Assembly (NCBI GenBank): GCA_050273025.1
Contig: CP158635.1
Span: 17,794,001 to 17,858,000, forward strand
Direction: 5' to 3'
DNA: 64,000 nt
DNA from: Cenococcum geophilum
Lineage: Eukaryota
Shown here: positions 1 to 64,000 of the stretch, in pieces
How the letters are laid out: each line of letters starts with the position of its first letter
Numbering within the stretch: position 1 is the stretch's first letter
Translations under genes and position numbers: made by a program
The notes under the pieces: model-generated
Seen by the model: only the letters and a program-made list of their open reading frames with translations
Told to the model about the DNA's origin: nothing
The model's database searches: none

Positions 1-3000
1 TTTAATATAAGGTAGACCTCTATATCTTGTATAAATTAAACATGGTTTTAGAACACCTTATTAACTAGTTTATCACTATAGGACCGTTAACTGGGCGAGA
101 AGAACTCCTCTTAAATGCGCCGTAAGGTAGTAAGGAATCTTACTCTTACTAGTGCTATTTTATTACCTCTTCTAATATCTTGTCCGGTAATCTAATTATT
201 AACCCCTTTATTACCCTGGTCCTTAATATTTTAAGGAAGAAGACTAATAAAGGTCTTGCTAAAAGCGGCTAGCGGCTTAGTAAGGTAAGCCTTGGCAAGA
301 AGGTCTGGGAACGAGATAACACCCCTTGCGTATACGGCCTACTGTCGCGACTTAATGCATTGGAGCTGGCGCCTATTTTTAAGAACTACGGAACAGCCCA
401 TATGAGACTGTAATTATTAATATTAGAAAATAGGATTGCCAACTGAACTGTAATAAGCACGACGTATCGCCGATATAGAAGTCTATACCGTTGTCAGTTC
501 TATATTAGACTCTAATAGCTTATCCTAGCGGCCTCATTAAGGACGCAACGCGAGAAATAGGTCTTGGTCGGTTTGACGGATTAAGAACGAGATAGGCATT
601 ACTAATATGTAATATAAAACAATATACAATGCAGTTAAGGATACAATATAAGCGTCTAGTCTACTAGAGAAGCCCTTAAATACTAAGCAAAAGAGGAACG
701 AACTTTATAACGCCACAACCTACTTATATACGCTATTCTATTCTATTTTTATAGATCTTATAGACGCGGACAAGGAGCGGTATATTTAAGCAGTTGCTTA
801 GCGCTGTAACTATAATAAGAAGCGACGAATAGAATATAAATATGCTGAACCCTTACCTTCGAAGCACTCTTAAAAGAGCCTTAAAGACCCTATTACTGGG
901 TTAACCGCAAATAGGATAACAGAAAAATGGCAGCGGGTGGTTAAGACGTTTAGGGCGATAATAATATACGTTAAACGATTCCTAGACACTAGAGTATTAA
1001 TATATATGCGGCTAAGAGATCTACTTCCTAAAGGAAAGAATATGGATAATATTTCCGTAGATAAGCTTATCTTCTTAATATTTAAGGATACTCTAAAGCA
1101 GGATATAGGCTTTAATAAGGACTATGATATATTAATATACGTTTTCCGGAGTGGAGACCGGTAAAAGGTTACTAGTAAATGGATATAGAAGACTATTATA
1201 GATTATGCGTTTATGCTTAGTTTAAATTTTATTAATTAAATAATTAAATAAAACCACCTAAGTACGCTATAAATTCTAGATTAGAGTTAATCCTATATAC
1301 TAACTTATATAGCAACAACTATATTAAAGAATCTACTACTAATATCAGAGCAATAAAGCTGCTATATACCACCACCGTTAAAAGCATATATGCCAACTTA
1401 ACCTTACTAGGATATTTTAATACTACTAACTGCTAATATGCTAGCGGACACACCGCGTTTATCTCCTCTAAATTAATATAAAACTGTTAAGACGCCGGCA
1501 AAAAGAAAAGGTGTTAAATTGGGAGTTTGCCCCCCCTTAAAGCGCTAAAGAGCCTTAGGCGGATAAAGTCGTAAGTAGAGACAGACCTATAACCTATAGC
1601 CTTTAGGCTAGTAGCAAAGGGGGCGGGATTAAAGTATTTACTATTAGAAATATGGTTTTCCTTTCCCTCCCCTTTAGGGGGAATAAAAGCCGGTATAGAG
1701 TGCGTAACGCTTGGGTCCCTACTACTATTAAAACGCTTTTTTAACTGGCCCTTAGTTTCTAGTAATAATAAAAGTAACGGAACCGGGCTTATATGCGACT
1801 GTAATAACGCTTAAAGTTGTATCTTAGGGCAATATAATTACGGACTTAAAGTCTTGCCCAAATCCACTATTATAGAATCTTTTATCTGTGGCTGTATTAT
1901 AAATTAATATAACGCAGAGCCTAGGTCTATAATTTCTTACGTAAATAGGATACTATCTAACTCGCTTTTAGTATTAGATACCTATAGTGCAGTAGTCCCG
2001 GGGGCTTAGTGGGTACGTAATACTAGCCGCTACTATAATGGCGGACCATAAGGCGGAGTAGGATAAGGGGTTTAGGTATAGGAGGTAGACGTAGTAAATG
2101 GTAGTAGACTCCGAGTATAATTCTTAACTATTGCCTTTATTCTAAGGTTAAGTGGGGCCTTAGTCCGAATATACGTAACTTCTTATTCCTCTATACTATT
2201 AAAGTTTAAATTAGATAAAGGTATTAAAAGGGGAATTAGGTTAGGGTTAGTATCTATTAGTAGTAAATAACCTATAAGCCATTGCTTAAGCAGAGTAGGG
2301 GCAACTTATCTCTGGCGTATTAGCGCATGTGTCTTCCTTATAATTATCTTTAAGGTGGTTAATTATGTCTTCCTTATAGTCATTTCCGAGGTGGTTAATT
2401 ATATGCCACACGTAGTATATCTCTTAGTATTAAATCCTGGGCGCGCTATTAAGAAAATTAGTCTAAAGGCTAGAAAGAGTAGACGAAGTTATAAGTTACG
2501 GTGTTAATTTAATATAATTCTAATAGTGGCTTAACAGGAATAGCTTAGCTTGTTTGCGTTCCGACCATAAACAATATACTATAACCCCTATTTTCTCCTA
2601 TATACTTATCCGTCTCTCTAACGATAACCCTTATTATATAAGTAATTGTTTCCAATATAGTACTTTTCCTTCCGCTATTAGACCATTTACTAAACCCTAT
2701 AATAATGCTATAAAACTAGAAACTATAAAGTCCCCGTACTACTAGTCGCGCAGAAAGAAGATAATATCGCTAGGCTAAACGAATAAAGGTTACTATAGGC
2801 TTATAAGCTCTATTAGGAGGTGTATTTAATTAGCTTATATAATATATAGAGTTATAATACGCCTTAAGATAATAGTAAAGGTTCTTACAAAGCGGCGCAG
2901 ACGCGCTTTTAAGTAGGCTTCTTAGATACTATATTAATATACACGTAGCTAACGTATAATATACCAACACTAATACCTAAGATACCTTATAAGATGAGAG

Positions 3001-3599
3001 TGATATATTAATACCAGTGCTAGGCACCCGCAAGAGGCACCTACTTAATAGTATAACCAAGAATATATCTTCTATTACTTTATTCTCAAACTATACTGCA
3101 TTTAATTTAACTAATAAACAGGCTACAGATATTAAGCTAAGTCTTGCAAATAGGACACCTTTAAAATTATATATATGGGGCTCGTCTAAATTACTAATTG
3201 TGTGCTAATAGGCGGTTTAATTAGCAACCCATCTCTCTTTATTATAACTAGAGAGGACTAAGGTCTAATACACTAGGCTTACCCGGAATGCTACGCAATA
3301 TTAAACATAAACAGCACTACCTAAAGCCACCTAGCTTGCCTAAAAGAAGCATTACATATAGAAGTACTTAATCTAAACCACTGCCTTATATAACACTTGC
3401 TTCGGCCTTACACCCCTATTAATTAAGCCCTACATTACCAGATACCGCATTTATCCATAACATTAATAATGATTTTAACTCACCTCCCTATAATAGATTA
3501 GCAGAATCTAATATAAATAAAACTAACCGGAAAAGGATGCGTATATAAGTATAAATATAATATTATCTTAGAGCGCGCTTTATATAGGACTACTGCGGA

Positions 3600-4950
3600 T
3601 ACCGCATAAATTAGAAGGTTAAGAATGCGCATAAAGCTGTTCTCTACTAAGCGACAAGTATATTTCTCGCGAAAATATACACAGGTAAGGGCGGATCCTC
3701 GAACCTACAAGTTAACCCCTAGGTAGATTAATTTCCTTCTATATTAGAGACGCTAATTATTAAATTATAGACCGTAACCTAAGCTTATCTATTAAGGGAG
3801 GAATAAAAATAAGTGGATTATAAACCTGATTAAGTTAGTGCACGTAAGGTACTTTTAGTATATTAATATACTGGGGAGTTATATAAACTAAATACGCGTA
3901 GATAAAGGACAGGTTAGGAGATTTTAGAATTAAAGCAAATCGTAAGTTCTAGGCTATTGTTAAGGAAGTATATGGCCTAAGCTTCGGTAACGATGCTAAA
4001 AAGGTAAAGAGGTTACTAAAAGACCACTTTTTTACATTTGAATAGGCCGAAAAGGTAAGTGCTTCTTAAATGCACCCCTCTATTACTATGTCCATTTCTC
4101 TATGCTAGAGATCTGCCGTTTTCCACCCCTAAATTTAGCCATCCTTTGTATTAAATTTCTTCCATTTTCCACCTAATCTTTCTACTATTTTCTACCCCAG
4201 ACTCCTACTATTTTCCATCTTACAAATTTACCTACTTTTTTTTAACAATTCTGCTTCTTTCCATTATAAATTCTTTTACTTTCTATTATCTTCCACTAGT
4301 AGCCCCCCTTTTTATATCATATATTGTAAACGGAAACTGTACTTCTTTACCAATATTAATAGGTTAGTAAGAGACAATTCTACTATAAAGTAATCGTTGC
4401 TGCCTACGCGGATATATTCTGGGTAAATGGTTTAATAGGAATAGCTAGACACCGGTCTTCCGCTAAATATTTTTATAAGCTCGCTGGCGCAACCATATGC
4501 TTTATCGCGGTTAGTTTGAGGTACGGTATCTAGGAGTACCTGTCCGGCCACTATAAGACTATTAAGTATATTAGCAGCGAGGAGGTTTAAGGTAGGATAA
4601 ATTTACTATATCTTATATCTAACTGCTAATAAGGATAAAGCAATCTATAGGGAGCTACTTGCGATATGGGACGCTATAGCACTATACCGCCGGGTCGCAA
4701 TTAAGTTTTATATATTTAAAGATGCGAAGATAAGGGCACCACGCTATAATAACGAAGACGAACAGTGCCCTAACGCTGAACTATGGTAGAATCCATATAA
4801 TAATGTCTTAGACGATTTATTTAAGGATTTGGATAATAAGAGCACCGAAAGCTTAAAGGCTGCTATTTAAATATGGTGCGGCGGTGCTAATTCGGATTAC
4901 TCTACCTTATTAATGCAGCTTTACTTTTCTAGCTTACCTAGACCTAAACA
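3600..4950 (+). pseudogene. RIP-degenerated intron-containing gene, DUF6532-like, possibly a transposon accessory gene
   Basis: Translation gives ...KVKRLLKDHFFTFE-intron (GTAAGT at 4055)-...VAAYADIFWVNGLIG...KLAGATICFIAVSLRYGILEYLSGHYKTIKY. This resembles, from recall only, the DUF6532 'tialv.tai...l.ew.tG' motif. Confidence 0.35.
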
Positions 4951-5676
4951 AATTAGAGGTAGTGCCTTAAAGGGGAATAACCCGGTATAGTATTAGGTTT
5001 CTTTAATTCTAAGTTTCTTTCTATAGTTATATACTAACTCTAAGTATCTATATAGATAACCGTCTAGGGAATTGCGAGTATTTAGGGTGGTGAAGAAGAA
5101 ATATTAGATTTTTACTTAATTATAACAGGCTAGAAGAAAGTGCGGGCATAAGTACCTATCCACTCCGAATTTATATGGGATGATTTTAAGAATACCCTAG
5201 GTTTACTAGATAATGGAGCTGGCTGGTATAATAGCGACGCTAGTAAGGATTAGTATGTATATAATAATAAGGTATTTTAGAAGTTTATACGGTTTATAAA
5301 AGGTTATAGAGGGGTTATTTTTTGGCAGAGTAGTAAGGAGGATTTTTAAAGCATGTAGCGTTATATAGTATTACCAAGTCTAAATCTAAACTTTTTATAC
5401 TTATACTAGCACACGCGATTCCAAAATGATATTTATATTGCTTTAGCAGTTAGGCCAGGCCTCTTATACTTATTATTTTAACTTATTTTAATATAGAGAA
5501 TTAATAAAATCTTTAGCATTATTAAATCGGTAGGCTAGCTTTTACTTTTTCTAAACAGCTATAAATGCTAAAGTATTATATCTACTTAAGTATTTGTATA
5601 ATTTAAAGGTAGTAGAAAAACTAATATTTTACTAATATACTTAATTTTTAAATCTGGGGTTTTATTTTTCTTATTA

Positions 5677-5850
5677 TCCTAAAGGTCCTGGCGGTCCTAG
5701 CAGTCCTGGCGGTCCTAGAGATCCTGGCGGTCCTAGAGGTCCTGGCGGTCCTGGAGATCCTGGAGGTCCTGGAGATCCTAGAGGTCCTGGAGGTCCTAGT
5801 AATCCTGGTGGTCCTGGCGGTCCCGGCGGTCCGGGTGGTCCGAGTGGCCT
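5677..5850. repeat. GC-rich 9/18-bp tandem array (GGTCCTGGC / GGTCCTAGA units), subterminal
   Basis: The periodicity is directly visible and produces the collagen-like ORF 5674-5910. Confidence 0.9.
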
Positions 5851-6549
5851 CCTGACAGCCCTGACAGGAGCTGTCAAGAACCTGTTAGTACTGTTAGGAG
5901 GTATAAACATTTTCCTGATGTTTAGGTATATCTAGCTAATTACCTACTAGTTAATTAGCTGGGGGGGTATATTAACCTAAATTAGGTTATCTTATTACTG
6001 ACTTAACTACCTCCTATTAACTTAGTTATTAACTTAGTTATTAACTCAGTTACCTACTCCTTATTTCTATTACTACCCCTCTACCCTCTTCTTGTTCTTA
6101 TTTCCTATACCTTTCCTATATATATATAGAGGCTATTAGAGCCACATTTAATAGATAGAGTTATTATTCTTTTCTTATAATTAGTGCACGGACTACTAAT
6201 CAACACCTCTACACGTGCCTCTACTGGGTATACCCCTATATATACCTAAGTAGCCACCTTATTTTTTACCCTTTTATTAAACAAACGATTAAAAATAAGA
6301 ACTTTGTCTATTAAAGAGGGCTCTAGAAGCTCTCTTATATATATTAGGTAGATCTAAACAACTAAGTTAAATAGGTAATAGAAAATAGATAATAAGATAT
6401 TTAATAAGATATTTACTTATAAGTTAAGAGATAAGTAAGATATAGTTTATATAGACGATCTAGGTCGTTAAATAGTATTATAATAATAGTAAGAAACTCC
6501 GATTTAGGTCGACACCTTCCTTTCTTATATCCTCCCTACTTAAGGAGAT

Positions 6550-6700
6550 ACTAGAACAATAGCTAGTAAATAACTATCGCCAGAACCAGACAACTGTCGC
6601 TAAAGCTAGACAATCGTTATTAGAGCTAAATAACCGTCGCCAAAGCCACATAACCTCGCTAAAGCTATACGACCGCTACTAAAGCTAGATAATAACTATT
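6550..6700 (+). repeat. 20-bp tandem array (consensus ~CCAGACGACCGTCGCCAGAA), about 7 degenerate copies
   Basis: Same unit as the 59990-60575 array. Confidence 0.85.
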
Positions 6701-6761
6701 TAAATAACTAGCTAGCGAACTCTATAAACGATTTAATTAATTAATTAAATTAAGGTAATAT

Positions 6762-6970
6762 AAATAGGTAGGTATAGGTATATAGGTATAAGTATATAGG
6801 TATAGGTATATAGATATTAGGTATATAGGCATAAATAGGTAGGCATAGATAGGTAGACACAGATAGGTAGGTATAGATAGGTAAGTATAGGCAGATAGGT
6901 AGATAGATAGATAGATAAATAAATAGATAGGTAGGTAGATAGATAGATAGATAAATAGGTAGATAGATAA

Positions 6971-7001
<31 letters not shown>

Positions 7002-7265
7002 GATAGATAGATAGGTAGGTAAATAGGTAGGTAGGTAGATAGGTAGGTAGGTAGGTAAGTAGGTAGGTAGGTAGGTAGGTAGGTAGGTAGGTAGGTAGGT
7101 AGGTAGATAGGTAGGTAGGTAGGTAGGTAGGTAGGTAGGTAAGTAGGTAGGTAGGTAAGTAGGTAGGTAAGTAGGTAGGTAAATAGGTAAGTAGGTAAGT
7201 AAGTAGGTAGGTAAGTAGGTAGGTAGGTAGGTAGGTAGATAGATAGGTAAATAGATAGGTAGGCA
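6762..7265. repeat. Compound (TAGG)n/(TAGA)n microsatellite
   Basis: Directly visible; it produces the spurious LPTY/LSIY ORFs. Confidence 0.97.
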
Positions 7266-7849
7266 AGCACTAGGCTAATTAATAATTTAGAGTCTCTATA
7301 AAAGGCTTCCCCCTTAACACCTAAGTAGATAGCTCTATATTTTATATAGTTATAATATAAATATATTTAAAAGTATATTATAGCAATCTATAAGAATATA
7401 TAATAATTTAATTGTTATATATTGGAAACACAGGGCAAATCACTAATACTACTTAAGTAGATACAGTGATGGAAAAGGTTGTTATTCTAGATAGGGGAGG
7501 GTAAGGAATTTAAGGTTCCTCACCACGCTAGTGCCGCGACGGCATATGACGGTAAGTTGCCTTACATAACGGTAATATGCCGCACGTAAGGGCAAATTGT
7601 CTTATTCCCAACACTAGCAACTCTTCTTTTTATAGTTACTATTTATATATAAACAGATAGTATATAACAATATAACCGTAGGCAGACTATAGTAGAATTT
7701 AGTAGGTAATACGCCTTATTCTACTAACCCGGACTTCTACTAACTAATTACGATTTTCTATCCCCGGGATAGAAAATTGCTATTAGCTCGCTTACTACTA
7801 GCGCCTTAGCGGCCCTTACTATATCTTCTACTCCCTCTTAACCCAACCT

Positions 7850-9494
7850 TTAACTTATATATATAGAGTATTTATATTAACAAACGTCTTTAGTGCCTTA
7901 TTTAGGTTTACCTTTATTATCACATCTACTAAGTTATCTTGGCCATTAATCTATTAAATCTTAAAGAGTTTTTAACGCTTATAAGATTGCCGTAGTGCTA
8001 TAATATTAATTATAAGGCGCTTCTCCTTTATAGTACTAAGCTTAACTAAATACTTATAGAGGGAATATAAGTCGGTGTATATAATTATAGGGATAATAGG
8101 GAGTTTAAGTTAATTTATAATTATCTTTAAGGTAGTTCTAATTGCAATTACTATATTAACTCCGCCGACTATTCTATATATCTTTAACGCTAAAACGCTT
8201 CGAGTAACGCGTTTACTCTTAGTTAAGCTCTAATAAATAAGATTATTATAGATTATAAAGTTACTCTCTCTAGTAGATTTATTCGCGATAATAATCTTAT
8301 ATCCTAGCTGGGAGCTAAAATCTTTATTATTTATAAATAATCCATTAATAAATATAAAAAGCTTAGCGGTAGAAAGGTTAATAGGCACGTAGAGCAGTCC
8401 TTAATTAAGATGGCTCCTTTACCAGAAAAGACGCTTATTTAGGGCAAGGATATCCTCCTTAGTTAGTTCTTGGTGTTAAGCGGCAATAGAGAGATTAAAG
8501 GAAGCTTTGGGTTAATAGATAGAAGCTATATAAGCTCCGCGAGCGCGTTACTCTACATATCCTTACTTTAGAAAATTAATATTAATAATATTAATCTTCT
8601 TACCTTAACCTTTCTAGCGTAGGGTAATGGAATCCTTATTTAGGGAAATAATACATCTATTAAAGAGTAATAGTATTATTAAATTAAGTCTTTCCTTTAG
8701 CTTTGCTATAAGATATACCTTTACTAGCTTATCTTCTTTAAGAGCTAAGAATTAGTTATCTTCTAAAATAATTATATTATCTGTTTATATGCCAATAATT
8801 CTAAATAGAGTTCCCGTAGCTATAATAAGGAAGCAGGGATTAAATATAGAAGTAGTTATTAAAAGCTTCTCTTTATAGTGCTTACTATAAGTAGCCCACT
8901 AATAAGTTCCTGCCTCTGTAATTCTATATAGTGGCTTAAGCATAACTATAATTGTATCTTTGGGATATTGGTAGCGAATTTACTCTAAAAGGTATGCTAA
9001 TATTAAGCGCTAAAGGCGTATCTCTAATTGGGTATAGGCCTAGGTAATATCTTATAAATAAACCGCTATTTTATTTTTTATTAAGGAGGGAGCTAGCGTA
9101 ATAATAACTCGCTAACTAGCTCGTTAAATTATAGGGGATTGCGTAAAAATTACTTCCTTACTATTGTTGTTATAACCTTAAATAACTAGCCTTAACTTCT
9201 TAAATGGGGTATTAGTAGCTTTGCCTTTAATCTTATTAACCATTCTTAACCTAAATATACGAACCCTATTAAACTTAGTAGGGTTATACTTCTTAAACTT
9301 AAAGACTCCTCTTATAATAAGACCGTTAATCTCCTACTTATTAGATGCTTAAAAAGGAGCTCCTAAAGTTATAATACAGCCTTCCTTTTAAAGCTATTTT
9401 ACGAGCTTAAAGTTAGCCTTCTCTTTAGCTATTATAAAGGCTATTAATAGCTTAACTCTATTCTTAATGGCGGCAATAAGTTACTCTTTAAAAT
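7850..9494 (-). pseudogene. Copia 1 reverse transcriptase/RNase H region
   Basis: It reconstructs to KPLYGI.EAGTHW, G.QTDD.LIL, VTRSVLA.EIY and EKRL.IDI.ALR, and is colinear with 10070-11730. Confidence 0.9.
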
Positions 9495-12400
9495 TGTTAG
9501 TCACACAGGGTGACTCACTAATAACGACTACTTAAGTAGGGTTACAGTGATGTTGGTTAATAAAGCTTATTAATTAGAATAAGGGAGGGCAAGGAACTTA
9601 AGGCTCCTCACCACACTAGTACCGCGGCAACACGTAATGGCAACTTACCATTACGTGACGGCAGTTTACCGTACGTGGCGGCAACTTGCCTCATTCCCAA
9701 CACTAGCAACTCTTCTTTTATGGTTGCCATCTATATATAAATACTGCTTAACTATCATAATAAATATAAACCCTCCTCGCTTACTATTGCCATTATAGTA
9801 TAAGTCTCGCTGTCCTAAAATTTGCCTCTTAGCACACGGTGCTTTCTTACTAAGAAGTTATAGGTAGATATTATATTAGGGCCGTTAGGGCCGCTAAGGC
9901 GCTAGCTATAAGCGAGCCAATAGCAATTTTCCATCCTAGGGATAAAAAATCCTAATTAGCTAGTTTAAGTTAGGGTCTGCAGAATCTAACTAATTAGACA
10001 ACTTTAATCGCTGGTTAAAGTTCCTAGATATCTTAAGGCCTTATATAACTAAGACATTTTTAGGGACTCTCTTTTTACCTAACCTTTAACTTATATACGT
10101 AGAGTATTTATATTAACAAACGTCTCTAGTGCCTTATTTGGGTTCGCCTTTATTATCACATCTGCTAGGTTATCTTAGCCATTAATCTATTAAATCTTAA
10201 AGAGTTTTTAACGTTTATAGGATTAACGAAGTGCTATAATATTGATTATAAGGCGCTTCTCCTTTATAATACTAAGCTTAACTAAACACTTATAGAGGGA
10301 GTATAAGTTAGTACACACAATTATAGGGATAACAGGAAGTTCGAGTCGATCTATAATTATCTTTAGGGTAGTTCTAATTATAATTGCTATATCGACTCTA
10401 TTAACCATTTTATATATCTCTAACACCAGAACGCTTTAAGTAACGCGCTTACTCTTAGTTAAGCTCTAATAAATAAGGTTACCGTAAATTATAAAGTCGT
10501 TTTCTCTAGTAGATTCGTTCGCAATAATAATCTTATATCCCAATTAGGAGCTAAAATCTTTATTATTTATAAACAATCCATTAACAAATATAAAGAGCTT
10601 AGTGGTAGGAAGACTAATAGGCATATAAAGTAGTCCCCAATTAAGATAGTTTATTTACTAAAAAAAACGTTTATTTAGGGTAAAAACATCATCCTTAGTT
10701 GGTTCTTAGTATTAGGCGGCAACAAAGAAATTAAATAAAGCCTTAGGTTAATAAATAGAAGTAATATAAGCTCCACAAGCGCGTTGCTCCACGTATCTTT
10801 ACTTTAGGGAATTAATATTAATAACGTCGATCTTCTTACCTTAACCCTTTTAGCATAAAGCAATAACATCCTTGTTTAGGGAGAGGATGCATCTATTAAA
10901 AAGTAATAGTGTTATTAAATTAAGCTTTTCCTTTAGCTTTACTATAAGATTTGCCCTTACTAGCTTATCTTCTTTAAGGGCTAAAAATTGGTCGTCTCCT
11001 AAAATAATTATATTATTAGTTTATATACCAACAATTCTAAATAGGGTTTCTGTAGTTATAATAAGGAAGCATAGATTAAATATAAAAGTAGTTATTAAAA
11101 GTTTCTCTTTATAGTGCTTGCTGTAGGTAGCCTACTAATAGGTTCCTGCCTCTATAATTCTATATAATGGCTTAAGTACAATCATAATTGTATCCTCGGG
11201 ATATTAGTGGCGAATTTGCTCTAGAAGGTATGCTAATATTAAGCGCTAAAGGTACGTCTCTAATTAGGTATAGGCTTAAGTAATATCTTATAAATAAACC
11301 GCTATTCTATTCTTTATTAAGGAGGGAGCTAGCGCAATAATAACTCACTAACTAGCTCGTTAAATTATAGGAGATTGCGTAAGGATTACCTCCTTACTAT
11401 TATCGTTATAGCCTTAAATAATAAGCCTTAATTTCTTAAATAGGGCGTTAGTAGCTTTACCCTTAATCTTATTAACTATTCTTAACTTAAAGATGCGAAC
11501 TCCATTAAACTTAGTATAGTTATACTTCTCAAATTTAAAGACTCCTCTTATAATAAGACTATTAATCTTCTACTTATTAGATGCTTAAAAAGGAGCTCCT
11601 AAAGTTATAATATAACCTTCCTTTTAGAGCTGTTTTGCAAGCTTAAAGTTAGCCTTCTCCTTAGTTGTTATAAAGGCCATTAATAGCTCAATTCCGTTCT
11701 TAATAGCGGTAATAAATTGCTCTTTAAAATTAATAAGATGTTAGCGGTTTTATAATCCCTTTAGGCAACCTCTACCGCGTTATAGTTGCGGCGTATCTAC
11801 TACAATTATATTAGAATTATTGTCGCCTTCTAGAGCACGTTAATTATGGCTTTTCTTTAAGGCATTTTCTATAGCATCCTGCAAAGGCTTAGAACTATTA
11901 TCTTTATAATAAGGCTTAATAACGGTTAAATGGAATTAAGTAGGTCTATAAGGCATCTAAATAGTATAAGTCTAACCATTAATTATAATGAGTTAATATA
12001 GGCCTAACCATCCTCCCTTTTTACGCCATATATATACCTTAGACTAGAGTAGTAGGTCGAGCGTAGTTAAGGTATTTAGGCCATTTCTTATTCCTAGTGC
12101 GTTATTAACCTAGCATATAGCATAGAGACGTCGTACCTCCTTTATTGCCTTGCGAATAGCCTTAGCTTATTATATAATAGAGGGAGATAGTAGAGAATCG
12201 TTAGTTATTTAAGGGTAGGCGCTAAAGACTAGCAATATAGGTACGAGTCTATCTGGGCCAGCGGAATTATTAATGGCTTTAACAGCCATTTATAAGGTAA
12301 GTTCTTCGCTAGCGTCCTCTAGTTCTAAAGAGATAATCTTATATACGCGGCGTAATGGCGCGTAATATTATTCTACTTTTTTAACACTATTATATGCTTT

Positions 12401-15400
12401 AATAGGGACTTCCTTAACCTTAATTGCCATTACCTTTATTTATTATTAAAACTCTATAAATAAGAAGTTCTTTTCTGCGTTATAGACAATTTAATTAGGG
12501 GGTCCTAGGTAGATATTAATTTAGTATAGTTAAAGGGTATCCTATGCGTTCCTAGCTAATATATCCTTTAAGAAACATACGGCTTAGAAGGAGGTTAAGA
12601 AGTTAATAACTTAGAGTACTAGCTTACCGCTAAGATATATAACGTCGACGATAATATAGAAGTTAAAGTTATAGTTATCTTTAAGGGTAAACTTAAATCG
12701 GCTAGGGGACTTCTGGTTTATTTAGTAGTTATAGCAGTACTTTATAAGGTGCTTAATTACCTTAACCTTAACTTTATAGCCTACTCGCTAAAGAACCCTA
12801 AGCAATTAATAAATGGATAGGTAACTAAAACGACGGTATAGTTAACGTAACTCTAACTTAGTTAGGTAGCTCTAAGTAACACTCTTTTTTAGTTAATAAA
12901 GGAGTAACTAGGGGTAACCCCACTTACGCACAACGGGTACCCGATTATCTCCCTAAATAAGTATATTCTTAAGGTTATTAAGCTTAACGCCTAATTTATC
13001 TATATCTCTAATGTAAAATAGAAATCGGGTGTTTATAGGGACAATATAGAAAGTAATATACCCTAGGGGGGTTTAGACCCTAATTATACTAAGAGAGATC
13101 ACAGTACCCTTGCTAAAACGAATTATATATTGACCTACCGTTAAATAGTTAATCTGGACAGAGCTATTAAGCTACTAAAGGGCTCAAACTTAAGGTTCTC
13201 CTACTATAGATACTCCTGCGGCTTTAATATCTGGTATAATACTATAGAAGACATTCGCCAAGTATCTATTATTAAAGGAGAACGCGGAACTTTCCCTTAG
13301 CTCATTAAAGATATCTAACTTTATAATAGAATGGAGCGTAGATTAGTTATTAAGAACAGTAATAGTTTATATACTATTCACCTTACTATATTTAGTAAAG
13401 TATTAGTTAAAAGAGTAGTCCTCAATTTCTATATCTATAAGGAGCTGTTCAGCCTCATTAACCTCACCCTTAAGATCTTTTACGCCTTTATATTAAACTA
13501 GAAAGCTTTAAAAGTAAGCCACAGTAGCCTTATAATTTCCGACATTTCTTATACTTTAGCGAAACTTATTATATACCTTCTTTCGCTTATTAAGAGAATG
13601 CCTAGTTAACTAGCAATTCGGTTTCTTATAAATATAGCACTTCTTCTAGTAATTACTTTAAAATAAACCTCCATAAGGACCTCCACCTTTACCTTATAGT
13701 TATTAATTATACCCTCTACCGTATTACCTACCACGGCTACTATATATTTAATTAGTCTAATTATAATTATATTGGCCGGGCGGGTTAATTAAAGTAGGTT
13801 AGAGTTAGGCGTTAAATTATTATACTTCTTAAGAGTATAGAGCGGTGCTAACGGAAGATCTTAATTAAGTATATACTCCTTCGTAAGTATTTACAGGATT
13901 AAAGAGAGTAAGGTTGTATTCTTTAACGCCTTAGTATACGCTAATAACTTAATTATATAGGCTAAAATCCTCTTAATATAATTCAGATAAACCACACTAA
14001 ATTATCTAAAGTTAATTAAAGAGCTTTTAAAGACAATTAAGCCGAGGGACACCTAGGTTTATAGCAATAATCCTTAAAAAGGTAGTCTCTCTCCATTCTA
14101 ACATATATTACTACTTATTCTCTTCTATTTTAAAGTGGCATCTTAACATATATATTATGCGGTTAAAATTGTATCCTTTTCCTACCAAATAATTATAATA
14201 AAAGGTACTAGCTCGGCCCTTAAGCATAACGGAATAGGCGTTGTGGTATTAATTAGACTCTATTCCTACCTTCTAGTAATAGTTATAGAAGATATATAGT
14301 TTCAAATTAAGAATATTATATAATTCCCTGCTAAACTTCTTCTCCTAATCCAAGTAGAGCTTTACAAGCTCTATAAGCAATTTTAAACTACCTCCAATTT
14401 AAGATTAAGGTAGAGGAGGTAGGAGTTATATTATAGGCTATAGTAGGGATATAGGTCTAGTCGGTGGAGTCTAAAGGTTATTAAATTGCGAAGCAATAGG
14501 ATCCTATGCCTACTCTTATTAGGATATAGTATCTAACATTAAGGTTACAGGTTAAATTGGATATAAAGAAGTTAAAAGCAGAGGTAAATTTGTCTCTAGA
14601 GGTATATTACTTAGGTTCTATTATAAGTTAAGCTTCCTTATAGTATGTAGTTAGTGCTTAATCTCTTATAAAGTCCATTTATGCTCTTCTTTTGCGTTAA
14701 TAACCTGCTTCTAAATATTGTCTCTAATAGTACCCCCATCCTTAGGGATAAATACTCCATTCTTCTAAAGGAAGTTACAGAAGTTCTATATAATATCCTT
14801 ATTTACGGGGGCCTATGTTTCCTTTATCTATCTAATAAAATCCTCCTTTATACATTCCCATAGCGCGGTATCGTTATATTTACTATCCTTATAATATGCC
14901 ATACGGTATAATAAAAATCCATTTAAGTCTTGTTTATTAGCGTTTGTAAGGTCAATTATAGCTTTATTCTATATCTTTAGGTTAATATCTTCCTTATACT
15001 TCTTTAGGTAGGTTAATGCTATAGTAGATATAGAATTAACGGGGTGTCGTACGTCAAAGGTAGGTAAGATTTTCAGTTTTATAGGATCTCGTAGGTTTAC
15101 TATCAAGAGGTAGGCAATTCAAGATGTTGTTTAACGCATTTTAGACGTCGTTTAACGCGTTTCGGACGTTAACTTAGGACCCTAGGTTTAGTAACACTTC
15201 TAATCTAAAATACTCAACCAAATCTTCGTAAACGCGGTTATTCTACGTAATAGACGCAACTTAGTATCTCCTAGTACTCAGTAACACTTCTATTACTAGT
15301 TTTCCGCAAGTCTAAGGTAGTATAGTATCACCAGGATCCATTCCATATAAGCGTATATAGCACCCCTACATAAGACTATCTCTTCTATTCGAAAACCTAG

Positions 15401-15646
15401 CTGCTCTATAGTTGACTATGTATTTAACCACTAATCAGTGTTAGTTATATAGGGTGACTCACCAATAACGACTACTTAAGTAGGGTTACAGTGATATTAG
15501 TTAATAAAGCTTATTAATTGGAATAAGGGAGGGCGAGAAACTTAAGGCTCCTCGCCACGCTAGTACCGCGGCGACACGTGATGGTAACTTGCCATTACGT
15601 GACGGCAGTTTGCCGTACGTGGCGGCAACTTGCCTCATTCCCGACA
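9495..15646 (-). mobile_element. Copia 2, a related family nested in Copia 1 between IN and RT, same orientation
   Basis: It has 208-bp TG...CA LTRs at 9495-9702 and 15439-15646 and a TSD AAAAT (9490-9494, 15647-15651). The rejoined host flanks match the uninterrupted homologous site near 11720. Confidence 0.96.
10070..14930 (-). pseudogene. Copia 2 gag-pol polyprotein
   Basis: The RNase H fragment is ORF 10223-10426 (LEIY...CTNLYSLYKCLVKL...KEKRLIINIIALR). An integrase Zn-finger reads L(H)RRF(GH).S near 12820, and RT reads KPLY near 11170. Confidence 0.9.
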
Positions 15647-15651
15647 AAAAT

Positions 15652-18600
15652 TAATAAGGTATTAGTGGTTTTGTAATCCTTTTAGGCGACCTCTACTGTG
15701 TTATAGTTATGGCGTATCTACTATAGTTATATTAGGGTTATAGTCGCCTTCTAAGGCACGTTAATCGTGGTTCTCCTTTAGGGCATCTCTTAGGGTATCT
15801 TCTAGGGTATCTTATAAAGGCTTAAAACTATTATCTTTATAGTAAGGCTTAATAACAGTTAAACGGAATTAAGTAGGTCTATAGGGCATCTAAAGAGTAT
15901 AAGTCTAACTATTAATTATAATAAGTTTATATAGGCCTAACTATTCTCCCTTTTTACGCCATACGCGTACCTTAAATTAGAGTGGCAGATTAAGCATAGT
16001 TAAGGTATTTAGGCCATTTCTTATTCCTAGTGCGTTATTAACCTAGTATATAGCGTAGAGACGTTATACCTCCTTCGTTGCCTTATAAATTGCCTTAGCT
16101 CGTTATATAATAGAGGGAGATAGTAAAGAATTATTAGTTATTTAAGGGTAGGCGCTAAAGACTAGTAATATAGGTACAAGCCTATCTAGGCCAGCGGTAT
16201 TATTAATAGCCTTAACAGCTATCTATAGGATAAGCTCTTTGCTAGCGCCCTTTAGTTTTAAAGAAATAATCTTATATATGCGGCGTAATGGCGTATAGTA
16301 TTATTCTACCTTTCTAATACTATTATATGCCTTAACGGGGACTTCCTTAACCTTAATTGTTATTACCTTTGCCTATTATTAAAACTCTATAAATAAGAAG
16401 TTCTTTCCTATATTATAAACAATTTAATTAGGGGGTCCTAGGTAGATATTAATCTAGTATAATTAAAGAGTATCCTATGCGTTCCTAGCTAATATATCTT
16501 TTAAAAAGTATACGGCTTAGAAGGAGGTTAAGAAGTTAATAACTTAAAGTACTAGCTTGCCGCTAAGATATATAATATCTATAATAATACAGAAGTTAAA
16601 GTTATAGTTGTCTTTAAGGGTAAACTTAAATTAGCTAGGGGACTTCTGGTTTATTTAGTAGTAATAGTAGTACTTTATAAGATGTTTAATCGCCTTAACC
16701 TTAACTTTATAACCTACTTATTAAAGAACCCTAAGCAGTTAGTAAACGGATAGGTAGCTAAAATAATAATATAGTTAACGTAGCTCTAACTTAATTAAGT
16801 AACTTTAAGTAATACTCCTTTCTAGCTATTAAAGAAGCAACTAAGGGTAACCCCACTTACGTATAACGGGCACCTAATTATCTCCCTAAATAAGCATATT
16901 CTTAAGGTTGTTAAGCTTAACGCCTAATTTATTTATATCTTAGATATAGAATAGGAATGGGGTATTTGCGGGAATAATATGGAAAGTAATATATCCTAAC
17001 GGGGTTTGGACCTTAATTATACTAAGAAAAATTATAGTACCCTTACCAAAGCGAATTATATATTGGCCTACTATTAATTAGTTAATCTAAATAGAACTAT
17101 TAAGCTGCTAAAGAGCTTGGACTTAAGGTTCTCCTACTATAGATACTCCTACGGCTCTAGTATCTGGCATAATACTATAAAAGACGTTTGCTAAGTATCT
17201 ATTGTTAAAGGAGAACGCGGAACTTTCCTTTAGCTTATTAAAGATATCTAACCTTATAATAGAATAGAGCGTAAATTAGTTATTAAGGACAGCAACAGTT
17301 TATATGCTATTTACCTTACTATACTTGGTAAAGTATTAGTTGGGAAAGTAGTCCTCAATTTCTATATCTATAAGGAGCTATTTAGCCTCGTCAATCTTAC
17401 CCTTAAGATTTTCTTCGCCTTTATATTAAACCAGGAAGCTTTAGAAGTAGGCTATAGTAACTTCTTAGTTTCTAACATTTTATGCGCTCTAGCGAAACTT
17501 ATTATATGCCTCCTTTTGTCTATTAAGGGGGTGTCTAGTTAACTAGTAATTTAGCTTTTTATAAATATAGCATTTCTTCTACTAATTGTTATAAAATAAA
17601 CCTCCATAAGGACCTCCACAATTACTTTATAATTAATATTAATTATACCCTTTACTATATCCCCTGCCACGACTACTATATATTTAATTAATCTAGTTAT
17701 AATCGTGTTAGTTAGCCGGGTTAATTAAAGTAGGTTAGAGTTAGGCGTTAAATTACTATACTTCTTAAGAGCGTAGGGCGGTGCTAATAGAGGATCTTAA
17801 TTAAGTATATACTCCTTTATAAGTACTTATAGGGTTAAAGAGAGTAAGGTTATATTCTTTAACACCTTAATATACGTTAATAACTTAATCGCGTAGGCTA
17901 AAGTCCTTTTAATATAATTTGGATAAACTATATTAAATTATCTAGAGTTAATTAAAGAGCTTTTAAAGATAATTAAGTTAAGAGGCACCTAGGTTTATAG
18001 CAATAATTCTTAGGAAGGTAGTCTCTCTTTACTCCAATATATACTACTGCTTATTCTCCTCTATTTTAAAGTGGCATCTTATTTCATATATTATTCGGTT
18101 AAAATTGTATCCTTTTTCTGCCAAACGATTATAATAAAAGGTACTAGCTCGGCCCTTAAGTATAACTAAATAAGTAATATAGTATTAATTAGGTTCTAGT
18201 TTAACCTTCTAGCAACAGTTATAGAAAATGCGTAACTTTAAATTAAGGATATTATACAGTTCTCTGCTAAACTTCTTCTCCTATTCTAAATAGAGCTTTA
18301 TAAGCTCTATAAGCATTTTTAAGATACCTCCAATTAGTATTTAGCTATATTGCATTATAGGCTATAATAGTAACGTAGATCTAGTTGGCGGAGTTTAAAG
18401 GTTATTAGACCGCGAAGCAAGGGGATCTTACGCTTATTAGGGGTTGTTAATTAAGGCTATAGGTTAAGCTGGTTAATATAGGGGAGTTAAAGATAAAGGT
18501 AGAGGCGATAGATATAGAATGTTAGAACTTATGCTTAGAGTAATAGAGTTAAAACGTGTCTCTAGTGGTATATTGCTTAGGTTCCATCGTAATTTAAGCT

Positions 18601-18890
18601 TCTTTATAGTGCGTAGTTGGTGCTTAATCTCTTATAGAGTCTATTTATGCTCTTCCTTTATATTAATAACGTATTCCTAAATATTATCCCTAATACTACC
18701 CCTATCTATAGGGACAAATACTCTATACTCCTAAAGGAAGTTACGGAAGTCCTATATAATATCTTTATTTATAGGAACCTATATTTCCTTTATCCATCTA
18801 ATAAAGTCCTCCTTTATATAATACTATAGCGCGGTATTATTATATTCGCTATCTTTATAGTGTTTTATATAGTGTACTAAGAATCTATTT
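15652..18890 (-). pseudogene. Copia 1 gag-protease-integrase region
   Basis: It is colinear with and highly similar to Copia 2 at 11730-14930. Confidence 0.88.
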
Positions 18891-19830
18891 AGGTCCTATT
18901 ACTTAGCGGTTACAAAGTTAGTTACGGCTCTGTCCCATATCTTTAGGTTAATATCTTTCTCATACTTCTTCGGATAGGTTAACGCTATAGTAGGTAGAAT
19001 TAATAAGGTGTTATACATTAAAGGTAGGCAGGATTTTTGGTTTTATAGGATCTTATAGGTTTACTGTCTAAAGGTGGGCAATTTAAGATATTGTTTGACG
19101 CGTTTCGGACGTTAACTTAGGACCTTAGGTTTAGTAATACTTTTAACCTAAAGTACTTAACCAAATCTTTATAAATATAATTGTTCTATATAATAGACGC
19201 AACTTAGTATCTCCTAGTACTTAGTAACACTTCTGTTACTAGTTTTCCGTAAGTTTAAGGTAGTATAGTATTACCGGGATCCATTCCATATAAGCGCATA
19301 TAGCACCCCTATACGAGACTATCTCTTCTATTAATAACCCAGCTACTCTGTAGTTAACTATGTATTTAACCACTAATTAGTATTAGAAATATAGGGCAAA
19401 TTACTAATACTACTCAAGTAGATATAGTAATGGAAAAGGTTGTTATTCTAAATAGGGGAGGGTAAGGAATTTAAGGTTCCTTACCACGCTAGTGCCGCGA
19501 CGGCACGTGACGGCAAGTTGCCTTACGTGACGGCAATATACCGCACGTAAGGGCAAATTGCCTTATTCCCGACATTATATAATATAATTATAATTTATAT
19601 AGTTATAATTTATACGGTTTTTGCAATTTATATAGTTTTTATAGTTTATATAATTTATATAGTTTGCGCGCTATTTATTTTAGTTAAGCGTTTTACTACA
19701 ATTTACTAGTAGATACTGCAATTTTGTTACAAAACGCGCGGTTTGCGCGAATCGCTAAAGACTATATATAACTGCGCAAATTGTATAATTTGCAGCAATC
19801 TACAATAACGCGCCTAAAAAAATCCTAATA

Positions 19831-20070
19831 TAGTTAGAAAGACTATAACCTAGATCCTACTTAGTACCCTATATAGAACTTTATTAGCAGTCCCTATAAG
19901 CTTTAAAAATTCTATAGCTGTTAACCTAATAAACTAAGACCCCTAAAGTACCTAAATAAGTAGATAGAGTATTAATATAGTAAAGATAATAGGCTATTAG
20001 AAGAATATAAAGATAAGAATACTTTATAAAAGTAATATAAATATATAAAGCCTAAGGGCAGGCTTTACTA
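19831..20070 (+). pseudogene. C-terminal chromodomain of a chromovirus pol (Gypsy D, 3' end only)
   Basis: The frame agt tag aaa gac tat aac cta gat cct act tag tac cct... reconstructs to SWKGYDPDPTWYPAWNF.GSPHKL.EFH...P.KPGPPKYL.EW. A G14 polypurine tract follows at 20072-20085. Confidence 0.8.
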
Positions 20071-20247
20071 AGGGGGGGGGGGGGGTAATATTATAGCACT
20101 AGTAGAAAATGGCAGAACTTAGTTAGCAGAACTTGGTAGAACTTAGTTAGTAAAACTTAGTAGAACTTTACACTAGCAAGTTGCCACAGATTACCGTATA
20201 TTGCGGTTACGTGACGTGAAGATCTTATAAAACATTGAGCGGTACTA

Positions 20248-22259
20248 TAGTAAAGCCGCGTTTTAACGTTATCTTGGTATACCGTTCCTCTACGGTATAA
20301 CGGTCAATAGCTATAAACAGTTAATTTTACTATAAGGTTTATAAGGCTTACGTTTAAATTTAATACGCCGTTATGTTTAAAGCTCTCTTATATTAAAACG
20401 GTATAGCGCGAGCTATTATAGTGTTAAAAACCCTATTTTTAGAAGCATTAACCCCTTACTCTTAAACCTATAAACTAGCACCGCAGCCATTAATATTTAT
20501 TAATTTAACACTCCTTTTGCCCTATATAATGGCGAAGCCTAAGGATAACCCTAAGCGCCTCTACCGCTATAGTGTTTTAGAGTATAAAAGGTAGTAGATT
20601 TGGGTATACTACTATATAAACCTTAGAAAATCTTAGAGAAATACTACTTACTTTTTTACTAATTAATTTTAATGCCCTATTTAACAGTCTATTATATTAG
20701 ACTCCTTAAAGCCTAAATATAAGTACCTTAATTTACTAGTCCTTTAACGCAGCTAAGAGGGCTTTAAGAGGCGTAAAGCTCCTAATAATTCTAAGCTTAA
20801 AGAAGCGCTATTTAAATAGTAATAGCGGATATAGGCTACTAATATACTCGTTACCGGTAACCTTATTTAGGCTATAGTAATAAAGCTTTAAAATATAATG
20901 GCGTATTATTAGGGTTAATAACAGCCTAGCTTCTTAAGTAGTTAGGTTAATAATTTTAAAAAAAGGAATTAAATATTAAGATAGGAACTATATAGTAAGG
21001 CTAGGTTAGTAGATATAGAGGGCGCTAAGGAGCATATATAGGAGCTTAGGGTTATTATAGATGCGTACCTAAATTAAGACGTCTATAATATAGATAAGGC
21101 AGGGCTTTTCTATAAAGCTACGCTAGATATAGGACTTATAACTATAGGGTAATTAGGCACTAAAAAGTAAAAGAAGCATATTATAACCGTCTACTATAGC
21201 AACGTAGATGGCAGCAATATTATACCCCTATAGATTATTAAAAGAGCAAAGAATCCTTAATATTTTAGCACGTAGTGCAGTAACCTTAGGGGTCTTAACT
21301 TCGCATAAAGGTTTAATAAGAAGGCCTAGATAACGGCATTAATATTTCTTAATTATATTAAGTAGTTTAACGGCTTAATAGGCGGTAGAAAGGTCCTTTT
21401 ACTTATTAATTCCGCTCCTAGCTATACTAGGGATATACTTATAATATTAAAGTACGCTAGCTTGCTTAATACTAGGGTTAAATTCTTACCTAAAAATATT
21501 ACCTCTCTCTATTAGCCTTTAAATTAGGGTATAATTTAAACCTTTAAAGCGTATTACCGCTGCTACTAGCTATCCTATATAGTAGATTAGGTAGAATAAG
21601 ATAGGAACTCCCTTAAGATAATAAATATACTTAGGGCTATTTAGTAGGCTATTACAGTATAGTATAAAATTAGCCCTTAAACCGTAATAAATTGCTTTAT
21701 ATATTTAATAATCTTTAAACCCTATAAGGGCCCCTAGGGTACGCTAAGTGGGTATAGCGAGCCTCAGCTTAAGGCTAAATTAGAGGTGTATTTATAGTAG
21801 CTTAGCTAGGTAGGGCAAATTAGGCAATTAATTCCTATTAGTAACTTTATTAATATAAATAAGGAGGATGCTTTAATAGAGCCTAAGGCCTTAATTATCG
21901 CTTTATATAACGCGCTAGATAATAAAAAAAGCGATAAGAAGGTTAAGCTATAAGTTATTAAGCTTAATAAGGCTTTAGATGCACTTAAGCGCCTTAAGCT
22001 CTATAAGGGGTAGTAAGAGGATAGTAATAAGACTTTAATTACAGCTCTTATAAAGGTAGAGAGAGTAATTTAAGGCCGTTAAGCTATATAGGTAAGGCAG
22101 ACGACTATTATGAGCTTCTTTAAGTAGTTATGGATAGAGAGAAGAGTTAATTTAGCCCCTTGCAGTAATTAATAAGTGAGCTTGTAATATAACGTTTCTA
22201 TACAGCATAGCGTTTAAACCCCCTACTACTAAGCTAAATGGTATAATGAGGTTTTACTG
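20248..22259 (+). mobile_element. Tigger/pogo-like DNA transposon
   Basis: TA TSD; imperfect TIRs (T/C)AGTAAA(G/A)CC.C.TT.TA; one transposase frame. Confidence 0.88.
20529..22127 (+). pseudogene. CENP-B/Tigger-type HTH + DDE_1 transposase (533 codons, RIP stops)
   Basis: It runs from ATG at 20529 to TAG at 22127 in frame. Motifs include VYN.D(E).GLF, KVLLL.(D)SA(P)S(H), FLP.N.TS..(Q)PL(DQ)G.I..FKA.YR and a C-terminal RQTTIMSFFK*. Confidence 0.9.
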
Positions 22260-22848
22260 TACTCTCCTTCTCCTTTCCTTTCTGTTACGGACGCTTTAAG
22301 TACAATATTACGACTACTAGAAGAGAAGTTGGAAGAAGCTAGTTAGTTAATACGGGTACGGTTTAGGATGGAGCTAATAGAGCTATATAACGAGGAATGG
22401 TAACTAAGGTTATATAATATGCTACGTATTAAACAGAAGGAATAAGAGGAACTTATGTACTTTATATATAAGACGTATATTATATATAAAAAGGATTTTA
22501 TAGAAGTACGGTTATATATTTAAGGACCCTTAATCCCTACCTAGATAGTTCCTTCCTTGTAGTAATTCTTAGAATATAATTAGAGTTAATCTATTAGGCA
22601 ACTACTCCACTAGTTATTATTACATTGTTAACTTTAATTTATATTACCTATACACCTAGCCTAATAATAAGCCTATCGTAGTACTTGCTATAAGGTTCCG
22701 TTATACAATTACTACCTAGTTACGGTATTAAATATAAAAAGTCGAATATATGCCACTAAAAGCAGCTACTATAACGCCATTGACGGCGGCAACTACTTTA
22801 AGGTTAGGAGGTAATACTAGTATAGCAGATACTAACTTATAGCAACCT

Positions 22849-23791
22849 TTTATTTTTATTTTTATATCCGATTGTATTATACTACGTACAATACTACGCA
22901 TGCAGCTACTAGGCTATGGCGCTATAGTTCTATATACATAAATCCTTCCTAGGCAGCTTAACATGTACTAGTAGCTAAGTAGACACTCTAGCCCGTTTTT
23001 AAAATGCTAGGGGAGCTCTAGCGACTGGTGTTTTTTCGTTTTGGTATTTTGCTTACTATAGTCCAGTTTACACCAAGAAAAGGAAATCCTGGCTCTTTTA
23101 TCTATTTCTGCCGTATTCTGCCGTTCCTAGAGTAAAAAAAGCGCTCTAAAAGATAGATTTTAATTTTAATAAAATAGTTTTGTATATAAGAATAAGAGAA
23201 ACCTAATAGCTTGCTAGCTTGGAAGCAGCTACCAATTACCCCTATATAACTTTTTTTGGAATTCTGTACCCTATTTCTTCTCCTTACTTAAGAAAAGGGT
23301 AGGGAATTAGTAATTAGTAGGTACTCTCCCCAAAAGTAACCTACTAATGGTATTTTATAAGGGCGAACCTCGTTACATAAACCCACTCCCATAGGAAAAT
23401 TTTCACGAGGTTGTCTGTATAGGGTATAAATACCAATTCGCCCATATACCTTATATTTTACGTGCTAAAGTAACACGGGCCGGCCCCCTTCCCCCCCTAC
23501 TGTAGCTACCCTATCTGCGCATCTGCGGTACGCCTATAGTGCGGTGTTGTGTGGTATGTTGTGGCGGTAGTGGTGGTGGTAGTGGTGGCGGTTGTGGTAG
23601 AGGTCGTCTGCAGCGCGGTGGCTGTAGACAGGTTGTGGAGGTCGTCTGCAGTGCGATGGCCGTAGACAGGTGATGGTGGAGGTTGTCTGCAGCGTGATGG
23701 CTGTAGACAGGTGATGGTGGAGGTCGTCTGCAGCGTGATGGCTGTAGACAGGTGATGGTGGAGGTCGTCCGCAGCGTGATGGCTGTAGACA
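22849..23791 (-). mobile_element. 5'-truncated non-LTR (LINE/SINE-type) insertion in Gypsy A gag
   Basis: It has a 12-bp TSD TTATAGCAACCT (22837-22848, 23792-23803) and a (TAAAAA)n tail at the minus-strand 3' end. The site is empty in Gypsy B (~51315). Confidence 0.8.
23600..23791. repeat. 41-bp tandem repeat, about 4.7 copies
   Basis: Unit GAGGTCGTCTGCAGCGTGATGGCTGTAGACAGGTGATGGTG. Confidence 0.9.
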
Positions 23792-26109
23792 TTATAGCAA
23801 CCTATAATAGTTAGATAATTATAAGAGATAGTTAACTAGTTAATAACAAATAATGCGGTGCTAAAAGAAAGGGTTAATAGAATAGGGGTAGTAAAGATTA
23901 AGCTACTATTAATCGAGAGGTACTTAGGAGAGAGATTAAAGCTTAAAGGATTTCTTACATAAATGCACTTTAAGGTTATATAGGAAGGGGCGAAACTACT
24001 AACACCTATAGATTGAATAGCCTATACAGAACTATTCCTATTAGGAAGGGCGCTTAAGTAGTTTAAGCCTTACCTTATAGAAATACAGGTAAATGGAATA
24101 ACAACTACTAATTAGGAGGTACGATTTATGTTCTTAAGTTAGGAGGGGTTTACGAAGCAACTTATATAAATATTTAGAGACCTAGAGGCGGTAACCATAG
24201 CGGAAAGAAAACTCTAAGATATTACGCAGTAAACCTTAGTAATTAAGTATACAACGTAGTTCTAGACGCTAGCTATATAAATTAAGTGGAATAATAAGGC
24301 GCTTATAGCATAGTATAAATAAGGACTTAAGGCTAAAGTTTAAAACATAATTATCTTAATAGAAGATATAGACACCCTACGGGAATTAATAGATTAAGCA
24401 ATTAAGATTAATAATTAGATCTACTAAAGGGAACAGGCTAAGAGAGGCTAGAATAAAGTTTTATAGTTATATAAGGCGCAAAGTACGCAACAATTAAAGC
24501 TAAATTAGAAACTATAGTATGGTGCAGAGCCAATAGACTTAAGTAGTACTAAAGAAGCCTATAAGAGATGGAGTAAGAAACTATAAAAACCTAAAGGTTA
24601 AGAATTTAGTAATTACAGAACTAAGGAGTAAAGGCTAAACCAGGGATCTTAGCAGCAGAAGATGTTTAGGCGGACTCTATAGTAAAGTTAATAGTTTAAA
24701 AATAGAGCTTATATAAATTGTAGGAAACAAGGTCACTTTGTAAGGGATTATAAAGATAGTTAGAATTACTATGCAATAAAGGGAACTAGACTAGTAGAAG
24801 ACACATACATATAGAGGGATAATAGTGCACTATAAGGAACAAAGGAATGTTTAATTAGAAGTTTTACGTTTTATTATAATAACGCATACCAAATTTATAA
24901 AGACGCTAAGTATAGTGTAAGCTATTGGCTATAGGAGCTAAACCCTATAAAATATAGGGAAACTAATAAACCATTACATAGGCCGGATATTAAAGATAAT
25001 AAGTTTAACGTAGGCGAAGCATTTACAGATAATAAGGTAATAAAGGTAGCTTACTAGGAGCGTGTAAACCTTAAAGAAGTTATATTAGAAGTAAAGACTA
25101 AGACCGCTATAAAGTAAGGTTTAGTAATGGGTATTATAACACTATTAAATACGGCATCTATCGCTTTATAAGACGAAAGGAAGAGTATTTTATAGAGATT
25201 AAGCAAGCAGATAACTACTAGTGCTAATTTATCGCTCGATAAAGGTAAAAGGCCAAAGGCTTAAGATTCTTAAGATGAGATAAGAGACGACTAAGACTCT
25301 TAAGATAAGATAAGGTATACCTAAGGACCTATAACGGATAGAAACCGATAAAGTAGGGCAGTAACTTAGTTTAAAGATATACGAATAAGCTCGGGACAGA
25401 GTTTCCTACAAGCATAAGATTCTTAAGATAAAATAAGTAAGATTTAAGACTCTTAAGACAAGATAAGAATACCTAAGCTTAGCTAGACTAAGGTAGGAGT
25501 AAAGCTTAAGATAGAAGCAAGCTTAGGATTAAGAATCCTATAGAACTAAGACTTTAAAATATAAATAAGGACTATTAACAAGATTAAAAAGCAGGAAGAC
25601 TTTAAGGATCTACTTATAAGACGTAAAAAGAAAGAAACTATAGAGGAATTTAGAGCAAGAATTACCTTATAGTAAGATTAGAAACTAGATAAAAGATCTA
25701 GTATATTAGGCCGTATAAGGGACAGGACACTTATATAAAGAATTACTAATAGGCTTAGGGCAGGCATACTAAGAGCTAAGTGGCTTATTAAACTAGAATA
25801 ATAAAAGGATCTAAAGATTTTAACTAGATTTAAAGAACGATACAGCGATGTGCACGACCAGCTTCCACCCCCCTCTAGAAAAATATTATTTCGCTTCGGC
25901 ACGCGAGCTCGCTAAATCGCCACCAACTGTATATAGTAATTGTAGCGAACGCATGTGCCTGCACGCAAGGGTTGCTAGGATAATCAAATTAAAGCCATAT
26001 AGAACTTTCCTGACCTACCAAAGTTGTGACATCCACTCAAAATCGTGTTGTACTATTATTAATTTGCCCTTAATATGCATCCTTCTTTAAAACGTGCAGC
26101 GGCTTAATT

Positions 26110-27825
26110 AACGGGCGAGAGTTCTTCTTCTTAACGAACTCGACGAAACTACCTTTCTTCCTTCTTATTACCTGGGCCCCTACTGCCGTTAAGCTATCGC
26201 CTAAATATAATACGATAGCCGCTAAGACGCGAATACAACGCCGTTTACCCGGGTTTTATACTAGAGGAGCTTAAGGAAATGGATAACGATTTAGAAGCCG
26301 TAGTAGAGACTAATAAGGAGGTAGAAGGCTGGCGTGTACACTACCAAAGTTAGTTTAGTAGATTACCTTAGTTAAGATCTTATGAGTTACTATATTTAAC
26401 GCAGGAGCCGCTAGTATTAATACCACGATATTAGGCCACGGCCTCTTAGGAAGCTGCTCTTGCTCCTAGGGCTTATGCTCCTCGGGCTTCTTAGGCTCGT
26501 GCTCGTCTAATTGCTCGCTCACTGTTAGCCTCTCGCTTACCCCTAAGGGCTCGCTTAATAAGTAAGTATAAGAATAAGCCAATTACGCCACCACCTCGCC
26601 TGCGTTTTAAGAGCGAGATTAATAATATAGAGAGGAGAAGCGGTGGCGTGTTTATTACTTATAATTATAATATAGTGATTTAATACCTAAAGGATTCGCC
26701 TTTTACTAAAACTATTATTAGTATAAGCCTGTAGCTTTATAATCTTTAGCGACTCTAAGTCTTCCCTATTTGCGAGAGAGAGCTACGTTGTTGGGAGTAA
26801 GGTATTCGCATTAAGCTCCAGTTAATTAAGGCTAAAGTTAACACTTAGTACGCAGGCGTTCGTGACGTTAGATTTAATATAATAGAAGTTAAGGTTGCAG
26901 CCTAGTGGCAGAAGATTAATACCCAGCTTATATTGTGGGCGAAGCATACTAATAGAAGCGGCGCGATTAAGGCTCTCACCGTTAACCTCTTAATTGTATA
27001 TGCCCCAGCTGCGAATTAACTAGGGGCCTCTCGTTCTAGAGTTAGCTCTCGTCCGTTAATGCTTAATTAACTCCGTGGTGAAGTTTTGATACCCTTATAG
27101 ATTTTGGAGCGGAGCTTAACGCCTTACGTACCTCCTACTAACGCTACCGATTTAATAGGATTGCGGGTTAAGCTTACTAGATATTAGCGTTGTAAGAAGC
27201 GCTGCCCAAATGTTAATTAGTGCTACGTTCTTAGCTAAGTAGACGTTAAATTAATAGATAAGGACTTAAGAGAATGGGTAACTGGTATCCAGCAAGGCAT
27301 TGCGAATATTCAGAATCCACCTTATTAGCTTGCTACGCGGCTTACTAAGAGAGCAGCAGGGGGCGGAAATAGTAGTAAAAGAGTACGTTAATTAACCTCC
27401 GGCGAGAACTCTACTGCTAGTACTCCAGGCGTTATTAATTACTTTTACGTTAGCTTTATAAGCCTAGTACCAAATTAGTAAACTCCTATACTAGTAAGCC
27501 AACTAATGTTATTATCCTTACTTATATTACCAATACGCCGCCTATAAGGTATTAACCGCGTAAAGGATCTAAAGAAGTTCTTTGCGTATCAGAAGTAGAG
27601 TATATCTAGTAATCTTAACTAGGAGGCTGACTTTAAGGCGGCATATAAAATCGTCTATAATCTAAGATGGGACTTAAAGCTCCTACGTAATAAATCTAAT
27701 AGCGCTAATCCTATTAAGGAACTTGTACAGGCTGGTGTTAAATTAGGTGTTATAAGGCGGCTATAGAAGGATTTAAAGAAGTAGGCAAATAAACGTTGGA
27801 CTTAGCTTAAAGGAAGTTTTTAAGA
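26110..27825 (+). pseudogene. Unidentified cargo ORF inside the Tc1 element
   Basis: Long GC-richer codon-like stretches are broken by RIP-type stops, e.g. ...IEVKVAA(Q)WQKINTQLILWAK... and ...WEADFKAAYKIVY.LRWDLKLLR...LVQAGVKLGV..RL. Confidence 0.5.
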
Positions 27826-28039
27826 TATAGATAATTAGCAGAATATGGGGTGTCTCTGTCACTGCTGGCGCCCCTATAGTAGTAGAGACGCCCTATATAG
27901 GGCTTTTTTTAAGATATAGATGATCTTAACTAGTAAAATATAGGGTATCTTCGTCACTGCTAGCACCTCTATAGTGATAAAGACACCCTATATATAGTAT
28001 ATTTACAAGTATTACGTACAATTAAGAACGCTACTAAAA

Positions 28040-29100
28040 ATCAATCTTCCCTTACACTAAAAGCCTTAACAGTTATACCCACTATATTAGAAATGTCCTC
28101 TCGCGCTCTCGCTCTTGCTACTAACCTTATCTATACTCTAAAGAAGAAAGGCTTTAAAGCTATAGTTAAAGCTTTTAGGGTACTCTACCTAAGAGAACCA
28201 CTCCCGCCGAATAAAAGCTTTTAGCTCTCTAAAAAACTCCTTAATTGGATTTAGATTAGGTAAGTACATAAGTATATATAAGCTTAACTCTAAACGCGTT
28301 AAAGAGAGCCTGTATCCTCTCTAAGTAATAAAAGCTGGCGTTATCCATAACTACTACTAATCGCTTAGTAGGAAAGCGATTACACCGCGGTAGAAGAGTA
28401 TTTGCTACCCAGAACTTAAAGCCTTTGCCATTTATTAAGCCTTTATATACTAAGGCTGCTAGTACGCCATTAACTATATACGCAGGCAGTATATTAAGCC
28501 TTGTCTCACCCCGATTATATAGCGTATGCAATACTGGTATAACACTAAAGGGAGCCCAGCCGGTTTTCTGTACGCCCGTCTTTGAATCCGCACTAGACTT
28601 ATCTATAAATACTAATTAATCGGCGGTATACTGTGATATAATAGCGAAATATATGTCGCGATCGTAAGAGCTACGCTTAAGGGCTACCTGGCAACACTGC
28701 TTTATGTAAGCTACTCTCTAAGCTCTAGAACGAGAGGATCTAATTAGCTTACCTACTTTCTTATCCAGCTAGCTAAATAAAGCTCTCGAAATATTGTATA
28801 GCGGCTTACTATAACACCAAAGATGTCGTAGATTAACCACTGCAACTCGTCACTAAAGAGAGTTGGCTTTTCCTCTAGCCGCATCAGTATTACTACGATT
28901 ATTTAATTGCTTAGTAAAAACTGGCCACCTTTACTATTTAGAGGCGCCCGAGTTGATCTGAATATCTATAGGTTCCTCCTAATTGCGGTAATTAAGCGAG
29001 TCGTATAACCAGCGGTAGAGGCATACTCCGCTTAAGTTGCTCTAAGTTAAAGAAGATCCTTAATTAGGGCGTGCTGATATGGGCCCATTCGCGGGGCCAT
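28040..29100 (-). pseudogene. Tc1-type (DDE_3) transposase
   Basis: The ATG at 29100 gives MAPRMGPYQH. Motifs are FID(E)S...TG, ILPAY...G (ORF 28256-28531), VVVMDNASF(H) and P(D)LNPI(E)EFF.(E)LKAFIRR. Confidence 0.9.
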
Positions 29101-31098
29101 ATTACGAATAGTATGGGTAGAAACCTTAGGATATTTAACAAAGATCGCGACAGGAAGACCGATCGTAAATAGCTTTAGGTCCGATAGAAGTAAAAGTTCT
29201 TACAGCTAAGCATATGGCTTCGCTACAATTACTATATACAGTTGGTGGCAATTTAGCGAGCTCGCGTGCCGAAGCGAAATAATATTTTTCTAGAGGGGGG
29301 TGGAAGCTGGTCGTGCACATCGCTGTATATAAAGGGCTGTTATAACGTAGTAATAAAAAGATACTTCCTTACGGACAAGCCGTATATATTTAAAGGGCTA
29401 TACTAAAAGTGGTATAGGCAACGATATAACAATAAGTGGGAAGATTTCTATATATAGTTAGACGAAAAAGTTGTCCAAGACCACCTAATTATAGAAAAGG
29501 CTATAAGTTATATTAAAGGAGCCTTAATTATAACGTTAAAAGATCTAAAAGAGTAATTAGAGGACTAGAGAAGCAAGAGGCAAATCTTAGTACCTATAAA
29601 TAAAGTCGTAACGCTTAGATTAATATAAGAAAGGTTTAAATTTAAGGATAAAGATAAGCTAAGAGTTAACCTAAGATACCTAGTATACTATATATTGGCA
29701 TGGATCGTATATATAGATAATATATATAATATATATAGAGCACTAAAAGATAAGAACTAGAAGTACTTAATAAGGATATATTAGGCACCAGACGAGGCGG
29801 AATATAAAAACGCTAAGTATATATATAGTTAGCACCTAGTAGAAGTATAAAGCCTAGGGGACATAATACTTTAGCTAGGAAGATTCCTTATAGAAGAATG
29901 CCTAGACGGATAATAGTAGTAGGAATGCCCAGAAAATACGTGTCTATAGTATATTAAAGATAAAAAGCGAACTAAGTATTGGCTAAAAGTGGACTAAGTA
30001 TAAATAGGATTAAGCAGCTAATAGTTAGGAAAAGTAGAGGCCTATAGAACTAGAGGAAACTAGTAGTAGAGCCTTAGACCCTTAAAGGAATTTAAGGATA
30101 ATACCTAAACCTATAAGTTAAGTGGTAAGATTAATAGTTTAAAACGCTAATAGATAGTGGAGTAATAAGGAACTATATATTACTAGTAGCAGTTAAAAGA
30201 ATAGGATTACTATATAGGAAAAAGGAATACTTTTACCTATTAGTGATAATTTTAGGGGATCCGATAGCTTATAGAGGAGGCATTATTAACCTTAAAATAG
30301 GACCTATTTAATTAACTATTAAAGGGAGATAAATTAAGATGTCTTTTGATATATTACCATTAGGGAATAATAAGGTAGTATTAGAAATGCCTTAGTTATA
30401 GGAATATAATCTAAAAATTAATTAGGTTATAGGTTAAGTTAATATTAAGAATACTTAATAGCGTAAGATATAATAATAAGCTAAGTTAGTATAGTACTAA
30501 GTAGGAGCGACCTATAAGGAAACGGAAAAGGGACTAAGCTACATACTAAAGAGATACCATAAGTATGGTAAAAAACTATAGTCACTAAAAAGTGAAAAGC
30601 TGTTAGAGTATATAGCATAGGACTATAAGATAGAATTAAAACTAGAAATAAGTCTAAGGTTCTTTCTAATCTATAAGCTTACCAAAGAAGAAGGTAGAGT
30701 ATTAAAAGAGTTTATCTAGGAAAACCTATAAAAGGGATATATTAAACCATTATAGTTATTAGCGGGTTATCCAGTACTGTTTATATTAAAGAAAAATGGC
30801 AAACTAAGGCTATATATTGACTATAGATAGTTAAACAGTATTACTTAGAAGGATAGGTATTCTTTACCCTTAATTAGCGAGATTTAAGATAGGATAGGTA
30901 ACGCGTAAATCTTTATAAAGATAGATCTAAGATAGGCGTACTATTAGATTAGAATTAAGGAAGGTAATAAATAGAAGGCAGCCTTTAGGTTAAAGGAAGG
31001 ACTATATAAACTATTAGTTATGCAATTTAGGCTTATAAACGCACTAGTAACGTTTTAGAAGCGTATTAACAATATATTAGGAGAACACTTAGATAAAT

Positions 31099-32862
31099 TT
31101 ACCTCAGAAGCTTAGACTAAGAAATCGATTGTGCGGATATAGGAATATCCGCACCGTCCGCTAAGCTGATTTAGGACGGCAATCGTTTTCTTGGTCTAAG
31201 GGACTTTGGCGAGATTTATGGAAAACCTAAATACCGTTTATATAAGAAGACCTTATTAACTTTAACGAAATTAATCTACCCTCCTACAATACCTATTAAT
31301 ATAAAAATTACACCAAATTATAGAGAAAAGCCTACTCTATAAGTTATGAGATCTTTAGCTCCTTATACACGTGCGACGTTAAGAGGAATTTGTCGCCGTA
31401 GAGGCTCTAATTTCACTGCACTACCGACCCACGTAGTAAACACGCTTACGCCTACGCCGCCAGCCCTCTTCGCAACCAGTAGGTATTCCATCTGCTATAT
31501 ACGTATTTAATTTATTTACTTTATAGCCCTTTATAGGTTATAGTGTAGGCCCTAATAGAGTTATAAGCTCTGCATCTATGTAGAGCTATACACCCTCCTG
31601 TTAACTCCGGTGGTTAGCGCAGCTACGTCTGCACGGCCTTACTTTCCCTTAAACAGCAAAAATACCAAAACTTCCCCTACAAAAAAGCCGTGCAGACGTG
31701 GCTGCGCTAACCACTGGAGTTAACAGGAGGGTGTAGAGCTTTGCGAGAGCTCTGCAGAACGAAGCTTAGGGGGAGACCTGCACGGAGACCTGCACGGAGC
31801 TTTGCACGGAGCTCTACTAAAGCTCTGCAAAAGCTCTGCACGAAGCTCCGTACGAAGCTCTGTAAAAGCTCTACTCGAAGCTCTGCTCGAAACTCTATTC
31901 GAGGCTCTGCTCGAAGCTCTACTCGAGGCTCTGCTCGAAGCCCTATATAGAGCTCCAAAGCTCTACTAACACGCAGCACTAATATACTAGGAAGGTTCTA
32001 CAATCGCCCGTATGAACGCCCGTATGAACGCCTATACAATCAATCGATCAATTGCCCATACAATCGTCTCTACAAACGTCTCTGCAATTGATCGCCCGTA
32101 CGAACGTCTGCACGTCTGCACGTCTGCACGTCTGCACATCTACACGTCTGCACGCCTGCACGTCTACACGTCTGCACGCCTGCACGTCTACACGTCTGCA
32201 CGCCTGCACGTGGCTCTGCATCAAGCTCTGCACGAAGCTCTGCACGAAGCTCTGCACGAAGCTCTACTAAGGCTCTGCACGAGGCTCTGTACTAAGCTCT
32301 GCACGAAGCTCTACTAAGGCTCTGCGCGAGGCTCTGCACTAGGCTCTGCACGAAGCTCTGCTAAGGCTCTGCACGAGGCTCTGCCCAAAGCTCACCCCTA
32401 GTAGCAGCAGAGGCACTCCGGGCCAAGGGAGGATGTTTTTAAGAAAGGACCCAACTACAGCACCTACTAGGTGTTGCAATGGCTTTAAGTAGTAGATATC
32501 TATATATCTATATAGTTTTATCAATATTAGCAGATTATTTAATAAGAATAATACATTCTTAGGTTTTTAATAATGCGTTTTTTAACTTTAACGAAATTAA
32601 TGTTAGGACTAAGCAATAGTCGTATTATAAAATTCATACCATTTAGAAGCCCTAAGTCTTAAAAATAATGTATAAACTTTTGGTAATAATAACGCGTTAT
32701 ATAAATAAATAAATTAGATATCCGCAATCTCCGTTTTGCGGATTTTATTTAGGATTTTAACAAAACTCGCCAAACGCCCTTAGACGTGATTTTGCAATTC
32801 GGAAGACGGCGTAGGTTATTCCGACGCTAGCTAAAAAATCACGTCTAAGCCCGCTGAGGTAA
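31099..32862. mobile_element. Non-autonomous TIR element with a 9-bp TSD (Mutator- or AcademH-like), inserted in Gypsy A RT
   Basis: TSD TAGATAAAT (31090-31098, 32863-32871). The ends TTACCTCAG..GCTTAGAC are inverted, as is an inner GTCTAAGGG..TTTGGCGAG block. No transposase is seen. Confidence 0.85.
31740..32390. repeat. 12-bp (GAAGCTCTGCAC)n arrays (31740-31965, 32210-32390) flanking an 8-bp (CACGTCTG)n array (32105-32210)
   Basis: Directly visible periodicity. Confidence 0.92.
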
Positions 32863-33870
32863 TAGATAAATTTATTATGGCATATCTTAATAATAATATT
32901 ATCTACTTAATAACTAAGAAAGAGTATGGGGAACACATTAAATAGGTTTTAAAGAGACTATAAGAAGAACAGGTGCTAGTAGTAATTAAAAAAATACAAG
33001 TTCTTTACTAGGAAGACCGATTTTATTAGATTTATTATTAAACTAAGCTAACTTAGTATAGATCTAAAAAAGATTAAGGCTATAGTAAATTGGCAAGAAC
33101 TAAAGAACGTTATATAGTTAAGATTATTTCTAGGGTTTTATAATTACTATAAACGGTTTATAGCGCAATAGTTAAAGAATATTAAACCATTTACGTAATT
33201 AACGAAGAAAGAAGAACTATAGGCATAGGGAAAGGAACAAAAAGAATTATTTAAAAAGGTTAAAGAATTATTTACCCAGGAGCTAGTTCTTAAAATCTAT
33301 TAACTAGGACTAGAAACGGTTATAGAAATAGATATATTAGACTATATACTAGGGGCGTACTTTATGCAAAAATATTAAGATAGATGGCACTTAGTAGTAT
33401 ACTATAGTTAGAAGATAATACCACTAGAGCTAAACTATAACATCTATAATAAGGAGTTATTAGGTGTAGTTATAGCATTAAAGGAATAGAGAGCATTCTT
33501 ATAAGGTATAGAGAAACTATTTATAGTTAAAATAGATTATAAGAACCTAATAGGATTTCTAATAATAAAGAAACTTAACTAAAGATAGGTTAAATGGGTA
33601 GAGATACTTATAGAATACGATTTTAAGATTTAGTATACTAAGGGTATAAATAATACGCGAGCAGACGCTTTAAGTTAAAAGGCTAAACTATAAAATAATA
33701 AGAAGCCATTAGGGGCTTTACTATAAAAAGATATAGACGGATTAATTAGGTATAATTATCCAAAAATTATAGCAACTTAAGAGGAGTTAGAAAGAGTTTA
33801 TAAGTTATTAGAAAGCTTTTAGGCGTAAAGAATTCTAAAAGTATAGCTAGAAGATCTATAGGTAGATATA

Positions 33871-34508
33871 CGAAGGCGCGCGGCATTGAATTTGACCCAT
33901 ATTTTGCCGAGTACTTTATCAGCGAGATTTTTTCTTAGCAAACCCCACCAAGACAATTAGTGAGACAGCACTTATGGCTCTACCACCTACAATACGTGCA
34001 TTCTGCAAAGGCTGCTCGACGAGCTGGAATCAATGTAAACACAGCTAAAAAGATCAAAGCACGCGTCGGTGCCTTCCTGGTAGAGTGCGAAGAAGCTAGT
34101 CTCCCCACTCCTACGATCGAAGAGCAAGTTATTGGGAAGCCTGGATTAGGTGCGAAGCCTTAAACCTCAGTTTAAAAGATTACCGACTTACTTAAAAGTT
34201 GTACGTTAAATAAGAAACAATGGAAGAAGCTTTGGCACGTCGTCGCAAAGGAGGATGGATTCTTCGACTACCACCGCCGCACGATTGAGAAGAAGCTCCG
34301 CGAGAGAGGCCTTCGCGGAGCTAAAGCACGAAGAAGTTGGGTCTATTAATACCCTTATCATAGAACACGAAGGTAGAAATAATTTTCACGGTAGTACTTA
34401 GATTTTGGTGGGGTTGAATCGCGATTTAAGGTATCTCCTCGTGATGCACATTTCTACTTTGGTGAGGCTCGCTTAAATATGGGTCAAATTCAATGCCGCG
34501 CGCCTTCG
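33871..34508 (+). mobile_element. 638-bp internally deleted Tc1/mariner element, lightly RIP-affected
   Basis: It has perfect 34-bp TIRs CGAAGGCGCGCGGCATTGAATTTGACCCATATTT and a TA TSD. It retains only an HTH-like N-terminal transposase fragment (SAKAARRAGINVNTAKKIK...KPGLGAKP). Confidence 0.9.
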
Positions 34509-35899
34509 TATATAAAAACTAAGAAGCGAAGTATATTCTAAGAAGCATAGCAGAATACTTTATAGAAGATTTCTATAAGGGATTAACTTAAGAACATAAT
34601 AGAGCCATAGGCTTAGTATTAAGACTCTAAAAGGAGTATATTATTAATAGAATTTAAGGCTTAGCGCAAAAAGTTATAAAGAAGTATCTAGATTACTAAA
34701 GAGATAAACTAATAAGGCATAAGCTATATAGAGGGCTGTAACCTATTAAAATACCAGAGAGACTATGGGAGGTTATATTATAGGACTTTATTATTAAGTT
34801 ACTAAAGTTAAAAGACCCTATTACCGGATAAGATTATAACGTAATCTTAGTAATAGTAGACAAGCTTATAAGTGGGGATACTTTATAGTGTGCATAGAAG
34901 GGATATTAGCAGAAGATATCGCTAGAATCTATATTAAGGAAGTGTTTATAAGATATAAAGCATTAAGTAAAATTATATTAGACAGAGATTTAAGATTTAT
35001 AGTAGTATTTTAGGAGGTATTTTTAGCGGAATAAGGAGTTAGAGCAGTAACTTTTACCGTATATTATCCGCAGATAGACGGTTAAACGGAAAAATTAAAT
35101 TAGATACTAGAACAGTATCTAAGATATTATATTAATTACGTACAGAATAATTAGGTATTATTATTACTAGTTATATAGTTTATATATAATATAATACCAT
35201 AAAAAGAAATAGGCATATTACTATTTAAGGCAAATTATAGATATAAGCCAAAAACATTATTATCACTATAGTAAGTGAAAAAGATAAGTAGTATAGCCAA
35301 AGAAAGGATAAAGATATTAATAAATCTTTATATAGACCTTATAGAATTAGTAAAAGTAGTATAGTAAAGAATAAAAAGGTATTATAACGCTAGGAGATCT
35401 AAGGGACTAGATCTTAAGGAGGGAGATAAAGTGTGGCTACTATATAAAAATTTTAAGAGTTAATAACTAAGTAAGAAGTTAGACTATGTTAAACTAGGAC
35501 CTTTTAAAATTAAGTAAAGGATTTTACCGGTTATATTTAAATTAAATTTACTAGCTAAGATGAAAATCTACCCTATATAGTATATTGTAATGCTAGAGCT
35601 AGTATATAGGAATATTAAGCCACTAGTTTACGAAGTAGATATATATAGAGGATAAGAAGAGGATAAATAGTAAGTTTTAAAGATTATTAGTTATAAGGAT
35701 ATTAATAATAAAATATAGTATAAAGTAAAGTAGATAGGCTATAATAAGACTACTTAAGAGCTACTAGAAAACCTAAAAAAACGCTATAGGAAAGGTACAG
35801 GAGTATTAGAAGAGATTAGGTCAGGTAGTATTAATAAAAAAGGATCGCTAAAAAATAAGTTACCTAAGGGGGACCTAAGAAGAGTAGTTACTAAGCTAC

Positions 35900-36452
35900 T
35901 TAGATTTATTTTCTTCTTAGCCAGAAGAGAATCTGTTCTTTTATTACTTAGTTCCTATAAACCCTATTCTATAAGCTTTTACTCCTTAAAATAGACCTTT
36001 TTACAACCCTTCTTAAGATAGATTAGCCGAGCAAACGCCGTAAGACGAGATTTAAGGGCCCGTGCTAAGTATTAGCAGCCTTCTGTTTAGCATTATAAGA
36101 ACGGCGTAACTCCGCCAAAGTAATAGACAGTTTATTATCTAGCTATATAGTAGTAGATTAAATACAAAACCCTAAGACAAATTAATTAGGGAACTAGACG
36201 GCTATTATAAGTAATAAAACACGCATATTTAGCATTAAAGGTAGAGTAAATATTACAGGATAAATAAATATTTGCTTTAGTACACTTTAAGTAAAAGGAT
36301 AGTTGCCAGGATAGACTCGCCAACGCAATATAAACTAACCCCTTTTTTACGCAGCAAGAATATAGAGACGGTATAATCTTACTAAGAGATAATATTGTAG
36401 CAACGGTGCGAGCACAACGCTAGGCGTATAAAGAAGAAGAAACTTTAGGCAT
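35900..36452 (-). pseudogene. Antisense Zn(II)2Cys6-like accessory ORF of Gypsy A
   Basis: The ATG at 36452 gives MPKVSSS. RIP reversal gives C-x2-C-x6-C-x12-C-x2-C-x8-C, followed by a helical tail. Confidence 0.65.
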
Positions 36453-37056
36453 AATAAGTAACAATATTAACTAAATTAATTAGACGGATATTACACCTCT
36501 AGTAAACGACTTAGAGATATTAGGAATCTTTAAAGACAAAGATAAAGAGAAGGGAGATGGTATTACGGACGCTTTAAGTACAATATTATAACTACTAGGA
36601 GAGAAGTTAGAAGAAGCTAGTTAGTTAATATAGGCACAATCTAAAATAGAGCCGATAGAGCTATATAATAAGGAATAGTAACTAAGGTTATATAATATGC
36701 TATGCATTAAACAGAAGGAATAAGAGGAACTTACGTACCTTATATATAAGACGTATATTATATATAAAAAGGATTTTATAGAAGTACAGTTATATATTTA
36801 AGGACCCTTAATCCCTACCTAGATAGTTCCTTCCTTATAGTAGTTCTTAGAATATAATTAGAGTTAATCTATTAGGCAACTACTCCACTAGTTATTATTA
36901 CGTTATTAACTTTAATTTACATCACCTATGCACCTAGCCTAATAACGAGCCTATTGTAGTACTTACTACAAGGTTCCGTTACACTTTCCCTAGCTTTAAA
37001 TTCTCGTTTATAGACAATCTAATTATATAGGCTTGCGCGTCCCTTATACTATACTC

Positions 37057-37115
37057 ATGCCTCAATTAACTAAGTCGCTAACAGCCTATAAGTTTCCTTC
37101 TATTACTGCTACTGC
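37057..37115 (+). pseudogene. N-terminal fragment of a Fot1/pogo transposase (continues at 62640)
   Basis: MPQLTKSLTAYKFPSITATA joins in frame to MRYFHAKYNRVKNRVNG once Gypsy C and one 4-bp TSD copy are removed. Confidence 0.7.
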
Positions 37116-37809
37116 TGTAGTAGTGTGATTTGGCCCTAGGATTTAATATTTAGATTAGGCATAGCTTTAGGAGAGCCTAGGCCTTCTATAAGTTATATAG
37201 ATCGGTTTAAAGCCTTTAGAGTCTTTAATAACTTAGGTAACACCAATAGATATACAATTTTCCTATAATACACTCTTTTCTTTCTCTTCTTACTGCTTAA
37301 TTCTAACTAATAGTGACCGACTAATAGACTAACCGACCGACTGATAGATAGCACTAAGACTTTCCTATCTTAGAGAGGTCGTACCCTTCTATATATTTTA
37401 TGGCATTCCATATAGAGACGACGGTAAGCTCTTTAGATTAAAAGTCTAGTGCTCTATATACAGGAGACGTATAGGAACAATCTGGAACTATAATAAAACG
37501 ACCGAGATAAAAAAGTATAGATATATTAGCGACCTATACGTAGCTACCGCCACAAAGAATAAACCGACAACACTTGCTAAGCTCTCTATACGGGAATAGT
37601 AGTCGGCAAGTAGCGATAAGAAGGCGAGTACGGAGCATAGTAAGACGAAGGATAAAAGGAAGGACTATGGTACACCAGGAACAGTAAAGAAAAGTCTTTT
37701 ATATTTTATTTACTATATTTGCAACGGTCTATACTATTATTCTCGCATTTATTAGAGCTACCTTTAAATTTATAACAATAGCGACAGTACCAGCAAAGGG
37801 ATTGTTAGG

Positions 37810-39238
37810 AATGTTAGGCCTATTTTATAATAACGGTAAAAGTGCTAGAAAGGGAAAGGAAAGTAAGCAGCCTATTAAACCGCGAAGCTCTCCTAAACTA
37901 GGGCATGCGATACTAACCCTAACTTCCGCAACGTTAGGGACCGACAACCCTTAATAAATAGAGGATAAGGGTTACGAGGTCCACCTACCTATTCCTAAAG
38001 AAACTATAGGTCCGCTACCTTTTATTAGACTACTAATAGAATAAGATAAGGTGTATATTATAGCCTAGCCTATACCGGCTCTAGGAATCCCTAGGACCCC
38101 TTACTTTACGGGATAAAATATATCGCAATTTATTAAATAGTATAAGCGGCTATATATCTAGCACCGTGTTACAGATAATAAAAAGTATTAAGGACTTCTA
38201 GAGTATTATAACTATTAGATAGGGATATAGATCTAAAGTCTGCCTAAGTTTACTATTAGTAACTAAATAGAACTTATAGGAAAGCTTAGGACAAACTACT
38301 AAGGAAGTAACTACTTTTAATAAGTTGAAACGGTAGAATTCTTAGAAGCTTATATACTATAGTATAGGAATAATCCACCTAGCAGTATACGCGAATACTA
38401 TAGGCAGTTTACGTTAATCTCCTAAAAGGTTACTAAGGCTAGTAATTTAGAAAACCGCGAATAAGGGTACTAGTTTATAAGAGGACTCCTATTTAAATAC
38501 TAAAGATATATAATAACTAAAACAGGAGCCGACCCCAATAGGCGAGAGTCTTTTAACTTCTACCTGCTAAGGAGAGCTGTAGAAGATAGGCTTAATTCGC
38601 ATAAAGGCGCCAATTAATTATTAATAATAAATCCTAAGGAATAAGGCCTTTATTAGCTAGTTAGACAATTCCGTAATTAGCAACCAGCTATAATAAACTA
38701 AAGAAATACTACTTTTTAACTACCTATAGTCTTTTAGCTAAGTAAGTCGGTAAATACCCGTTAAACGACTTAGGAAATAGACCCTAAACTAGAGAAACTT
38801 ACTAATTAACTCCGGAAGCTTAATCTTGGGATAGTTAAATTAGTAGGCGTTATATCTTTAATGCTATTCTTAGATAGGATTCGCTAAGATCTAATACGGT
38901 ATATACAGCTCCTAAATAGGGCGTTAATATATTAAGAATAAATAGACCTATAACCGGCATTAGGTAATAATAGACCGCAGCCGCCCTATAAGGGAGCGCT
39001 ATAAGAACGATATAAGCTAGGCCTAGGAAAGTATAGAGGGCTAGGAAACTTTAGCGTATACTAAATATAAAATTAGACGTATTATAGATGCGGGGGTGCC
39101 TATTATTTTATTAATTAGTATCCAGAGCTTTAAGAGTTAGTTTATTATAGTTTTCTATATATAAACGAAAATAACCAAATATACGCTAAAATATATAAGC
39201 GCCTAGGAAATATAATTCTATATTTACCGAGCGATAAT
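37810..39238 (+). pseudogene. Gypsy C gag (5' part)
   Basis: It reads PGTP.F.G.N.SQF and has a reconstructed CCHC knuckle (C.GCGGA.HFINQC) at ~39080-39123. Confidence 0.75.
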
Positions 39239-39772
39239 TATAACAGAACCTTGTAGCAGGAACTACAATGGGCTTCGTTAATAGGCTAGGTGTATAGGAA
39301 ATGCAAAGACAATAGTTAACAACGTAATAATAACTAGTGGAGTGGTTGCCTAATAAATTAACTCTAATTATATTCTAAGAATTACTATAAGGAAGGAACT
39401 ATCTAGGTAGGGACTAAGGGTCCTTAAATACACAACCGTACTCCTATAAAATCCTTTTTATATATAATATATATCTTATATATAAGGTATATAAGTTCCT
39501 CTTATTCCTCTTATTTAATACGTAGCATATTATATAACCTTAGCTACTATTTCTCGCTATATAGTTCTATTAGCTCTATCCTAGACTATACCTAAATTAA
39601 CTAACTAGCTTCTTCCGACTCCTCTTTACGTAGTTATAATATTATACTTAAAGCGTCCGTAATACTATTTCCCTCCTTTTTATCTTCGTTTTTAAAGATT
39701 CTAACTATCTCTAAGTTGTTTACTAGAGGTGTGGTATCTATCTAATTAATTTAGTTAATATTATTGCTTATT

Positions 39773-40350
39773 ATACCTAAAGCAATTTCTTCTTTATATA
39801 CCTAACGTCGTGCTCGCACTATTGCTGTAATATTATCTCTTAGTGAGATTATACTATCTCTGTATTCTCGTTGCTTAAAAGAGGGGTTAGTTTATATTAC
39901 GTTAGCAAATCCATCTTCGCAATAACCGTCCTTTTATTTAAAGTGCACTAAAGCAAATATTTATTCGTCCTGCGACGTTCGCTTTACCTTTAATGCTAAA
40001 TATACGCGACCTATTACTTTTAATAGTTGTCTAGTTCCCTAATTAATTTGCCTTAGGGTTTTATATTTAATCTACTGCTACGCGGCTAGATAGTAAACTA
40101 TCTTAAGCCCTTACTAAGTTAAAACGTTCTTATAATGTGGAACAGAAGGCCCTAAATACTTATATCGCGGCGTCTGCTCATTTTCTTTATCTTAAAAAGG
40201 TTTATAAGAAGGTCCATTCTAAGGAGTAAAAACTAGTAGAATAAGGTTTATAGGAACTTAGCGATAAAAAAACGGATTCTCTTTTAATAGAGAAGGAAAT
40301 AGATCTAAGTAGTTCGGTGGCTGCTCTTCTTAGGTCCCCCTTAGGTAACT
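39773..40350 (+). pseudogene. Antisense Zn(II)2Cys6-like accessory ORF of Gypsy B
   Basis: Homolog of 35900-36452; it reconstructs to CSRC..(E)GLVC-x13-C..CTKANI.SSCDVR. Confidence 0.65.
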
Positions 40351-43300
40351 TATTCTTTAGCAATCCTTCTTTATTAATACTGCCTAACCTAATCTCTTCC
40401 GATACTCCTGTACCTTTCCTATAGCGTTTTTTAAATTTTCTAGTGGTTCCTAGGTAGTCTTAGTATAGCCTATCTACTTAACCTTATACTATATTTTATT
40501 ATTAACGTCCTTATAACTAATGATCTTTAAAACTTGCCATTTATCTTCTTCCTATCCTCTATACGTATCTGCTTTATAAACTAGTAGCTTAATATTCCCG
40601 TATACTGGCTCTAGCATTACGATATACTATATAGGGTAGATCTTCATTTTAGCTAGTAGGTTTAACTTAAACGTAACCGGTGAAATTCTCTATACGATTT
40701 TAAAAGGTCCTAGTCTAACGTAGTCCAATTTCTTACTTAGTCGTTAACTCTTAAAATTTTTATATAGTAGCTATACTTTATCTCCCTCCTTAAGATCTAG
40801 TCCCTTAGATCTCTTAGTATTATAGTACTTTTTCATTCTTTCTTATACTTTCTTTGCTAATTCTATAAGGTCTATATAAAGATTTATTAACGTCTTTATT
40901 CTTTCTTTAGCTATGCTACTCGTTTTCTTTACTTATTATAATAATAACGATGTTCTTGGCTTATATCTATAATTTACCTTAAATAGTAATATGCCTATTC
41001 CTTCTTAAGGTATTACATTATATATAAACTATATAACTAGTAATAGCGATACCTAATTATTCTATATATAATTGACATAATGCCTTAGATACTGCTTAAG
41101 TGTCTAATTTAGTTTTTCCGTTTAACCGTCTGTTTGCGGATAATATGCGGTAAAAGTTACTGCTCTAACTCCTTACTCCGCTAAGAATACCTCCTAAAAT
41201 ACTGCTATAAATCTTAGATCTCTATCTAATATAATCTTGCTTAGTGCTCTATATCTTATAAATACTTCCTTAATATAGATTCTAGCGACATCTTCTACTA
41301 AGATTTCTTCTATACATGCTATAAAGTATCCCCACTTTATAAGCTTATCTACTATTACTAAGATCGCGTTATAATCTCGTCCGGTGATAGGATCTCTTAA
41401 CTTTAGTAACTTAATAATAAAGTCCCATAATATAACCTCCTATAGTCTCTTTAGTATTTTAACAGGTTATAGCCCTCCATATAGCTTATGCCTTATTAGT
41501 TTATTCCTTTAGTAATCTAAACATTCCTTTATAACTTTTCTTGCTAAGCCCTAGATTTTATTAATAATGTACTCCTTCTGGAGTCTTAACACTAAGCCTA
41601 TGGCCCTATTATATCCTTAAGTTAATCCCTTATAGAACTTGTCTATAAATTGCTTAGCTATGCTTCTTAGGATGTACTTTATTTCTTAATTTTCGTATAT
41701 ATCCGTTTATAGATCTTTTAGCTATACCTCTAGAATTCTTTATACCTAAAAGCTTTCTAGTATCTTATAAACTTTCTTTAGTTTATTACCTTCTTAAGTT
41801 GCTGCAATTTTCGGATAGTTATACCTAATTAATCCGTCTATATCTTTTCGCAGTAAAGCCCCTAATAGCTTTTCGTCATTTTATAGTTTAGCTTTTTAAC
41901 TTAAAGCATCTGCTCTTATATTGTCTATACCCTTAGTATACTAAATCTTAAAATAGTATTCTGTAAGCATCTCTGCCCATCTAACCTATCTTTAGTTAAG
42001 TTCCTTTATTGTTAGGAATCCTATTAGGTTCTTATAATCCGTCTTAATTATAAATAGTTTCTTTATACCTTATAAAAATGCTCTCTATTTCTTTAGTGCT
42101 GTAACTATACCTAATAACTCCTTATTGTAGATATTATAGTTTAACTCTAGTAGTGTTATCTTTCGACTATAGTATGCTACTAGGTGCCATCTATTTTAAT
42201 ATTTCTATATAAAGTACGCCCCTAGTATATAGTTTAATATATTTATCTCTATAACCATCTCTAATCTTAGTTAATAGATCTTAAGAACTAGCTCCTAGGT
42301 AAATAATCTTTTAACTTTCTTAAATAGTTCTTGTTGCTTCTTTCCCCATACCTATAATTCTTCTTTCTTTATTAATTACATAAATGGTTTAATATCCTTT
42401 AACTACTACGCTATAAACCTTCTATAGTAATTGCAAAACCCTAGGAATAACCTTAACTATATTACATTCTCTAGTTCTTACTAATTTACTATAGCCTTAA
42501 TCTTCTTTAGATCTATACTAAGTTAGCCTAGTTTAATAATAAATTTAATAAAATCGGTCTTCCTAGTAAAGAACTTGTATTTCTTAATTACTACTAGCAT
42601 CTATTCTTCTTATAGTCTCTTTAAGACCTATTTAATATGTTCCCCGTATTCTTCCTTAGTTATTAAGTAGATAATAATATTATCGAGGTATACTATAACA
42701 AATTTATCCAAGTATTCTCCTAATATATTATTAATACGCTTCTAAAACGTTGCTAGTGCGTTTATAAGCCTAAATTGCATAACTAATAGTTTATATAGTC
42801 CTTCCTTTAACCTAAAGGCTGCCTTTTATTTATTGCCTTCCTTAATTCTAATCTAATAGTACGCCCATCTTAGATCTATCTTCGTAAAGATTTGCGCGTT
42901 GCCTATCCTATCTTAGATTTCGCTAATTAAGGGTAAAGAATATCTATCCTTCTAAGTAATGCTATTTAACTGTCTATAGTCAATACATAGCCTTAGTTTG
43001 CCATTTTTCTTTAGTATAAACAGTACTGGATAACCCGCTAATAACTGCGATAGTCTAATATATCCCTTTTATAAGTTTTCCTAAATAAACTCTTTTAATA
43101 CTCTACCTTCTTTTTCGGTAAGCTTATAGATTGGAAAGAACTTTAAACTTATCCCTAGTTCCAATTCTATTTTATAGTCCTATACTATATACTCTAACAG
43201 CTTTTTACTTTCTAGTAACTATAGTTTCTTACTATACTTATAGTATCTCTTAGGTACGTAACTTAAGCCTCGCTTAGTCTCTTTATATATTACTCTAACC

Positions 43301-45497
43301 TAGTACTATACTAACTTAGCCTATTATTATATTTTATGGCGTTAAGTATCTCTAATATTAACCTATCCTATAATCTAATTAATCCTTAAATTATATTTCT
43401 ATAACTAAGGCATTTCTAATACTGCCTTATCCCGTCCTAATAGTAGGATATCAAAAGACATCTTAATTTATCTCCCTTTAATGGTTATCTAAATAGGTCC
43501 TATTTTAAGGTTAATAATCCCTCCTCCATAGGCTATTAAATCTCCTAAAATCGTAACTAATAGGTAAGGTTGCTCCTTTTATCTGTAAGGTAAACCTATT
43601 CTCTTAACTACTACTAGTAAAATATAGTTTCGTATTACTCCACTATCTATTAGCGCTTTAAACTGCTAATCTTGCTATTTAACTTATAAATTTAAGTATT
43701 GTTCTTAAATTCCTTTAAGGGTCTAAGGCTCTACTACTAGCTCCCTCTAGTCCTGTAGGCCTTTACTTTTCCTAACTATTAGCTGCTTAATCCTTATATA
43801 CTTGTCTTACTCTTTAGCTAATACCTAGTTTGCTTTTTATCTTCTATATACTATAGACACGTATTCTCTAAGTATTCCTACCACTATTATTTATGTAAGC
43901 ATTCTTCCGTAAGGAATCTTCCTAGTTAAAGTATTAAATTTCCTTCCTCTTAGATTTCTACTGGATGCTAGCCGTGTATATACTTAGCATTTCTATATTA
44001 TTACTTATCCTATATCCAATATATCCTCATAGGGTATTTCCAATTCTTTTCCTTTGGATTCTTATGCATCTCGTATATATTATCTACGCATGTAATCTAT
44101 AATAGCGTATAGTATACTAGGTGCTTTAGGTTAACTCTTAACTTATTTTTATCTTTAAGTTTAAACCTTTATTGTGCTAATTTAAATATTATAACTTTAT
44201 TTATAGGTACTAAGATACGTCTTTCGCTTCTCTAGTCTTCTAATTATTTCTTTAGATCCTTTAACGTTATAATTAAGGCTCCTTTAATATAACTTATAGC
44301 CTTTTCTATAATTAGGTAGTTCTAGATAACTCTTTTATCTAACTATATATAGAAATCTTTCTACTTATCGTTACGTCGCTGTCTATACCACTTTTAGTAC
44401 AGCTATTAGAGTGTATACAGCTTGTCCGTAAGGAAGTATCTTCTTATTACTATATTATAATAGCCCTTTATATATTGTTCTTTAAACCTAGTAGAAATTC
44501 CTAAATCCTCTTTATTTTTTAGTTTGGTAAGCCACTTAGCTCTTAGTATACCTACCCTAGGCCTATTAATAATTCTTTATACTAGCGCTTTGTCCCTTAT
44601 ACGTCCTAATATACTAGATCTCTTATCTAGTTTCTATTCTTGCTATATAATAATTCTTTACCTAAACTCTTCTATGGTTTCTTTTAGTTTATATCTTATA
44701 GATTAATCCTTAAAGTTATCTTGCTTCTTAATCCTAGTATTAACTCTTTAATCTTTAGGCCGAATACTATATTCCCCTAGTAAGTCTTCTAGGTCTATAT
44801 ACCTGTCTCCCAGTCTAGTTACTATTTGCGCTATAGATTCTCTAATCTATAAAGAAGCCTCTTGCCTCTTATTTATGGGTTCCCTTCTATCTATCGCAGT
44901 CACGTAAGGGGATATTTAATTTTTGTATAATTGGGAGGCGTAGGGCTATAAGGTCGCTCTAGGGCTAGTTCTTAGCAGTTTTGCTAGTTCCTAGCACTTA
45001 AATCTGCTAAGGATTTGCCCTAAAGCGGCCAGATATCCCTAACTGCAAGCCTATAGCTGCAAGACTATCTAACTATAGTGGTCGCATTAAGGCTGGCTCT
45101 TAGTAGTTTTGCTAGTTCCTAGCACCTACTAAAGAATTGCCTTAAAGCGCTATCTATATATAATGTATACTGAGTATAAGGGATAGCGGGTGGGGAAAGC
45201 GAATTAGCTACGTAGTGACTGCGTTTAATATTCGCGAATATTATAGGAGGTCTTAGCATTATACGTTACTAAGGTAAATGCTGCCAACCAATATATAAAC
45301 ACTAGTATCTATCTATCGCAGTTACGTAAGGGGATATTCAATTCCCGCACAATTAGGAGGCACAGGGCTACAAGGCCGCCCTAGGGCTAGTTCTTAGCAG
45401 TTTTGCTAGTTCCTAGCACTTAAATCTGCTAAGGATTTGCCCTAAAGCGGCTAGATATCCCTAAGCGAAGCTCCTACGCCCAACAAGACATTACCGC

Positions 45498-45665
45498 ATT
45501 CTGCTATATTCTGCTAAATTCTGCTACCTTATCACATTCTGCCAAATTCTGCCACCTTATCGCATTCTGCCAAATTCTGCCACATTATCGCATTCTGCCA
45601 AATTCTACTACATTATTGCATTCTGCCAAGTTCTGCCATATTATTGTATTCTGCCATATTCTACC
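45498..45665. repeat. 28-bp tandem array (TTCTGCCAAATTCTGCCACCTTATCGCA), about 6 copies
   Basis: Directly visible in the Ngaro 3' untranslated region. Confidence 0.88.
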
Positions 45666-45799
45666 AACCCTAAGTTATAAGCCAACTAATTAGAATTTTC
45701 CATGCCTGGCATAGAAAATCGCTATTAGCTCGCTTACCACTAGCGCCTTAGCGGCCCTCTTAACATCTTAACCTACTACGTAGTAATCCTTACGCTAAA

Positions 45800-46760
45800 A
45801 GCGGTACACTACGCTAAAAGTAAGAGTTAAGGCGATAGAGGTTAGTGGTCTTAGTCCTAATATATAGGCAAAAGGCTTCTAATAACCACTAACCTAGCTG
45901 CTAAATTTACTAATATAAACACCCTAAATCTTTAGTAAACTAGGCAGCGCCCCAGCGGAAGGAGTGGTTTAAGTAACTACTTAAGTTAATCCCAGCAGCT
46001 ATTAAATAGAAGGAAAGGATCTTGCAAACCCCTAAAGAGGTAAAGGGTTTACTATTAAGACTAAATAAGGGAGAGTTAAGGGGTTAAGGGTCCCTATTAA
46101 ACAGCTTTATTATAGTAGCGACTAGGCATAATAGGCCGCCTACCGCTGTAATAGTGACGTTAACGCCCTAGTATTACTTATTGGCTTTACTCCATTTAAG
46201 GCGGAATGTTATCCTACTAGGCGTAAAGGTGATATTATATTAAGTGGCCTTTTTCGCTAGGAAGGTTGTTTAGTTCTTAAGCTCCGCTATAGTGTATATA
46301 ATCTCGCCTATCTATAGAAATCCAGCAAATACAAGGGTAAATGCGATATTAGTATTAACATCCAGTAGTAATAAGCCGTGTATTACTACCTAGGCTAGAA
46401 TATCCCTAGTAATCGGTGTACTATAGGATCCTTAAATACTATAATTAAGATGCTGTAATCCACGTGGCGTAAGCAAATTGCGGAAATATAGGCTTATAAG
46501 GTTTCGGCCTTAAGCCTACCTATCTATAGCTAGGAGGTACTAAACGCATAGCAGGCAATCTATTCGCCTAGTTTACGCGGCTTAGCTGGGTAGGGGGAGA
46601 CTTCTTTAAGTACGCAGTATAACTCCTAGCTATTAACTGCTAAGGAATAGTTCCTATAGGTTGCTGGCGTAAGGCCGTTCCAGAGAAGGAGCGTATAAAG
46701 GTTAAATAGCGCGTTAATATTATCTTTAAAGTTTATAGGCAGTTATAAGTAGTCTATTAG
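45800..46760 (-). pseudogene. Tyrosine recombinase of the Ngaro element
   Basis: Motifs are AFTLVFAGFL(R)IGE, LK.SK, HSFR.GAA (~45950-45975) and G(R)W.(S)EAF.LY. Confidence 0.88.
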
Positions 46761-46849
46761 GTTTACGGCACCTATTAAAAACTTATTAGCTTTAGTAGTA
46801 ATAAATTAAGGGCCTAGTATAGGTAGAACTAATAGATAGCCGCGGCCTG

Positions 46850-48400
46850 GAATTAAGATAGTGTATTAGCTAAGCTATTTAAATTACCTAGGATCCACTT
46901 CGCGGATATTATAATATCGTAAGCTATAGCAGCTAGCATAATCTTACGGAGCGATTCGTTTGCTACGCTACGGATAATAGTCTTCTTAATGCCCTAGTAA
47001 ACCACTATACTATTAGTGTAAATAAATAGCGCGCTATGCTACTAGTTGGTAGACTATAGATTAAATGCGTAAGCAATAGTATATATCTCTTTTAGATTAA
47101 TATGGTCTACTTATTAACTGGGCTTAGGTAATATACTAAACGCCTAAAATTAAGGGAGGTTGGCTGTGTACCACTGCTAGTTATCCTTATATTTAAGTTC
47201 CTTAAAAAAGTAAAAGCCACCAAACCTAAACCGGGTAAAGGCGTTAGTAAAGAGATAAATATAGGTACGCTTAACGTCGTTAAAAAACAATACCCCATTA
47301 CTTATAGTAAGTAGGTTAAGCTAGACACATAAGTCACTTCGCAACTTAGTGCTAAATTACCTAGGTTTATACTTATTTACTAGAGTCTCCGGCTAAGTAG
47401 TAATAAAGATTTAAAGGGATCTAAAGTAAGATTAACTAAGTTTAATTACGTGGGCGCACTATATAAGGTAGCCCGTAAGCTACTAGACTTAAAGGAACAA
47501 TAATAAGCCGTATTAGAGTGCGGTAGTGACTTTCTTAATAATATATAATTGTTTCTGTAGTAATAATCACGTTTATATTTATATAGTGTTAATAGTATAT
47601 CCTAGAACTTTAATAATAGTTCCTACTATATCTTTAGAGCCATTTTAAGGGATACTTAGGGAGTTAGTAACAGAGATATAAGTTTAGGTAATAGCTGCTA
47701 AGTTATTCAGGTTGGCAAGGATAAAGATAAAATCATCTAGGTAGTATTCCACCTTATAAGGCAGTTATAAATAGAGTATCTAGTATAGGCCTTCCGCGAA
47801 GAGGTTAAATATAAGCGGCGCAGTTTAAAGACTAAAGGATAGGTAGTATTCCTAGTAGGTAATACCTTCCTAGGAGAAGCCTATTAATGTTCTTACCCTA
47901 TAAGATAGGGGGACTATACAGAACGTATCTTTAATATCTCTTTTAAGCAGTAGATATCCACAACCTGCAGAAATAATATGGGCTTAAATAGCGGTAACTA
48001 TAGTGTATACTAGTGCTCCATATTCTTTTAGGATTGCGTTATTAACTAAAGATGCTAGTGGAAAGGAGAGATTGTAAATTCGGTGGTATCCTCTATCCGA
48101 TTTTAGTACTAGGCTAAGAGGTAAGACTATAATAGGCCCTGTCGCGATTCTAATATATCCTTTTTTAAGGTCTAATATTATCTTCTTAGAGATAAGGTCA
48201 ATATTATCCTAAGAGGAGTTATAGTTCCTATAAGATCTTAGGGTAGGGATAGACTTAGCTCCTATCTCGCAGCTATAGGTTAGGATACCTACTAAGGTAG
48301 CTAGTAAATTGCCTAGGTAGTTAGATAGAAGGAAGTGCCACGCTAAGATCCTTAGGGGTAATAGAGAGTAGTGGAGAGCCTTCGCCTCTATAAAGGTAGA
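46850..48400 (-). pseudogene. Ngaro reverse transcriptase + RNase H
   Basis: Motifs are VEYYLDDFIF (~47725-47755), L.F(G)L.TAP.IFNLFAEGL, HINLKE and KWI(P)G..NSLA(D).LS. Confidence 0.9.
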
Positions 48401-48419
48401 GAATAATAGTAACATATTA

Positions 48420-49260
48420 GGCCTAGGTCCTAGGCATATAATTAAAGTTAGTGTTATTATTAGGCTAGACCCTACTTTATAAGGTTGGCCTTACTATTCC
48501 TAGTATACAACCTAGGTCTCTTTAAGGCGGCAAAGCTAATAGCACTAGATATTGTAAGGTATAGCGCTATATACTAGGCTAGCATTTACTAATTAGTGGG
48601 CTTTAGTTAGCCATTAGTTATTATAAAGGTATAATAGTTAAGTGCTAAGTCGAGTATATAACCTACCTAGATATACTAGGTTAATAAGGTATAAATTATA
48701 TTTATCTAAAGAAGTATGCTAGCGATAAGGTCCAGCGGGCATATATAAAGGGTGCTAGTAATAACCACGTAGTTAGTAAAACCTTTAAACTAGACACCTT
48801 TATCTATAAATAGCTTCCTATTTACCTTTGCCTTTCTTATAACTAGAGTACCATTCTTAATCCATATCTTATTAGCGATTTTAATTTAAGTAGTATAGAC
48901 TTAAAGACGGGCGAGGTTTACTGGATTAAAGGTACCCTTAAAAATATCCAGGTAATCCCTTTTTATAACGCCAAAAAGGCGGAGTTTAAGCAACTTTATA
49001 CTAGGAGGGAGAGGCTCACTAAGAATATTAGCTATAGTAGCTATTATAGTAACCTATAAGGCCAAAGCGGCTAAGCCTAACTATAATTAAGCCATTTAAG
49101 CTAGGTGGTATTTATACTGGCAAGTCTCCTCCACTAGGCGGGCTTTGCTCTCTTCCTTATACTTCTAAATCTCCCTTTTATTTTAGGCTTGTTCCCTTTA
49201 CTCTTTAGCAATTTCGCGCTCTTTTACAGCAGCGGCGCGTATATTAGCCTTAGACGGCAT
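48420..49260 (-). pseudogene. Ngaro gag-like ORF1
   Basis: The ATG at 49260 gives MPSKANIRAAA, and the ORF lies upstream of RT. Confidence 0.55.
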
Positions 49261-51888
49261 TATAGAACTAGTAGAGGAGGGTATAGCGGTTATAGACGAT
49301 GGTGTAGTTAAGGTAGGTCGTCTAGGTGGGTTTGCTTATTAGGATTATATACGCGTATAAATCTCCTAGTTAGTTATAAGCGGTAATAGCGTTATAAAAT
49401 AATTCTTAAACGAATAGATAATGAATGTATAATAAATATTAATAAGTTTAGCGATATTAAAAGCGAATTAGCCACGTAGTAACTGCGTTTAATATTCGCG
49501 AATATTGCAGGAGGTCTTAGCATTATGCGTTGCTAAGGTAGATGCTGCCAAGCAATATATAGACGCTAGTATATTTATACTCTAAATCTTTAGTCCCTTA
49601 GATTTTTCGATCCTAAGCTTGCTTCTAACTTAAGCTTAGCTTCAGCCTTAGTCTAACTAGGCTTACTTAGTATTCTTATCTTGTCTTAAGAGTCTTAAAT
49701 CTCACTTATCTCGTCTTAAGAATCTTATACCTTTAGGAAACTTCATCCTAAGCTTATTCGTATATTACTAAACTAAGCCGTTACTCTGCCCTATCGGTTA
49801 TCGTCCATTATAGGTCCTTAAGCTTACCTTATCTCGTCTTAAGAATCTTAGTTGTCTTACATCTCGTCTTAAAAATCTTAAACCTTTAACCTTTTACCTT
49901 TATTGAGTGCCGAAGTAGCTCACTATCCTACTTCTTCTACATCTTATAAAGCGATAGACATTATATCTAGTAGGGTTTTAATCCCTACTAATGTTCCCTA
50001 TTCTATAGTGGAATTATCCTCTTCCTCTAGTATAATATCTTTAATAGCTGCGCGTTCCTAGTAAACCGCTTTTATTACCTTATTATTACGAAATACTTCG
50101 CCTTTATTAAATTTATCGTCCTTAATATCTAATCTACGAGCTAGTTTGTTAGTTCCTTAATATTTTAATAAACTTAGCTCCTATGGCCAATAGCTTACGC
50201 TATATTTAGCGTCCTTATAAATTTAGTATACGTTATTATAACAAAACGCAAAACTTCTAATTAAACATTCTTTTATTCCTTGCAGTATATTATCATCCCT
50301 CTATATATATATATTGTCTACTAGTCTCATGCCTTTTACTATATAGTAACTCTGCCCACTTCTACAGTCTCTAACATAATAACCCTATTTTCCGCAATTT
50401 ATGCAAGCTCCCTCTTTAAACCATTTTTCTTATTATGGAGTCCGCCTAAACGTCTTCTGCTGCTAAGATCCCTAGTTTAGCCTCTGCTCCTTAAACCTTT
50501 AATCACTTAATTCTTATCCCCTAGGTTTCTATAGTTGTTTACTCTATTTCTTATAGGCTTCTTTAGTACCGCTTAGGTTTATTAGCTCTACGCCATACTA
50601 TAATTTCTAACTTAGCTTTAGTTATTACGTACTCTACGCCTTATATAACTATAGAACTTTATCCTAACCTCTCTTAGCCTATTCTCTTTAGTAGATCCAA
50701 TTATTAATCTTAATCGCTTAATCTATTAGTTCCCTTAGGGTATCCGTATCTTCTATTAGAATAATTACGTCCTAGACTTTAGCCTTAAGTCCCTATTTAT
50801 ACTGTGCTATAAGCGCCCTATTATTCCACTCTATTTATATTACTAATGTCTAGAACTATATTATATACTTAATCGCTAAGGTTCATTACGTAATATCTTA
50901 GAGTTTTCTTTCCGCTATAGTTACTGCCTCTAGGTCTCTAAATATTTGTATAAGTCACTTTACAAATCCATTTTAGCTTAAGAACATAAACTGTACCTCT
51001 TGGTTCGTTATCGTCATTCTATTTACCTGGATTTCCGTAAGGTAAGGCTTGAACTATTTAAGTGCTCTTCCTGTTAAGAACAATCCTATATACACTATTT
51101 AATCTATAAATATTGCCAGCTTTACTCCTTCTTATGCAACTTTAAAATACATTTACGTAAGAAATTCTTTAAGCTTTAACTTCTCTCCTGAAAATCTTTT
51201 AATTAATAGTAACTTAACCTTTGCTACGCCTATCCCGTTAATCCTATTTTCCAACGTTACATTATTTTTTATTAACTGGTTAACTATCTCTTATAGTTGT
51301 CTAACCATTATAGGTTGCTATAAGTTAGTATCTGCTATACTAGTGTCGTTACCTAACCTTAAAGTAGTTGCCGCCGTTAATAGCTTTATGGTAGCTGCTT
51401 TTAGTGGCATGTTATTTAACTTATTGTGTTTAATACTGTAACTATAGTAGTAATTATATAACGGAACCTTGTAGTAGGAACTACAATGGGCTTCGTTAAT
51501 AGGCTAGGTGTGTAAAAAAATATAAAGATAATAGTTAACAACGTAATAATAACTGGTGGAGTAGTTGCCTAATAGATTAACTCTAATTGTATTCTAAGAA
51601 TTACTATAAGGAAGAAACTATCTAGGTAAGGACTAAGGGTCCTTAAATACACAACTGTACTCCTATAAAATTCTTCTTATACATAATATACGTCTTATAT
51701 ATAAGGTACGTGAGTTCCTCTTGTTCCTCTCGTTTAATACGTAGCATATTATATAACCTTAGCTACTATTCCTCGTCATATAGTTCTATCGGCTCCATCC
51801 TAGACCGTGCCTAAATTAACTAACTAGCTTCTTCTAACTCCTCTCCAAGTAGTCATAACATTGTACTTAAAGCGTCCATAATAATAAT

Positions 51889-54800
51889 TAAATCTAGTTC
51901 CTTAAAGACTAGCTAAGGTAGAACGCGAATATTAATCCTAATGCGCTAGCGATAGGTGTCTAACTAAAGGCAGCTTCTATAAAGCTTGTAAAGGGTAATA
52001 ACGCTAAAAGTAAAGAGGAACTTAGTAAGTCCTGGGAAGATGTATACTAAGTAAAGTTAATATATATTAATTTAGTAGGGGCCGTAACCTAGTTATAGCC
52101 TACGCTATAGGTATATAATCTTAGGAGACCATAAGGGGAAGTAAGGGTAATAAAATAGCCTCTAGAACTATCTGGTCCGCGACTAGCAATGGTTTAAAAT
52201 ATATAACCAGGAGGACATATCCAAATTGCACTACGGCCCTAGTAGTAGGCTCCTTTACTACCGTTAAGCGGTAATAGGGGTGATAAAATAAATTATACCG
52301 AATAGCTAAGATAGATAAAGTAAATAGCGGATATAATAACGATAGTTAAAGTATTACGACTAAAGCTAGTTAGGATAATGGATATACTAAAAGGAAACGT
52401 CCTAAGCCCAACCGTGATGGCGGATAAGATCTTGTTAAAACTATTAAAGTTACTGTTAGTAACTGCCTTATGTATATACCTAAAGTTATAAGGTTATTCT
52501 TTAAGCCTCTTTCGCTACCCCTTATAAAGCCTTACTAATAGAAGTAGGAGGACGTTAAGGCATTTATATTGTTAGTATACCTAACGTTCCATGCTAATTA
52601 AGCCGGTATAACGACTGCTAAAGTGGACCAGATTAAATAAGAAGTAGGATTTATCTAGTTTCGAAGGCGGTGCCTAAAGGTAGAAGCGCAGATAGGAGAC
52701 AGAAGAGCTAAATGATTAATTAATTTTAGAGCTAAGCTTAATCTTATTAAGGAAAGCGTAGCCCTATAACACAGCCTACTAATATTAAGTCTGCCTTTAT
52801 AGTTATAAGGCGTGTGTCTAACGTTTATAAATAAAACTTAGTCTAAGTTCATTAGGCTAGTATATACGGTCCCTATAGTAATAGGTGACGTCTTAATATC
52901 TACGACGTTTATTGCTATAGGGGAAATGTTATATAAGGTAATACTTAGTAAGCTATAGTTAGTAAGGGCTAGACTAGTAACGAAACGAACCGCAATAGGT
53001 TAGGTATCTTATATTATTTAATTAAAAGATAGTAGAGTCAAAATAAGGTTTTTAATATCCTATAAGGATGCGATATTCTTTAAACTAAATAAAGGTATTA
53101 GTATAGAAAATAGTTTAGGAAACGTATAGCCGGTGCGACTATTAAGATTATATCTGGGGTTACTTATAACCCAGCGTATTAGAATAAAAAGGATATTAAG
53201 AATAAAAAGGAGGGAAATAAGGTACGGCTCTAATATAGACGTATACCGTTTTAGATATCTACTAGATAGAGCTATTAGTAGGGAGAGGAGCATAATATTA
53301 GATAAAGAGAGCTCGATAGTAAAATATTAAAGGAAGTCCTAAAGAAACACTTAAGGAAGAATTAGAAGCTAGTATTTAAAGTAAAAGCTAAGTCCCTTAT
53401 ATATTAAATATTGAAGATAATAAATCTATTTATAATATAAATAAAAAGCTGCCGGAGTAAGGCCTAACTAAATACTATAAATGTAGTAACTACGTATAAA
53501 TAGAAGGTAGACAAAGTCTACCTAGTTAATTTATTAGCACTAAATGGAACAGTTATAGGAGGCATAGTAGAATAGCGAGAGGTAGCCTTATGTTAACAGA
53601 AGGCGTCTATCTAAGGATTACCTCTTAGGCCGTATAATTATTTTCTTAAGCCGCAATATACTAAGCTGGCCTACGGTATATAACTAAAGCTAGAATAATT
53701 AGAGCGTATAATTATAGGAGATATTTAGCCAAGAGAACGAGAGATCCTTAAGGCCATATTATTTAACTGGGAAGAGGCTCTAGTATAGGAGTTCTCTAAG
53801 ATAGGTTACGTTAGTAAAGACGTAACTCTACTACTAAAGATTAAAACTGTGCTGTATAAAGTATAGTAAGTGCCGAACTTTTTAGTACCTAGGGCCCTAT
53901 AAGGAGAAGTAATAAATATATTATAAGAATAACTAGCTTAAGGGACTCTAGAATATTACGAAAGCCTATATAGAAATCTATAGTTTTTTATAAGTAAGAA
54001 GGAATGTAATAAGTACTAACTAATTAACGCGGCGATAAATATTAACTAAGTAACTATTAGGGACGCAAATCTGCCGCTATATACTAATGAATTTTCTAAG
54101 GAGTTTGCGGGGTATAAGGTTATATCTCTAGTGGACTTCTTTTCTAGCTATAACTAATTAGAGCTAGATATAAAAAGCCAGAACCTAATAGCTTTTATAA
54201 CACCTTTAGGACTTCTATAATAAATAATAGTACCTATAAAAAGCATGAATTCCGTAGCCTAGTTTGTGCGGACAATTACTAAAATCTTAGAACGACATAT
54301 CTTATACTATACCCTGCCATTTCTAGATAATATTATAGTAAAAGGCCTATAGATAGTATATAATGGGGAGGAAAGCCTTCTAGGTATACGTAGATATATT
54401 CTAGAATATATTATATAGCTAAACGGAGTACTTATAGATTTAGAACAAGCTAGGTATACAATCTTAGGCGTAAAGTCTCATTTCTATAAAGATAAGATTA
54501 TAGTGGTTGGCTACCGCTATAATAGAAAAGGACGATATCTAGAAGAGTTAAAGGTCGTAAAGATTATTTACTAGAAAGACTGTGAAGATATTACATCGGC
54601 CTAAGCGTTCTTAGGAGTTATCGTATATTACTAAATATAAGTAAAAGACTTTGTAATTAAGGCAGAGCTAATCTTCCAACTACTATAAGTAAACGTTCCG
54701 TTTATATAGGGTATAGAGTAAATAGCCGCTATAAAGACTCTAAAGTATGCAGTTACTACTACACCTATATTAGTTTAGCTGGATTATAGTAAAGGGACTA

Positions 54801-56740
54801 AGCTAATTATTCTCGCTATTAATAGATATAAGAATGGATGGGGGTGTAGCCTTATATAACTAAACGTGCAAGGTTATTATTACCTATATTAATATAAAAG
54901 CGGTATTTAGTCTTAGGCGGAGCAGAAATATAACTTAGAAAAGCTTAAATATTAGGTATTATTATATACGTTAAAGAAGTGTCGCGTATACCTATACGGC
55001 GTTTACTTTATAGTGGAGATGGATATAAATACCCTAGTTATATAACTAAATTATACCGCCACTAATTTACCTAGAGCCTTAATAATAAGATAGCTAGCAT
55101 AGATCTAGCTATAGGACTTTAATATTAGATATATGCTAAAAAAGAAGAATAGCCTAGCTAACAGACTTTCGCGATAACTACTAGATGGTAAACGACCTAA
55201 TAAGCCAACTAAGGATATTAAAGAGTTTATTAACTGTAAGCTAAGTGCTTTAGAATATATAGCTAGCCTAGTTAAAATGGAGGTAAATCTACTACTAGAA
55301 GACTTGTATTTAGGGGAGTTTTAGAAGATTATAAAATGGCTAGTAACCTTATAATGTCTAAAAGAAATAAATACCAAAGAATTTAAAAAGTTTAAATAAT
55401 ATACGCTGAAATTCCTAGTGTGTAATTAACAGCTCTTTTACTAATAGTTAAAAAATGTACTAATATAAAGGGTAGTTAATAATAAGGACGCTTAGCAGGA
55501 GATTATTAAAAGCCTTTATAATTAAAGTAGATATTATAAATAAGAGGGAACGTATTAAAGGATTTTAAATTAATATTAGTGGCTAGGGCTATAAGATTAG
55601 ATATTATAGTATATTAAATTATATTTATAATGCTAGGAATAATAGCTAGGATAGGAAGAAGAAGTAATATACCCTATATAGGAGTCCACCTTATAGTAAT
55701 AAGTAGCAGTAAATATTACGTTTATATCTCTAAGCCGTCTTAAATTCTAGTACCTAGCTATTACTTAAGAATATATATCTAGATAGGTAAAAGCTCGGGC
55801 CCTTTAAAATAAGGATATAAAAAGTATAGCGAAGTTCCTCTATAAAGATATTATTTACTAATAGGGAGCATTTGGATAGCTCTTTATAGATAGTAGAGGA
55901 GAGAATACTAACGTTACTGCTACACTTGTAGAGCTCTATAATATTAAGAGGGTTATAGCTTCCGCTTACCACACTTAGGTATAAGGCTTTATAGAGTAAG
56001 GCCACAAACCTATAATAGACGCTTTGGCGAAGATAGATAGCTTATAGCTAAATAATCTTTATATTATTTTATAGGCAGATAAGATAACTATTAAGCGGCC
56101 TACGGAAATAACACCAGTAAGAGTTATATGCGGATATAAGCATATCCTTCCTATTAAACTCTATATACCTACTTAGCAGATACTGCCTTAGTAAATAGTC
56201 TGGACTACTATAGAGCTACTAGCACTTTATATAAAGCAGTTTAACCAAAAAGATATAGATATAAAAGAGGCTATTATATATATAAGACAACTAAGGGTAG
56301 TAAATAAGGAGTACTTTAATAATACCTACCATATTTACTAGGACGGATTTAAGGTTAGAGATATAGTTATACTTTATAATATACAGCTTAAGTAAAACTA
56401 TTCTAGCAGTTATAAGTTAGATCTAAAATAGCTAGGCCCGTTCCGCGTATATAAGAGTCACCCTTATAAAGGATAGTACTTAATTAAGGATCTTAATAGT
56501 ATACCGTTCCGTAATTAAACTCCAGAAAATAGATTAAAGAGGTTCTATTAATAATAGATATCTAAAGTCCACTAGGAAGACCGGCTCGACCAATTAGGCG
56601 AAACTATACTATAAGAAATAATAGCAGAGCTAGAGTCTAAGAAAGACATACAAAATCCACCAGTATCGCAACGCCGCGTAGTTTAAGAAGTGCGTATTCT
56701 AGAAAGATCGTTTAATAGAACTAAGTACGAAACATTTAAC
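51889..56740 (+). pseudogene. Gypsy C gag end, protease, RT, RNase H and integrase
   Basis: Motifs are LI(DSG)A(E)LNLI (~52716), DFFS(G)Y(DQ), PFLD(D)I.VK, Y(DSG)KL(EC), NSLA(DG)LSR and integrase .ERGHKP (~55995). Confidence 0.9.
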
Positions 56741-57185
56741 TAGGGGACAGTTAAGTTCTACGGTGGGGGAGGGGATATAAATAACAGCCGTGCAATCCTT
56801 TTATTTGCCGTATTTCCTAAAGCTCTTTCTATTACGCGTTCTTATTTACTTTTTAGTTAGGAATCTAATGCGTGTTAACAGTAAGGTAAGGGTAAAAGAA
56901 TGTTTACGAATAACTATCTAGTATTATTTACTGCAAAGATATTAGTTCTGCTTACCGCCTTTACTAAGCTAATAGCGATTTTCTATACCGGGTATAGAAA
57001 ATTATAATTAGTCCATTTAATAATTAGAGCTAGTAGAACTCCATACCGCCACTAAATTCGGTAGACTATTTAGATTAGGAAACCCTATTTAGAACTTTAC
57101 CTTTTTGCCTTTAATAAACCTTAAAGATAGTTATAATTAGCTAAAGTATAAACTAAGCAGAATTAAGAATAATAATATACTTATT

Positions 57186-58984
57186 ATATCTTTATCTAGT
57201 AGACTACTAGTTCTCTATAAAGGAGCTAAGTAATAGATTAATAACGTCCTAACGAAAGTCAGAGGCTTCGCGGTTAATTAGCATTAAGTAGTGCTTATCT
57301 AAATCTGTAACGAGATTTTACTTTTACGAGAAAACTACGTAAATGCGGCTAGTGTAGTAATTAATTTTATTAACTAAGATAACGGACTATAAGTATCTCT
57401 AGGAAAGGACGCATTTATATTAATCTTTAAGGATATCTCTAACGTTAGTAAAATAGCTAAAGATTAAAGAAACCGATATAATAAAGCTAGAGAAACTATC
57501 TAAAAGGCCTAAAGATAAGATATTCTTAACGGACTACTAAAATACATAGTCTCCTATAACTTCCTCTCCGCCATCTAAAAGCTCGCAATATACCCACTTC
57601 CTAAAGTCATAGTAAGAGTTAATAAAGCTCTAATTAATAGGCTCGAATATCTAGAACGTGGCATTAAGAACACTACTTAACTACAGCTAACTAATTTTAC
57701 GCTCGCATTTAAGATGTTAGGAAGGGCAATATTAAACTAGGTAGTAAATAAGTATAGTTTAGGAAGACACTTAACTAGCTTCCTTATTCTAAATAAGGAC
57801 CTACCGCTAAAAAGTAGGAGACTAACTACTGTGGGACTAGAGGTTATTAATATTAAAATTAGATAAGTAGGAGAGAGCTTAGCTCTTATACTATAAATAT
57901 ATTTATAGTATACTTCTAACGTAATAAATCCCTTAGCCTTTTAGCTATTAACACCTGTTTAAGGAGGAGGCGTTAGTATTATACCAAGTCCGTCCTAATA
58001 AGGATCGCCTATATTAGTTAACTCGCCTTTATTATCTATAAATAAGAGCATTCTCGCAGCTAGAATGCCTGTTAGCTCGCCCCCGTGGCTACTAGTATCT
58101 TTATTAAAAAAGAATCTAAACAGGGGGCTAACGATTACTTACCCGGAAGTAGGAGGGCTAAGAGTAGAATTAATATTTAATAAGAATATTATTAAGCTGG
58201 GAGATAATATGGAGTATATTAAGGAGGCTGTAGATACTATAGCGGTACTTTATATAAAATAAGGATGCGACTATAAGGATAATATACTAGCGTATCTTAA
58301 GGTATCTCTAAATTAAACTACTAAAATTAAACTAATAGAGGCTATAAAGCTTTTACGCAGCTAGTATAGAGCAGCTAGTTCTAATCTAAAGATATATAAG
58401 GTTTGCTAGATATATACTTAAGCAATAGGAGGACGTATAGGTTTAGCAATAAAAGGTTTAAACTATACCGCACTGTATTATAGACTCCGTTTAATATATT
58501 ACGCTTATAACTACCTCGGCACTATAAAAACTAATCCTATTATATACTCTTAGTTTAGAAAGGCTTATAGACCTCTAGTTCCGTTTAATTCCTTAAAACT
58601 ATATAAGTTTATTTATAACTTAGCGCTAAGGTTTTCCTATAATAGAGAGGCTTTGCTTAATCGAATGATATTACTAAAAAACTAAGAAATATAGTAGTGA
58701 GAAGAATTCGTAATTTTAAACGTATTTAGATGGTAGTGGGATTCTAGTATCTTAATAATAATTAATAAGGAAATGCGTATATACCGTTATTATTAGCGTT
58801 TAATTAATAGGCAGCTAAATTATAACTAGTTAAAAATAATAGTCTACGGTCTTTACTAATAGCTAATAAGATAGGATCTTTAGTATTATCGTCTCTATTA
58901 TGCTCTTAGGCCTAATAGTTAATAGCGACTTATTTCTTACCCTTATTATACAAAATTCGCGGCTAAAGGAGACTCTACAGCGTT
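57186..58984 (+). pseudogene. Gypsy C accessory gene, 5' part of a 2OG-Fe(II) dioxygenase-like protein
   Basis: One frame (including ORF 58065-58262) is broken only by RIP-type stops. It ends ...(QQ)L.R(Q)D..YYRLY.ALRP(D)...RLISYPYYTKFAA.GDSTAF. Confidence 0.75.
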
Positions 58985-59057
58985 CATCGGGAAAATATTC
59001 GCAGGATGAGATTTAAGTAGACTTTGATTTTCGCGTTTCGCGTAATTAATATACAAT

Positions 59058-59290
59058 TTAACCAACTCGACACGCAATTAACTAACTTAACACGCATTTA
59101 ACTAACTTAACACGCAATTTAACCAACTTAATACGCAATTAACTAACTTAACACGCAATTTAACTAACTTAATATGTAATTAACTAACTTAATACGTAAA
59201 TTTAACTAACTTAATACGCAATTAACTAACTTAATACGTAATTTAACTAACTTAATACGTAATTAATACGCAATTAACTAACTTAATATA
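59058..59290. repeat. 20-21-bp subterminal array (TTAACTAACTTAACACGCAA)
   Basis: Directly visible, about 11 copies. Confidence 0.9.
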
Positions 59291-59449
59291 TTTAAAAGTT
59301 AAATAATACGCAGTTAACCTACTTAGCAACTTTAAAAGGTAACTATATATTTCTTAACATGTAATTAAGGTAAAGTTATATACTATATATTTAACTATTA
59401 TATATTATCTAATATAATCTTATACAATCTTATATAGTCTTATTACTTA

Positions 59450-59865
59450 GAGGCTCTGCACAAGGCTCTGCACGAGGCTCTACACGAAGCTCTACACGAA
59501 GCTCTGCGCATAGAGGCTCTGCACGAAGCTCTGCACGAAGCTCTGCACGAAGCTCTGCACGAAGCTCTGCACGAAGCTCTACGTACAGAGGCTCTGCACG
59601 AGGCTCTACGCGAGGCTCTGCGTACGGAGGCTCTGCACGAAGCTCTGCACGAAGCTCTGCACGAGGCTCTGCGCGAAGCTCTGCGTACGGAGGCTCTACA
59701 CGAAGCTCTGCACGAGGCTCTACGCGAAGCTCTGCATACGGAGGCTCTACACGAAGCTCTACACAAAGCTCTATACGAAGCTCTACGTACAGAGGCTCTG
59801 CATAAGGCTCTGCGCGAAGCTCTGCGTAAAGCTCTGCGTACAGAGGCTCTACACGAAGCTCTATA
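59450..59865. repeat. 12/14-bp array (GAAGCTCTGCAC)n
   Basis: Same unit as 31740-32390. Confidence 0.93.
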
Positions 59866-59989
59866 TCGGGTCCCTGCTATATTCCCAATAGCGTCTACAC
59901 GTGTCTCTGCCTATATAGCCGCCTTATTTTTTACCCTTCTTTCCTTCCTTACATCCTCCCTACCTAGGGAGGCACTAGAACGGCAGCTA

Positions 59990-60575
59990 GCAGAGGACCG
60001 TTGCTAGAACTAGATAACTATCGCTAGAACTAGATAACCGTCGCCAGAACTAGACAATCGTTACTAGAACCAGACAACCGTTACCAAAACCAGACAACCG
60101 TCGCCAGAGCTAGACGACCGTCGCTAGAACTAGACGACCGTTATTAGAGCCAGACGACTATCGCCAGAGCTAGATAACTATTACTAAAACCAGACAACCG
60201 TCGCTAGAACCAGACGACCGTCGCTAGAACTAGACAACCGTCGCTAGAACCAGATGACCGTCGCCAGAACTAGACGATTGTCGCCAAAACTAGACGACTA
60301 TCGCTAAAGCTAGACAACTGTCGCTAGAACCAGACAACCGTCGCTAGAACTAGATAACCGTTACTAGAACTAGACAACCGTTACTAAAACTAGACGACCG
60401 TCGCTAGAACTAGACAACCGTCTTTAGAGTTAGACGACTATTGCTAAAACTAGACAACTATTGCTAGAGCTAGACAACCATCGCTAGAACCAGACAACCG
60501 TTACTAGAACTAGATAATTATCTCTAGAGTTAGACGACTATCGCTAGAACTAGATAACTATCGCTAGAGCTAGAT
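59990..60575. repeat. 20-bp tandem array (~CCAGACGACCGTCGCCAGAA), about 29 copies, no spacers
   Basis: The 20-bp period is strict, and copies vary mostly by transitions. Confidence 0.95.
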
Positions 60576-60639
60576 AATAACGACTAGCTAGCGAATACTA
60601 TAAACGATTCGATTAATTAATTAAATTAAGGTAGTATAG

Positions 60640-60927
60640 ATAGGTAGGTATAAACAAGGAGATACTAATGGGTAGGTAGATGCAGATAGGTAGGTAGATA
60701 TAGATAGGTAAGTAGATGTAGATAGGTAAGTAGATATAGATAGGTAGGCGATGCAGATAGGTAGGTAATATAGATAGGTAGGTAAATATAAATAGGTAAG
60801 TAAATATAGATAGGTAAGCAGATATAGATAGGTAAGTAGATATAGATAGGTAGGCGATATAGATAGGTAGGCAATGTAGATAGGTAGGCAATGTAGGTAG
60901 GTAGGTAAGTTAATAGGTAGATAGGTA
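60640..60927. repeat. TAGG/TAGA-based 18-bp compound microsatellite
   Basis: Directly visible. Confidence 0.9.
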
Positions 60928-61249
60928 AAAGAGAACCATCGCTATATTATATTAAATTATCTAAAATAATAATATTTATTTTGCTAGCCTTATAAATAGC
61001 TTTAAAGTAGCTTTTATTTATTTAAAATATGCTATTAGTATAAAAGAGGTAAATATAATTATAGTTACCAAATACGTAGATTACTGGCAGGTTGCGCGTA
61101 GGTTGCGCGCAGGCTACGCGTAGGCTGCGTGTTAAAAAAACATAACATAGGCTAGTCGGTCGAGTTGCCAAATGACCTCAACTGCGCGCCAATTGCGTCA
61201 ACCACCAGCCATTGAGGCCATTGAAAGGGTACTATATTTTCCCGATGTT

Positions 61250-62300
61250 CCGCCATATTAACGTTAATATTCCCTTGCTTCTTAAAAGTAGACGTAATAC
61301 TAATATAATTTAAGAAAGCGTTTCTCTAGATAATAAGACTAAGGATAACTATACAATTATCCTATCCGGTATATATTATTACTTAAAATTATAGTAGGCA
61401 GATTTAAAGCGCGAGGATTAACTAAGGGTGACGGATTTATGCATAAAATCTTAGACTATAACTAGACCGTTAAGGATGTAGAGAAATATGCGACCGACTA
61501 GGTAGCTTAGCTATATAAGAAAGGAGATATACGTATAACTATGCCTTACCTTCCTTATAGAGTAAAAGGACCTTTAACTAGGACCTAGCGAATAATACTA
61601 CTATAGTTTATTAGTATTTAGGACGATTATAATAACCTTAAGGTTACGGAAGGAGGAACCTAGGTAGAGCTAGTAGATATATACTAAGACTTAAAAGTGC
61701 CGCCCCATACGCTATCTAGATATGCTAATCTTTACGGCGTAATCCTATACCGCTTCCCTATTATAGTTGAACTTATAGCTACCAGCGCCTTATCTAACGC
61801 TTTTCTAGGTAGACGGTAATAGGATTCTCTAGCGGTAATTTAAGATTATAACCTTCTTCTTAATAGTAATAGGAATAAAGTTAGGAAATAGATGCATTTC
61901 TACCGTCTTAGGGCTGTTAAAAACTATAAGGATGTGTTTTAGCTTATACGTGCAACCGAAATAGAGCGCTTTAATAGCCGCTCGTACTTCTACTACATTA
62001 ACAATGGAATCGATCCTTTAACTATTGCAGTAGACCTAAGCAGAGTGCCCCCGGTTGTTGTAGAAGGATAGAGTTATGCGGAGCTGCCTAAAGAACTATG
62101 GGACAGAATTAAGTAAATGGAAGGACGCGAAAGAGCTACATCGTCTAAGAGCCGCTAGTTTAATGCCTCTCGTGCTGCCCCGCTAGGCGGACGCAAGCGG
62201 TCTTATTTAACCAGAACGGAGTCTCCTTACTTACCATCTCAGGTTTGTGGTAAGGGCAAGGAACGCATATAATTACCTACCGCGCCTTTATTTCAAAGAT
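61250..62300 (+). pseudogene. Gypsy C accessory gene, 3' part (double-stranded beta-helix catalytic region)
   Basis: It reads RHI(D)VNI...I(QG)SVSLD(DE)...(C)TII..G.(H)...(PC)KKGD.RITMP.LP(HG).KGP.TRT(R)R.IL.(W)F. There is one 1-bp frameshift near 61408. Confidence 0.75.
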
Positions 62301-62639
62301 AAGGAGTTTTAGAGTTTTAGAAGTCGTTAGGGGATAACGACTTAGGTAGGGGAGGTATATAGTGGTGTGATTTGGCCCTAGGATTTAATATCTAGATTAG
62401 GTATAGCTTCGGGAGAGCCTAGGCCTTCCACAAGTTATATAGATCGGTCTAAAGCCTTTAGAGTCTTCAACAACTCGGGCGACACCGACAGACACCCAAT
62501 TTTCCTATAATACACTCTTTTCTTTCTCTTCTTACTGCTTAATTCTGACTGATGGTGACTGACCAACAGACTGACCGACCGACTGACAGATAGCACTGAG
62601 ACTTTCCTATCTTAGAGAGGTCGTACCCTCCCACACTAC

Positions 62640-64000
62640 TATGCGCTATTTCCATGCCAAATATAACCGCGTTAAGAATCGCGTTAATGGACTCCCTATA
62701 TAGCCTAGACTATTAGCTTATAACCTAATATTTACTCTATATAAGAATAAGGGCCTTTTAATATAGCTATATTACTATAATATACTTAGAACGCGTGCGA
62801 TAGTCTAGGAGCTTAAGTAGGAGTGTAATTATATACTTAAATTACGTTATACCGGCCTAGAAGAACTACCACTTTATAGTAGCTATTAGACTAATAAATT
62901 CCTTAAGCGCTATCCTAAATTTAGCCTATATACTAAGAATCTTAAAAAGCTGAAAAGATAGGCAGTAAAAGACCTAATAGCGCTATCGCGCTAGTATAAG
63001 GGCTATAATTACATAGTAGGGCTTTATGAAATTATAGTAGGAGATATATATAATTATAATAAAATAGGTATACGCCTAGGCGTAGGTAAGAAAGAGAAGG
63101 TAATTATAGCTTTAAAGGCTTTTTAAATTACTACTATAAAGGATACTAGCTACGAATTAGCTATAGTTATAGAGGTAATTTCTAGTAATAGAGTTATAGG
63201 GCCTCTACTTATTATCCTAGGAGGTAAAACTATATAGAAGCGCTAGTATATATAAATAGACGAGCCGCTAGGTAATTACTTACTAGTAGTAAGCGATACT
63301 ATATATACTAATAACCAGCTACTATTAGAGTAGGCTATTTACTTTAAAAAGTGGTCTAAAAAGCGCTAAATTAGCAAAAATCAACTCCTTATCCTAAATA
63401 GCTATACTAGCCATTTTACTAGGCAATTTATATAGTTTTATAACGATTACCTAATTATCCTATTTACTATAATTCCGCATATAACGCATATCTATTAACC
63501 TCCTAATATTATAGTTTTTTAGCTATATAAGTGCTATTATAGGCAAGCTATGGCTAGGGCCTTTTAAAATAGTTATATAGATTTTAATAAGATAGAGTTT
63601 CTACAAGCTCTATATAAAGTTCGCTTTAATATATTTAAGAAAAGTATAGTCCTAAGCGTCTAGGCGAAATTAGGGCTAATTTCTTTTAATCCTACTATTA
63701 TGCTTAGCCAAATTTAAAAGCTATTACTATAAGTAACAACGTCTATAGATACGGGTTCTATAGATAATTACCCTTTAGAGGCACTAACTTATACGTATAT
63801 ACTTATAGTACTAGCTAATTTACTAGATTAGAAGGAGGACAAGGATACATGGTATATTCTGCATAAAAAGTTTATATATAATAGCCTAGTAATTGCGGTT
63901 ATAGCTAAGGCTATATATAGAGACTTATTATATACCACTATAGTAGCGCAGAAGCGTAAGGATATGCAAAAGGACGCTTAGCAGTCGCTTTATATGGGAG
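62640..64000 (+). pseudogene. Fot1/pogo-family transposase (HTH-CENPB + DDE_1), running off the window
   Basis: It reconstructs to YN.DE.GIRLG, EL.TVIE.IS..G, LLILDGHTSH, PHTTHI.QP.DV.VFQPYK and W...GLI.FNP. Confidence 0.9.

Follow-up and report, generated by a model that had tools for sequence, protein, structure and literature searches.

The window, by which we mean the whole 64,000-base stretch of the Cenococcum geophilum genome analysed here, is widely interrupted by nested insertions and contains four retroelements, whose identities as proposed in an earlier sequence-only reading hold: two GalEa-type Copias, a Ngaro and a Gypsy. Copia 1 (7420..19577, minus strand; LTRs 7420-7616 and 19381-19577; pol end 7831) carries nested inside it Copia 2 (9495..15646, minus strand; LTRs 9495-9702 and 15439-15646; pol end 10067); both have the GalEa CHS 9-mer after the 5' LTR, and no Pfam match was obtained for their pol ends, which are RIP-damaged. 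The Ngaro (44886..49579, minus strand) has split direct repeats (A1 49460-49579, B1 45308-45464, A2 45196-45315, B2 44886-45042) and an RT/RNase H/recombinase region at 48351-45793, with an RVT_1 match (E 6e-4) and a recombinase homolog whose match to Phage_integrase is weak (E 0.018). Gypsy C (37118..62629, plus strand), which includes nested insertions, has an inferred LTR pair (37118-37387 and 62360-62629, 90% alike) and a pol (~53000-56700, its end approximate at about 56,600-56,700) with the domain order RT, RNase H (E 5e-7) and then integrase motifs, the integrase being read by eye. It also bears a RIP-broken accessory ORF on the plus strand (57186..62299, comprising 57186-58985 and 61248-62299 with an insertion between). 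The dioxygenase-like character earlier ascribed to this ORF is weakly borne out by a sub-threshold PhyH dioxygenase match (E 0.007) of its 950-aa homolog P0001; an atlas search with the first 260 residues of the accessory protein gave no usable match. Because few loci could be classified by scanning 145 stop-free fragments with Pfam, we based lineage classification on tblastn against fetched Gypsy proteins together with stop-read-through window frames; it leaves unclassified the contexts L114, L116, L119, L120, L121, L124, L127, L134 and L143.

All four elements share a module of ~75 bases, built on a 25-base dyad (9-base arms, 7-base spacer) bracketed by CCAAT boxes and extended on one side by a non-palindromic tail. 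Copy 1 (7742..7815, plus strand) lies in the Copia 1 3' UTR, with RIP-changed left and right CCAAT boxes (7744-7748 and 7782-7786) around the dyad (7753-7777) and a tail of type A that runs to 7815 and points back toward pol. Copy 2 (9888..9961, minus strand; dyad 9926-9950) lies in the Copia 2 3' UTR with its tail toward the 3' LTR, confirming the opposite orientations reported for the two Copias; of its boxes, both of which had been read as literal, the right one (9917-9921) is so and the other is not. Copy 3 (45684..45757, plus strand; dyad 45695-45719) is found between the recombinase end and repeat B1 of the Ngaro, its tail directed back toward the ORF, and adjoins a plus-strand tandem array of TTCTGCCA-type motifs (45498..45666). 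Copy 4 (56930..57013, minus strand; dyad 56978-57002) belongs to Gypsy C and has its left CCAAT box (57007-57011) on the side toward the accessory ORF, whose start at 57186 is 175 bases from 57011, just as previously estimated; it had been described as core only, but in fact carries a second tail type (B), common to other Gypsy families, which was not found inside any LTR. The placement of the copies just 3' of the last ORF can be given as 54, 117 and ~74 bases from ORF end to dyad in Copia 1, Copia 2 and the Ngaro, respectively, whereas for Gypsy C it is as approximate as the pol end. Alignment, a dyad scan and shuffles establish these four copies as real, with no fifth dyad in the window even when 2-3 mismatches are allowed and with a dyad match in 0 of 100 shuffles. 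A second, different dyad of 23 bases (10000-10022, within the unstranded feature 9990..10022) has a RIP-changed CCAAT box of its own; in 59 of 193 instances it occurs no more than 200 bases away from the module.

Across the 178-Mb genome, a search for the RIP-tolerant dyad gives 3,231 occurrences as against 2 for a reversed control; chance similarity is therefore rejected. In loci picked by the neighboring ORF, blind to the module, it was present in 23/30 Copia, 27/30 Ngaro and 30/30 Gypsy C cases, and conversely, when sites were selected solely by their tail, the exact dyad stood at the exact distance in 30 of the first 31 (compared by eye). The module is thus a fixed part of these element families, always within the 3' end of the transcript, and its tail is retained in both orientations; these counts and the fixed family position support the view that it is a portable cis-module common to unrelated retroelements. 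The dyad is deleted in 2/30 Ngaro copies, and in a sister group of Copia 2 (6/30 Copia loci) an array of TTCTGCCA-type motifs replaces the module, which fits interchangeable regulatory blocks. In all 30 Gypsy C loci the module precedes the accessory ORF; we rejected an obligate association between the two, since a 26%-identical paralog of the ORF has it nearby in 0/10 cases. A scan of prokaryotes returned 11 matches, which we excluded from the evidence. No description of the module was found in the open-access main texts searched.

The sequence comparisons point to a single origin within the U3 of one clade of Gypsy LTRs. In L077, a complete Gypsy with 229-base LTRs that are 97% alike, a 5-base target duplication and a polypurine tract, the module is present in each LTR, within its 5' part and 38 bases from its start, i.e., in U3. 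Related LTR variants are laid out in the same way, with motif arrays, the module and a pyrimidine tract; the TTCTGCCA-type motifs also fill the donor U3. Four of 24 queries (3' UTR copies from other lineages) can be aligned with almost the entire 3' half of the LTR (0/200 shuffles each); these LTR-bearing lineages comprise another Gypsy, a further GalEa family and two subfamilies of Copia 2, and each copy is nearest to a different LTR variant. In one GalEa family (L206, L169), the captured piece starts at the first bases of the LTR. Around the captured LTR, the L102/L215 pair shows what may be a target duplication, but at 4 bases it is too short to count. In the window, the Copia 1, Copia 2 and Ngaro copies retain ~40 bases of U3 flank, such as the plus-strand remnant left of copy 1 (7697..7741; z 5.0) and those of copies 2 (z 4.8) and 3 (z 8.1), with 0/300 shuffles reaching the score in each case, whereas the left flank of Gypsy C is marginal against U3 (8/300 shuffles); none of the four has an LTR match beyond the tail on the 3' side. 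LTR remnants of all lengths are present in other families, and no fewer than 11 lineages beyond the donor clade have the same part of the LTR at the same place. Capture of LTR pieces by other retroelements is accordingly well supported.

The boxes are constrained in both position and sequence. Both keep a strict 4-base distance to the dyad throughout 38 flank contexts (203 instances). In 37 of these contexts a purine occupies each of the two positions preceding the left CCAAT, fitting the NF-Y/HapBCE site RRCCAATSR (PMC11802806), and the left CCAAT is followed by C/T and then A; the right box fits RRCCAATSR in full in 15/38 contexts, with A at the S place in 22. Literal CCAAT boxes occur in 394 strand-matches, and the genome has an intact host HapB gene. 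Related composite sites are the bipartite CBC-HapX site, CSAAT-N12-RWT, and ERSE, CCAAT-N9-CCACG; inspection of the literal-box matches found neither, there being no RWT at the required place and CCATG or CCATC after CCAAT-N9. We also considered an amplified HapB/NF-YA paralog as part of the module elements and rejected it: its six broken copies are found in a colinear repeat of their own, which lacks the module, and the modules near 3 of the 6 loci belong to other insertions.

Taken together, we hold it moderately probable that the module is a Gypsy U3 promoter/enhancer, likely two-way and NF-Y-bound, which was repeatedly captured into the 3' ends of other elements. What is seen in the data is the U3 position, the graded LTR remnants, the fixed place 3' of pol, both orientations and the fixed spacing; the promoter/enhancer function we infer from the purine-only flanks that break hairpin pairing, the fixed spacing, the location 175 bp before the accessory ORF and weak divergent RNA. 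The last comes from L080 in one stranded run, where plus-strand depth is ~9.4 past the module versus 0.4 before it and minus-strand depth is ~1.4 on the tail side versus 0.4 on the other (means of listed bins), figures that stem mostly from other copies (494 of 536 reads are only 90-95% alike and 503 fit only partly). Plus-strand reads also span the L080 module itself (depth 15.8), and the stranded run has no start pile-up there; in three older contig-form runs depth is likewise higher past the module, though strand, start and level cannot be derived from contigs.

Under this promoter/enhancer interpretation, the module would have begun as the central part of U3 in a Gypsy LTR clade, and other retroelements probably took it into their 3' non-coding ends several times, in either direction, whether through nested insertion and later reduction to a solo LTR or through a jump by reverse transcriptase, with subsequent trimming to the core presumably under selection. 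The host CCAAT complex (NF-Y/HapBCE) is predicted to bind both outer boxes, and the inner dyad would bind a putative dimeric factor. The likely output in Gypsy C is the accessory ORF, and in Copia and Ngaro an open 3' chromatin site plus sense or antisense RNA. If true, the repeated capture of a single promoter by elements as different as Gypsy, Copia and Ngaro would be clearly documented here with all stages preserved, from whole LTR to trimmed core, and one regulatory input would control thousands of copies from families unrelated to one another within this transposon-swollen fungal genome. The module offers a defined 75-base target for asking what turns fungal retroelements on despite RIP, and it also bears on the expression of an ORF downstream of pol.

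A contrasting possibility, which we deem unlikely, is that the palindrome acts as an RNA hairpin or self-complementary stretch in element RNA, in packaging dimerisation, export or as a reverse transcriptase pause site; a perfect palindrome works on either strand, and common palindromes would aid the meeting and recombination of RNAs between families. For Ty1, the accessible text of PMC6844567 describes palindromic dimerisation signals. The module, confined as it is to the transcript 3' end, is detected within RNA, and its copies have folding energies between -24.6 and -33.7 kcal/mol (z -1.9 to -4.8 in 6/6). Further, the pair at the spacer edge covaries in 14/34 sequences and is asymmetric in only 6 of the 3,231 occurrences, the second dyad likewise changing symmetrically (L158); the joint switching at the spacer edge counts against the promoter interpretation, since an RNA or DNA hairpin would also require it. 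However, this is the one pair with a double change beyond RIP-type transitions, perhaps a single event; doubly changed pairs are no more numerous than in shuffles (441/500), 11 of the 22 pairs never vary, and template switching can make quasi-palindromes perfect without selection (PMC3820800, accessible portion). Arm sequence and spacer length are fixed, with 3 sites having spacers of 0-6 bases; the flanks obey the NF-Y rule where pairing thereby breaks (the would-be pair is broken in 19/34 sequences), and a tail that is not palindromic is nonetheless kept in both orientations. The hairpin option raised by the sequence-only reading is thus weakened by the covariation test, and by the absence of Rfam matches (0 across 8 loci, with E allowed up to 1).

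Rather unlikely, too, is that the non-LTR copies are neutral relics of nested Gypsy insertions, carried along as their host elements multiplied. Nested insertion and remnants of every length are indeed at hand, the module is within families not clearly less changed than its surroundings, and the Copia 2 sister group multiplied without it (6/30), which we also count against the promoter/enhancer interpretation. Neutral carriage nevertheless sits poorly with the recurrence of the same LTR part at the same place in those 11 or more lineages, with trimming that leaves boxes and dyad while the flanks erode to differing lengths, and with the persistence of a dyad that is prone to deletion. A broader proposition, which we regard as distinctly improbable, would make the Gypsy-born cassette a common property of all retroelements of this fungus that combines pioneer-factor access and inter-superfamily RNA pairing, with the HapB/NF-YA paralog perhaps as its once dedicated partner; if true, any taker would gain access in silenced chromatin, and the palindrome would pair RNAs of different superfamilies such that the cassette drives its own spread.

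Recombinase core sites have a layout similar to the 9-base arms and 7-base spacer of the dyad, and together with the mixed combinations of left and right flanks and the right-type boxes on both sides in two copies of one family (L133, L191) this could suggest a target of a tyrosine recombinase, such as that of the Ngaro, exchanging flanks between elements. A symmetric spacer would often yield left-left and right-right products, yet 201 of 205 instances are left-right (the other 4 being 2 right-right, one truncated row and one mis-oriented row), and the transferred unit reaches far past the dyad, to the LTR ends, making this very improbable. A role as an insulator, shielding nearby element DNA against RIP or heterochromatin, finds an echo in human cells, where NF-Y binds LTRs in closed chromatin (PMC3730095, accessible part), but the insulator option as previously floated fares badly as a RIP shield and strikes us as more doubtful again, because RIP target sites in three families are mutated at 0.61-0.69 in the module against 0.57-0.80 nearby and 0.69-0.74 further away. 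Finally, despite its high copy number and palindromic core, an ordinary, randomly scattered MITE is exceedingly improbable and was rejected given the fixed offsets in module-blind loci, the location in an LTR, and edges that are family-specific, lack common ends, terminal inverted repeats or target duplications, and enclose a central palindrome with a one-sided tail; random MITEs and shuffle-level similarity, the refutations named at the outset, thus both fail.

Comparison with known systems, drawn from the accessible portions of the cited papers, brings out both precedents and differences. The RM boxes of Sireviruses (plant Copia; Bousios et al. 2010, PMC2829016; Bousios et al. 2016, PMC4728375) are symmetric hairpin-capable motifs that lie both within the LTR, on the upstream side of its promoter, and immediately 5' of an additional post-pol ORF, with a proposed regulatory function; unlike the module, a single fixed cassette with paired CCAAT boxes that spans Gypsy, Copia and Ngaro in both orientations, they are many short copies confined to one Copia genus. 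The human LTR12/MLT1 elements (Fleming et al. 2013, PMC3730095) similarly have LTR CCAAT boxes with partner motifs at fixed distances; NF-Y binding, possible also in closed chromatin, was shown there and is predicted here, and those sites are in the elements' own LTRs, the accessible text not describing capture into the 3' UTRs of others. The GalEa CHS (Donnart et al. 2017, PMC5445492) is likewise a conserved palindromic non-coding motif across families of one species; however, it is GalEa-only and replaces the primer binding site directly after the 5' LTR (9-base CHSeq1), whereas the module differs from it in sequence and lies at the opposite end, 3' of pol. Sharing of ORF3 in bdelloids (Rodriguez et al. 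2017, PMC5408684) also involves 3' modules across very different retroelements, with template switching proposed, but ORF3 is coding while the module is non-coding with donor LTR ends still visible. In the Ty1/ONSEN clans (Drost and Sanchez 2019, PMC6894440), reverse-transcription recombination mixes LTR regulatory areas mostly within families, cross-family events being called rare, whereas the module crosses superfamilies in either orientation.

The four copies of the module, a cassette of about 75 bases made of a left CCAAT box, a 25-base dyad, a right CCAAT box and a one-sided tail, lie where the sequence-only reading had put them: in Copia 1 (7742..7815, +), Copia 2 (9888..9961, -), Ngaro (45684..45757, +) and Gypsy C (56930..57013, -), in a window of fungal retroelements nested in one another and mutated by RIP (TpA/ApT 1.45–1.83 from end to end). 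A RIP-tolerant pattern of the dyad matches exactly these four sites in the window and nothing in 100 window shuffles, which excludes chance; in the organism's own genome (178 Mb, seven contigs) it recovered 3,231 sites versus 2 for a reversed control. The proposal that the boxes are RIP-changed CCAAT motifs was right, since versions with a literal CCAAT box exist (394 strand-matches, in many of which neither box is damaged). The host assignments also stood: two GalEa-type Copias, one inside the other (defining features taken from an excerpt of PMC5445492), an Ngaro, whose split direct repeats were seen, and Gypsy C, whose accessory ORF (57186-62299) begins 175 bases from the module copy. Elsewhere in the window, 32204-32862 matches the module-ward flank of an outside locus (L081:4270-4924) and ends about 70 bases short at other Gypsy sequence; this end may once have held a fifth copy, since lost, and the stretch is closed by its own inverted repeat (about 32782-32846). 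Twelve-base tandem repeats, readable as low-complexity ORFs, occur at 31700-32400, at 59440-59900 and in L081, and adjoin the 3′ accessory regions of LTR elements.

For a family test, loci were picked by their neighboring ORF, blind to the module, with 30 each for Copia, Ngaro and Gypsy C (the first two sets each count the window's own copy). The module was found at fixed offsets in 23, 27, and 30 loci, respectively; being a family part in this manner, it is not an ordinary scattered MITE. The ten module-less loci comprise two interrupted by other insertions, two Ngaro elements with the dyad deleted, and six Copia 2 sisters (L242, L256, L259, L262, L266, L268) in which tandem repeats of a TTCTGCCA-type motif, on the opposite strand, occupy the module's place. 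In every classifiable context (tblastn; own-genome and metagenome loci), the module lies ~50–500 bases from the 3′ end of the pol or recombinase, oriented about half each way. Its hosts include five GalEa lineages (three with ~35% protein identity to Copia 2), one classic Copia, five Gypsy lineages, Ngaro, and likewise a non-autonomous LTR family. A metagenome scan yielded at least 124 module loci, with flanks present at 123 of the 124 listed; as a host gene on one module-bearing contig is 96% identical to this genome, these loci show a close relative rather than wide spread. The sharing of the module across retroelements is real. Exchange of 3′ ORFs between distant retroelements and LTR mixing within clans are already known (excerpts of PMC5408684 and PMC6894440, respectively); a literature search, with supplements and subscription papers outside its reach, found no report of a non-coding promoter cassette across Gypsy, Copia and Ngaro.

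Both boxes keep a distance of 4 bases from the dyad throughout 38 flank contexts (203 instances), and in 37 of these contexts the shared sequence begins at two purines before the left CCAAT, a start that, at the level of sequence, matches the NF-Y/HapBCE-type consensus RRCCAATSR (excerpt of PMC11802806). This invariance is not an artefact of the pattern, because selection by the tail only gave an unaltered dyad at the expected spacing in 30 of the first 31 sites (compared by eye). Just three sites combine exact arms with a shortened spacer. The switch at the spacer edges is nearly always symmetric (6/3,231 asymmetric), a behaviour equally compatible with a hairpin, with a dimer site of symmetric form and with repair of palindromes by template switching (described in an excerpt of PMC3820800). 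Single families hold both spacer types, which points to continued exchange.

An origin in the U3 of a Gypsy LTR is well supported. The donor type is represented by L077, a full Gypsy whose two 229-base LTRs both contain the module and which also has a polypurine tract and a target duplication of 5 bases. Related LTRs share an order of variable TTCTGCCA-type arrays, module and pyrimidine tract, the established layout of a U3 promoter; in this clade, the module is placed as a U3 promoter/enhancer would be. When 24 queries were compared with LTRs (200 shuffles each), four, all 3′ UTR copies in other lineages, were found to keep almost the entire 3′ half of the LTR (0/200 shuffles each); the nearest LTR variant is another one in each case, which suggests that the four lineages captured LTR pieces separately. 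In one GalEa family the captured piece begins with the first bases of the LTR, and in one Copia 2 subfamily a pair of modules is separated by 102 bases. Trimming has gone further in the window's Copia 1, Copia 2 and Ngaro copies, which keep ~40 bases of left-hand U3 flank (0/300 shuffles each) and no significant LTR match past the tail in this comparison; the score of the Gypsy C left flank against U3 was reached in 8/300 shuffles. LTR pieces would have entered the 3′ ends of other elements by insertion or a reverse-transcriptase jump and then been trimmed. The remnants, which run by degrees from an entire LTR down to the core, explain both the superfamily jump and the two orientations, as a nested insertion can land either way round. 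In 59/193 instances the module has a second dyad nearby, equipped with a CCAAT box of its own, and another Gypsy's LTR (L104, L158) has a CCAAT box and a second tail block beside a TATA-like stretch without the dyad; together these suggest that promoter parts are interchangeable, as in a kit. The second dyad, a palindrome of 23 bases (window 10000-10022), is common to Copia 2 and to several families of Gypsy; in L158 it has a different centre and is self-complementary all the same.

The module's function is likely best read as that of a two-way promoter/enhancer, in which the CCAAT complex would bind both boxes and a putative dimer the inner dyad. Human LTRs commonly contain NF-Y sites that have partners at fixed distances, closed chromatin included (excerpt of PMC3730095), and Sireviruses have palindromic boxes in the LTR and before an extra 3′ ORF (excerpt of PMC2829016), just as the module precedes the accessory ORF in Gypsy C. 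Four RNA runs, one of them stranded raw reads, were compared with the lightly mutated non-autonomous element L080, the strand of the reads being assumed from the usual library type, with which three LTR-into-element reads agree. In the single stranded run, taken without a DNA or silent-control baseline, mean plus-strand depth was ~9.4 past the module versus 0.4 before it, with reads also covering the module itself, and minus-strand depth was ~1.4 on the tail side versus 0.4 on the other; most reads were 90–95% alike, only a partial fit, and no start pile-up was found. These depths weakly indicate divergent transcription. A TATA-like stretch (L080:5510-5525) lies ~500 bases past the module within the region of higher RNA depth. 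Against a promoter role, a Copia group without the module thrives and a distant accessory-ORF paralog lacks it (0/10); the role is likely rather than proven.

An RNA stem as the working part is a less likely reading, although the module folds well as one. Covariation, which the sequence-only reading had offered as the means of separating RNA structure from a DNA dyad, goes beyond RIP-type changes at the spacer-edge pair only; most sequences lack pairing at three positions, and purine variation disrupts a pair in 19/34. The module is not a known RNA family, eight loci having given no Rfam match. That the dyad is a recombinase site is argued against by the left-right layout being retained in 201/205 instances. 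A shield against RIP is disfavored, as RIP mutates the module as strongly as its surroundings. The module is also distinct from the GalEa CHS.

Stops interrupt all 150 scored matches to the start of the accessory ORF, save a few short fragments, and every one of the ~90 near-full own-genome matches to its first 175 residues; with most copies dead, selection is visible through history alone. The accessory ORF lies downstream of Gypsy pol, and its 950-aa homolog (P0001) has a weak PhyH-like dioxygenase region. The 26%-identical paralog (L330-L339, e.g., C1:495394), in tandem at L336, L337 and L338, has neither Gypsy pol nor module nearby. Six RIP-broken HapB/NF-YA paralogs (C7:4783895, C5:10238576, C1:7592674, C4:19595002, C6:11953957, C6:7815363; L227-L238) reside in a large repeat, the one intact host gene being at C7:17462104; two copies of the repeat, of which the module is not part, are colinear along the whole 10 kb fetched, and the repeat is possibly a large element that carries cargo. 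At ~530 bases downstream of an intact host gene for a linoleate diol synthase-like haem peroxidase (L078:5549-8695) sits a module-bearing, lightly mutated Copia (L078:4996), and other copies are close to genes for an MFS transporter (L121), a mitochondrial carrier (L142) and a P450 (L107).
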